Assembly (NCBI RefSeq): GCF_037042905.1
Contig: NC_087245.1
Coordinates: forward strand, 20,276,001-20,336,000
From: Lytechinus pictus
Taxonomy: Eukaryota
Reading direction: 5' to 3'
DNA: 60,000 bases
The notes beneath the pieces were generated by a model. That model made no database searches. It was not told the DNA's origin and saw only the letters and a list, made by a program, of their open reading frames with translations. The first letter of the stretch is position 1. Every line of letters starts with the position of its first letter. Both the position numbers and the translations under genes were made by a program. Positions 1-60,000 of this stretch are shown in pieces.

Positions 1-548
1 TGAACTGATAGAGCTTTCAAGAATGGAATGGATAGAGCTTTACATAATGGAATGAATAGAGCATTAAAGAATGGAATGGATAAAGCTTTAAACAACTGAA
101 TGGATAGAGCCTTAAAGAATTGAATGGAAACAGTTTTTAAGAACTGAGTGAATATAGAAAAAAATGGATAGAGCTTTAAAGAACTGAATGGATAGAGTTT
201 AAAGAGTGGAATTGATAGAGCTCTCTCCATTCCATTCTCTAAAGCTCTATCCATTCTTTTCTATATCCACTCAGTTCTTAAAAACTTTTTCCATTCAATT
301 CTTTAAGGCTCTATCCATTCAGTTGTTTAAAGCTTTATCTATTCCATTCTTTTAAAGCTCTATCCATGCAGTTCTTTAAAGCTCTATCAATTCCTTTCTC
401 TATCCATTCAGTTATTTAAAGCTCCTTTCATTCTATTCTAAAAACTCTATATCCGTTCCATTCTTTAAAGCTCTATCCGTTCCATTCTTTAAAGTTCTAT
501 CCATCCAATTCTTTAAAGCCCTATCCATTCGGTTCCTTAAAGCTCTAT
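1..548. repeat. ~21-22 bp degenerate minisatellite (consensus ~AAAGCTCTATCCATTCCATTCTTT), head-to-head inverted at 220/221
   Basis: 1-220 reads (TGGATAGAGCTTTAAAGAATGGAA)n and 221-548 reads the reverse complement. The centre is the palindrome AGAG|CTCT. Confidence 0.92.
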
Positions 549-858
549 AATAATATGACAATAATAGTAGTAATAATAATAATAAGCATTTATATAGCGC
601 TTTATCAATCTACGACTGCTCAAAGCGCTTCACAATTATTATTACCCGGTCACTGGATTCACAGCATTTCAAGCAGCCTGTTAGGCGCACACTTGCTAAA
701 CCAACCACAATGACAGTTGTTTCCTACCGGTACCCAATAAGCATCTGGGTGGCAAAATGTGGATTGACGCCTTGCCAAAGGATGCTAGGCCATGATGGGA
801 TTCGAACACACGACCCTCTGTTTACAAGGCGAGAACCGCTACACCACGGCGCTTCCAC
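549..858 (-). mobile_element. tRNA-derived SINE inserted in the minisatellite
   Basis: Minus strand starts GTGGAAGCGCCGTGGTGTAGCGG (A box), then GTTCGAATCC (B box), and ends in GCGCTATATAAATGC plus a (TTA)n tail. It is similar to the copy at 22281. TCTAT is duplicated at 544-548 and 860-864. Confidence 0.88.
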
Positions 859-1129
859 TTCTATCCATTCAATTCTTTACAGCTGTACCCATTCCATTTT
901 CTAAAGCTATATCCATTACATTCTTTAAAGCTCTACCCATTCATTTTTTTAAAGCTCTATACATTCAGTTATTTCAAGCTTTATCCATTCTCAGTTCTTT
1001 AAAGCTCAATCATTTCTTTTTTTTATCCATTCAGGCTCTACCCATTCCAGGTTTTAAAGCTCTATACATTCCACTCTTTAAAGCTCTATCCGTTCCAATT
1101 CTCAAAGCTCTATCCATTCTATTCTTTAA
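859..1129. repeat. Continuation of the ~21-bp minisatellite
   Basis: Repeated AAAGCTCTATCCATTC-like units. Confidence 0.9.
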
Positions 1130-3945
1130 TTCAATTCAATTTCAATTCAATCTTTATTTCGCAAAATAAGATAAAAATACAAAGAAACATCAAATAATGT
1201 GATTAGATAATAAAATAAATTGCGTGGCTTTCCATGAAGGTTATAAGAAACCTGTAAGGCTGGATCGCCAAAACATAGTAAAACGACAACAATATTGAAT
1301 TAAAAAAACACAGAATGTCATATCATTATAGTAAATACAATGTAGGAAAAAGGAGGAAAAAAACAACAACAAAGAATACAAAAAGACACGAATCGAAGGA
1401 GGGGGGGGGGTAGATATGGTACAAGTAATGCATTGATATCAACTGCGAAAATTAATAATCATTTACTAGAAAAATTTTGTACTGTTTTCTAAAGGATGAT
1501 ATAAATTGTGAATTAGTTATTATTTGGGGAATCTCGTTCCATTGTTTGGGACCTACATAACTCAATGATTTAGCTTCGTGACTAGACTTGATAGACCATA
1601 AATGAAATTTATTGGAAGAACGGGTATTATGATTATGAACTTGATTATTGTATTGAAAAAGATCTGAAAAAGGAGTGGGTAACAACCTCTTCTTGTACTT
1701 ATACATAAATATTGCGAGTTCTTGCTTATTAATATCATATATATTAAGTAAAGACAATTTCTTAAATAAAGGTGCGGATGGTGCTAGGTAATGGGAATTG
1801 GTAATTATTCTTAAACATTTCTTTTGAATTTTGAATATTGAGTCCAATTCATATGAGGTAACATTGGTAGCCCAGACAATATTGCAATATTTTAAATAAG
1901 GGAAAATTATGGAATGGTATAGAGTTATCAGATTTTTATGAAGTAAACTATGCTTAAGTTTGTAAATTAAACCAGTATTCCTACTTATCTTATGTAATAC
2001 ATTTATCATATGGTACTTAAAACTCAAAAGATTATCCAATGTGACACCTAAAAAGTTAATGGAATTACTTAATTCGATACGTTTATTGTCGATATAAATG
2101 TGAATATGAGCGTTGTCAATTGGATTATAATTATTAGATTTGTCAGTATGGGTTCGTGTTAAAGATTTATTTTTATTAAAATAGATGCATCTAGTTTTAT
2201 TGATATTCAGGGACAACTTATTTGCTTTCAACCAGTCGGAAACATTTTGGAGTTCATTGTTCAGGATGTGGATGGTATTATTTAAATCTTTAGAAGAATA
2301 AAAAATACTTGTGTCATCAGCAAATTGATAAAAGGTTAACAAATTAGATGATTTACAAAGGTCGTTTATATATAAAAGAAATAACAAGGGGCCTAAAATT
2401 GATCCTTGCGGTACCCCAACGGAAACATTTAATGAAGAAGATAAGACACCGTGGACAAATGTATGTTGAACCCTATTTAAAAGATAATCCCTAAACCAGT
2501 CTAACGCGATCCCTCGAACTCCATATTGATTAAGTTTAAATAAAAGTAATGAATGGTCCATAGAATCGAAAGCTTTAGATAGATCTAAGAAGACCCCAAT
2601 TATATGTTCGTCAGCAATAAATGAATCCATTATTTTTTGTTTAACTTTTAAAAGAACATGCTCACAGGAATAAGTGGGTCGAAATCCGTATTGAGAATCA
2701 CTTAAGATATCATTACTGTTTAAAAACTTATGTAATCGATTATATACTAGTCGTTCAAGCAATTTGGAGAAACATGGTAAGAGGGATATTGGTCTATAAT
2801 TTACAAATTTATCGGGGTCATCTTTCTTAAAAACGGGAATTACTTTAGATTCTTTGAGTTTTGAAGGTACTTTCCCAGTTGCAAAAGACAGATTAAATAC
2901 GTGAGCTAAAGGCAAGGCAATGGCATAAATGACACGCTTAACAACTTTACAATTTACGTTATCAATTCCACAACTTGCACTACTTTTAAGGCATTTACAA
3001 ATATTAATCAATTCATTTATATGTACAGGTGATAAAAAGAAGGAACCAACCACATTTGTTCGACAATAAAAGTGAGAAGAATGAATAGATTGTGGGACCA
3101 TATCACTAATATTTTTTCCAATATTTACAAAATACTCATTGAATGCATCAGATATTTCAGATGGTTGAGAATATATTTTTTGATTACATTTAAACACTTT
3201 GGGGATTAGATTTTTCTTCTTACCTAATAACTCATTAATAGTTTTCCATGTCTTTTTTATACTACTCTGATTCATATATAATATTTTTTTGTAATATTCT
3301 TGACGAGATATACGAATGATATTAATAAGTTTATTTCTAATTTTTTTAAATTTTCTCTCGTTACTGGCAAGTCTAGTTTGGCAAAATATTTTGAAACATT
3401 TATTCTTTTTTTTAATTAATCTTAAAATTTTGTTGGTAACCCACGGTTTTCTATTTCTTCTTCTCCTTTTTTGTTGTTGACGAGGAAAATGTTTATCATA
3501 AAGTTTGATGAACATTTTCATGAATAAATTATAGGATTTGTCAGCATCAATACATGCTAGTACTTCACTCCAGTCAACATTATACAGTTCAACAAAAAAA
3601 CTATTGATCGTTGATTCATTGATTTTCCTTGAAGTGTAATATTGGGCTGAATCATTCTTAAGAATTCCTTTCTTGTAACAAAAAATTGGCATGTGATCAG
3701 TTATTGGAGAATAAAGCACACCCGAGATAATATCACTTTCATTTGTTAATATATTGTCTATAATAGATTGAGATGTATTAGTTACACGAGTTGGCAAGTT
3801 AATTTTGATATAAAAGCCATATTGTGCAACCGTATTCATTAAGTTGATAGTACTATTTGAAGTCATATTCAACAAATTGATATTATAATCTCCAAGTAGA
3901 TATATTTGTTTGTTTTCTTTTGAAAGTTTTTGCAATAAATCAAAG
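1130..3945 (-). mobile_element. 5'-truncated non-LTR retrotransposon of the CR1/L2 (Crack-like) group
   Basis: Contains an ORF2 fragment, a ~320-bp 3' UTR, AATAAA on the minus strand at 1153-1158 and an (ATTGA)n tail at 1130-1151. CTTTAA flanks both ends (1124-1129 and 3946-3951), and the minisatellite resumes after it. Confidence 0.93.
1452..3935 (-). CDS. LINE ORF2 fragment: C-terminal part of AP endonuclease plus reverse transcriptase, N-terminally truncated (no true start codon)
   Basis: APE motifs LLGDYNI, PTR..S.IDNI and TDHMPI. RT motifs NYRPISLL, QYGFR, FLDLSKAFD, GVPQGSILGPLLFLLYIND, FADDT and FLGV.LD. C-terminal GPKQWNEIP. The frame stays open to the 5' junction; the listed start is a TTG. 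Confidence 0.95.
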   Translation of the reverse strand: MQKLSKENKQIYLLGDYNINLLNMTSNSTINLMNTVAQYGFYIKINLPTRVTNTSQSIIDNILTNESDIISGVLYSPITDHMPIFCYKKGILKNDSAQYYTSRKINESTINSFFVELYNVDWSEVLACIDADKSYNLFMKMFIKLYDKHFPRQQQKRRRRNRKPWVTNKILRLIKKKNKCFKIFCQTRLASNERKFKKIRNKLINIIRISRQEYYKKILYMNQSSIKKTWKTINELLGKKKNLIPKVFKCNQKIYSQPSEISDAFNEYFVNIGKNISDMVPQSIHSSHFYCRTNVVGSFFLSPVHINELINICKCLKSSASCGIDNVNCKVVKRVIYAIALPLAHVFNLSFATGKVPSKLKESKVIPVFKKDDPDKFVNYRPISLLPCFSKLLERLVYNRLHKFLNSNDILSDSQYGFRPTYSCEHVLLKVKQKIMDSFIADEHIIGVFLDLSKAFDSMDHSLLLFKLNQYGVRGIALDWFRDYLLNRVQHTFVHGVLSSSLNVSVGVPQGSILGPLLFLLYINDLCKSSNLLTFYQFADDTSIFYSSKDLNNTIHILNNELQNVSDWLKANKLSLNINKTRCIYFNKNKSLTRTHTDKSNNYNPIDNAHIHIYIDNKRIELSNSINFLGVTLDNLLSFKYHMINVLHKISRNTGLIYKLKHSLLHKNLITLYHSIIFPYLKYCNIVWATNVTSYELDSIFKIQKKCLRIITNSHYLAPSAPLFKKLSLLNIYDINKQELAIFMYKYKKRLLPTPFSDLFQYNNQVHNHNTRSSNKFHLWSIKSSHEAKSLSYVGPKQWNEIPQIITNSQFISSFRKQYKIFLVNDY

Positions 3946-4282
3946 CTTTAAAGCTCTATCCATTCCATTCTTTAAATCTCTGTCCATTCCATTCTTTAAA
4001 GCTACATCCGTTCAATTCTTTAAAACTCAACTAATTGCTTTCTTTATCCATTCGGTTCTTTAAGGCTCTACCCATTCCAGTTTTTTAAAGCTATATATAC
4101 ATTCAACTTTTAAAAGCTCTATCCGTTCCAATCTTTAAAGCTCTATCCATTCCAATCTTAAAAGCTCTATCCGTTCCAATCTTTAAAGCTCTATCCGTTC
4201 CAATCTTTAAAGCTCTATCCGTTCCAATCTTTAAAGCTCTATCCGTTCCATTCTTTAAAGTTCTATTCATCCCGTTCTTTTC
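3946..4282. repeat. Continuation of the 21-bp minisatellite (AAAGCTCTATCCGTTCCAATCTTT units)
   Basis: Near-perfect tandem units at about 4110-4260. Confidence 0.92.
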
Positions 4283-4384
4283 AGCGTTTGAAATCATGAA
4301 CAGGTTACGAATATCACTGAACCAATAAGGCGAGTGCGATGGGTGAGCTGAAAACCTTTGGTCCCTGATCTGATAAAGAGATAT

Positions 4385-4608
4385 ATATCTGCTTATCTAT
4401 CTTTATTTTCAATCGTTTCTCTCCCCCTCTCCCTTCCCTTTTGTCTACTTTTTTTTCTTTCCAATTTCTTTCCTTTATTTACCCCTTTCTCCCCTCTGTT
4501 TTTATTTTATCCCCTTTCCATTTCCTTCCTTTCTTCTCTTATCTCGATATATATTTTTTTCTATTTCTTTTTTCTCCCTTCATTCCTTTCTCTCTCTCTC
4601 CCTCTTTA
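4385..4608. repeat. Pyrimidine-rich low-complexity tract
   Basis: C/T-dominated plus strand. Confidence 0.7.
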
Positions 4609-4759
4609 GATTTAAAATAGATTGGGGGTGGGCACGGGCTGGGTGTGCCATCCCCAGATCTGCCATTGAGCCTATCCAAAATGTGTTTTAGTGCATTTTC
4701 GGATTCATTCGGAAAAATTAGCTTTTGCCTGCAACGAATTGCTTTCGCCATCCAATATT

Positions 4760-5082
4760 CAATCTGCTCGAGTTATAATTGTAGAGATCGCGTTTAGGTC
4801 GAGTTTGTCTACGCGGTCGAGTAGAAGTCGAGTGTTGACCATGCAAAGATCGTGCATTGTTCATATATAGATCGGTATGTTCGAGTAGAGATCGATGTGG
4901 TTGTCGAGAAGGGGACGGTTGGAATCGTAAATGGTCGGGTTTGGGTCGTATACGATCGAGTATAGCTGTCGGGAAGGGCTCGTGTTTAAACACGATCAAC
5001 CATTTAGTTGGAATTGGTCGTGTAAAATGGGCGATCGGGCTTTATCGAGACTCTTCGGGTTGATCTGATCGGCAGTGTGAAC
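4760..5082. repeat. CpG/TCGA-rich degenerate repeat, probably a fragment of a non-autonomous DNA element
   Basis: Dense TCG/CGA motifs in an AT-rich background, ending at GATCGGCAGTGTGAAC. I found no partner terminus. Confidence 0.4.
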
Positions 5083-5184
5083 TACATAGCAGTAAATCTC
5101 CATTCTTTAATCTCAAGCTTTTAATTATGCATGGATAGTTGATTATGTTGAAAGAGGTTCGTTCCTCTAAACGTAAGCACAATA

Positions 5185-5495
5185 TCGTATGGGCGAAGAC
5201 AAACTTCCCGATTATATTGAAGAATATTCTTCTCTTGATTTATTCAAGTCTATTTTAAAGTGTTACATCTTCCAACGACAAATAAAGATTGTCCTGATAT
5301 TGATGCAGTATAATTATGTAGTTCCCAATTCTCAAATTTCGGTCCCAGATTTGTATTATGATGTATGTAGGTTTAATATGATTGTTTTTCTCTTCTTTTT
5401 GCTTTGTTTCTCATTCCAATTTTTTAGAGCGCAAAGAGACTTTATTGTAATTTTGTGCTTTATAAAATTTGAGTATTATTATCATCATTATTATG
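5185..5495 (+). mobile_element. Degraded 3' end of an L2-type LINE
   Basis: Translation LPDYIEEYSSLDLFKSILKCYIF matches the L2/CR1 ORF2 C-terminal pattern (LP..I....SL..FK..LK.YLF). The 3' end is AGAGCGCAAAGAGAC...GTGCTTTATAAAA followed by (TAT/CAT)n. Confidence 0.72.
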
Positions 5496-5891
5496 AACGC
5501 ACGTTCGATTGAAAAAAAAAAACTGCTGTTAAAAGAATGTATTACAATGTGGTTTGGGTAGTTCGGAACGAAATTGGCCATTAGATTGTAGACCTCCTTT
5601 CAGACATTTAGTTTAGGATGTCCTTTTCATGAACTTAACTTGATAAGATATCATTTGTTGTTATCAAAGAAACGTATGAAGTAGCTATGAACAAATCTTA
5701 ACATCTGGGTAAATTATTCACCATTAACCTCGATACATCACGCATTTATGTTAAAATGACGCTTTGATAAGAAATCAAGTACCATAAACTAACGTATTTG
5801 AAAAGGTTAAAAGGAAAGAAAAAAATAAGTAAATATATCGCGGTCTGTATGTTCATTGCGATCCTCAATACGTCGGGTTTAAGAGCGCCAG

Positions 5892-6213
5892 ATTAGACTT
5901 TGACCGGATATTCTTTTTTGTAACTTTTCATCAAGCATAAAGAAATTATATTTTTGAAATGGGATATTTATTAGGATAAGTGTCCCAATAATCCTTAATT
6001 TTACCAGCCGCAACTGCTCGCTCCCTTTCGAACCTGTTATTAAAAATTCATCTATTTCTTTATAATACATACCTGTCTTCAATTTTTTTTTTTGCAAACA
6101 ATAAATGAAAATAGAAATTAACGTTTGGGGTAATTGTTTTGTGGGAGTGTGCGCGATTTTTCGTGGACGAGTCCTTGGGCAGATAAGTGTCCCATCCATA
6201 TCTAAGTCAATCA
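5892..6213. mobile_element. Possible degenerate MITE
   Basis: GATTAGACTTTGACCGGA and TCCATATCTAAGTCAATC form an imperfect inverted pair. GATAAGTGTCCCA occurs twice internally. Confidence 0.3.
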
Positions 6214-7149
6214 TTAGAAAAATAAAATTTCTTTAAAATACGGGTAGGTTAATACGTTTCAGTTTTGAAATGAAAACGGCATTCCGTGCTAAACTGATCG
6301 TGCGTTTTGAAGGAAAATTTAAGTTTACTACATTCCTTTTTTATATCTAGCAACGGATGAAGTGTGTCCATGATTTTCTATCCACACATAAGTAGATGAT
6401 AGCTTATTTTTTTATATGAATGAACTCATACCGCCAGTATCAGAAGGATTCCTTGTTTCTCATATCGGCAAGTGTGATATAACAATTTATGCTTCAATTA
6501 TCATCCAAAAAGTAACCGCAAAAGAATATGAAACATTGCAAAGAACTATCACATGTAGTAGAAAAATATTGATGTTAAGTCACGTCCTATATGTTGTCTT
6601 CTACGCATTAGCGTATGTCCTTCATGACTGGGTTAAGAAAATAAAAAAAAACATTTCGGTGGGCGGAGTCTTTAAATGACGCTCGGCAAAATCAAATTGA
6701 ATCATTGCTTATACCGTGGAGTGTTTGTTTAACAGACAGAGGGGTAGCATCTTCTTACGTACATACATATTGATCATTGCTATTACAGTATTTTTCCCAC
6801 TCATTCCATTTTTTCCCCTTCTGGCCAGGGTTCCCAGTTTTTTTCATTAATAAAAACATAGACCCCCACCTGCACAACAGCCAAGCAAGTCCGTTGCCTG
6901 GCACGAGTTCCGGTAGATGAGGGATGTTGCCGTGATTCTCTTATTTTTCCTTGTGAAGTCTATTCATCTATGCTCAGTCATCCGTTTTTGTGGCATTGTG
7001 CTTCACATCTTATCTGGCTTTCCACTTGTTTTCGAACTTGAGACAACTTTTAAATCAACTGATGTACGGTGATTGTTTTGTGTTATCATTCCTTTCTTGC
7101 TCCTACATATACCTATGAACACGCTTCCTCATAGACATATAATATACCT

Positions 7150-7433
7150 GCATCGCCGGGAAAATTGTCTCATACCTTTACATACTATTGGCCCATCTCA
7201 TACCATTTGTATTAAAGTAAAATTATTCAATTTTGAAGTACTTAAAAATTTCAAGTTTCTATACAGCATAATTATACTTCACTACGAATTACAGTATAAT
7301 TTCTCTTTATGACTGATTCAATATTTATCTACTTTACTGCATGTTTGTTATGTTGAATCTAATTATGTTAAATTGTTAGACTCCTTGAGCATTCCTAACG
7401 AGTGGATATGTGAGAAGTAGTTATTATCATATT
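7150..7433 (+). mobile_element. Possible highly degraded L2-type LINE 3' end
   Basis: The terminal CTCCTTGAGCATTCC...TGGATATG...TTATTATCAT resembles L2 3' tails. Confidence 0.35.
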
Positions 7434-9461
7434 GTCTTGCATACTGTTTTGTGTTTGAAAAATTCTTATTTTTCTAGATCAATATAGAAAAATAATTTTT
7501 ATTTTGTCGCTGCGCTCCTTTACAATCCCCATACTGCAATGTATTATTGTTCACCATATTGGGGACAAAATGCCAAGTCTAATTGGTATAAAAAAAAACT
7601 TAATAAATGTTGTTTTTTCACTTCGTTGCTCTATTCTACACCATTTTTTGTTTAGAATACTAATTTGTAATGATTAAATTGAGAATGTTCATGCTTGGTA
7701 GCCAAGATGGGACTATAAGGTGCAATGGTAGATAGCCTCTATGTTCATGTACATTTTGGTGTGCAAAAGGTCTTAGTACAGAATGATCAAACGTAAAATT
7801 TCAAATCCATGCCCATCTTCGTTTAGTTTGGGACCGTAGTTTAGAATTTCGAATCCCTTTTGGTGAGCATCTCCAATTGAAATACTCCTCACATAATGGA
7901 CTTGCCAGCGAAATCGCAATCATCCAATCATAAAGAAAGGAACTGTTTGAGCTCGACCACTGACAGAAATATTGAAACAAAATTACCAGCAAGTCCTTGT
8001 ATTGTGTGTTGTTTAATTCGAGTCTGTGACGTCCTCGCTCTTTTGTGACTATATTTGGAAGAAAGCCAATTTTCCCTTGTGGCGTCTCCACCCCTTTCCT
8101 GTAAATCATTATGCTCCAGGGTATCCCGAAGCGCAGGGAAGATTGAATCTGTTGCAATCTCAAGAAACATTCGATAAAACATCCGCATAACCTGGTATGA
8201 CAGAGTATTCTTAGAGAGGAACATATTCATTGATCTGTGATGTGAATGAAAATTACTTCGAAATCTATCGATATATGGGAAATTCGTAAATCGAGATACC
8301 AAAACAAAAACTCTAGCACAGAAATTCGATTGTTTTTATTTCTTATTTTGTCTCCTTCCTCGCATACGCATTCTCTTTCTGTCATACACATACACCCACA
8401 TACCAACATTTAAAAGTGAAGATAGCGAGGGTGTTGGGAGGGGTGTTATGATTCAATGAATATGTTATATTTTCGAATTATTCAATTGCAGGCGGTTTTT
8501 TTTTTTACTAATGTACATGACCTCCTTCATCCTCCCCTTTTCTGTTCTCTCCCCATCTCTCAAATATAATACAATGATTCTAATAATGTTAATTGATAGA
8601 TAACATATATCAAATGATATCAAATACATATACACCTATCAGGGCTTTAAAAATCATGCAGATTTGAATATTTCAATTCAATGTATGAAGGCAAAAAATA
8701 TCATTATGAAATTATTTATCAAGAAAAGTCTAAACAAAGCACTTCCCCCAGAAAGGTCCGAAAACTTATATTTGTATAGTTACTATTACTCTTCGACTTT
8801 TTTATATAGATACATGTATGTAAACACAGAAGTAAGTGCCTTTGGCAACTTGCAAATATTTTAAAGTTGTCTAGAAATATGACCTTTTTAATCCAAAAGG
8901 CCAAGTGAAATTTAAAGAGTACGACGATTTGCATAATAACATAGAGCTTACGATTCTTATATTTCAATAACATGCCCTTTTCAAGCTTAACCTATACCTA
9001 CTTGTCAGAGAACGAACTTTAAGATTTGGTCGACAATGTTCAATATCGGTTATCTAACACACGTTTTTCTGGGCATTTCCCCCGAAATTATCCTTATGGC
9101 CACTCAACACCTTAAATCTTGTGTAGTATGTAAATCAAGATAGAATTTCCAAATAAATTTAAAACATTTGATGAAAAAACGATTACAAATCAATAGATAA
9201 GAATGTTAGGAAAACAATGATGTGTAAAAAATACATAAAAAAGAGAGAAGAAGAGGACCACACAAAAAATACGATTTTAACACACACAAAAAATGCAAAG
9301 TATTTGATTTAAAAATCGTGTCCGCTAAAAGCCAATTTTTGGTTTGTATTAAATACACAAATACACCAATTATGAAATACAATCAAAATCTTGATCCTAT
9401 AGGATCCCTATTTGGTTATTTTTTTTTCATGGAAATGGCGCTTTGATATTTTCTGATTATA

Positions 9462-10446
9462 CAGTGCGTATCAAAACAAAGTTTACACTTTGAAAAAGCC
9501 CTGGGAATTAAAAAATATACAACATGTGGGTAATTTTTTCACATATAATCTTGGGTTTGGGTCTCATATAACCAATGACAGAAGGATTTTTGACAGAATG
9601 TTACACGTGAGTGAGCACTGTCCATTTTTGTAAAGCTCGCAGAAATCTGTTTGCGCAGAAATGCTTGTTTTCACGCTGTGTCAAGGGGAAAGGGCAAAAT
9701 CAAACTTACCCTGCGATACATTTCTCATACATTTCCCTTGCACTTTTAGTCAATTGAATAAAACAGATACATTCAAACATTTTGTAACAATTTTGCCACC
9801 CAAATTGAAATTTCAACACTTAGTAAGCACAACCTTTACCATTTTTGTACCAGCTGGATCTGAGGACATAATTGAATCTGAACAAAAGTTTATATGAGAC
9901 ATCTCCAGCATTTTTCACTAAGGTTTTATCGTTTAAAGTGGGTTTACATTTCATTTTTCATTCAATATTGTTTCTCCACACTTTTCCCAAGCTTGACAAT
10001 GATTAACAAAATGAAAATCAAGCCTAAGCCATTTCATGTAAATCACAACTCAGTGTAAAGCAAATATCGTCACAATGGCCTTGGTGTGTGGGGGAGTGGG
10101 GTGGGGCGCAATGCATTCTTCGAAGTGTTTTGAGCAAGGAAACAAGTTAAAAAAAGGTAAAAGATATCTTCAAATCAATTTTACTAGCCAAATTACATGT
10201 GTTCTTCATAATTAAGGTCCACTTTTATTCGCATAGCTATTTCAAAGTTCTGCGCAAATAATTTTTCAATAACTTTTCAAAAGTAAGTGGTGCTCACTCA
10301 AGCGGAAATATTTTTCGACAGTTATATCGTCATTTGCTTAAATGGATCTGTACCAATGTTAAAATGTGGAAAAATCTTCAGGATATTACAAATGTATAAT
10401 TTTACAGGACTTTTTCTAAGTGTAAACTTTTTTTTGATACGCACTG
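9462..10446. mobile_element. Non-autonomous Tc1/mariner-like TIR element (985 bp)
   Basis: Left end CAGTGCGTATCAAAACAAAGTTTACACTT, right end AAGTGTAAACTTTTTTTTGATACGCACTG, with TA on both sides. No transposase ORF. Confidence 0.88.
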
Positions 10447-10671
10447 TATAATGAAAGAAAAATAGTTAACCTTGCAGTTAAGAATAAATATAATTATATT
10501 TATAGAAAATTCTCGATTTATTGAGAATTCGAGCTATGAAACAATAAAGTGCCACGTTTTAAATATTCACATTTATAATAAGTTTTAGGTCCCCAGACCT
10601 ATCGTAAGGTGTTTTATGACCCTTAAAATGAAGCATGCATTCACCATTGAAACGCTTTGCTTAAGATTTGA

Positions 10672-11112
10672 AGGGGATGTTTACCCTGACAAATATTTTA
10701 TTGTAAAAATAGCGAAAAGATAATAACAAATATTGGTGAAGAATTGAGGAAAATCCATCAAAGATTAGAAAAGTTACTAGAATTAAATGTTTTGAATGTG
10801 ACGTCATATGCGAGCAGCTACCCCATATATCGAATAGTAAAAAAAATCATGAAATGTCATTTTCTATAAAAAATGAAAACGGATTGAATTGTACTTTTAG
10901 TATATTAACATATTATTTCACCCCGCTCTTGGATGGTGTTTTTAGTCACCATGAACAATATGGGGTATAGCAGCTCGTATATGACGTCACAAAAATACAA
11001 TTCTAATAACTTTCTAAATATTTAATGGATTTTCCTCAAACCTTCACCGTTATTTTTTAATTATTTTTCTAGTATTTTTAGAACAAACTTTTTTTCAGGG
11101 TGAAATTTCCCT
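10672..11112. mobile_element. Palindromic MITE, Kolobok-like (AG...CT termini, TTAA-type target)
   Basis: Ends AGGGGATGTTTACCCTGA and TCAGGGTGAAATTTCCCT, with flanks TTGA and TTAA. Internal inverted pair TGTGACGTCATATGCGAGC / GCTCGTATATGACGTCACA. Confidence 0.8.
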
Positions 11113-11227
11113 TTAAAGCTTTTAGACCAAAGTCACCGAAGGAAAGACATTCGCTTCCGTTCCTAAGGAGCAAAAGTTTTAATAAATATGCATTTAGCAT
11201 TCGGATCAGCCCGGGCTGTTCAACCAG

Positions 11228-11398
11228 GTGGGTGTTTCATAAAGCTGTTTGTAAGTTAAGAGCGACTTTAAGAACGACTGGTGATCCTTTCTTGTGGTAA
11301 ATGATATATTCATTGGCGATGGTTAAGCGCGTAAGAAAGTATCACCAGTCGTTCTTAAAGTCGCTCTTAACTTACGAACAGCTTTATGAAACGGCCCC
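11228..11398. mobile_element. Palindromic MITE, PIF/Harbinger-like
   Basis: Inverted arms of about 55 bp: GTTTCATAAAGCTGTTTGTAAGTTAAGAGCGACTTTAAGAACGACTGGTGAT and ATCACCAGTCGTTCTTAAAGTCGCTCTTAACTTACGAACAGCTTTATGAAAC. Flanked by CAG/CTG. Confidence 0.85.
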
Positions 11399-13859
11399 CT
11401 GGTCAAGTATAATGAACAAGCAAAATTGGTTGTTGACACATTGGTGTGCGCATAATCTTTTCTTAGGGACTAAAATACTACCAAGGAGGAGAAACAGCCG
11501 AGTTAGAATTTGTCTTCAACTTGAAGTAGAAAGATATGTTTATATTCTGGAGTGTTATTTTTTTGTTGAAATTATTCAGTGAAATATATGTTTTTGATAA
11601 TATCTAGGAGCGGGGAGAAAACGCACCCTTGTCGCCCTTCCTGCTGCATACGGCCATGGTCTGACATTTGGTATTGCAAGCGCATTTGCGTGAAATGGAT
11701 CCAACTTTATATCACTTAATCCATTCGCTAGTAAATGCAGGTATGTATTCATTTGTCAATATTGAGATATGTCTGGCTTTAGATTTCTTGTCTGTTGCGA
11801 TCAAATTACAATACCTCAAAAGCTTACGCCTACGTATGCAGCATCGATAAAACATCTTTGGAAGGATTCCTACCATGTTTTATGACGTCATCAGTCTATA
11901 TACACGTGCATGCCATAAGTTGAAGAAAGTAAGAAGATAGTTTTGAAATAAACAACTCTGTGAATTTTTAAGCCTGTTCATAGTGCGGAATTTCTCTGCT
12001 ATCCATTTATTTATTCATTAAATTATAATTATTCATATTCAGTGATCTATTTACTTCTTTATTAGTATAAAGGTTGCCAAACCTGCTGTCCGTGTATAAT
12101 TTCTCACACGTATATATCTTTGAAAAACTTACTATCAAAAAGTTCTTTGTAGGCCTAATTGTCGATATAATTCGAATTTATGGTTAATGTGTATTGTTTT
12201 GTTTGTAAACAAGAACCTGAGTTCACTTTCGTTGTGCGTTCATAATAGTAATAGTGCAGTCGCTTTCAATTTGAAGTTTCACAAAATTATGAATTCAATT
12301 TTTTGAGCCTCTACTAAGTGTACTCGTGTAACCTGCCATAATTGTTACAAAAATATTGTTGTTTCCATTGTAAACAACATACTTTTAATTTCAAAATCTT
12401 GTCGTGGCCAAGTGACGCATGCATACATTAAATGATCATAGATGTGGAGATTTTTCCACTATTATTTACAAGCACTAAAATTAAATTAGTCGTCACAGGG
12501 TCCCCGTTTAGCATCAATCTCCTCTCGCCCCTTTCTCGTTCACAAATCAAAATATTAATTTTCTATTCGTTGCCGACATTTACTTCAGAACTTTCAAAGG
12601 TTTGTCTCCATGGTGATTCTTCATTACACAATGACCCCCATTTTCACTCACACATTTAAAGGAAATGCAGTTCATTGATTACATTTTGAGAATCGTCTAT
12701 TCCGTATACATGCAAGAATAAATTGAAACTTGATTCGATTCAAAATCAAATGTAATGTGGTGGGGTATAAAAGTATTTAAATGTAGGCTACATTTCCGGA
12801 GACTTTGCAATCACGTCCCATAAATTATTATTTAAAAATGCACATGCATGTGTGAGTACGTTGAAGACCGACAACTATATACGGAAGTTGATTGGAGTTA
12901 ATATGGAGCAAAAGAAATGCATCAATCTTGGTGAAAAACATCCTTTCATCCTTTATGTTTTATGATAGTCCTCTCATACATCACCATGCTGGACAACAAA
13001 TGTAGGTGAAAACAATGTTGATTGTAAACGATGATCGTTATCGTGCATATTATAATGTATAGTTACGGCACGACCACAAACATACGCCAAAACATACATA
13101 AAAAGTATCTAGAAAATCTTAGTTTGCTCTTGTCGGACCGGATCTTTACTACGAAATTCACAAGTAAGGTTAGTGGTCGCTTTCCTTCTTAACTTTTAAT
13201 TCAAATAACAAGACTTTTCACGGTTTATTATTAACCGAATTAGTAAATCCGATGAAAAGCAATAACCCTTGTTATTCGTTTACTGTCCTCTCATCAATAT
13301 CATAGGACAAGAAAACAGGTGTATCAAACTAATTACTCAATTTAGGAATGAAAAATCACAACCTACATAGACCCTCGAAAGCACTCCGTCTCGGTAATTG
13401 GGGAAGATGAGTGTATTGTAAGCGATTAGGAGTTAATCTTCAACCGATAGATTATTAGGAAAGGATTGGTGAAAATACTTCGAGATGGACTAGGGAGAGG
13501 AACGATGGTTTTGTGAACTTTATGAGCCGACGAGGTCTGGAGGGATGGACAAGAAATGTTCCTGAATGAAAGAGGAGAATTGGGGAATTGACACCAGTTT
13601 GAGAAAAGAATCAGTTTGGAATAGCAAGCGAAATTTTTTTCGACATTTCATTTAATAAGAAATCAAAATTAAATACTCCAAGCAGTGTTTGTTACTATGA
13701 AAAAGTTCTGAATCTAACTAAAGAATTGAAATTTTTTAATATACCGACCAGAATAAGGGACCTGATAAGGACTGCATTTAGTGACTGATTAATACGATAC
13801 ATATCTCACCAATCAAAAAATTCCACCCTAAAAACTGGACATTCTAAGCAATTTTTGTA

Positions 13860-14074
13860 AACTAGAACAAAATGAGTGCTTATTAAGCAATAATTGATGC
13901 GAGCGCAAAGCGCGAGCCAAAAGAAATGTGATTTTCTAACCTAAAATGTATTATGTTTTAATCAAAAAAGGTATTTCTTTAGGGCACATTTTATTTTAAA
14001 AAGGCATTTTTCCTACGAGGAATTTGTAGGGGCAAGTGCCCCCTGCCCCCCCCCCCAGGTTCCCCCGCCCCTGT
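13860..14074. mobile_element. Right-hand fragment of a non-autonomous DNA element
   Basis: Internal GCGAGCGCAAAGCGCGAGC motif and a GC-rich terminus GGGGCAAGTGCCCCCTGCCCCCC...CCGCCCCTG. Left end not identified. Confidence 0.4.
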
Positions 14075-14846
14075 TCCACAGTAAAGATTAAAAAAAATCA
14101 GTATTGGAATCTGAAACAGTGTATATGGCAAATTAAGATCTACCTGTGGTTACGAATGGACCCTTTTTTTGCGTTTTCATCGAACTTGTAGAAATACATT
14201 ATTTTCTGAGAGTGAGGAGTTACGAGGGGCATTAGAAGTCGAAGTTCGGTATGAGATATGCTTTCTAGTATAATGTCAAAGGTATTATTTTGTTAGGGTA
14301 TGATCATGACGCGGATTAATTATTACATAATGATTAGTGAAATCGATAATCCCATTCAGACGTAGATAGTCGAACAGTGACGTATGTGTACTCCTCATAT
14401 TTCAAGACTTTTGTTTGTTCATTCCAGGATGGCGTTCGAGTACTTGAATAAGAACCAAAACAGATAACAAGGGCAATACCTTCAGAATAATCATTTTCGG
14501 TGGCAATGATATTCAGCAGTTCGAAGTTACCAGATTGAAAACAAAAATATCAACAATATTAAAATTACTAATTAATCCGCTGTAGTATTAATAACTAGCA
14601 AATAAGAACGATATACAGTGAAAAAACAATGAATATGAAAAGGTAGCTTGATACACATTTCATAATGTGAACGAAATAAAGTTATTTAAAGCGGTGGATT
14701 TAGTGACAGACCTATAGATTTTAAGACTGACGTCGCCAGTAATTTTGTTGTATAATATCTAGTACTTGAAAATTGGCGTTTCAAAGGCAACATTAAGGAG
14801 CTTTACTCCATGACGTACGGAGGATTCAGGGACGGAGTAAATGCAT

Positions 14847-15123
14847 TGTGGAGCGTTGTGGCCCAGTGGATTAGTCTTCTGACTTTGAAACAGAGGGTCG
14901 TGGGTTCGAAACCCAGCCATGGCGTAATTTCCTTCAGCAAGAAATATATCCACATTGTGCTGCACTCAACCCAGGTGAGGTGAATGGGTATCCGGCAGGA
15001 TTAATTCATTGAATGCATGAGCGCTGAAAGGCAGCTCGAGCTAAAGCCGGGGTAATAATAATAATAATAATAACATCGCACCTCGGAATAGAATATTTCT
15101 AGAAAGATGGCGCTATATAAACG
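14847..15123 (+). mobile_element. tRNA-derived SINE
   Basis: A box TGGCCCAGTGG (~14859) and B box GGTTCGAAACC (14903). Core ATCCACAT..CACTCAACCCAGGTG..AATGGGTA is shared with the other SINEs. Internal (TAA)n and 3' GGCGCTATATAAA. Confidence 0.88.
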
Positions 15124-15421
15124 GTTTTTATGAAAAATGACAAAGAACAACCAAGAAGCCTTGGTCGAAAAGTAATGAATCCCAAGTGCAGTTTCGTCCT
15201 CGGTTCAGAGCTGATGAAAAATTGCAAATGTATCCTTTATCCAGAATCATGGACTAATCTGCTGTTTTGATTTACAAATTTTCCGACAAAATCTTTTTTT
15301 TTTTTTTTTTTGTCATGACGGGCATTTGATAATACATGTACATATTATGTTCTGTTCAAGAATCCCGTGTACGTCGCTGAGCAGATATTCCCTGATCTCA
15401 TTCGCCACGGGCATATATATA

Positions 15422-17500
15422 CACAACAAAAAAAGTAAGTCCCCCCTTGAACAAACATCAATAATTTCCGAACCAATGCGAGTTTTTGATATATTTTTAC
15501 ACGAGTGTGTAGGTAATTTTATAAGCTACCCTATATGTAAATGTTATGGACGTATTTTACGTCATGCTTCAGTGAGCACCGTCAGAAGGCAAATATGTCA
15601 CTTTTCAAAAGTCACAAGCCAAAAATCATGACTTTGATTCCATTTTATTGGAACTGATTCCACATTCTCATCATGAAAAATAGTCAAAAGGCTTGTAAAA
15701 GGTACTTTTTAAAAGACGATACAATTTTTTGGGCTAAATTTCACGGTTGAATAAACACAAGTCCAAAGTTGCTATAATTGGATTTTTTACACATTTTCAT
15801 CAATAAAAATGATAGAATATGATGACAGTTATTTTTTGGAAGAGTATCTTCATCAATATTCATCGTTTCACGGTTCAATGAACATTTATTGAAAACAAAA
15901 AATACGATTTTCAAATATCATAGGCAAGTATTGTTTAATTTTGGTAACTGAAACTGATCTTTTATCAACTTTTTCGTTATGTTCATGACCAATTAACATG
16001 CTTCAATGATTCAAAGGCGTTTGATTAAACATTCACGCTTGAATGAACATGTTGAATGTGATTAGCTCTTTTTTACGTTATTGGAAAAAATGCAATTTGT
16101 AACTATGGATATCTGTCACAAACTTCCGTGCATGGTTCATTTGATTTGATTTTTATGAAAATCCCGATGTTTAATGCATCAGTGAGCACACAATATTCGA
16201 AAATTATGCAAATGAGATGAAAGTTCAAGGCCTTGGCCCCACTCTGTGCCGCATCGAATTGTTATTTTGGTTTGCGAGCCTTTTGGATAGTGTTACTCTG
16301 AAGCCATGTGCGAAGTTTCATGAAATAACTGTTGGCAGAAGTAACAAAAACCGTCCATGAAACAAACCCCTTATTTCATATTTGTTAAATTTTGACTTCC
16401 TCTCTCATAGACTTGTGTACATTATGGGTGCATATGTTTAAGAATTAGTAACCCCTTATTCAATATGGTGGAACTTTTTTTCAAGGCTGTCTACAGCAAT
16501 GTCATTTGGCAGTAATGTTTATCAACCTATGGGCAGAATTCTGTGCAAAAATGAAATCGAGTTGTTTATTTACGGATGAGTGAGCACGCATCAAAGTGAG
16601 AAAATTGGTATTTTCAATGTCACAGACTCATTTTAAAGAGTAATAAGGTGAATATTGGGGGCAAATTCGGTTTCAAATGTGACTTTAATTGCTGTTGTTT
16701 TTATCATCCATCATTTCTATCACCACACACTTACCGAACTTAACATTTTCATGGTTGAGCGAGCACATTCGAAAACTTAGGAATGAATACTCTTCATACT
16801 GCATAAATGCATTATTTTCCTAACAATTTCTCATGATCAGTTTAATTTATGGACAAATCAGTGGTGGATCCAGAATTAAAAAATGGGGGATGGGCCTATA
16901 AACGGGGGAGCCACCAACATTTTCAAATTTTAATATGACCTAACAAGTTGTAGAGGATACTACCAAAAAACCCCATGATGATACGTCACAATACAGGGGC
17001 CGCGGAACGGTTTTCAAAGTGTGGGGAAGGGGCTGAGCCAAAAGTGGGGGGGGGGGCTGACCATGCAAAAAATCACAATCTATGGTCATTTTTACATTTT
17101 TGTACATGATTTTGGAAAAAGGTGGCCCCCCGCACCCCCGCTTCCGCGGCCCCTGCGATATTGTGCTCACTCAACCATGAACATACGATATCAAAATTGT
17201 GTGTGGAGTGGCTAAATGATGGATAGCAAAACAGCATAACACCATAAAATTCACCTAAAAACAACTTTTGCCCAACTTTGTATTTGCACAATATGAAAAA
17301 CGACTCTTGTGACTTTCAAAAATTGTCATTTTTAATTCAATCTTTAATTAATCATGCATGACTCAACCGATCAATCTCATTTTTCCCCAGGAGTTGCTTA
17401 ATGAGTGTAGAAAACCACCTACGAAATATCATATCTCAAAATAACTCCGTTCAAAAGTTACAGCAATTTGATTTAGGGGGAACTTACTTTTTTTGTTGTG
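15422..17500. mobile_element. Non-autonomous TIR element with CAC...GTG termini (EnSpm/CMC-like), ~2.08 kb, with nested insertions
   Basis: Ends CACAACAAAAAAAGTAAGTCCCCCC and GGGGGAACTTACTTTTTTTGTTGTG, with TA on both sides. No long ORF. Confidence 0.85.
16994..17155. mobile_element. 162-bp GC-rich MITE nested in the 15422-17500 element
   Basis: Perfect 14-bp TIR CAGGGGCCGCGGAA / TTCCGCGGCCCCTG. Flanks CAATA and CGATA may be a 5-bp TSD with one mismatch. Confidence 0.85.
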
Positions 17501-18909
17501 TATAGATTTAATAGGAAAATAGGGATAATCCATTTAATTAAATCTTTGCCAAATCCATTGTTGCTATAGGCATAAATTAAATTCACGGTATGAACACAAG
17601 ATTGTCTTAAAATGTAAAGTAATGATTTCAAGTCCTTAACGTGAATAATTTATTTTCTTGTTAGGTATTGTATAAATGATAGCTTTTCGCGCAGGTTGTG
17701 CTATTTTGAATTGTTTCCTTTAAAACATTCAATTTTCTATTAATTAATTTCTTAGGTTTATTATTTCCATAGTCAAATATTTATATATATTTTAAAATCT
17801 TTTTATTCATAGTATTCTCTTTGTATTTCATATACTACGAATCGTACTCTTGAATTGGTCAAAAGTCAATCGTGTGATAAAGTATAGTTTCCCAATCAAT
17901 CATTCATCGCGTTAATAGCATAGGGTATGTTATAACACAATATCAAAATCCTTTTGAGTACGCGCGAAATAAAAGAGCATTGCAACTGGGGTTGCATTTT
18001 GTTCATCATTATTTTCTTTTCTATCAAATTGAGTGATAGTAAAATAAATGATGTCGAAATACCTCGGTTAAGAAAAATCTCACGAGCATTTATTGCCCCT
18101 CGATTTTTTGTTGCATTTTTCCCCAAAAAGGGCCACAGAATGGATCCCAAGAGACAGGAAAAGATCGAAAGGGAGACAAAAACGTCGTTGCCGTGAAGTG
18201 TTACTCCATCATCAGAGACGGTGAAAGTCCTACGTGACGTCACAATTGCCTTCTTCATGTAAACCTGAGCGCAAAATTTAAATACGTGATAAAACAAGCA
18301 TCGACTCTCGAGAGCGCATTTCTATACGAAACTTGGACTTACATACTATTAAGTAACATTCTCTTTAGAGATTCTTTAGATGACGTAGACGAAAAAGCAA
18401 AGAGTTTGGGTACGTGTACATGTCAATTCCTTTTACTGATAACGTATAACTCTGATAGATCGACTGAATACAAATTCAGTTCAACGAAGATTAGATTACA
18501 GACTGGTCACAAAACAATTACATGAATTAAGCTATAAAGCTTTTTCACTTTCATTTTCAAACCGTTGCAACCTTTTCTCACGATTGTTTCACTCGTCTTC
18601 ATTACAAAGACGATATATCAATTTCCCAGAGGATATCAACACATTATAGATCCTTCACCAGCGATGCCGACTATACATGTATAATAATTGAATGCAAATA
18701 TAACGCATTAACAAAACCTGAAATGTCTTACACATATTGTAGCTTAAAGAGTCATATATATATATATATATGAGCACCTGTGGTTTTGGCCGGGGAGACC
18801 GACCAAAAAGCAAAACTCTATCTTGTTTAGTCCTGTGGTGCAGAGAAAAGAGAAAATAGGTGTAAACTTTTAGTAGCATTTGGTCCCAGTTTAAGTTTGT
18901 TCAAGTATA

Positions 18910-20164
18910 CAGTGCGTATCAAAAAAACGGGACAGTTTTGAAAAGTCTATAAAAAATTTGTTTCAAATCATGATATCTATATTTCGATGTTAATAGATGC
19001 TCTGAAATCTTATCTTTGAAATGCAATTTAAAAAAATAAATTTTGTTCATGCTTGAGCGAACACGAGACGTTTTTGTCGGGGGTTCAAAAAGAGGCTTGC
19101 GCCAGAATGGCAGAATATGAGTAATATGATGATCAGACTTCTTGCTAATCAGCGGACTTCCTCTTAACATTTTCATTATCTGTGCCATAATTTTTCAATT
19201 ATGCTGTCAAATTTTATTTACAAATTTATTTATGTACTTGAATAATTTTGTTTTTTTTCATTTAAACTTCTTATACCTTTGAATTTTCCTTCATAAGTAA
19301 GAAAAGAAGACTTTTTGTCAACCCAAGCAAGAAGATTTGCATTATTATTTGGGAAAACTTGTAATTATTCAAATCCTTTTATTACGTGAAACAAATTATG
19401 TTATGGTACCTTTAAAAGACATGACTCCATTTTTCAAGGAGGTATTGAATCCTTGACCAAGTTTAATTATATGCTTGACTGGACAAACAGGAAGCACTAG
19501 CGTGCCTATGGCAGATCGGGTAAAATGTATTAAAAAGTTGTGAGCGAGCAAAGCGAGCAAGCACAAATTCCCACTTTCTTATTACAATATCCAATTTTAT
19601 GACAGATCTTTTCCACTTTTTTCTTGGTCATGATTTTGTTTTATTGAGGGGGGGGGGGAGCATCCCCGAGCCCCAATCATCTGTATGGCACTGTTTAAAA
19701 GGCACCATAACCTTTGTAGCACACAATGAAAGGATTTGAAAAAAATACACGCTCTCCCATTCTTCGGTTGAATGTTTTTGCTTGAAGAAGGAATATTCAA
19801 AGCTAAAAGAGAACATATTAAAAAGACACAACAACAGAACAATTAAAGCAAATACAAAGATTTGAAAATGAATTTTGACCGCTATGGCAAAGATAATGAA
19901 AGGGTTAAGAGGAAGTCTGCTGATTAGCAGAGAGGCCGATCATCATATTTATCATTTTATGTCATTTTGGCGCAAGCCTCCTTTTTAACCTCAGACAAAA
20001 ACATTCCGTGTTCGCTCAAGCATGAACAAAACTAAATTTTGTTAATAGCATTTGAAAGATAAGACTTCAGAGCACCTATTAACACCAAAATATAGACATC
20101 ATAATTTGAAACAAAAATTTTATGGACTTTTCAAATCTGTCCCGTTTTTTTTCTATACGCACTG
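18910..20164. mobile_element. Non-autonomous Tc1/mariner-like element with long (~290 bp) imperfect TIRs
   Basis: Ends CAGTGCGTATCAAAAAAACGGGACAG and CTGTCCCGTTTTTTTTCTATACGCACTG, with TA flanks. Inverted similarity extends through about 18910-19200 versus 19870-20164. Confidence 0.9.
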
Positions 20165-20224
20165 TATAGGCTTCTTAGATAACAATGACATAAATTTATC
20201 TGAGTATGAAAATGTATTACATCA

Positions 20225-21020
20225 TTTAAAATACATACTCACTTCACTCTCTAACCCCACCAATTTATGACACAAACACAAACCCGCCAACAATGCACAT
20301 TTCCTTTACTCTGTAAAACACTAATATAACGCACTCACCCACCTACCCATCCATCCAAATCGCCCACTTACCTGTATAAAATACAACCTCCTCCTCACTC
20401 TAAGCAATCAACCCACTCATCCAGGCACTCTTATTCACAAATAAAACCAGCCCACACACACTTAGACGCCAATAATGCACCGAACACACTCATGTACACA
20501 GATACATACTCCCAGTTTACACACACTCTCACTCTATAAGACGCCAACCCACACACCCAATACACAAAAACATCCATCCATTTTACATCTTCCATTCTTA
20601 TATAACAATTAATTTCAAATACATAATCTTTTAAAGAAGCTGAACCACCTTACGTCAACCCACACATTTCATACAAACCCACAAATGAACACACACACCC
20701 ACTATAATACAGGCACCCACACACTGTTAGACACCAACCCCCACCTCAATGACACAACCTAGGCTATTATAGGCTAATATGTACACAATTACACCCAGCA
20801 CACTCTAAGACTTCAGGCAACTTAATAAAAAAAACTCTCATGAAAACCCACCCACACACACACACCTACTGTAAACCACACAACAAACCCACCCTCATGA
20901 CACCGGGTACACAAACACACCCACACACAGATAACTCACCGATCCACCCACCTACAAATCTCATGCACATAATTGCACTGACACTCCAAGACAGCAGTTC
21001 TCATATGCATCAACTCATCT
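20225..21020. repeat. Degenerate CA-rich low-complexity region (resumes at about 21538-21660)
   Basis: Strong C+A skew with CACAC/ACCCAC motifs. Confidence 0.7.
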
Positions 21021-21330
21021 AGTGAGCTTGCGATAAACACTTTTTTCCGGCAAAGAATGGGAAGCACACAGAAATGAAGACGAAAAAGGGCAAGAAAAAG
21101 ACAGAAGGAAATGTGAAATGATTGCAAAGGAAAGAAAATAAGGAGAAAAGATAAAAAAAAAAAGAACAGAAAGGGGGGAAAAGGGTAGCCCTACCTCACC
21201 CCCGTAATCCAGATTGAGTTTGTTGTTTTGTTTTGTCTTGTTTTATTTTTCGATTATGCCAGCCAAAATATCAAAAAGTCTCTCGTAAACAATACAAGCA
21301 GTGCTACCCTTCACTCAACACATGAATGTA

Positions 21331-21535
21331 CACTCTAAAAATGAAATGTTAAATCAACATTTAAAAGGTTACAGGAGTGACAACCTTTTTGTAAATGTTG
21401 CATTTACCACTTTAAATGGTGCGATCCACTGCTTAAACATTAGATTCAGTTTATGCAATGTTGGATGTAACATTAAGGAAAGGTTGTCACTCCTCCAACC
21501 TTTCGATTGCTGAATTATTGTTCAATTTTTGAGTG
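21331..21535. mobile_element. 205-bp MITE with CAC...GTG termini
   Basis: TA-CACTCTAAAAATGAA and TTCAATTTTTGAGTG-TA. Internal inverted AGGAGTGACAACCTTT / AAAGGTTGTCACTCCT. Confidence 0.82.
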
Positions 21536-22280
21536 TACCACCCACCCACCCACCCATCTATTCACCCACCATCAGACACTTATTTACACTCAAATGCAAC
21601 AACCAAACTTATACCCTAACACCTGTAGGTCTATATTTTGACCTACAACCCCACACACCAAACTACTGGTTAAGTATTATTTTTCTGTTTTTCTGAACCC
21701 CGTCTCATCTCATCATGTCTTTATTATACCATCCATTAAAAACGAAAAGCTTTTGAATGGCCCACTTAGACGAAGGGATGAAGTAAATCCTTTCCATAAT
21801 GTTTTCTTTATGAGTTCTTGAATAAATTAAAACGCTATCATTTTCCCTGGAGAGAGCTGGCTCCTCCTGATCTCAATATTTCTAGCGTTTATACTCAGAC
21901 TTATATGAAACAAGGAAAAGGAACAAAATAATTTACCTGGAGTGAATAGAATGTTAATACACAATGGGACTGTTTCACGAAGAGTAAAATGTGACTTATA
22001 CTCAGACATTACAACGACTGGCGATACGTCTTAATATCAGTCGCTTGTGGCGATCGATGGCATGTTTAAACGCTCCTCTACAATCAGTGGCGATTGATCG
22101 CCACTCGTAATCAAGTCGCAACGACGTCGAATGGCATATTACCATGTTACTCGTGATAACCGGAATGAGCTAAGATCGCTCGTATTACGACTCTATTACG
22201 AGCCTCGTAATACAGTCTGATATTCTTAAGGAGTGTTACACAGTAGTTACACATCGTAAGTGGTGATAACATGGGAAATA

Positions 22281-22622
22281 TGTGGAAGAGCCGTGGTGTA
22301 GTGGTTCTGACTCTCGCCTTGTAAACAGAGGGTTGTGTGTTTCCAATCCCACCGCGGTCTAGCGTCCTTTGGCAAGGCGTTAATCCACACTTTGCCACTC
22401 TCGACCCAGGTGCTAAATGGGTACCCGGTAGGATGCGAAAGATATTGTATGTTTGAATTTGCCAGCGCCATAATGAGGCTGCGATGAATGCAAGGAATGC
22501 TCCCCAGGGAGTGGAAATTGTGCACTTTTCGTGCGGGATTGAAATGAATCCAATGACCGGGATAATAATATGCTGTATCGCGCTTTGGGCCATTCTGGGA
22601 AAAGCGCTTTATAAAAATTGGC

Positions 22623-22653
<31 letters not shown>

Positions 22654-22657
22654 GTTA
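22281..22657 (+). mobile_element. tRNA-derived SINE, same head family as 549-858
   Basis: TGTGGAAGAGCCGTGGTGTAGTGG head, degraded B box, core CTCGACCCAGGTGCTAAATGGGTACCCGGTAGG, then AAAGCGCTTTATAAAAATTGGC and a (TTA)n tail. Confidence 0.9.
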
Positions 22658-22677
22658 TGTGTTACCGATCTCCACTG

Positions 22678-22930
22678 CTAACCGTGGCCGAGCTGTCTAA
22701 GGTGCCTGACTAAACATTTCAAAGTCCGGGGATCGATCCCCGGCCACGGCACCTATGCCCGTGAGTAAGGCATTCAATCGACAGTGCTTTTTTTTAAATC
22801 CTGTATTCAAATAAAAGGAAATGCAACATGCATTCTTGTTAACTCTGTGTGCACTTATTGTGACTTCAACACAAATTTATATTTAAATAGCCAACGCGCA
22901 GAATGATCTAGTAACTGAATGTGATATTTT
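22678..22930 (+). mobile_element. Older tRNA-derived SINE of a different family
   Basis: A-box-like TGGCCGAGCTG, B-box-like GGATCGATCCC, and stem CCGTGGCCG...CGGCCACGG. Bracketed by the direct repeat TTATGTGTTACC (~22654 and ~22930). The 3' boundary is uncertain. Confidence 0.65.
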
Positions 22931-23726
22931 TATGTGTTACCAACTCCCAACTGGGAGTTTTAGAATACCATTAAATTATTCATACATAAATAATTGTGAA
23001 ATACTTTGAAATTGAAAACTAATATCCTTGATATTTCTTTCTTTATTTGTTTTGTTTTATTTTTCTAGTTTGAGTTTAGGAGGGAACGTGCTTTTCTATG
23101 AATTCTTGATTGTTGGCGAGGTCATTTTAGGTTTGTTCATGGAGTGTGTCTTATCTTATGTAGAATCTCTAATGGTGGGGTAGTGCACTCAGGCAATTTA
23201 AACTACATTATTATTCCATTACGTTCCCCCGTGACAATGCGTCTTAAGAGGTGTGTTTTATTCATCATGGTCATTGTTTTATCAATTCTTGACCCAGTTT
23301 AGTGAATGGTCATTATTTAATAAGTAGCCATTGGAGAATACAGCTATAAAAGATGAACTTTTCGCCGAAACGTTTCCTTACCTTGTCAATAGATGCGTCT
23401 TATGAGAGGCTAAATAATGAGATGTTTTTTTTTGCAAAATTACACATTAACACATGAGAGCACGCAAGATACCCCACCCCTAACCCCCACCAAACAAACA
23501 AAACAAAGAGAATCAAGTAAAGAAGATTATATTATGTTTCCTTATTTTCTACTTCCCAAGAGACCACTTCCCATCCCAGCATAATAGTAAACAAAACGAA
23601 GAAAACTTCAGTAAACTTTAAATTCAAATTAGATTATTAACATTGGTATGATTTCTGATTTAATTTTCTTTTAGCTTGTCTTCAAAACACCCCTATACAT
23701 CATTGTAAACGCACCGCAAAGAACAG

Positions 23727-23806
23727 GTGCCCGTTTCATAAAGAGTTACAACTGTTGTAACTTTGCCATTATGGCAACTACCATGGTATCCTTGATTTTG
23801 ATCGCC
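23727..23806. mobile_element. Left part of a Harbinger-like MITE, interrupted by the tandem array
   Basis: CAG followed by GTGCCCGTTTCATAAAG is the same terminal motif as the 11228-11398 MITE. The sequence breaks off at TA-CAGGTG and no right arm is in the window. Confidence 0.65.
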
Positions 23807-23808
23807 TA

Positions 23809-24277
23809 CAGGTGTCACGCGCGTAAAACATTCCCCATAGACTTGTGTGTTAAGATGGCACTTTTGAAAAATTCATAAAAAATAAATGTGAAATTAGAGG
23901 GTGGAATGTTTACTACCAATGGATAGGATATATATCTGACATTCCAAATCTGACCAGGAAAGGGTACCGTAGCCAGCTCATTTTAAAAATAAATCGCCAT
24001 TTATGAAGATAACTATGAATCGATCGAATTCTTCAACTGAAACAGTAAAATAGCCCTAATTATTCCGCCAGTCAAAAAATAGTTCCAAGTCACTTATTTA
24101 TCTTCCCAATTTGGGCGAAGTAAGTTCAGTAGTTACCATTTCTAGAATCAGTGTTAGATTTTGAATCACATTCATACATTTTTGTCAATCAGCAATATCA
24201 AATTGACAAAAATTCGAATGGGTTGGGTCGAACGAATATCTTTAGCCCTCCTGATGTAATTAGGCTCGTGGAACCTA
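23809..24277. mobile_element. 469-bp TA-flanked non-autonomous TIR element (first copy; present in every array unit except one)
   Basis: Left end CAGGTGTCACGCGCGTAA matches the reverse complement of the right end, TAGGTTCCACGAGCCTAA, at 13/18. Internal inverted pair ATTCCAAATCTGAC / GTTAGATTTTGAAT. TA on both sides. Exactly these 469 bp are missing at 51456/51457. Confidence 0.8.
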
Positions 24278-24699
24278 TATTATATGACATATGTATTTTT
24301 TTTTTTTGAATAGCTACTTTGCTATTCTTTTATATCTGTACACTCACACTAGCACAAAGAAATGCATTGAAAATGCCTATTTTCTATGCAATGACCCATT
24401 TTAATGTGTTACCCATACATGTTATTTTCACTATATATGGATGTATACAAATTCTACCTGCATAGAGCCCAACAGTGAATGCAATGACAATATAGGTCCC
24501 TGTCAATTGTAATATAAAGGTGTATGTAAATTCTGTGTAGATATCAGGATACCAGAACTGCCCCAAACATATATACATGAGATTGGATGAGGAAACAATA
24601 AAAGAATGAGATACTACTTTATTATATTTGCATTTGACCTATTCAAAATCTTCCTAGGGCTGTTGCCTCTCAAATGTAAGAAGGATAATATATACATAA

Positions 24700-24703
<4 letters not shown>

Positions 24704-24730
<27 letters not shown>
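24704..24730. repeat. (GA)n microsatellite within each array unit (first copy)
   Basis: About 13 AG dinucleotides, repeated in all units. Confidence 0.95.
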
Positions 24731-24734
<4 letters not shown>

Positions 24735-26153
24735 AAGATAATTTTATAAATGACATGGTTTAATAAAGAGGGGGGGGGCTATACTAAGATTGCAGCACAC
24801 AGCAGCCCCCCCCCCCCTCCCTCCTTAGCTGAGCACTATTAGATACCTTACCTTACTCTGTGCCCTTTTCTAAATACCTTCTTGAAGGTACCACTCTAGT
24901 TCTCTTCAGTAAAGTTTTTAAAGTTCTATCTCCTCTCTACCTACCCCCTTCCTAAGAACAATTTTAACATGAGCAATTTCTAAAGGTCTTTCTTATGCTA
25001 AGTAGGTGATGTACACTAACACAAAACAATGATAAATCAGAACATAAAGAGGCCTTGACTCTATACATTGACCAATCTACATACATTCCTAGGCTACACA
25101 GACCTACTATAACTTTACCTGATGTAGCTCTGCTAGCCATTAAATCCATTTTTTTGCACCACTAGATGACTAAACATATTGATATCAGTGAGAAATTGTT
25201 TGCTACTGAAGAGTTTGGCCAGGTATTCCATCCACTACTAGCTAGATTTCTCATATTACTTACAGGTGTCACGCGCGTAAAACATTCCCCATAGACTTGT
25301 GTGTTAAGATGGCACTTTTGAAAAATTCATAAAAAATAAATGTGAAATTAGAGGGTGGAATGTTTACTACCAATGGATAGGATATATATCTGACATTCCA
25401 AATCTGACCAGGAAAGGGTACCGTAGCCAGCTCATTTTAAAAATAAATCGCCATTTATGAAGATAACTATGAATCGATCGAATTCTTCAACTGAAACAGT
25501 AAAATAGCCCTAATTATTCCGCCAGTCAAAAAATAGTTCCAAGTCACTTATTTATCTTCCCAATTTGGGCGAAGTAAGTTCAGTAGTTACCATTTCTAGA
25601 ATCAGTGTTAGATTTTGAATCACATTCATACATTTTTGTCAATCAGCAATATCAAATTGACAAAAATTCGAATGGGTTGGGTCGAACGAATATCTTTAGC
25701 CCTCCTGATGTAATTAGGCTCGTGGAACCTATATTATATGACATATGTATTTTTTTTTTTTGAATAGCTACTTTGCTATTCTTTTATATCTGTACACTCA
25801 CACTAGCACAAAGAAATGCATTGAAAATGCCTATTTTCTATGCAATGACCCATTTTAATGTGTTACCCATACATGTTATTTTCACTATATATGGATGTAT
25901 ACAAATTCTACCTGCATAGAGCCCAACAGTGAATGCAATGACAATATAGGTCCCTGTCAATTGTAATATAAAGGTGTATGTAAATTCTGTGTAGATATCA
26001 GGATACCAGAACTGCCCCAAACATATATACATGAGATTGGATGAGGAAACAATAAAAGAATGAGATACTACTTTATTATATTTGCATTTGACCTATTCAA
26101 AATCTTCCTAGGGCTGTTGCCTCTCAAATGTAAGAAGGATAATATATACATAA

Positions 26154-26188
<35 letters not shown>

Positions 26189-27607
26189 AAGATAATTTTA
26201 TAAATGACATGGTTTAATAAAGAGGGGGGGGGGCTATACTAAGATTGCAGCACACAGCAGCCCCCCCCCCCTCCCTCCTTAGCTGAGCACTATTAGATAC
26301 CTTACCTTACTCTGTGCCCTTTTCTAAATACCTTCTTGAAGGTACCACTCTAGTTCTCTTCAGTAAAGTTTTTAAAGTTCTATCTCCTCTCTACCTACCC
26401 CCTTCCTAAGAACAATTTTAACATGAGCAATTTCTAAAGGTCTTTCTTATGCTAAGTAGGTGATGTACACTAACACAAAACAATGATAAATCAGAACATA
26501 AAGAGGCCTTGACTCTATACATTGACCAATCTACATACATTCCTAGGCTACACAGACCTACTATAACTTTACCTGATGTAGCTCTGCTAGCCATTAAATC
26601 CATTTTTTTGCACCACTAGATGACTAAACATATTGATATCAGTGAGAAATTGTTTGCTACTGAAGAGTTTGGCCAGGTATTCCATCCACTACTAGCTAGA
26701 TTTCTCATATTACTTACAGGTGTCACGCGCGTAAAACATTCCCCATAGACTTGTGTGTTAAGATGGCACTTTTGAAAAATTCATAAAAAATAAATGTGAA
26801 ATTAGAGGGTGGAATGTTTACTACCAATGGATAGGATATATATCTGACATTCCAAATCTGACCAGGAAAGGGTACCGTAGCCAGCTCATTTTAAAAATAA
26901 ATCGCCATTTATGAAGATAACTATGAATCGATCGAATTCTTCAACTGAAACAGTAAAATAGCCCTAATTATTCCGCCAGTCAAAAAATAGTTCCAAGTCA
27001 CTTATTTATCTTCCCAATTTGGGCGAAGTAAGTTCAGTAGTTACCATTTCTAGAATCAGTGTTAGATTTTGAATCACATTCATACATTTTTGTCAATCAG
27101 CAATATCAAATTGACAAAAATTCGAATGGGTTGGGTCGAACGAATATCTTTAGCCCTCCTGATGTAATTAGGCTCGTGGAACCTATATTATATGACATAT
27201 GTATTTTTTTTTTTTGAATAGCTACTTTGCTATTCTTTTATATCTGTACACTCACACTAGCACAAAGAAATGCATTGAAAATGCCTATTTTCTATGCAAT
27301 GACCCATTTTAATGTGTTACCCTTACATGTTATTTTCACTATATATGGATGTATACAAATTCTACCTGCATAGATCCCAACAGTGAATGCAATGACAATA
27401 TAGGTCCCTGTCAATTGTAATATAAAGGTGTATGTAAATTCTGTGTAGATATCAGGATACCAGAACTGCCCCAAACATATATACATGAGATTGGATGAGG
27501 AAACAATAAAAGAATGAGATACTACTTTATTATATTTGCATTTGACCTATTCAAAATCTTCCTAGGGCTGTTGCCTCTCAAATGTAAGAAGGATAATATA
27601 TACATAA

Positions 27608-27642
<35 letters not shown>

Positions 27643-29059
27643 AAGATAATTTTATAAATGACATGGTTTAATAAAGAGGGGGGGGGGCTATACTAAGATT
27701 GCAGCACACAGCAGCCCCCCCCCTCCCTCCTTAGCTGAGCACTATTAGATACCTTACCTTACTCTGTGCCCTTTTCTAAATACCTTCTTGAAGGTACCAC
27801 TCTAGTTCTCTTCAGTAAAGTTTTTAAAGTTCTATCTCCTCTCTACCTATCCCCTTCCTAAGAACAATTTTAACATGAGCAATTTCTAAAGGTCTTTCTT
27901 ATGCTAAGTAGGTGATGTACACTAACACAAAACAATGATAAATCAGAACATAAAGAGGCCTTGACTCTATACATTGACCAATCTACATACATTCCTAGGC
28001 TACACAGACCTACTATAACTTTACCTGATGTAGCTCTGCTAGCCATTAAATCCATTTTTTTGCACCACTAGATGACTAAACATATTGATATCAGTGAGAA
28101 ATTGTTTGCTACTGAAGAGTTTGGCCAGGTATTCCATCCACTACTAGCTAGATTTCTCATATTACTTACAGGTGTCACGCGCGTAAAACATTCCCCATAG
28201 ACTTGTGTGTTAAGATGGCACTTTTGAAAAATTCATAAAAAATAAATGTGAAATTAGAGGGTGGAATGTTTACTACCAATGGATAGGATATATATCTGAC
28301 ATTCCAAATCTGACCAGGAAAGGGTACCGTAGCCAGCTCATTTTAAAAATAAATCGCCATTTATGAAGATAACTATGAATCGATCGAATTCTTCAACTGA
28401 AACAGTAAAATAGCCCTAATTATTCCGCCAGTCAAAAAATAGTTCCAAGTCACTTATTTATCTTCCCAATTTGGGCGAAGTAAGTTCAGTAGTTACCATT
28501 TCTAGAATCAGTGTTAGATTTTGAATCACATTCATACATTTTTGTCAATCAGCAATATCAAATTGACAAAAATTCGAATGGGTTGGGTCGAACGAATATC
28601 TTTAGCCCTCCTGATGTAATTAGGCTCGTGGAACCTATATTATATGACATATGTATTTTTTTTTTTTGAATAGCTACTTTGCTATTCTTTTATATCTGTA
28701 CACTCACACTAGCACAAAGAAATGCATTGAAAATGCCTATTTTCTATGCAATGACCCATTTTAATGTGTTACCCATACATGTTATTTTCACTATATATGG
28801 ATGTATACAAATTCTACCTGCATAGAGCCCAACAGTGAATGCAATGACAATATAGGTCCCTGTCAATTGTAATATAAAGGTGTATGTAAATTCTGTGTAG
28901 ATATCAGGATACCAGAACTGCCCCAAACATATATACATGAGATTGGATGAGGAAACAATAAAAGAATGAGATACTACTTTATTATATTTGCATTTGACCT
29001 ATTCAAAATCTTCCTAGGGCTGTTGCCTCTCAAATGTAAGAAGGATAATATATACATAA

Positions 29060-29094
<35 letters not shown>

Positions 29095-30512
29095 AAGATA
29101 ATTTTATAAATGACATGGTTTAATAAAGAGGGGGGGGGGGCTATACTAAGATTGCAGCACACAGCAGCCCCCCCCCTCCCTCCTTAGCTGAGCACTATTA
29201 GATACCTTACCTTACTCTGTGCCCTTTTCTAAATACCTTCTTGAAGGTACCACTCTAGTTCTCTTCAGTAAAGTTTTTAAAGTTCTATCTCCTCTCTACC
29301 TACCCCCTTCCTAAGAACAATTTTAACATGAGCAATTTCTAAAGGTCTTTCTTATGCTAAGTAGGTGATGTACACTAACACAAAACAATGATAAATCAGA
29401 ACATAAAGAGGCCTTGACTCTATACATTGACCAATCTACATACATTCCTAGGCTACACAGACCTACTATAACTTTACCTGATGTAGCTCTGCTAGCCATT
29501 AAATCCATTTTTTTGCACCACTAGATGACTAAACATATTGATATCAGTGAGAAATTGTTTGCTACTGAAGAGTTTGGCCAGGTATTCCATCCACTACTAG
29601 CTAGATTTCTCATATTACTTACAGGTGTCACGCGCGTAAAACATTCCCCATAGACTTGTGTGTTAAGATGGCACTTTTGAAAAATTCATAAAAAATAAAT
29701 GTGAAATTAGAGGGTGGAATGTTTACTACCAATGGATAGGATATATATCTGACATTCCAAATCTGACCAGGAAAGGGTACCGTAGCCAGCTCATTTTAAA
29801 AATAAATCGCCATTTATGAAGATAACTATGAATCGATCGAATTCTTCAACTGAAACAGTAAAATAGCCCTAATTATTCCGCCAGTCAAAAAATAGTTCCA
29901 AGTCACTTATTTATCTTCCCAATTTGGGCGAAGTAAGTTCAGTAGTTACCATTTCTAGAATCAGTGTTAGATTTTGAATCACATTCATACATTTTTGTCA
30001 ATCAGCAATATCAAATTGACAAAAATTCGAATGGGTTGGGTCGAACGAATATCTTTAGCCCTCCTGATGTAATTAGGCTCGTGGAACCTATATTATATGA
30101 CATATGTATTTTTTTTTTTTGAATAGCTACTTTGCTATTCTTTTATATCTGTACACTCACACTAGCACAAAGAAATGCATTGAAAATGCCTATTTTCTAT
30201 GCAATGACCCATTTTAATGTGTTACCCATACATGTTATTTTCACTATATATGGATGTATACAAATTCTACCTGCATAGAGCCCAACAGTGAATGCAATGA
30301 CAATATAGGTCCCTGTCAATTGTAATATAAAGGTGTATGTAAATTCTGTGTAGATATCAGGATACCAGAACTGCCCCAAACATATATACATGAGATTGGA
30401 TGAGGAAACAATAAAAGAATGAGATACTACTTTATTATATTTGCATTTGACCTATTCAAAATCTTCCTAGGGCTGTTGCCTCTCAAATGTAAGAAGGATA
30501 ATATATACATAA

Positions 30513-30547
<35 letters not shown>

Positions 30548-31964
30548 AAGATAATTTTATAAATGACATGGTTTAATAAAGAGGGGGGGGGCTATACTAA
30601 GATTGCAGCACACAGCAGCCCCCCCCCCTCCCTCCTTAGCTGAGCACTATTAGATACCTTACCTTACTCTGTGCCCTTTTCTAAATACCTTCTTGAAGGT
30701 ACCACTCTAGTTCTCTTCAGTAAAGTTTTTAAAGTTCTATCTCCTCTCTACCTACCCCCTTCCTAAGAACAATTTTAACATGAGCAATTTCTAAAGGTCT
30801 TTCTTATGCTAAGTAGGTGATGTACACTAACACAAAACAATGATAAATCAGAACATAAAGAGGCCTTGACTCTATACATTGACCAATCTACATACATTCC
30901 TAGGCTACACAGACCTACTATAACTTTACCTGATGTAGCTCTGCTAGCCATTAAATCCATTTTTTTGCACCACTAGATGACTAAACATATTGATATCAGT
31001 GAGAAATTGTTTGCTACTGAAGAGTTTGGCCAGGTATTCCATCCACTACTAGCTAGATTTCTCATATTACTTACAGGTGTCACGCGCGTAAAACATTCCC
31101 CATAGACTTGTGTGTTAAGATGGCACTTTTGAAAAATTCATAAAAAATAAATGTGAAATTAGAGGGTGGAATGTTTACTACCAATGGATAGGATATATAT
31201 CTGACATTCCAAATCTGACCAGGAAAGGGTACCGTAGCCAGCTCATTTTAAAAATAAATCGCCATTTATGAAGATAACTATGAATCGATCGAATTCTTCA
31301 ACTGAAACAGTAAAATAGCCCTAATTATTCCGCCAGTCAAAAAATAGTTCCAAGTCACTTATTTATCTTCCCAATTTGGGCGAAGTAAGTTCAGTAGTTA
31401 CCATTTCTAGAATCAGTGTTAGATTTTGAATCACATTCATACATTTTTGTCAATCAGCAATATCAAATTGACAAAAATTCGAATGGGTTGGGTCGAACGA
31501 ATATCTTTAGCCCTCCTGATGTAATTAGGCTCGTGGAACCTATATTATATGACATATGTATTTTTTTTTTTTGAATAGCTACTTTGCTATTCTTTTATAT
31601 CTGTACACTCACACTAGCACAAAGAAATGCATTGAAAATGCCTATTTTCTATGCAATGACCCATTTTAATGTGTTACCCTTACATGTTATTTTCACTATA
31701 TATGGATGTATACAAATTCTACCTGCATAGAGCCCAACAGTGAATGCAATGACAATATAGGTCCCTGTCAATTGTAATATAAAGGTGTATGTAAATTCTG
31801 TGTAGATATCAGGATACCAGAACTGCCCCAAACATATATACATGAGATTGGATGAGGAAACAATAAAAGAATGAGATACTACTTTATTATATTTGCATTT
31901 GACCTATTCAAAATCTTCCTAGGGCTGTTGCCTCTCAAATGTAAGAAGGATAATATATACATAA

Positions 31965-31999
<35 letters not shown>

Positions 32000-33420
32000 A
32001 AGATAATTTTATAAATGACATGGTTTAATAAAGAGGGGGGGGGGGCTATACTAAGATTGCAGCACACAGCAGCCCCCCCCCCCCTCCCTCCTTAGCTGAG
32101 CACTATTAGATACCTTACCTTACTCTGTGCCCTTTTCTAAATACCTTCTTGAAGGTACCACTCTAGTTCTCTTCAGTAAAGTTTTTAAAGTTCTATCTCC
32201 TCTCTACCTATCCCCTTCCTAAGAACAATTTTAACATGAGCAATTTCTAAAGGTCTTTCTTATGCTAAGTAGGTGATGTACACTAACACAAAACAATGAT
32301 AAATCAGAACATAAAGAGGCCTTGACTCTATACATTGACCAATCTACATACATTCCTAGGCTACACAGACCTACTATAACTTTACCTGATGTAGCTCTGC
32401 TAGCCATTAAATCCATTTTTTTGCACCACTAGATGACTAAACATATTGATATCAGTGAGAAATTGTTTGCTACTGAAGAGTTTGGCCAGGTATTCCATCC
32501 ACTACTAGCTAGATTTCTCATATTACTTACAGGTGTCACGCGCGTAAAACATTCCCCATAGACTTGTGTGTTAAGATGGCACTTTTGAAAAATTCATAAA
32601 AAATAAATGTGAAATTAGAGGGTGGAATGTTTACTACCAATGGATAGGATATATATCTGACATTCCAAATCTGACCAGGAAAGGGTACCGTAGCCAGCTC
32701 ATTTTAAAAATAAATCGCCATTTATGAAGATAACTATGAATCGATCGAATTCTTCAACTGAAACAGTAAAATAGCCCTAATTATTCCGCCAGTCAAAAAA
32801 TAGTTCCAAGTCACTTATTTATCTTCCCAATTTGGGCGAAGTAAGTTCAGTAGTTACCATTTCTAGAATCAGTGTTAGATTTTGAATCACATTCATACAT
32901 TTTTGTCAATCAGCAATATCAAATTGACAAAAATTCGAATGGGTTGGGTCGAACGAATATCTTTAGCCCTCCTGATGTAATTAGGCTCGTGGAACCTATA
33001 TTATATGACATATGTATTTTTTTTTTTTGAATAGCTACTTTGCTATTCTTTTATATCTGTACACTCACACTAGCACAAAGAAATGCATTGAAAATGCCTA
33101 TTTTCTATGCAATGACCCATTTTAATGTGTTACCCATACATGTTATTTTCACTATATATGGATGTATACAAATTCTACCTGCATAGAGCCCAACAGTGAA
33201 TGCAATGACAATATAGGTCCCTGTCAATTGTAATATAAAGGTGTATGTAAATTCTGTGTAGATATCAGGATACCAGAACTGCCCCAAACATATATACATG
33301 AGATTGGATGAGGAAACAATAAAAGAATGAGATACTACTTTATTATATTTGCATTTGACCTATTCAAAATCTTCCTAGGGCTGTTGCCTCTCAAATGTAA
33401 GAAGGATAATATATACATAA

Positions 33421-33455
<35 letters not shown>

Positions 33456-34875
33456 AAGATAATTTTATAAATGACATGGTTTAATAAAGAGGGGGGGGGG
33501 GGGCTATACTAAGATTGCAGCACACAGCAGCCCCCCCCCTCCCTCCTTAGCTGAGCACTATTAGATACCTTACCTTACTCTGTGCCCTTTTCTAAATACC
33601 TTCTTGAAGGTACCACTCTAGTTCTCTTCAGTAAAGTTTTTAAAGTTCTATCTCCTCTCTACCTACCCCCTTCCTAAGAACAATTTTAACATGAGCAATT
33701 TCTAAAGGTCTTTCTTATGCTAAGTAGGTGATGTACACTAACACAAAACAATGATAAATCAGAACATAAAGAGGCCTTGACTCTATACATTGACCAATCT
33801 ACATACATTCCTAGGCTACACAGACCTACTATAACTTTACCTGATGTAGCTCTGCTAGCCATTAAATCCATTTTTTTGCACCACTAGATGACTAAACATA
33901 TTGATATCAGTGAGAAATTGTTTGCTACTGAAGAGTTTGGCCAGGTATTCCATCCACTACTAGCTAGATTTCTCATATTACTTACAGGTGTCACGCGCGT
34001 AAAACATTCCCCATAGACTTGTGTGTTAAGATGGCACTTTTGAAAAATTCATAAAAAATAAATGTGAAATTAGAGGGTGGAATGTTTACTACCAATGGAT
34101 AGGATATATATCTGACATTCCAAATCTGACCAGGAAAGGGTACCGTAGCCAGCTCATTTTAAAAATAAATCGCCATTTATGAAGATAACTATGAATCGAT
34201 CGAATTCTTCAACTGAAACAGTAAAATAGCCCTAATTATTCCGCCAGTCAAAAAATAGTTCCAAGTCACTTATTTATCTTCCCAATTTGGGCGAAGTAAG
34301 TTCAGTAGTTACCATTTCTAGAATCAGTGTTAGATTTTGAATCATATTCATACATTTTTGTCAATCAGCAATATCAAATTGACAAAAATTCGAATGGGTT
34401 GGGTCGAACGAATATCTTTAGCCCTCCTGATGTAATTAGGCTCGTGGAACCTATATTATATGACATATGTATTTTTTTTTTTTGAATAGCTACTTTGCTA
34501 TTCTTTTATATCTGTACACTCACACTAGCACAAAGAAATGCATTGAAAATGCCTATTTTCTATGCAATGACCCATTTTAATGTGTTACCCATACATGTTA
34601 TTTTCACTATATATGGATGTATACAAATTCTACCTGCATAGAGCCCAACAGTGAATGCAATGACAATATAGGTCCCTGTCAATTGTAATATAAAGGTGTA
34701 TGTAAATTCTGTGTAGATATCAGGATACCAGAACTGCCCCAAACATATATACATGAGATTGGATGAGGAAACAATAAAAGAATGAGATACTACTTTATTA
34801 TATTTGCATTTGACCTATTCAAAATCTTCCTAGGGCTGTTGCCTCTCAAATGTAAGAAGGATAATATATACATAA

Positions 34876-34910
<35 letters not shown>

Positions 34911-36333
34911 AAGATAATTTTATAAATGACATGGTTTAATAAAGAGGGGGGGGGGGGGGGCTATACTAAGATTGCAGCACACAGCAGCCCCCCCCCCTCC
35001 CTCCTTAGCTGAGCACTATTAGATACCTTACCTTACTCTGTGCCCTTTTCTAAATACCTTCTTGAAGGTACCACTCTAGTTCTCTTCAGTAAAGTTTTTA
35101 AAGTTCTATCTCCTCTCTACCTACCCCCTTCCTAAGAACAATTTTAACATGAGCAATTTCTAAAGGTCTTTCTTATGCTAAGTAGGTGATGTACACTAAC
35201 ACAAAACAATGATAAATCAGAACATAAAGAGGCCTTGACTCTATACATTGACCAATCTACATACATTCCTAGGCTACACAGACCTACTATAACTTTACCT
35301 GATGTAGCTCTGCTAGCCATTAAATCCATTTTTTTGCACCACTAGATGACTAAACATATTGATATCAGTGAGAAATTGTTTGCTACTGAAGAGTTTGGCC
35401 AGGTATTCCATCCACTACTAGCTAGATTTCTCATATTACTTACAGGTGTCACGCGCGTAAAACATTCCCCATAGACTTGTGTGTTAAGATGGCACTTTTG
35501 AAAAATTCATAAAAAATAAATGTGAAATTAGAGGGTGGAATGTTTACTACCAATGGATAGGATATATATCTGACATTCCAAATCTGACCAGGAAAGGGTA
35601 CCGTAGCCAGCTCATTTTAAAAATAAATCGCCATTTATGAAGATAACTATGAATCGATCGAATTCTTCAACTGAAACAGTAAAATAGCCCTAATTATTCC
35701 GCCAGTCAAAAAATAGTTCCAAGTCACTTATTTATCTTCCCAATTTGGGCGAAGTAAGTTCAGTAGTTACCATTTCTAGAATCAGTGTTAGATTTTGAAT
35801 CACATTCATACATTTTTGTCAATCAGCAATATCAAATTGACAAAAATTCGAATGGGTTGGGTCGAACGAATATCTTTAGCCCTCCTGATGTAATTAGGCT
35901 CGTGGAACCTATATTATATGACATATGTATTTTTTTTTTTTGAATAGCTACTTTGCTATTCTTTTATATCTGTACACTCACACTAGCACAAAGAAATGCA
36001 TTGAAAATGCCTATTTTCTATGCAATGACCCATTTTAATGTGTTACCCATACATGTTATTTTCACTATATATGGATGTATACAAATTCTACCTGCATAGA
36101 GCCCAACAGTGAATGCAATGACAATATAGGTCCCTGTCAATTGTAATATAAAGGTGTATGTAAATTCTGTGTAGATATCAGGATACCAGAACTGCCCCAA
36201 ACATATATACATGAGATTGGATGAGGAAACAATAAAAGAATGAGATACTACTTTATTATATTTGCATTTGACCTATTCAAAATCTTCCTAGGGCTGTTGC
36301 CTCTCAAATGTAAGAAGGATAATATATACATAA

Positions 36334-36368
<35 letters not shown>

Positions 36369-37788
36369 AAGATAATTTTATAAATGACATGGTTTAATAA
36401 AGAGGGGGGGGGGGGCTATACTAAGATTGCAGCACACAGCAGCCCCCCCCCCTCCCTCCTTAGCTGAGCACTATTAGATACCTTACCTTACTCTGTGCCC
36501 TTTTCTAAATACCTTCTTGAAGGTACCACTCTAGTTCTCTTCAGTAAAGTTTTTAAAGTTCTATCTCCTCTCTACCTACCCCCTTCCTAAGAACAATTTT
36601 AACATGAGCAATTTCTAAAGGTCTTTCTTATGCTAAGTAGGTGATGTACACTAACACAAAACAATGATAAATCAGAACATAAAGAGGCCTTGACTCTATA
36701 CATTGACCAATCTACATACATTCCTAGGCTACACAGACCTACTATAACTTTACCTGATGTAGCTCTGCTAGCCATTAAATCCATTTTTTTGCACCACTAG
36801 ATGACTAAACATATTGATATCAGTGAGAAATTGTTTGCTACTGAAGAGTTTGGCCAGGTATTCCATCCACTACTAGCTAGATTTCTCATATTACTTACAG
36901 GTGTCACGCGCGTAAAACATTCCCCATAGACTTGTGTGTTAAGATGGCACTTTTGAAAAATTCATAAAAAATAAATGTGAAATTAGAGGGTGGAATGTTT
37001 ACTACCAATGGATAGGATATATATCTGACATTCCAAATCTGACCAGGAAAGGGTACCGTAGCCAGCTCATTTTAAAAATAAATCGCCATTTATGAAGATA
37101 ACTATGAATCGATCGAATTCTTCAACTGAAACAGTAAAATAGCCCTAATTATTCCGCCAGTCAAAAAATAGTTCCAAGTCACTTATTTATCTTCCCAATT
37201 TGGGCGAAGTAAGTTCAGTAGTTACCATTTCTAGAATCAGTGTTAGATTTTGAATCACATTCATACATTTTTGTCAATCAGCAATATCAAATTGACAAAA
37301 ATTCGAATGGGTTGGGTCGAACGAATATCTTTAGCCCTCCTGATGTAATTAGGCTCGTGGAACCTATATTATATGACATATGTATTTTTTTTTTTTGAAT
37401 AGCTACTTTGCTATTCTTTTATATCTGTACACTCACACTAGCACAAAGAAATGCATTGAAAATGCCTATTTTCTATGCAATGACCCATTTTAATGTGTTA
37501 CCCTTACATGTTATTTTCACTATATATGGATGTATACAAATTCTACCTGCATAGAGCCCAACAGTGAATGCAATGACAATATAGGTCCCTGTCAATTGTA
37601 ATATAAAGGTGTATGTAAATTCTGTGTAGATATCAGGATACCAGAACTGCCCCAAACATATATACATGAGATTGGATGAGGAAACAATAAAAGAATGAGA
37701 TACTACTTTATTATATTTGCATTTGACCTATTCAAAATCTTCCTAGGGCTGTTGCCTCTCAAATGTAAGAAGGATAATATATACATAA

Positions 37789-37823
<35 letters not shown>

Positions 37824-39245
37824 AAGATAATTTTATAAATGACATGGTTTAATAAAGAGGGGGGGGGGGGCTATACTAAGATTGCAGCACACAGCAGCCC
37901 CCCCCCCCCTCCCTCCTTAGCTGAGCACTATTAGATACCTTACCTTACTCTGTGCCCTTTTCTAAATACCTTCTTGAAGGTACCACTCTAGTTCTCTTCA
38001 GTAAAGTTTTTAAAGTTCTATCTCCTCTCTACCTATCCCCTTCCTAAGAACAATTTTAACATGAGCAATTTCTAAAGGTCTTTCTTATGCTAAGTAGGTG
38101 ATGTACACTAACACAAAACAATGATAAATCAGAACATAAAGAGGCCTTGACTCTATACATTGACCAATCTACATACATTCCTAGGCTACACAGACCTACT
38201 ATAACTTTACCTGATGTAGCTCTGCTAGCCATTAAATCCATTTTTTTGCACCACTAGATGACTAAACATATTGATATCAGTGAGAAATTGTTTGCTACTG
38301 AAGAGTTTGGCCAGGTATTCCATCCACTACTAGCTAGATTTCTCATATTACTTACAGGTGTCACGCGCGTAAAACATTCCCCATAGACTTGTGTGTTAAG
38401 ATGGCACTTTTGAAAAATTCATAAAAAATAAATGTGAAATTAGAGGGTGGAATGTTTACTACCAATGGATAGGATATATATCTGACATTCCAAATCTGAC
38501 CAGGAAAGGGTACCGTAGCCAGCTCATTTTAAAAATAAATCGCCATTTATGAAGATAACTATGAATCGATCGAATTCTTCAACTGAAACAGTAAAATAGC
38601 CCTAATTATTCCGCCAGTCAAAAAATAGTTCCAAGTCACTTATTTATCTTCCCAATTTGGGCGAAGTAAGTTCAGTAGTTACCATTTCTAGAATCAGTGT
38701 TAGATTTTGAATCACATTCATACATTTTTGTCAATCAGCAATATCAAATTGACAAAAATTCGAATGGGTTGGGTCGAACGAATATCTTTAGCCCTCCTGA
38801 TGTAATTAGGCTCGTGGAACCTATATTATATGACATATGTATTTTTTTTTTTTGAATAGCTACTTTGCTATTCTTTTATATCTGTACACTCACACTAGCA
38901 CAAAGAAATGCATTGAAAATGCCTATTTTCTATGCAATGACCCATTTTAATGTGTTACCCTTACATGTTATTTTCACTATATATGGATGTATACAAATTC
39001 TACCTGCATAGAGCCCAACAGTGAATGCAATGACAATATAGGTCCCTGTCAATTGTAATATAAAGGTGTATGTAAATTCTGTGTAGATATCAGGATACCA
39101 GAACTGCCCCAAACATATATACATGAGATTGGATGAGGAAACAATAAAAGAATGAGATACTACTTTATTATATTTGCATTTGACCTATTCAAAATCTTCC
39201 TAGGGCTGTTGCCTCTCAAATGTAAGAAGGATAATATATACATAA

Positions 39246-39280
<35 letters not shown>

Positions 39281-40703
39281 AAGATAATTTTATAAATGAC
39301 ATGGTTTAATAAAGAGGGGGGGGGGGGCTATACTAAGATTGCAGCACACAGCAGCCCCCCCCCCCCCTCCCTCCTTAGCTGAGCACTATTAGATACCTTA
39401 CCTTACTCTGTGCCCTTTTCTAAATACCTTCTTGAAGGTACCACTCTAGTTCTCTTCAGTAAAGTTTTTAAAGTTCTATCTCCTCTCTACCTATCCCCTT
39501 CCTAAGAACAATTTTAACATGAGCAATTTCTAAAGGTCTTTCTTATGCTAAGTAGGTGATGTACACTAACACAAAACAATGATAAATCAGAACATAAAGA
39601 GGCCTTGACTCTATACATTGACCAATCTACATACATTCCTAGGCTACACAGACCTACTATAACTTTACCTGATGTAGCTCTGCTAGCCATTAAATCCATT
39701 TTTTTGCACCACTAGATGACTAAACATATTGATATCAGTGAGAAATTGTTTGCTACTGAAGAGTTTGGCCAGGTATTCCATCCACTACTAGCTAGATTTC
39801 TCATATTACTTACAGGTGTCACGCGCGTAAAACATTCCCCATAGACTTGTGTGTTAAGATGGCACTTTTGAAAAATTCATAAAAAATAAATGTGAAATTA
39901 GAGGGTGGAATGTTTACTACCAATGGATAGGATATATATCTGACATTCCAAATCTGACCAGGAAAGGGTACCGTAGCCAGCTCATTTTAAAAATAAATCG
40001 CCATTTATGAAGATAACTATGAATCGATCGAATTCTTCAACTGAAACAGTAAAATAGCCCTAATTATTCCGCCAGTCAAAAAATAGTTCCAAGTCACTTA
40101 TTTATCTTCCCAATTTGGGCGAAGTAAGTTCAGTAGTTACCATTTCTAGAATCAGTGTTAGATTTTGAATCACATTCATACATTTTTGTCAATCAGCAAT
40201 ATCAAATTGACAAAAATTCGAATGGGTTGGGTCGAACGAATATCTTTAGCCCTCCTGATGTAATTAGGCTCGTGGAACCTATATTATATGACATATGTAT
40301 TTTTTTTTTTTGAATAGCTACTTTGCTATTCTTTTATATCTGTACACTCACACTAGCACAAAGAAATGCATTGAAAATGCCTATTTTCTATGCAATGACC
40401 CATTTTAATGTGTTACCCATACATGTTATTTTCACTATATATGGATGTATACAAATTCTACCTGCATAGAGCCCAACAGTGAATGCAATGACAATATAGG
40501 TCCCTGTCAATTGTAATATAAAGGTGTATGTAAATTCTGTGTAGATATCAGGATACCAGAACTGCCCCAAACATATATACATGAGATTGGATGAGGAAAC
40601 AATAAAAGAATGAGATACTACTTTATTATATTTGCATTTGACCTATTCAAAATCTTCCTAGGGCTGTTGCCTCTCAAATGTAAGAAGGATAATATATACA
40701 TAA

Positions 40704-40738
<35 letters not shown>

Positions 40739-42158
40739 AAGATAATTTTATAAATGACATGGTTTAATAAAGAGGGGGGGGGGGCTATACTAAGATTGCA
40801 GCACACAGCAGCCCCCCCCCCCTCCCTCCTTAGCTGAGCACTATTAGATACCTTACCTTACTCTGTGCCCTTTTCTAAATACCTTCTTGAAGGTACCACT
40901 CTAGTTCTCTTCAGTAAAGTTTTTAAAGTTCTATCTCCTCTCTACCTACCCCCTTCCTAAGAACAATTTTAACATGAGCAATTTCTAAAGGTCTTTCTTA
41001 TGCTAAGTAGGTGATGTACACTAACACAAAACAATGATAAATCAGAACATAAAGAGGCCTTGACTCTATACATTGACCAATCTACATACATTCCTAGGCT
41101 ACACAGACCTACTATAACTTTACCTGATGTAGCTCTGCTAGCCATTAAATCCATTTTTTTGCACCACTAGATGACTAAACATATTGATATCAGTGAGAAA
41201 TTGTTTGCTACTGAAGAGTTTGGCCAGGTATTCCATCCACTACTAGCTAGATTTCTCATATTACTTACAGGTGTCACGCGCGTAAAACATTCCCCATAGA
41301 CTTGTGTGTTAAGATGGCACTTTTGAAAAATTCATAAAAAATAAATGTGAAATTAGAGGGTGGAATGTTTACTACCAATGGATAGGATATATATCTGACA
41401 TTCCAAATCTGACCAGGAAAGGGTACCGTAGCCAGCTCATTTTAAAAATAAATCGCCATTTATGAAGATAACTATGAATCGATCGAATTCTTCAACTGAA
41501 ACAGTAAAATAGCCCTAATTATTCCGCCAGTCAAAAAATAGTTCCAAGTCACTTATTTATCTTCCCAATTTGGGCGAAGTAAGTTCAGTAGTTACCATTT
41601 CTAGAATCAGTGTTAGATTTTGAATCATATTCATACATTTTTGTCAATCAGCAATATCAAATTGACAAAAATTCGAATGGGTTGGGTCGAACGAATATCT
41701 TTAGCCCTCCTGATGTAATTAGGCTCGTGGAACCTATATTATATGACATATGTATTTTTTTTTTTTGAATAGCTACTTTGCTATTCTTTTATATCTGTAC
41801 ACTCACACTAGCACAAAGAAATGCATTGAAAATGCCTATTTTCTATGCAATGACCCATTTTAATGTGTTACCCATACATGTTATTTTCACTATATATGGA
41901 TGTATACAAATTCTACCTGCATAGAGCCCAACAGTGAATGCAATGACAATATAGGTCCCTGTCAATTGTAATATAAAGGTGTATGTAAATTCTGTGTAGA
42001 TATCAGGATACCAGAACTGCCCCAAACATATATACATGAGATTGGATGAGGAAACAATAAAAGAATGAGATACTACTTTATTATATTTGCATTTGACCTA
42101 TTCAAAATCTTCCTAGGGCTGTTGCCTCTCAAATGTAAGAAGGATAATATATACATAA

Positions 42159-42193
<35 letters not shown>

Positions 42194-43614
42194 AAGATAA
42201 TTTTATAAATGACATGGTTTAATAAAGAGGGGGGGGGGGGCTATACTAAGATTGCAGCACACAGCAGCCCCCCCCCCCTCCCTCCTTAGCTGAGCACTAT
42301 TAGATACCTTACCTTACTCTGTGCCCTTTTCTAAATACCTTCTTGAAGGTACCACTCTAGTTCTCTTCAGTAAAGTTTTTAAAGTTCTATCTCCTCTCTA
42401 CCTACCCCCTTCCTAAGAACAATTTTAACATGAGCAATTTCTAAAGGTCTTTCTTATGCTAAGTAGGTGATGTACACTAACACAAAACAATGATAAATCA
42501 GAACATAAAGAGGCCTTGACTCTATACATTGACCAATCTACATACATTCCTAGGCTACACAGACCTACTATAACTTTACCTGATGTAGCTCTGCTAGCCA
42601 TTAAATCCATTTTTTTGCACCACTAGATGACTAAACATATTGATATCAGTGAGAAATTGTTTGCTACTGAAGAGTTTGGCCAGGTATTCCATCCACTACT
42701 AGCTAGATTTCTCATATTACTTACAGGTGTCACGCGCGTAAAACATTCCCCATAGACTTGTGTGTTAAGATGGCACTTTTGAAAAATTCATAAAAAATAA
42801 ATGTGAAATTAGAGGGTGGAATGTTTACTACCAATGGATAGGATATATATCTGACATTCCAAATCTGACCAGGAAAGGGTACCGTAGCCAGCTCATTTTA
42901 AAAATAAATCGCCATTTATGAAGATAACTATGAATCGATCGAATTCTTCAACTGAAACAGTAAAATAGCCCTAATTATTCCGCCAGTCAAAAAATAGTTC
43001 CAAGTCACTTATTTATCTTCCCAATTTGGGCGAAGTAAGTTCAGTAGTTACCATTTCTAGAATCAGTGTTAGATTTTGAATCACATTCATACATTTTTGT
43101 CAATCAGCAATATCAAATTGACAAAAATTCGAATGGGTTGGGTCGAACGAATATCTTTAGCCCTCCTGATGTAATTAGGCTCGTGGAACCTATATTATAT
43201 GACATATGTATTTTTTTTTTTTGAATAGCTACTTTGCTATTCTTTTATATCTGTACACTCACACTAGCACAAAGAAATGCATTGAAAATGCCTATTTTCT
43301 ATGCAATGACCCATTTTAATGTGTTACCCTTACATGTTATTTTCACTATATATGGATGTATACAAATTCTACCTGCATAGAGCCCAACAGTGAATGCAAT
43401 GACAATATAGGTCCCTGTCAATTGTAATATAAAGGTGTATGTAAATTCTGTGTAGATATCAGGATACCAGAACTGCCCCAAACATATATACATGAGATTG
43501 GATGAGGAAACAATAAAAGAATGAGATACTACTTTATTATATTTGCATTTGACCTATTCAAAATCTTCCTAGGGCTGTTGCCTCTCAAATGTAAGAAGGA
43601 TAATATATACATAA

Positions 43615-43649
<35 letters not shown>

Positions 43650-45070
43650 AAGATAATTTTATAAATGACATGGTTTAATAAAGAGGGGGGGGGGGGCTAT
43701 ACTAAGATTGCAGCACACAGCAGCCCCCCCCCCCTCCCTCCTTAGCTGAGCACTATTAGATACCTTACCTTACTCTGTGCCCTTTTCTAAATACCTTCTT
43801 GAAGGTACCACTCTAGTTCTCTTCAGTAAAGTTTTTAAAGTTCTATCTCCTCTCTACCTACCCCCTTCCTAAGAACAATTTTAACATGAGCAATTTCTAA
43901 AGGTCTTTCTTATGCTAAGTAGGTGATGTACACTAACACAAAACAATGATAAATCAGAACATAAAGAGGCCTTGACTCTATACATTGACCAATCTACATA
44001 CATTCCTAGGCTACACAGACCTACTATAACTTTACCTGATGTAGCTCTGCTAGCCATTAAATCCATTTTTTTGCACCACTAGATGACTAAACATATTGAT
44101 ATCAGTGAGAAATTGTTTGCTACTGAAGAGTTTGGCCAGGTATTCCATCCACTACTAGCTAGATTTCTCATATTACTTACAGGTGTCACGCGCGTAAAAC
44201 ATTCCCCATAGACTTGTGTGTTAAGATGGCACTTTTGAAAAATTCATAAAAAATAAATGTGAAATTAGAGGGTGGAATGTTTACTACCAATGGATAGGAT
44301 ATATATCTGACATTCCAAATCTGACCAGGAAAGGGTACCGTAGCCAGCTCATTTTAAAAATAAATCGCCATTTATGAAGATAACTATGAATCGATCGAAT
44401 TCTTCAACTGAAACAGTAAAATAGCCCTAATTATTCCGCCAGTCAAAAAATAGTTCCAAGTCACTTATTTATCTTCCCAATTTGGGCGAAGTAAGTTCAG
44501 TAGTTACCATTTCTAGAATCAGTGTTAGATTTTGAATCATATTCATACATTTTTGTCAATCAGCAATATCAAATTGACAAAAATTCGAATGGGTTGGGTC
44601 GAACGAATATCTTTAGCCCTCCTGATGTAATTAGGCTCGTGGAACCTATATTATATGACATATGTATTTTTTTTTTTTGAATAGCTACTTTGCTATTCTT
44701 TTATATCTGTACACTCACACTAGCACAAAGAAATGCATTGAAAATGCCTATTTTCTATGCAATGACCCATTTTAATGTGTTACCCATACATGTTATTTTC
44801 ACTATATATGGATGTATACAAATTCTACCTGCATAGAGCCCAACAGTGAATGCAATGACAATATAGGTCCCTGTCAATTGTAATATAAAGGTGTATGTAA
44901 ATTCTGTGTAGATATCAGGATACCAGAACTGCCCCAAACATATATACATGAGATTGGATGAGGAAACAATAAAAGAATGAGATACTACTTTATTATATTT
45001 GCATTTGACCTATTCAAAATCTTCCTAGGGCTGTTGCCTCTCAAATGTAAGAAGGATAATATATACATAA

Positions 45071-45105
<35 letters not shown>

Positions 45106-46523
45106 AAGATAATTTTATAAATGACATGGTTTAATAAAGAGGGGGGGGGGGCTATACTAAGATTGCAGCACACAGCAGCCCCCCCCCTCCCTCCTTAGCT
45201 GAGCACTATTAGATACCTTACCTTACTCTGTGCCCTTTTCTAAATACCTTCTTGAAGGTACCACTCTAGTTCTCTTCAGTAAAGTTTTTAAAGTTCTATC
45301 TCCTCTCTACCTACCCCCTTCCTAAGAACAATTTTAACATGAGCAATTTCTAAAGGTCTTTCTTATGCTAAGTAGGTGATGTACACTAACACAAAACAAT
45401 GATAAATCAGAACATAAAGAGGCCTTGACTCTATACATTGACCAATCTACATACATTCCTAGGCTACACAGACCTACTATAACTTTACCTGATGTAGCTC
45501 TGCTAGCCATTAAATCCATTTTTTTGCACCACTAGATGACTAAACATATTGATATCAGTGAGAAATTGTTTGCTACTGAAGAGTTTGGCCAGGTATTCCA
45601 TCCACTACTAGCTAGATTTCTCATATTACTTACAGGTGTCACGCGCGTAAAACATTCCCCATAGACTTGTGTGTTAAGATGGCACTTTTGAAAAATTCAT
45701 AAAAAATAAATGTGAAATTAGAGGGTGGAATGTTTACTACCAATGGATAGGATATATATCTGACATTCCAAATCTGACCAGGAAAGGGTACCGTAGCCAG
45801 CTCATTTTAAAAATAAATCGCCATTTATGAAGATAACTATGAATCGATCGAATTCTTCAACTGAAACAGTAAAATAGCCCTAATTATTCCGCCAGTCAAA
45901 AAATAGTTCCAAGTCACTTATTTATCTTCCCAATTTGGGCGAAGTAAGTTCAGTAGTTACCATTTCTAGAATCAGTGTTAGATTTTGAATCATATTCATA
46001 CATTTTTGTCAATCAGCAATATCAAATTGACAAAAATTCGAATGGGTTGGGTCGAACGAATATCTTTAGCCCTCCTGATGTAATTAGGCTCGTGGAACCT
46101 ATATTATATGACATATGTATTTTTTTTTTTTGAATAGCTACTTTGCTATTCTTTTATATCTGTACACTCACACTAGCACAAAGAAATGCATTGAAAATGC
46201 CTATTTTCTATGCAATGACCCATTTTAATGTGTTACCCATACATGTTATTTTCACTATATATGGATGTATACAAATTCTACCTGCATAGAGCCCAACAGT
46301 GAATGCAATGACAATATAGGTCCCTGTCAATTGTAATATAAAGGTGTATGTAAATTCTGTGTAGATATCAGGATACCAGAACTGCCCCAAACATATATAC
46401 ATGAGATTGGATGAGGAAACAATAAAAGAATGAGATACTACTTTATTATATTTGCATTTGACCTATTCAAAATCTTCCTAGGGCTGTTGCCTCTCAAATG
46501 TAAGAAGGATAATATATACATAA

Positions 46524-46558
<35 letters not shown>

Positions 46559-47982
46559 AAGATAATTTTATAAATGACATGGTTTAATAAAGAGGGGGGG
46601 GGGGGGGCTATACTAAGATTGCAGCACACAGCAGCCCCCCCCCCCCTCCCTCCTTAGCTGAGCACTATTAGATACCTTACCTTACTCTGTGCCCTTTTCT
46701 AAATACCTTCTTGAAGGTACCACTCTAGTTCTCTTCAGTAAAGTTTTTAAAGTTCTATCTCCTCTCTACCTACCCCCTTCCTAAGAACAATTTTAACATG
46801 AGCAATTTCTAAAGGTCTTTCTTATGCTAAGTAGGTGATGTACACTAACACAAAACAATGATAAATCAGAACATAAAGAGGCCTTGACTCTATACATTGA
46901 CCAATCTACATACATTCCTAGGCTACACAGACCTACTATAACTTTACCTGATGTAGCTCTGCTAGCCATTAAATCCATTTTTTTGCACCACTAGATGACT
47001 AAACATATTGATATCAGTGAGAAATTGTTTGCTACTGAAGAGTTTGGCCAGGTATTCCATCCACTACTAGCTAGATTTCTCATATTACTTACAGGTGTCA
47101 CGCGCGTAAAACATTCCCCATAGACTTGTGTGTTAAGATGGCACTTTTGAAAAATTCATAAAAAATAAATGTGAAATTAGAGGGTGGAATGTTTACTACC
47201 AATGGATAGGATATATATCTGACATTCCAAATCTGACCAGGAAAGGGTACCGTAGCCAGCTCATTTTAAAAATAAATCGCCATTTATGAAGATAACTATG
47301 AATCGATCGAATTCTTCAACTGAAACAGTAAAATAGCCCTAATTATTCCGCCAGTCAAAAAATAGTTCCAAGTCACTTATTTATCTTCCCAATTTGGGCG
47401 AAGTAAGTTCAGTAGTTACCATTTCTAGAATCAGTGTTAGATTTTGAATCACATTCATACATTTTTGTCAATCAGCAATATCAAATTGACAAAAATTCGA
47501 ATGGGTTGGGTCGAACGAATATCTTTAGCCCTCCTGATGTAATTAGGCTCGTGGAACCTATATTATATGACATATGTATTTTTTTTTTTTGAATAGCTAC
47601 TTTGCTATTCTTTTATATCTGTACACTCACACTAGCACAAAGAAATGCATTGAAAATGCCTATTTTCTATGCAATGACCCATTTTAATGTGTTACCCTTA
47701 CATGTTATTTTCACTATATATGGATGTATACAAATTCTACCTGCATAGAGCCCAACAGTGAATGCAATGACAATATAGGTCCCTGTCAATTGTAATATAA
47801 AGGTGTATGTAAATTCTGTGTAGATATCAGGATACCAGAACTGCCCCAAACATATATACATGAGATTGGATGAGGAAACAATAAAAGAATGAGATACTAC
47901 TTTATTATATTTGCATTTGACCTATTCAAAATCTTCCTAGGGCTGTTGCCTCTCAAATGTAAGAAGGATAATATATACATAA

Positions 47983-48021
<39 letters not shown>

Positions 48022-49442
48022 AAGATAATTTTATAAATGACATGGTTTAATAAAGAGGGGGGGGGGGCTATACTAAGATTGCAGCACACAGCAGCCCCCC
48101 CCCCCCTCCCTCCTTAGCTGAGCACTATTAGATACCTTACCTTACTCTGTGCCCTTTTCTAAATACCTTCTTGAAGGTACCACTCTAGTTCTCTTCAGTA
48201 AAGTTTTTAAAGTTCTATCTCCTCTCTACCTATCCCCTTCCTAAGAACAATTTTAACATGAGCAATTTCTAAAGGTCTTTCTTATGCTAAGTAGGTGATG
48301 TACACTAACACAAAACAATGATAAATCAGAACATAAAGAGGCCTTGACTCTATACATTGACCAATCTACATACATTCCTAGGCTACACAGACCTACTATA
48401 ACTTTACCTGATGTAGCTCTGCTAGCCATTAAATCCATTTTTTTGCACCACTAGATGACTAAACATATTGATATCAGTGAGAAATTGTTTGCTACTGAAG
48501 AGTTTGGCCAGGTATTCCATCCACTACTAGCTAGATTTCTCATATTACTTACAGGTGTCACGCGCGTAAAACATTCCCCATAGACTTGTGTGTTAAGATG
48601 GCACTTTTGAAAAATTCATAAAAAATAAATGTGAAATTAGAGGGTGGAATGTTTACTACCAATGGATAGGATATATATCTGACATTCCAAATCTGACCAG
48701 GAAAGGGTACCGTAGCCAGCTCATTTTAAAAATAAATCGCCATTTATGAAGATAACTATGAATCGATCGAATTCTTCAACTGAAACAGTAAAATAGCCCT
48801 AATTATTCCGCCAGTCAAAAAATAGTTCCAAGTCACTTATTTATCTTCCCAATTTGGGCGAAGTAAGTTCAGTAGTTACCATTTCTAGAATCAGTGTTAG
48901 ATTTTGAATCACATTCATACATTTTTGTCAATCAGCAATATCAAATTGACAAAAATTCGAATGGGTTGGGTCGAACGAATATCTTTAGCCCTCCTGATGT
49001 AATTAGGCTCGTGGAACCTATATTATATGACATATGTATTTTTTTTTTTTGAATAGCTACTTTGCTATTCTTTTATATCTGTACACTCACACTAGCACAA
49101 AGAAATGCATTGAAAATGCCTATTTTCTATGCAATGACCCATTTTAATGTGTTACCCATACATGTTATTTTCACTATATATGGATGTATACAAATTCTAC
49201 CTGCATAGAGCCCAACAGTGAATGCAATGACAATATAGGTCCCTGTCAATTGTAATATAAAGGTGTATGTAAATTCTGTGTAGATATCAGGATACCAGAA
49301 CTGCCCCAAACATATATACATGAGATTGGATGAGGAAACAATAAAAGAATGAGATACTACTTTATTATATTTGCATTTGACCTATTCAAAATCTTCCTAG
49401 GGCTGTTGCCTCTCAAATGTAAGAAGGATAATATATACATAA

Positions 49443-49477
<35 letters not shown>

Positions 49478-50893
49478 AAGATAATTTTATAAATGACATG
49501 GTTTAATAAAGAGGGGGGGGCTATACTAAGATTGCAGCACACAGCAGCCCCCCCCCCTCCCTCCTTAGCTGAGCACTATTAGATACCTTACCTTACTCTG
49601 TGCCCTTTTCTAAATACCTTCTTGAAGGTACCACTCTAGTTCTCTTCAGTAAAGTTTTTAAAGTTCTATCTCCTCTCTACCTACCCCCTTCCTAAGAACA
49701 ATTTTAACATGAGCAATTTCTAAAGGTCTTTCTTATGCTAAGTAGGTGATGTACACTAACACAAAACAATGATAAATCAGAACATAAAGAGGCCTTGACT
49801 CTATACATTGACCAATCTACATACATTCCTAGGCTACACAGACCTACTATAACTTTACCTGATGTAGCTCTGCTAGCCATTAAATCCATTTTTTTGCACC
49901 ACTAGATGACTAAACATATTGATATCAGTGAGAAATTGTTTGCTACTGAAGAGTTTGGCCAGGTATTCCATCCACTACTAGCTAGATTTCTCATATTACT
50001 TACAGGTGTCACGCGCGTAAAACATTCCCCATAGACTTGTGTGTTAAGATGGCACTTTTGAAAAATTCATAAAAAATAAATGTGAAATTAGAGGGTGGAA
50101 TGTTTACTACCAATGGATAGGATATATATCTGACATTCCAAATCTGACCAGGAAAGGGTACCGTAGCCAGCTCATTTTAAAAATAAATCGCCATTTATGA
50201 AGATAACTATGAATCGATCGAATTCTTCAACTGAAACAGTAAAATAGCCCTAATTATTCCGCCAGTCAAAAAATAGTTCCAAGTCACTTATTTATCTTCC
50301 CAATTTGGGCGAAGTAAGTTCAGTAGTTACCATTTCTAGAATCAGTGTTAGATTTTGAATCACATTCATACATTTTTGTCAATCAGCAATATCAAATTGA
50401 CAAAAATTCGAATGGGTTGGGTCGAACGAATATCTTTAGCCCTCCTGATGTAATTAGGCTCGTGGAACCTATATTATATGACATATGTATTTTTTTTTTT
50501 TGAATAGCTACTTTGCTATTCTTTTATATCTGTACACTCACACTAGCACAAAGAAATGCATTGAAAATGCCTATTTTCTATGCAATGACCCATTTTAATG
50601 TGTTACCCATACATGTTATTTTCACTATATATGGATGTATACAAATTCTACCTGCATAGAGCCCAACAGTGAATGCAATGACAATATAGGTCCCTGTCAA
50701 TTGTAATATAAAGGTGTATGTAAATTCTGTGTAGATATCAGGATACCAGAACTGCCCCAAACATATATACATGAGATTGGATGAGGAAACAATAAAAGAA
50801 TGAGATACTACTTTATTATATTTGCATTTGACCTATTCAAAATCTTCCTAGGGCTGTTGCCTCTCAAATGTAAGAAGGATAATATATACATAA

Positions 50894-50924
<31 letters not shown>

Positions 50925-51878
50925 AAGAAAGATAATTTTATAAATGACATGGTTTAATAAAGAGGGGGGGGGGCTATACTAAGATTGCAGCACACAGCAG
51001 CCCCCCCCCCCTCCCTCCTTAGCTGAGCACTATTAGATACCTTACCTTACTCTGTGCCCTTTTCTAAATACCTTCTTGAAGGTACCACTCTAGTTCTCTT
51101 CAGTAAAGTTTTTAAAGTTCTATCTCCTCTCTACCTACCCCCTTCCTAAGAACAATTTTAACATGAGCAATTTCTAAAGGTCTTTCTTATGCTAAGTAGG
51201 TGATGTACACTAACACAAAACAATGATAAATCAGAACATAAAGAGGCCTTGACTCTATACATTGACCAATCTACATACATTCCTAGGCTACACAGACCTA
51301 CTATAACTTTACCTGATGTAGCTCTGCTAGCCATTAAATCCATTTTTTTGCACCACTAGATGACTAAACATATTGATATCAGTGAGAAATTGTTTGCTAC
51401 TGAAGAGTTTGGCCAGGTATTCCATCCACTACTAGCTAGATTTCTCATATTACTTATATTATATGACATATGTATTTTTTTTTTTTGAATAGCTACTTTG
51501 CTATTCTTTTATATCTGTACACTCACACTAGCACAAAGAAATGCATTGAAAATGCCTATTTTCTATGCAATGACCCATTTTAATGTGTTACCCTTACATG
51601 TTATTTTCACTATATATGGATGTATACAAATTCTACCTGCATAGAGCCCAACAGTGAATGCAATGACAATATAGGTCCCTGTCAATTGTAATATAAAGGT
51701 GTATGTAAATTCTGTGTAGATATCAGGATACCAGAACTGCCCCAAACATATATACATGAGATTGGATGAGGAAACAATAAAAGAATGAGATACTACTTTA
51801 TTATATTTGCATTTGACCTATTCAAAATCTTCCTAGGGCTGTTGCCTCTCAAATGTAAGAAGGATAATATATACATAA

Positions 51879-51913
<35 letters not shown>

Positions 51914-53333
51914 AAGATAATTTTATAAATGACATGGTTTAATAAAGAGGGGGGGGGGGGGCTATACTAAGATTGCAGCACACAGCAGCCCCCCCCCTCC
52001 CTCCTTAGCTGAGCACTATTAGATACCTTACCTTACTCTGTGCCCTTTTCTAAATACCTTCTTGAAGGTACCACTCTAGTTCTCTTCAGTAAAGTTTTTA
52101 AAGTTCTATCTCCTCTCTACCTATCCCCTTCCTAAGAACAATTTTAACATGAGCAATTTCTAAAGGTCTTTCTTATGCTAAGTAGGTGATGTACACTAAC
52201 ACAAAACAATGATAAATCAGAACATAAAGAGGCCTTGACTCTATACATTGACCAATCTACATACATTCCTAGGCTACACAGACCTACTATAACTTTACCT
52301 GATGTAGCTCTGCTAGCTATTAAATCCATTTTTTTGCACCACTAGATGACTAAACATATTGATATCAGTGAGAAATTGTTTGCTACTGAAGAGTTTGGCC
52401 AGGTATTCCATCCACTACTAGCTAGATTTCTCATATTACTTACAGGTGTCACGCGCGTAAAACATTCCCCATAGACTTGTGTGTTAAGATGGCACTTTTG
52501 AAAAATTCATAAAAAATAAATGTGAAATTAGAGGGTGGAATGTTTACTACCAATGGATAGGATATATATCTGACATTCCAAATCTGACCAGGAAAGGGTA
52601 CCGTAGCCAGCTCATTTTAAAAATAAATCGCCATTTATGAAGATAACTATGAATCGATCGAATTCTTCAACTGAAACAGTAAAATAGCCCTAATTATTCC
52701 GCCAGTCAAAAAATAGTTCCAAGTCACTTATTTATCTTCCCAATTTGGGCGAAGTAAGTTCAGTAGTTACCATTTCTAGAATCAGTGTTAGATTTTGAAT
52801 CACATTCATACATTTTTGTCAATCAGCAATATCAAATTGACAAAAATTCGAATGGGTTGGGTCGAACGAATATCTTTAGCCCTCCTGATGTAATTAGGCT
52901 CGTGGAACCTATATTATATGACATATGTATTTTTTTTTTTTGAATAGCTACTTTGCTATTCTTTTATATCTGTACACTCACACTAGCACAAAGAAATGCA
53001 TTGAAAATGCCTATTTTCTATGCAATGACCCATTTTAATGTGTTACCCATACATGTTATTTTCACTATATATGGATGTATACAAATTCTACCTGCATAGA
53101 GCCCAACAGTGAATGCAATGACAATATAGGTCCCTGTCAATTGTAATATAAAGGTGTATGTAAATTCTGTGTAGATATCAGGATACCAGAACTGCCCCAA
53201 ACATATATACATGAGATTGGATGAGGAAACAATAAAAGAATGAGATACTACTTTATTATATTTGCATTTGACCTATTCAAAATCTTCCTAGGGCTGTTGC
53301 CTCTCAAATGTAAGAAGGATAATATATACATAA

Positions 53334-53368
<35 letters not shown>

Positions 53369-54785
53369 AAGATAATTTTATAAATGACATGGTTTAATAA
53401 AGAGGGGGGGGGGCTATACTAAGATTGCAGCACACAGCAGCCCCCCCCCTCCCTCCTTAGCTGAGCACTATTAGATACCTTACCTTACTCTGTGCCCTTT
53501 TCTAAATACCTTCTTGAAGGTACCACTCTAGTTCTCTTCAGTAAAGTTTTTAAAGTTCTATCTCCTCTCTACCTACCCCCTTCCTAAGAACAATTTTAAC
53601 ATGAGCAATTTCTAAAGGTCTTTCTTATGCTAAGTAGGTGATGTACACTAACACAAAACAATGATAAATCAGAACATAAAGAGGCCTTGACTCTATACAT
53701 TGACCAATCTACATACATTCCTAGGCTACACAGACCTACTATAACTTTACCTGATGTAGCTCTGCTAGCCATTAAATCCATTTTTTTGCACCACTAGATG
53801 ACTAAACATATTGATATCAGTGAGAAATTGTTTGCTACTGAAGAGTTTGGCCAGGTATTCCATCCACTACTAGCTAGATTTCTCATATTACTTACAGGTG
53901 TCACGCGCGTAAAACATTCCCCATAGACTTGTGTGTTAAGATGGCACTTTTGAAAAATTCATAAAAAATAAATGTGAAATTAGAGGGTGGAATGTTTACT
54001 ACCAATGGATAGGATATATATCTGACATTCCAAATCTGACCAGGAAAGGGTACCGTAGCCAGCTCATTTTAAAAATAAATCGCCATTTATGAAGATAACT
54101 ATGAATCGATCGAATTCTTCAACTGAAACAGTAAAATAGCCCTAATTATTCCGCCAGTCAAAAAATAGTTCCAAGTCACTTATTTATCTTCCCAATTTGG
54201 GCGAAGTAAGTTCAGTAGTTACCATTTCTAGAATCAGTGTTAGATTTTGAATCACATTCATACATTTTTGTCAATCAGCAATATCAAATTGACAAAAATT
54301 CGAATGGGTTGGGTCGAACGAATATCTTTAGCCCTCCTGATGTAATTAGGCTCGTGGAACCTATATTATATGACATATGTATTTTTTTTTTTTGAATAGC
54401 TACTTTGCTATTCTTTTATATCTGTACACTCACACTAGCACAAAGAAATGCATTGAAAATGCCTATTTTCTATGCAATGACCCATTTTAATGTGTTACCC
54501 ATACATGTTATTTTCACTATATATGGATGTATACAAATTCTACCTGCATAGAGCCCAACAGTGAATGCAATGACAATATAGGTCCCTGTCAATTGTAATA
54601 TAAAGGTGTATGTAAATTCTGTGTAGATATCAGGATACCAGAACTGCCCCAAACATATATACATGAGATTGGATGAGGAAACAATAAAAGAATGAGATAC
54701 TACTTTATTATATTTGCATTTGACCTATTCAAAATCTTCCTAGGGCTGTTGCCTCTCAAATGTAAGAAGGATAATATATACATAA

Positions 54786-54820
<35 letters not shown>

Positions 54821-56241
54821 AAGATAATTTTATAAATGACATGGTTTAATAAAGAGGGGGGGGGGGCTATACTAAGATTGCAGCACACAGCAGCCCCCCC
54901 CCCCCTCCCTCCTTAGCTGAGCACTATTAGATACCTTACCTTACTCTGTGCCCTTTTCTAAATACCTTCTTGAAGGTACCACTCTAGTTCTCTTCAGTAA
55001 AGTTTTTAAAGTTCTATCTCCTCTCTACCTACCCCCTTCCTAAGAACAATTTTAACATGAGCAATTTCTAAAGGTCTTTCTTATGCTAAGTAGGTGATGT
55101 ACACTAACACAAAACAATGATAAATCAGAACATAAAGAGGCCTTGACTCTATACATTGACCAATCTACATACATTCCTAGGCTACACAGACCTACTATAA
55201 CTTTACCTGATGTAGCTCTGCTAGCCATTAAATCCATTTTTTTGCACCACTAGATGACTAAACATATTGATATCAGTGAGAAATTGTTTGCTACTGAAGA
55301 GTTTGGCCAGGTATTCCATCCACTACTAGCTAGATTTCTCATATTACTTACAGGTGTCACGCGCGTAAAACATTCCCCATAGACTTGTGTGTTAAGATGG
55401 CACTTTTGAAAAATTCATAAAAAATAAATGTGAAATTAGAGGGTGGAATGTTTACTACCAATGGATAGGATATATATCTGACATTCCAAATCTGACCAGG
55501 AAAGGGTACCGTAGCCAGCTCATTTTAAAAATAAATCGCCATTTATGAAGATAACTATGAATCGATCGAATTCTTCAACTGAAACAGTAAAATAGCCCTA
55601 ATTATTCCGCCAGTCAAAAAATAGTTCCAAGTCACTTATTTATCTTCCCAATTTGGGCGAAGTAAGTTCAGTAGTTACCATTTCTAGAATCAGTGTTAGA
55701 TTTTGAATCACATTCATACATTTTTGTCAATCAGCAATATCAAATTGACAAAAATTCGAATGGGTTGGGTCGAACGAATATCTTTAGCCCTCCTGATGTA
55801 ATTAGGCTCGTGGAACCTATATTATATGACATATGTATTTTTTTTTTTTGAATAGCTACTTTGCTATTCTTTTATATCTGTACACTCACACTAGCACAAA
55901 GAAATGCATTGAAAATGCCTATTTTCTATGCAATGACCCATTTTAATGTGTTACCCATACATGTTATTTTCACTATATATGGATGTATACAAATTCTACC
56001 TGCATAGAGCCCAACAGTGAATGCAATGACAATATAGGTCCCTGTCAATTGTAATATAAAGGTGTATGTAAATTCTGTGTAGATATCAGGATACCAGAAC
56101 TGCCCCAAACATATATACATGAGATTGGATGAGGAAACAATAAAAGAATGAGATACTACTTTATTATATTTGCATTTGACCTATTCAAAATCTTCCTAGG
56201 GCTGTTGCCTCTCAAATGTAAGAAGGATAATATATACATAA

Positions 56242-56276
<35 letters not shown>

Positions 56277-57693
56277 AAGATAATTTTATAAATGACATGG
56301 TTTAATAAAGAGGGGGGGGGCTATACTAAGATTGCAGCACACAGCAGCCCCCCCCCCTCCCTCCTTAGCTGAGCACTATTAGATACCTTACCTTACTCTG
56401 TGCCCTTTTCTAAATACCTTCTTGAAGGTACCACTCTAGTTCTCTTCAGTAAAGTTTTTAAAGTTCTATCTCCTCTCTACCTACCCCCTTCCTAAGAACA
56501 ATTTTAACATGAGCAATTTCTAAAGGTCTTTCTTATGCTAAGTAGGTGATGTACACTAACACAAAACAATGATAAATCAGAACATAAAGAGGCCTTGACT
56601 CTATACATTGACCAATCTACATACATTCCTAGGCTACACAGACCTACTATAACTTTACCTGATGTAGCTCTGCTAGCCATTAAATCCATTTTTTTGCACC
56701 ACTAGATGACTAAACATATTGATATCAGTGAGAAATTGTTTGCTACTGAAGAGTTTGGCCAGGTATTCCATCCACTACTAGCTAGATTTCTCATATTACT
56801 TACAGGTGTCACGCGCGTAAAACATTCCCCATAGACTTGTGTGTTAAGATGGCACTTTTGAAAAATTCATAAAAAATAAATGTGAAATTAGAGGGTGGAA
56901 TGTTTACTACCAATGGATAGGATATATATCTGACATTCCAAATCTGACCAGGAAAGGGTACCGTAGCCAGCTCATTTTAAAAATAAATCGCCATTTATGA
57001 AGATAACTATGAATCGATCGAATTCTTCAACTGAAACAGTAAAATAGCCCTAATTATTCCGCCAGTCAAAAAATAGTTCCAAGTCACTTATTTATCTTCC
57101 CAATTTGGGCGAAGTAAGTTCAGTAGTTACCATTTCTAGAATCAGTGTTAGATTTTGAATCACATTCATACATTTTTGTCAATCAGCAATATCAAATTGA
57201 CAAAAATTCGAATGGGTTGGGTCGAACGAATATCTTTAGCCCTCCTGATGTAATTAGGCTCGTGGAACCTATATTATATGACATATGTATTTTTTTTTTT
57301 TGAATAGCTACTTTGCTATTCTTTTATATCTGTACACTCACACTAGCACAAAGAAATGCATTGAAAATGCCTATTTTCTATGCAATGACCCATTTTAATG
57401 TGTTACCCATACATGTTATTTTCACTATATATGGATGTATACAAATTCTACCTGCATAGAGCCCAACAGTGAATGCAATGACAATATAGGTCCCTGTCAA
57501 TTGTAATATAAAGGTGTATGTAAATTCTGTGTAGATATCAGGATACCAGAACTGCCCCAAACATATATACATGAGATTGGATGAGGAAACAATAAAAGAA
57601 TGAGATACTACTTTATTATATTTGCATTTGACCTATTCAAAATCTTCCTAGGGCTGTTGCCTCTCAAATGTAAGAAGGATAATATATACATAA

Positions 57694-57728
<35 letters not shown>

Positions 57729-59151
57729 AAGATAATTTTATAAATGACATGGTTTAATAAAGAGGGGGGGGGGGGCTATACTAAGATTGCAGCACACAGC
57801 AGCCCCCCCCCCCCCTCCCTCCTTAGCTGAGCACTATTAGATACCTTACCTTACTCTGTGCCCTTTTCTAAATACCTTCTTGAAGGTACCACTCTAGTTC
57901 TCTTCAGTAAAGTTTTTAAAGTTCTATCTCCTCTCTACCTACCCCCTTCCTAAGAACAATTTTAACATGAGCAATTTCTAAAGGTCTTTCTTATGCTAAG
58001 TAGGTGATGTACACTAACACAAAACAATGATAAATCAGAACATAAAGAGGCCTTGACTCTATACATTGACCAATCTACATACATTCCTAGGCTACACAGA
58101 CCTACTATAACTTTACCTGATGTAGCTCTGCTAGCCATTAAATCCATTTTTTTGCACCACTAGATGACTAAACATATTGATATCAGTGAGAAATTGTTTG
58201 CTACTGAAGAGTTTGGCCAGGTATTCCATCCACTACTAGCTAGATTTCTCATATTACTTACAGGTGTCACGCGCGTAAAACATTCCCCATAGACTTGTGT
58301 GTTAAGATGGCACTTTTGAAAAATTCATAAAAAATAAATGTGAAATTAGAGGGTGGAATGTTTACTACCAATGGATAGGATATATATCTGACATTCCAAA
58401 TCTGACCAGGAAAGGGTACCGTAGCCAGCTCATTTTAAAAATAAATCGCCATTTATGAAGATAACTATGAATCGATCGAATTCTTCAACTGAAACAGTAA
58501 AATAGCCCTAATTATTCCGCCAGTCAAAAAATAGTTCCAAGTCACTTATTTATCTTCCCAATTTGGGCGAAGTAAGTTCAGTAGTTACCATTTCTAGAAT
58601 CAGTGTTAGATTTTGAATCACATTCATACATTTTTGTCAATCAGCAATATCAAATTGACAAAAATTCGAATGGGTTGGGTCGAACGAATATCTTTAGCCC
58701 TCCTGATGTAATTAGGCTCGTGGAACCTATATTATATGACATATGTATTTTTTTTTTTTGAATAGCTACTTTGCTATTCTTTTATATCTGTACACTCACA
58801 CTAGCACAAAGAAATGCATTGAAAATGCCTATTTTCTATGCAATGACCCATTTTAATGTGTTACCCATACATGTTATTTTCACTATATATGGATGTATAC
58901 AAATTCTACCTGCATAGAGCCCAACAGTGAATGCAATGACAATATAGGTCCCTGTCAATTGTAATATAAAGGTGTATGTAAATTCTGTGTAGATATCAGG
59001 ATACCAGAACTGCCCCAAACATATATACATGAGATTGGATGAGGAAACAATAAAAGAATGAGATACTACTTTATTATATTTGCATTTGACCTATTCAAAA
59101 TCTTCCTAGGGCTGTTGCCTCTCAAATGTAAGAAGGATAATATATACATAA

Positions 59152-59186
<35 letters not shown>

Positions 59187-60000
59187 AAGATAATTTTATA
59201 AATGACATGGTTTAATAAAGAGGGGGGGGGCTATACTAAGATTGCAGCACACAGCAGCCCCCCCCCCTCCCTCCTTAGCTGAGCACTATTAGATACCTTA
59301 CCTTACTCTGTGCCCTTTTCTAAATACCTTCTTGAAGGTACCACTCTAGTTCTCTTCAGTAAAGTTTTTAAAGTTCTATCTCCTCTCTACCTACCCCCTT
59401 CCTAAGAACAATTTTAACATGAGCAATTTCTAAAGGTCTTTCTTATGCTAAGTAGGTGATGTACACTAACACAAAACAATGATAAATCAGAACATAAAGA
59501 GGCCTTGACTCTATACATTGACCAATCTACATACATTCCTAGGCTACACAGACCTACTATAACTTTACCTGATGTAGCTCTGCTAGCCATTAAATCCATT
59601 TTTTTGCACCACTAGATGACTAAACATATTGATATCAGTGAGAAATTGTTTGCTACTGAAGAGTTTGGCCAGGTATTCCATCCACTACTAGCTAGATTTC
59701 TCATATTACTTACAGGTGTCACGCGCGTAAAACATTCCCCATAGACTTGTGTGTTAAGATGGCACTTTTGAAAAATTCATAAAAAATAAATGTGAAATTA
59801 GAGGGTGGAATGTTTACTACCAATGGATAGGATATATATCTGACATTCCAAATCTGACCAGGAAAGGGTACCGTAGCCAGCTCATTTTAAAAATAAATCG
59901 CCATTTATGAAGATAACTATGAATCGATCGAATTCTTCAACTGAAACAGTAAAATAGCCCTAATTATTCCGCCAGTCAAAAAATAGTTCCAAGTCACTTA

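Follow-up and report, generated by a model that had tools for sequence, protein, structure and literature searches.

KolobokP transposons are laid out as LTDR-INT-LTDR, that is, an internal region (INT) with a long terminal direct repeat (LTDR) of ~450 or 660 bp on either side, with 5'-RR..YY-3' ends, short imperfect terminal inverted repeats (TIRs) and 3-5 bp target duplications of no strong sequence preference; autonomous members carry a DDE transposase and a His-Me nuclease between related LTDRs. One non-autonomous family, KolobokP-N2_LyPi, measures 1,904 bp, with LTDRs of 465/464 bp, a target site duplication of 4 bp, and 313 LTDR and 156 INT copies (Kojima and Bao 2022, PMC9587614, Table S1). 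KolobokP multimers of the forms (LTDR-INT)n-LTDR and LTDR-(INT)n-LTDR have also been published, in which units share LTDRs, the duplication lies at the extreme ends and INT-INT junctions keep one 4-mer (PMC9587614, Tables 2-3, Fig. S2-S5). As listed in Table 1 of PMC8268682, two Kolobok-annotated satellites of the Pacific oyster, CgiSat13 and CgiSat16, likewise consist of tandem repeats derived from Kolobok, have monomers of kilobase size (2,414 bp) and are classed as satellite DNA; they come from another species, and the likeness is one of Kolobok satellites, not of established KolobokP multimers.

The locus described here was found in a window of 60,000 nucleotides of Lytechinus pictus DNA (NC_087245.1), in which a head-to-tail array of 26 LTDRs and 26 INTs begins, running on for 1,637 bases past the window end (Table 1). 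Judged by its sequence, the array unit is the published family KolobokP-N2_LyPi. Compared by eye rather than by computed alignment, its LTDR is the same as the published one at 462 of 465 positions (3 differences), and its INT agrees, also by eye, with KolobokP-N2_LyPi-I in start, body and end, apart from small indels. The INT has the family's TATA start and TACA end, the LTDR is 465 bp long in 26/26 copies, with an imperfect TIR matching at 9/12 first bases, and a monomer (LTDR-INT-LTDR) measures 1,919 bp. In addition to the INT indels, the array differs from the published family in its private substitutions and its 26-LTDR multimer state. Units recur with a period of ~1,455 bp and are 99.6-99.9% identical to one another (self-BLAST). 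No stop-to-stop frame in the INT exceeds 84 aa, and the unit appears to encode no protein, unlike the autonomous KolobokP-1_LyPi (4,984 bp). The array stands out by its length, but its family and multimer layout were already known; since the arrangement was published in 2022, it does not constitute the new route for satellite DNA that the original prediction saw in it.

Table 1. Positions of the array, its parts and the surrounding host element (window positions unless marked G000:C1, which are genome coordinates)
Feature	Position	Strand	Remarks
Left arm of palindromic, high-copy host MITE (~170 bp when whole)	23724..23806	+	95% match to intact copy L047
4-bp target site, left copy (TACA)	23807..23810	+	Same as the 4-mer preceding every internal repeat
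Whole multimer (26 LTDRs, 26 INTs)	23811..60000, on to G000:C1:20337637	+	37,827 bp
First LTDR	23811..24275	+	465 bp, GG..CC ends, imperfect TIR
First INT	24276..25264	+	989 bp, TATA start, TACA end
INT-INT junction, one LTDR absent, single TATA 4-mer remaining	51455..51458	+	
25th LTDR, clipped by window end	59715..60000	+	Followed by one INT and the final LTDR in L031
4-bp target site, right copy (TACT)	G000:C1:20337638-20337641		

The array does not fade in, as had been predicted: self-BLAST matches of the repeat begin at 23807, directly after the arm of a MITE cut in mid-element, and the array has a sharp start at 23811. This host MITE, presumably 'Harbinger-like', gave 1,318 candidates in a search, of which 40 were scored, full copies among them; the left arm aligns with 19/19 other fetched copies, and the continuation beyond it was covered for 18 of them. 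On its far side, the array stops exactly where an element ends; what comes after it is TACT-GAGCCCTGTTG, the host MITE's following 15 bases, and the sequence of the host MITE is continuous across the insertion point. An LTDR lies at each outer end, and the array forms a single insertion that has element ends as its limits and is nested inside another MITE. These parts of the original prediction have held, and its composite of element, spacer and element, which either expanded on site or came in as a multimer, is supported. Its forecast for the far end was borne out in the exact element end and the 15 host bases; the right arm of the host MITE expected there, whose absence it had named as counting against it, was absent from 8.4 kb beyond the array (blastn word 7). 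The array, first described as >36 kb long, totals 37.8 kb and ends just beyond the window, and one LTDR-less unit, in which spacer, TATA and spacer follow each other, had been overlooked. In a search for the empty allele, none of the 24 sequencing runs listed contained half of the query words, and contigs from 7 different runs included none bridging the insertion site. A 194-bp contig (run X7) matches the right flank from the exact LTDR boundary (L031:1637-1751, 9 differences), a weak hint only.

The repeat had been taken for a 469-bp element at a TA site. Across 33 loci with both ends, selected independently of flank sequence, the common repeat is instead 465 bp long, with GG..CC ends, and a perfect 4-bp duplication of variable sequence is present in 28 (shuffling gave 1.2 on average and at most 7) and discordant in 5. 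A Tc1/mariner-type (TA-site) MITE was rejected, given that the right flank starts with TA in only 4/33 loci; a separate, flank-selected locus set for asymmetric duplications, biased to TA-starting flanks, was kept out of significance testing. A Helitron rolling-circle origin was also dropped, given the element's TIRs and 4-bp duplication. Around the array itself, the two copies of the target site are not fully alike (TACA/TACT, 3/4 bases); around a 39-LTDR, 64.8-kb array elsewhere in the genome, one of the 28 loci, and a separately fetched 55-kb array, they read TCAT/TCAT and ATAA/ATAA. The spacer, predicted to be cargo DNA, is the INT of KolobokP-N2_LyPi; it accompanies the LTDR at 45 other fetched loci and is 68-73% similar to the ends of autonomous INTs, and foreign cargo was rejected on account of this similarity and the published INT. 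Capture of unrelated cargo or satellite DNA by a pair of 469-bp TA-site MITEs, and its transport to this site, would fit the composite layout and the TA found at either end of this one array, but next to no probability can be given to it, since the repeat is 465 bp long, its 4-bp duplications are of many different sequences, and the spacer belongs to the family itself.

Genome-wide, an exact LTDR start of the family occurs 1,006 times and an INT-LTDR junction 678 times, compared with the 313 LTDR and 156 INT copies published; about two thirds of LTDR starts are thus preceded by an INT, the two counts resting on slightly different patterns. Solo LTDRs, multimers and INT-INT junctions all occur, and similar arrays of 55-65 kb exist elsewhere in the genome. 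Of the loci sampled, only 2/34 have more than 5 LTDRs, most being solos, monomers or short multimers. The longest multimer in a portion of the published supplement has 6 LTDRs, against 26 and 39 here. Array size, LTDR-LTDR junctions and asymmetric target duplications may be novel; the latter two do not appear in the main text of PMC9587614, whose counts were confined to insertions in which a duplication could be recognised.

The array's internal variation bears on how it reached this size. LTDR position 44 is G in 26/26 array copies and in 0/149 other full LTDRs sampled from ~1,006 in the genome, and the array's variants at INT positions 178, 227 and 834 are common to 0/110 other INTs sampled; the closest INT outside the array, among the 40 best of 1,247 spacer-search candidates scored, is 96.8% identical. 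Such private variants, to be found in every unit, speak for growth from a single founder. Repeated exchange is likely, as substitutions are common to non-adjacent units (INT column 134 in 7/26, INT column 634 in 6/26, LTDR position 359 in 4/26) and several units of another array, on C17, carry copies of one nested 770-bp insertion. The best explanation, to which we give a probability of about 0.68, is that the array is a KolobokP-N2_LyPi multimer at one 4-bp site in the host MITE that probably began as a single founder copy and grew on site through rounds of unequal exchange between its direct repeats. A monomer or short multimer would have been inserted by a Kolobok DDE transposase acting in trans, and misaligned sister-chromatid exchange or break repair would then have added LTDR-INT units, a gain possibly triggered by the His-Me nuclease of autonomous relatives, as PMC9587614 proposes.

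Two features of the array would also be explained if transposase had excised a long multimer from a donor array, cutting at LTDR ends far apart from each other, so that it arrived largely pre-formed: both outer ends are intact LTDR ends, and the left flank is the internal 4-mer TACA, as expected for a left end from an array interior. The units, moreover, are all very alike. Such an arrival is nevertheless unlikely, as no donor with the private variants was present among the 149 LTDRs, 110 INTs and 40 best spacer candidates, and loci with more than 5 LTDRs are as rare as given above. Transposition, in general, declines with element length. Given that these samples cover 40 of the 1,247 candidates and 149 of the ~1,006 LTDRs, a donor array could be unsampled or on another haplotype. 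The array's imperfect duplication and the 5/33 discordant loci also weigh against growth in place, and the TACA flank could point to a founder excised from an array interior, perhaps as a multimer from the outset. The unit number is that of the genome assembly. A short real insertion with a copy number inflated during assembly would accord with contigs from the sequencing runs that are short and do not span the array, and with several unplaced contigs that hold the same array type at every stretch examined; it is highly improbable, as distinct substitutions are shared among units, one structural variant is present, and the joins to the host MITE are clean on either side.

The types of junction within these arrays leave marks in the sequence by which models of crossover, circles and block transposition can be told apart. 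INT-INT junctions with a single 4-mer number 99 genome-wide, and the one in this array resembles those published; growth in place being the preferred reading, transposase may later have taken out one internal LTDR and one flanking 4-mer there. In sister arrays, LTDR-4bp-LTDR and LTDR-5bp-LTDR junctions were found in 14 matches on 3 contigs. They resemble the junction predicted for extrachromosomal LTDR-INT circles, copied by rolling-circle replication or re-entering the locus singly (model b, PMC9587614), and stand in a reciprocal relation to the INT-4bp-INT junction. However, the array itself holds no LTDR-LTDR junction, a single rolling-circle burst would not yield several variants in differing unit patterns, and end-to-end chromatid exchange or insertion beside an end yields the same junctions, leaving the circles slightly behind pre-formed arrival as an improbable source. 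For piggyBac insertions at non-canonical sites, PMC8717057, citing Li et al. 2013, describes asymmetric target duplications, with the donor's 4-mer on one side and the target's on the other; piggyBac is TTAA-specific and of a separate superfamily, most sites here are symmetric, and for Kolobok the parallel is only an analogy. On this analogy, it may tentatively be speculated that KolobokP arrays are both launch pads and products, from which transposase excises LTDR-bounded interior pieces with a flanking 4-mer attached. If so, one reaction would account for the TACA/TACT flanks, for INT-INT scars that keep a single 4-mer and, through circles that reintegrated, for the LTDR-4bp-LTDR junctions, and would close a cycle of insertion, amplification and relaunch that built satellites of 38-65 kb and long intact transposase-plus-homing-nuclease arrays in one genome.

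The autonomous copy with the closest LTDR, L133 (4,957 bp), has an LTDR 92% identical to the array's and is the only copy above 91% LTDR identity among 40 scored of 96. It is similar in size to KolobokP-1_LyPi, and its His-Me stretch lies, by eye, ~3 residues off the published alignment row. Its layout, a PF20700 transposase, split over three frames, and a downstream, opposite-strand His-Me nuclease, is supported by PF20700 and PF05551 matches, as is that of L130 and L122, each of which has an intact 696-aa transposase frame and a 146-aa nuclease frame; the L130 transposase shows the motifs D, CCHC, D, C/DxxH, zinc-finger and E. The LTDR of this intact family is only 79% alike to the array's, with different TIRs, and its transposase is therefore only a candidate for the mobilising enzyme. 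What the locus adds is material on how KolobokP multimers form, a question raised in PMC9587614: arrays reach 26-39 repeats here, and the same genome also contains near-identical arrays whose autonomous elements are intact.

By sequence, the array in the window almost certainly belongs to KolobokP-N2_LyPi (N2), a non-autonomous family of the painted urchin, which Table S1 of PMC9587614 lists at 1,904 bp, its long terminal direct repeats (LTDRs) measuring 465/464 bp and its target site duplication (TSD) 4 bp. Compared by eye, the published LTDR differs from that of the window at 3 of 465 positions, and the internal regions (INTs) are alike in start, body and end. The array unit has no frame longer than 84 aa, and its INT is 68–73% similar to the ends of autonomous INTs, which fits the view that N2 may be an old, internally deleted derivative. 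KolobokP elements are described as LTDR-INT-LTDR with RR..YY ends and LTDRs near 450 or 660 bp, and also as solo LTDRs, multimers and INT-INT junctions retaining one 4-mer (PMC9587614). This kind of array is therefore already known; PMC8268682 also lists satellites of the Pacific oyster that are annotated as Kolobok and have monomers of 2,414 bp. What remains of value is the size of the array and the junction marks, which make a published mechanistic question testable.

As originally predicted, the array does not fade in, self-BLAST giving an abrupt start; its size, put at more than 36 kb, comes to 37,827 bp, the far end lying only 1,637 bases past the window at the exact end of an LTDR. It consists of 26 LTDRs of 465 bp and 26 INTs of 986–995 bp, with a period of ~1,455 bp and unit-unit identities of 99.6–99.9%. 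LTDR position 44 is G in 26/26 array copies versus 0/149 other full LTDRs (79 fetched stretches), three INT substitutions occur in none of 110 other INTs, and the closest INT outside the array reaches 96.8% identity, sequence marks that together point to descent from one founder. Three further substitutions are common to scattered subsets of units (7/26, 6/26 and 4/26), so that several rounds of exchange are needed rather than a single copying event. The sister arrays on contigs C2 and C17 behave alike. Growth in place through unequal exchange is the reading we prefer (probability roughly two in three), and arrival of the array as a block is unlikely. That it is an artefact is very improbable.

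The genome contains 1,006 exact matches to a 26-mer from the LTDR start, versus 0 for the control. The first 100 matches listed cover 34 loci, all of which were taken without flank selection, and one lacking a right end was excluded; a perfect 4-bp duplication surrounds the GG..CC unit in 28 of the other 33 (shuffled mean 1.2, maximum 7), in place of the TA-site boundaries of the original prediction. The seeming TA site arises because the INT ends TACA and begins TATA, and a TA-site MITE pair carrying cargo is scarcely credible. The five discordant loci comprise three that are young and INT-bearing (the window, L039 and L040, L denoting fetched stretches), whose left flank is the INT-end 4-mer, and two older solos with one mismatch. 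A second set of 40 loci, biased by selection for TA-starting flanks and reduced by 21 without two clear outer ends, gave 12 concordant and 7 discordant duplications, each of the latter with an INT-type 4-mer at one side; L035 and L095 are discordant as well. Such asymmetry would fit, by analogy, the carry-over of donor flanks reported for piggyBac (PMC8717057), and also fits conversion from an internal junction; the rarity of discordance speaks against general carry-over.

The array's left flank consists of the left arm of a MITE that is palindromic and ~170 bp long (40 scored of 1,318 candidates); most of its intact copies read GATTTTGATTGGC-TGCT-GAGCCCTGTTG, followed by the right arm. Here the MITE runs up to GATTTTGATCGCC-TACA on the left and picks up again with TACT-GAGCCCTGTTG past the array, and the insertion point is therefore clean. 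The right arm expected past the far end is absent from the following 8.4 kb, where TACT-GAGCCCTGTTG gives way to unrelated DNA.

Genome-wide, an LTDR start follows an INT end 678 times. INT-INT junctions with one 4-mer number 99 (83 TATA, 11 TACA, 5 TAAA), a count in which the search pattern admits one 4-mer only and a single event, amplified, accounts for many; junctions retaining both 4-mers are also seen (L167, L193). The reciprocal of the single-4-mer type is an LTDR-LTDR junction spaced by 4 or 5 bp, of which three contigs carry 14. LTDR-TAAA-LTDR and LTDR-TTGTA-LTDR (L169–L172, L193; C17, C136, C254) resemble the circle junction predicted for KolobokP; that the array was built via circles is quite unlikely. 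LTDR-LTDR junctions, asymmetric duplications and INT-INT counts go beyond the main text of PMC9587614, as far as available. At L167 and L193 (C161, C254), TGTA, the reverse complement of TACA, lies between INT end and next LTDR, a palindromic footprint like a hairpin-opening trace.

Coordinates of the array, related arrays and neighbouring elements
Feature	Location	Remarks
Window	G000:C1:20276001-20336000	
Array, start of self-BLAST match	window 23807	
INT-INT junction	window 51455-51458	two INTs joined by single TATA, LTDR absent between
831-aa open frame	window 1455-3947, - strand	by its start, a candidate LINE endonuclease/reverse-transcriptase protein
24-bp minisatellite blocks	window 7-548, 860-1129, 3946-4280	near 831-aa frame; both orientations
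Inverted-repeat elements	window 9456-10452, 18906-20168, 10663-11121, 11223-11403	two with ends beginning TACAGTGCGTAT, two palindromic MITE-like
High-copy 1.2-kb element	L031:1888-3072	~250 bases past array; long inverted ends, TTAA at each side
N2 array	G000:C2:46168233-46233072	39 LTDRs, 64.8 kb, TCAT/TCAT
N2 array	C17:19231319-19286400	~55 kb, ATAA/ATAA
INT-only satellite	C14:26.43-26.46 Mb (L194)	INT runs without intervening LTDR
Sister autonomous array	G000:C8:21257284-21299717 (L121-L124)	CGCA/CGCA flanks
Two further autonomous families	G000:C5:35.934-35.970 Mb (L127, L128); L135; L138, L129, L132, L136, L137	723-aa and 692-aa PF20700 frames

The C2 and C17 arrays exceed that of the window in size, and in them units with and without an LTDR combine into higher-order periods. 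In the C17 array several units carry copies of a nested insertion; this 770-bp element (L169–L171, L196), whose features suggest that it is piggyBac-like, has CCC..GGG-type inverted ends and lies at an INT-INT junction. N2 arrays of the same larger, higher-order kind on the unplaced contigs C131, C136, C281, C303, C313, C341, C347, C351, C365 and C367 could be additional fragments of the C2 and C17 arrays, or haplotypes of them.

PF05551 has 106 genome matches, and 20 stretches were fetched around a subset of them. The element L133 spans 4,957 bp and its LTDRs are 92% like those of the window; of 96 copies, 40 were scored and no other exceeded 91%. Its transposase (PF20700) is split across three frames, and its His-Me nuclease, downstream on the opposite strand, is close to the KolobokP-1_LyPi row published in PMC9587614. 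A sister autonomous family, with an LTDR 79% like the window's and 86% transposase identity along the main stretch, retains intact frames for a 696-aa transposase with Kolobok motifs and a 146-aa His-Me nuclease, and its LTDR start differs from the four LyPi LTDRs of the PMC9587614 supplement. It forms 4,461-bp tandem units, up to 100% identical, on C8 and on eight unplaced contigs (C109, C157, C174, C200, C214, C219, C273, C361; L130). Two more KolobokP-like families have direct repeats of ~470 bp, and one of them forms an 8-unit array with a 4,348-bp period.

Follow-up and report, generated by a model that had tools for sequence, protein, structure and literature searches.

The window analyzed here, a stretch of 60,000 nucleotides from Lytechinus pictus (contig NC_087245.1, positions 20,276,001 to 20,336,000 of the forward strand), ends in a long tandem array, one unit of which is distinctly short. 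The locus raises the question of what the missing piece is and how it was lost. An initial annotation, made from the letters alone, had proposed that unit 20 lacks a 469-bp mobile element and had left two readings, an excision footprint or an ancestral empty unit.

The array starts at position 23811 and runs along the forward strand (as do all features below unless stated otherwise) to the last base of the window at 60000, past which it continues. Across its length, direct repeats of about 465 bp (LTDRs) alternate with internal regions of about 990 bp (INTs). There are 25 LTDR starts, and each of the 24 complete LTDRs is 465 bp long, with TACA on its 5′ side and TATA on its 3′ side; these copies fall into two sequence types (20 and 4 copies). 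The first LTDR (23811 to 24275, GG...CC) serves as the reference for the piece that is absent at 51454/51455. Its 16-bp left TIR (23811 to 23826) pairs with an imperfect right TIR of the same length (24260 to 24275, reverse strand) at 12/16 inverted identity. The first INT (24276 to 25264) is noncoding, is 989 bp long, opens on TATA, and has TACA as its last bases, while INT lengths across the array range from 986 to 995 bp. Among open reading frames of at least 80 aa, the first unit contains just one, a stop-to-stop frame of 84 aa, and no transposase gene was found in the array. The absence of a long open reading frame is expected for a nonautonomous family.

Of the 24 intervals between successive INT starts, 23 are 1451 to 1460 bp long, with the length variation located at G runs, C runs, and an AG repeat. 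When the homopolymer and AG runs are normalized, 17 of the 25 INTs are identical, and the mean pairwise difference is 0.99 of 946 bases, or approximately 0.1% (276 pairs; one INT of a different length excluded). The array is therefore either young or strongly homogenized. Two linked variants recur in 6 of the 25 INTs (those at 27184, 31541, 37365, 38822, 47559, and 51455 are examples), one further INT carries one of the two, and a third variant is present in 4 of the 24 LTDRs. The recurrence of these variants in scattered units, with no period, is a sign that the units of the array exchange sequence. Growth of the array was most likely driven by unequal crossover between LTDRs, in keeping with the published model. 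Outside the array, BLAST returned only short matches in window positions 1 to 23806 and no other copy of the LTDR or INT. An Rfam search of positions 1 to 27000 gave no matches, and pattern scans of public collections gave 0 and 0 hits in metagenome contigs and 0 in viral contigs.

Based on sequence comparison, the array is almost certainly a multimer of KolobokP-N2_LyPi, a nonautonomous DNA transposon published from the same species with a length of 1904 bp, LTDRs of 465 and 464 bp, a TSD of 4 bp, and a TIR of 16 bp (Kojima & Bao 2022, PMC9587614, Table S1). When read line by line by eye, window positions 23811 to 24275 match the published N2 LTDR at 462 of 465 bases. The published N2 INT begins with TATA and ends with TACA, as do the INTs of the window; the first INT is collinear with this entry (KolobokP-N2_LyPi-I) by eye, the differences being uncounted (PMC9587614). 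As described in that paper, KolobokP elements carry LTDRs of ∼450 or ∼660 bp as direct repeats around an INT, and the published N2 LTDR has the ends GGTG...ACC over 465 bp, with 4-bp TSDs for the family (PMC9587614). Several traits that define KolobokP are present in the array: direct repeats in the order LTDR-INT-LTDR, all 24 complete LTDRs being 465 bp; short imperfect TIRs on each LTDR (11 to 18 bp in the family, 12/16 over 16 bp here); termini of the form 5′-RR...YY-3′ (here GG...CC); and multimers with INT-INT junctions that lack a few bases at one tip (3 to 4 bp in the family, 4 bp here). The array differs from the published N2_LyPi in INT length (986 to 995 bp versus 975 bp, i.e., 1904 minus 465 and 464), in a variant INT 3′ end, and in one changed base in the right TIR. 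It also differs in its size, as a multimer of at least 25 LTDRs, whereas the insertion tables of the paper cover molluscs only (PMC9587614). Autonomous KolobokP members code for a DDD/E transposase, and one of them, KolobokP-1_LyPi (4984 bp), comes from the same species and shares the left terminus and TIR (PMC9587614). The autonomous element with similar TIRs for which the initial annotation had suggested a search is thus already in the literature.

The short unit is the single interval (50474 to 51458) that departs from the usual spacing. As the initial annotation had noted, it is shortened by 469 bp: it measures 985 bp instead of 1451 to 1460 bp, and global alignment places a single 469-bp gap. 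In order, the region consists of an LTDR (50005 to 50469), INT 19 without its 3′ TACA tip (50470 to 51454), and INT 20, complete at 990 bp (51455 to 52444), which directly adjoins INT 19 and is followed by the next LTDR (52445 to 52909). The junction at 51444 to 51467 reads ...CTCATATTACT TATA TTATATGAC, with the same letters as first annotated; its single remaining TATA lies at 51455 to 51458, the TACA and LTDR (469 bp) are absent, and the motif is present only once in the window. The short unit is therefore an LTDR-(INT)2-LTDR substructure from which one LTDR and one TACA tip are gone and in which one TATA is left. Only 1 of the 25 INT ends abuts another INT with 4 bp lost. Since the two tips are unequal, the side of the loss can be read in this array: the upstream TACA was lost, and the TATA was kept.

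Because TA is present on both sides, a 469-bp deletion fits in exactly three equivalent registers, at offsets −4, −3, and −2 from the LTDR start. Register −4 takes out TACA together with the published 465-bp LTDR. The span first given for the deletion, 23809 to 24277, corresponds to register −2 and is thus one valid placement, but the element itself is 465 bp (23811 to 24275) with 4-bp flanks. The missing piece was correctly recognized as a discrete unit with a TIR at either border. Its right end had been placed at ...GAACCTA or ...GAACC, giving an element of 467 or 469 bp with TA flanks, which disagrees with the GGTG...ACC ends, the 465-bp length, and the 4-bp TSD of the published LTDR (PMC9587614). 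The two outcomes derived from those ends also fall: the tips are 4 bp, with one TATA kept and TACA lost, instead of two TA copies left behind by cut-and-paste excision, and a clean single-TA empty site is contradicted by the published ends and 4-bp TSDs. Nor is an ancestral empty unit supported, as the spacer belongs, as internal region, to the same composite-like transposon and is not host DNA invaded by a MITE.

Both the family and this type of junction are already known from the 2022 description, and the short unit is a clean example. Kojima and Bao describe LTDR-(INT)n-LTDR structures with a single TATA left, attribute them to a solo LTDR or a monomer having been excised, and report flank losses of 1 to 5 bp, on one side per event; their excision model rests on genome comparisons only (PMC9587614). 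In KolobokP-1_MeMe, -7_MeMe, and -4_MyCo (Table 2 and Fig. S2 and S3), as here, two INTs abut, the LTDR is absent, and one tetranucleotide is left (PMC9587614). In KolobokP-1_MeMe both tips are TATA and the lost side is unreadable, whereas the present array has two different tips, of which the upstream one was lost. The published INT consensus of another family from this species, KolobokP-N1_LyPi-I, likewise runs internally from an INT end into an INT start across one TATA (PMC9587614, supplement 3), so that an INT-INT structure may have spread as a family in its own right. Our additions are small: at least 25 LTDRs in one array, where the longest multimer among the supplement 2 rows examined has 6 (PMC9587614); a loss whose side can be read; and weak hints of junctions of the form LTDR-spacer-LTDR. 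Regarding the last, three published supplement rows resemble an LTDR end, 3 to 5 bp, and an LTDR start (5 to 7 matching bases each), and the term “LTDR-LTDR” has 0 occurrences in the main text (PMC9587614). A literature search, with most subscription journals and Repbase Reports outside its scope, retrieved no experimental test of KolobokP excision.

For comparison with DNA outside the window, 24 public sequencing runs were screened; the best share of sampled words was 0.44, and none reached half. Contigs of four runs (X1, X2, X3, and X15) were aligned at 85% likeness, a setting at which repeat-derived joints are possible. In these data the INT is also repeated DNA, and it is joined to the LTDR in X1, X2, and several diverged X3 contigs. 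In one X3 contig, an INT end of the consensus type runs through the same TATA into an INT start (25234 to 24276, depth of 92.4), while none of the joints listed for X1, X2, and X15 is of the INT-INT type. A further X3 contig gives weak support to an LTDR end joined through TATA to an LTDR start (24278 to 25264; its short side has 20 letters). In several X3 contigs, a T replaces the window's C just ahead of the LTDR, which points to 4-bp flanks rather than TA.

The form of the INT end bears on the order of events. Compared with the published consensus, the array-type INT end shows two substitutions and an insertion of 2 bp. It is the form of every one of the 25 INT ends in the window, that at the junction among them, and none is of the consensus type, which is found in the published consensus, in the main contigs of X2 and X15, and in the X3 contig with the INT-INT joint. 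Since the junction carries the array's own INT end, the LTDR was probably lost from a unit of the array's own lineage, and the loss is probably derived; on the simplest reading, the X3 junction would represent a separate event. The element ends, the lengths and tips, the junction, and the array-type INT end at the junction can all be read directly from the window. The polarity argument is not airtight, as single array-type letters also occur in some outside contigs (in X3 at 25244, with the other letter in 23.8 of 56.6 depth, and in X15 at 25251, 167.3 of 197.2). The date of the loss is only relative, given by its place in an array whose INTs diverge by ∼0.1%.

At its left edge, the array apparently interrupts another repeat. 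Positions 23724 to 23806 form the left part of a high-copy palindromic MITE, recognized from contig depth at 23724 to 23807 and from loose contig ends at 23724 to 23749 and 23786 to 23802 in X3 and X15; its right part is predicted to lie past the far edge of the array. The 4-mer directly left of the first LTDR is TACA (23807 to 23810), identical to the INT 3′ tip; it is the candidate left TSD of the whole insertion, whose right-hand copy would lie past the window. TACA also serves as a TSD in clam KolobokP-1_MeMe rows (PMC9587614), which makes an ordinary TSD plausible here. Over the 8 bases preceding the LTDR, however, the consensus of the interrupted MITE (from loose contig ends) disagrees at 4, and the TACA may thus have arrived together with the element.

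Further repeats are scattered over the rest of the window. A second palindromic MITE (11223 to 11403) has ends similar to those of the interrupted one and a different body, the interrupted MITE being very abundant in X3 and X15. Additional palindromes or inverted repeat pairs, probably other MITEs, lie at 10663 to 11121, 21328 to 21538, 18906 to 19292/19787 to 20168, and 9456 to 9503/10405 to 10452. A short dispersed repeat has three diverged copies (722 to 866, 14888 to 15001, and 22274 to 22434). A diverged 24-bp minisatellite occupies positions 7 to 548 (with an inversion near 220), 860 to 1129, and 3946 to 4280. Between blocks of this satellite lies an 831-aa stop-free frame (1452 to 3947, reverse strand), which, from its motifs, we take to resemble part of a non-LTR retrotransposon, namely its endonuclease tail and reverse transcriptase.

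Several explanations other than loss of an LTDR from this unit were weighed. The one that survives best, although we consider it unlikely, is that the INT-INT junction is older and was imported from another copy or allele by unequal crossover or gene conversion, or that it is a leftover unit that lacked an LTDR. INT-INT junctions do exist elsewhere, in the X3 contig and in the published N1 consensus (PMC9587614), and the scattered recurrence of the two linked variants indicates that units exchange sequence. Against import, the INT end is of the array type up to the joint, while the X3 junction is of the consensus type, the nearest diagnostic base being ∼10 bp away; moreover, the INT end without an LTDR is unique among the 25. 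Such an origin would shift the date of the excision and not its nature.

A chance deletion between two TA dinucleotides, through host repair or slippage and without a transposase, is very improbable. Long arrays often break and recombine, and a 2-bp TA microhomology is present, with three equivalent placements. Yet of the 9,991 TA-to-TA pairs 100 to 1400 bp apart, only 3 lie with both ends no more than 5 bp from those of the LTDR, and only 39 of the 189,020 spans of 400 to 529 bp in one unit reach 12/16 terminal inverted identity; the position of the breakpoints is therefore not a matter of chance. In addition, the 469-bp deletion is the sole large deletion among the 24 units, and several clam families (PMC9587614) as well as X3 show further junctions of this type.

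We hold an assembly artifact in a collapsed tandem array to be highly unlikely as well. Near-identical units that vary at homopolymer runs, and comparison data consisting of contigs from other runs, leave room for an error. It would, however, need to end at both TIR ends and mimic the junction type of other genomes, and the neighboring units carry private variants and hence are not simple copies.

Least credible, and to be dismissed for practical purposes, is a TA-targeting MITE of the Tc1/mariner type (467 or 469 bp) in a host satellite, or a tyrosine-recombinase element with a 4-bp core: TA does stand at both ends, but the published family has GG...CC ends, 4-bp TSDs, and a DDD/E transposase in its autonomous members, and the spacer is the family's own INT (PMC9587614). 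The junction is also symmetric about its first TA (13/20 matches, reached by 6 of 1,694 TA centers), which weakens by eye with the consensus INT end and was set aside as probably incidental. Tc1/mariner MITEs that target TA leave a 2-bp TA duplication and have no paired long direct repeats. They resemble the LTDR in being small and noncoding, with TIRs and a TA beside each end, but the 4-bp tips and the published ends do not fit: the 2-bp TA duplication outside the TIRs was not found, and TACA and TATA stand outside the published ends, with a TSD of 4 bp. Crypton-type tyrosine-recombinase elements have no TIRs or long direct repeats, carry 4- to 6-bp terminal direct repeats, and use a tyrosine recombinase (PMC3212892), whereas the array has both TIRs and long direct repeats and its matching family is partnered by a DDD/E transposase. 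A reading as Ngaro-type split repeats was dropped once the KolobokP match had been found.

Taken as a whole, the locus is best read as a head-to-tail KolobokP-N2 multimer from which an LTDR was probably removed by a transposase acting at the TIRs, with TATA kept; the enzyme, the timing, and the chemistry of the loss are the parts that we infer. Under the published model, each LTDR carries both TIRs and would itself be a small substrate for the KolobokP DDD/E transposase. The enzyme would presumably have been supplied in trans by an autonomous relative. The initial annotation had spoken of recent transposase activity in trans; supply in trans is the best explanation, with the autonomous KolobokP-1_LyPi published, while “recent” holds in a relative sense only. 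Acting on a left and a right TIR, the transposase would have removed either one LTDR or a block of the form LTDR-(INT-LTDR)k, with the same scar in either case, and the unit haplotypes near the junction are compatible with both. The two flanking 4-bp tips, TACA and TATA, would then have been resolved to one, with TACA gone and TATA kept.

With regard to chemistry, we favor, at about even odds, one-sided strand transfer that yields abutted ends with a short spacer, by analogy with IS3 and IS256; a circle of this type with a short spacer has been proposed for KolobokP on the same analogy (PMC9587614). A less favored possibility is that of staggered cuts whose 4-base overhangs are rejoined with mismatch repair, on the model of piggyBac. 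The piggyBac transposase makes staggered cuts with 4-base overhangs that rejoin. Overhang rejoining would likewise keep a single tetranucleotide, and scars with TATA as well as scars with TACA would be expected from it; the two informative scars are both TATA, too few to decide. More specifically, we tentatively suggest that KolobokP may use a pathway like that of IS30 and IS3, in which the attack by one TIR lands a few bases outside a second TIR and produces abutted ends with a 3- to 5-bp spacer. The LTDR-LTDR contig of X3 and the three supplement rows are hints of it. A simple reciprocal pair is disfavored, as the 469-bp deletion predicts a TACA spacer and the LTDR-LTDR junction in X3 has TATA. 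A bacterial parallel is the loss of ISApl1 (IS30 family) from Tn6330, ascribed to abortive transposition, in which a unit flanking the composite transposon is lost with near precision and the joint retains a short sequence in a single copy, as here (PMC5821093). Unlike the array, that system is bacterial, has its transposase inside the IS, and excises 1,064 to 1,074 bp, making it a mechanistic analogy only.

With at least 36 kb of sequence and ∼0.1% divergence, the array represents a DNA transposon multimer at the scale of a satellite. Its unequal tips, TATA and TACA, assign each loss to a side and so bear on how KolobokP LTDRs leave. If the pathway resembling that of IS30 and IS3 holds, a single reaction would yield both INT-INT scars and LTDR-spacer-LTDR junctions, and very long multimers such as the present one would act as reservoirs on a satellite scale, from which solo LTDRs are shed. 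Should abutted-end junctions or LTDR circles be confirmed, a eukaryotic DDD/E transposon would share a pathway with bacterial IS families.
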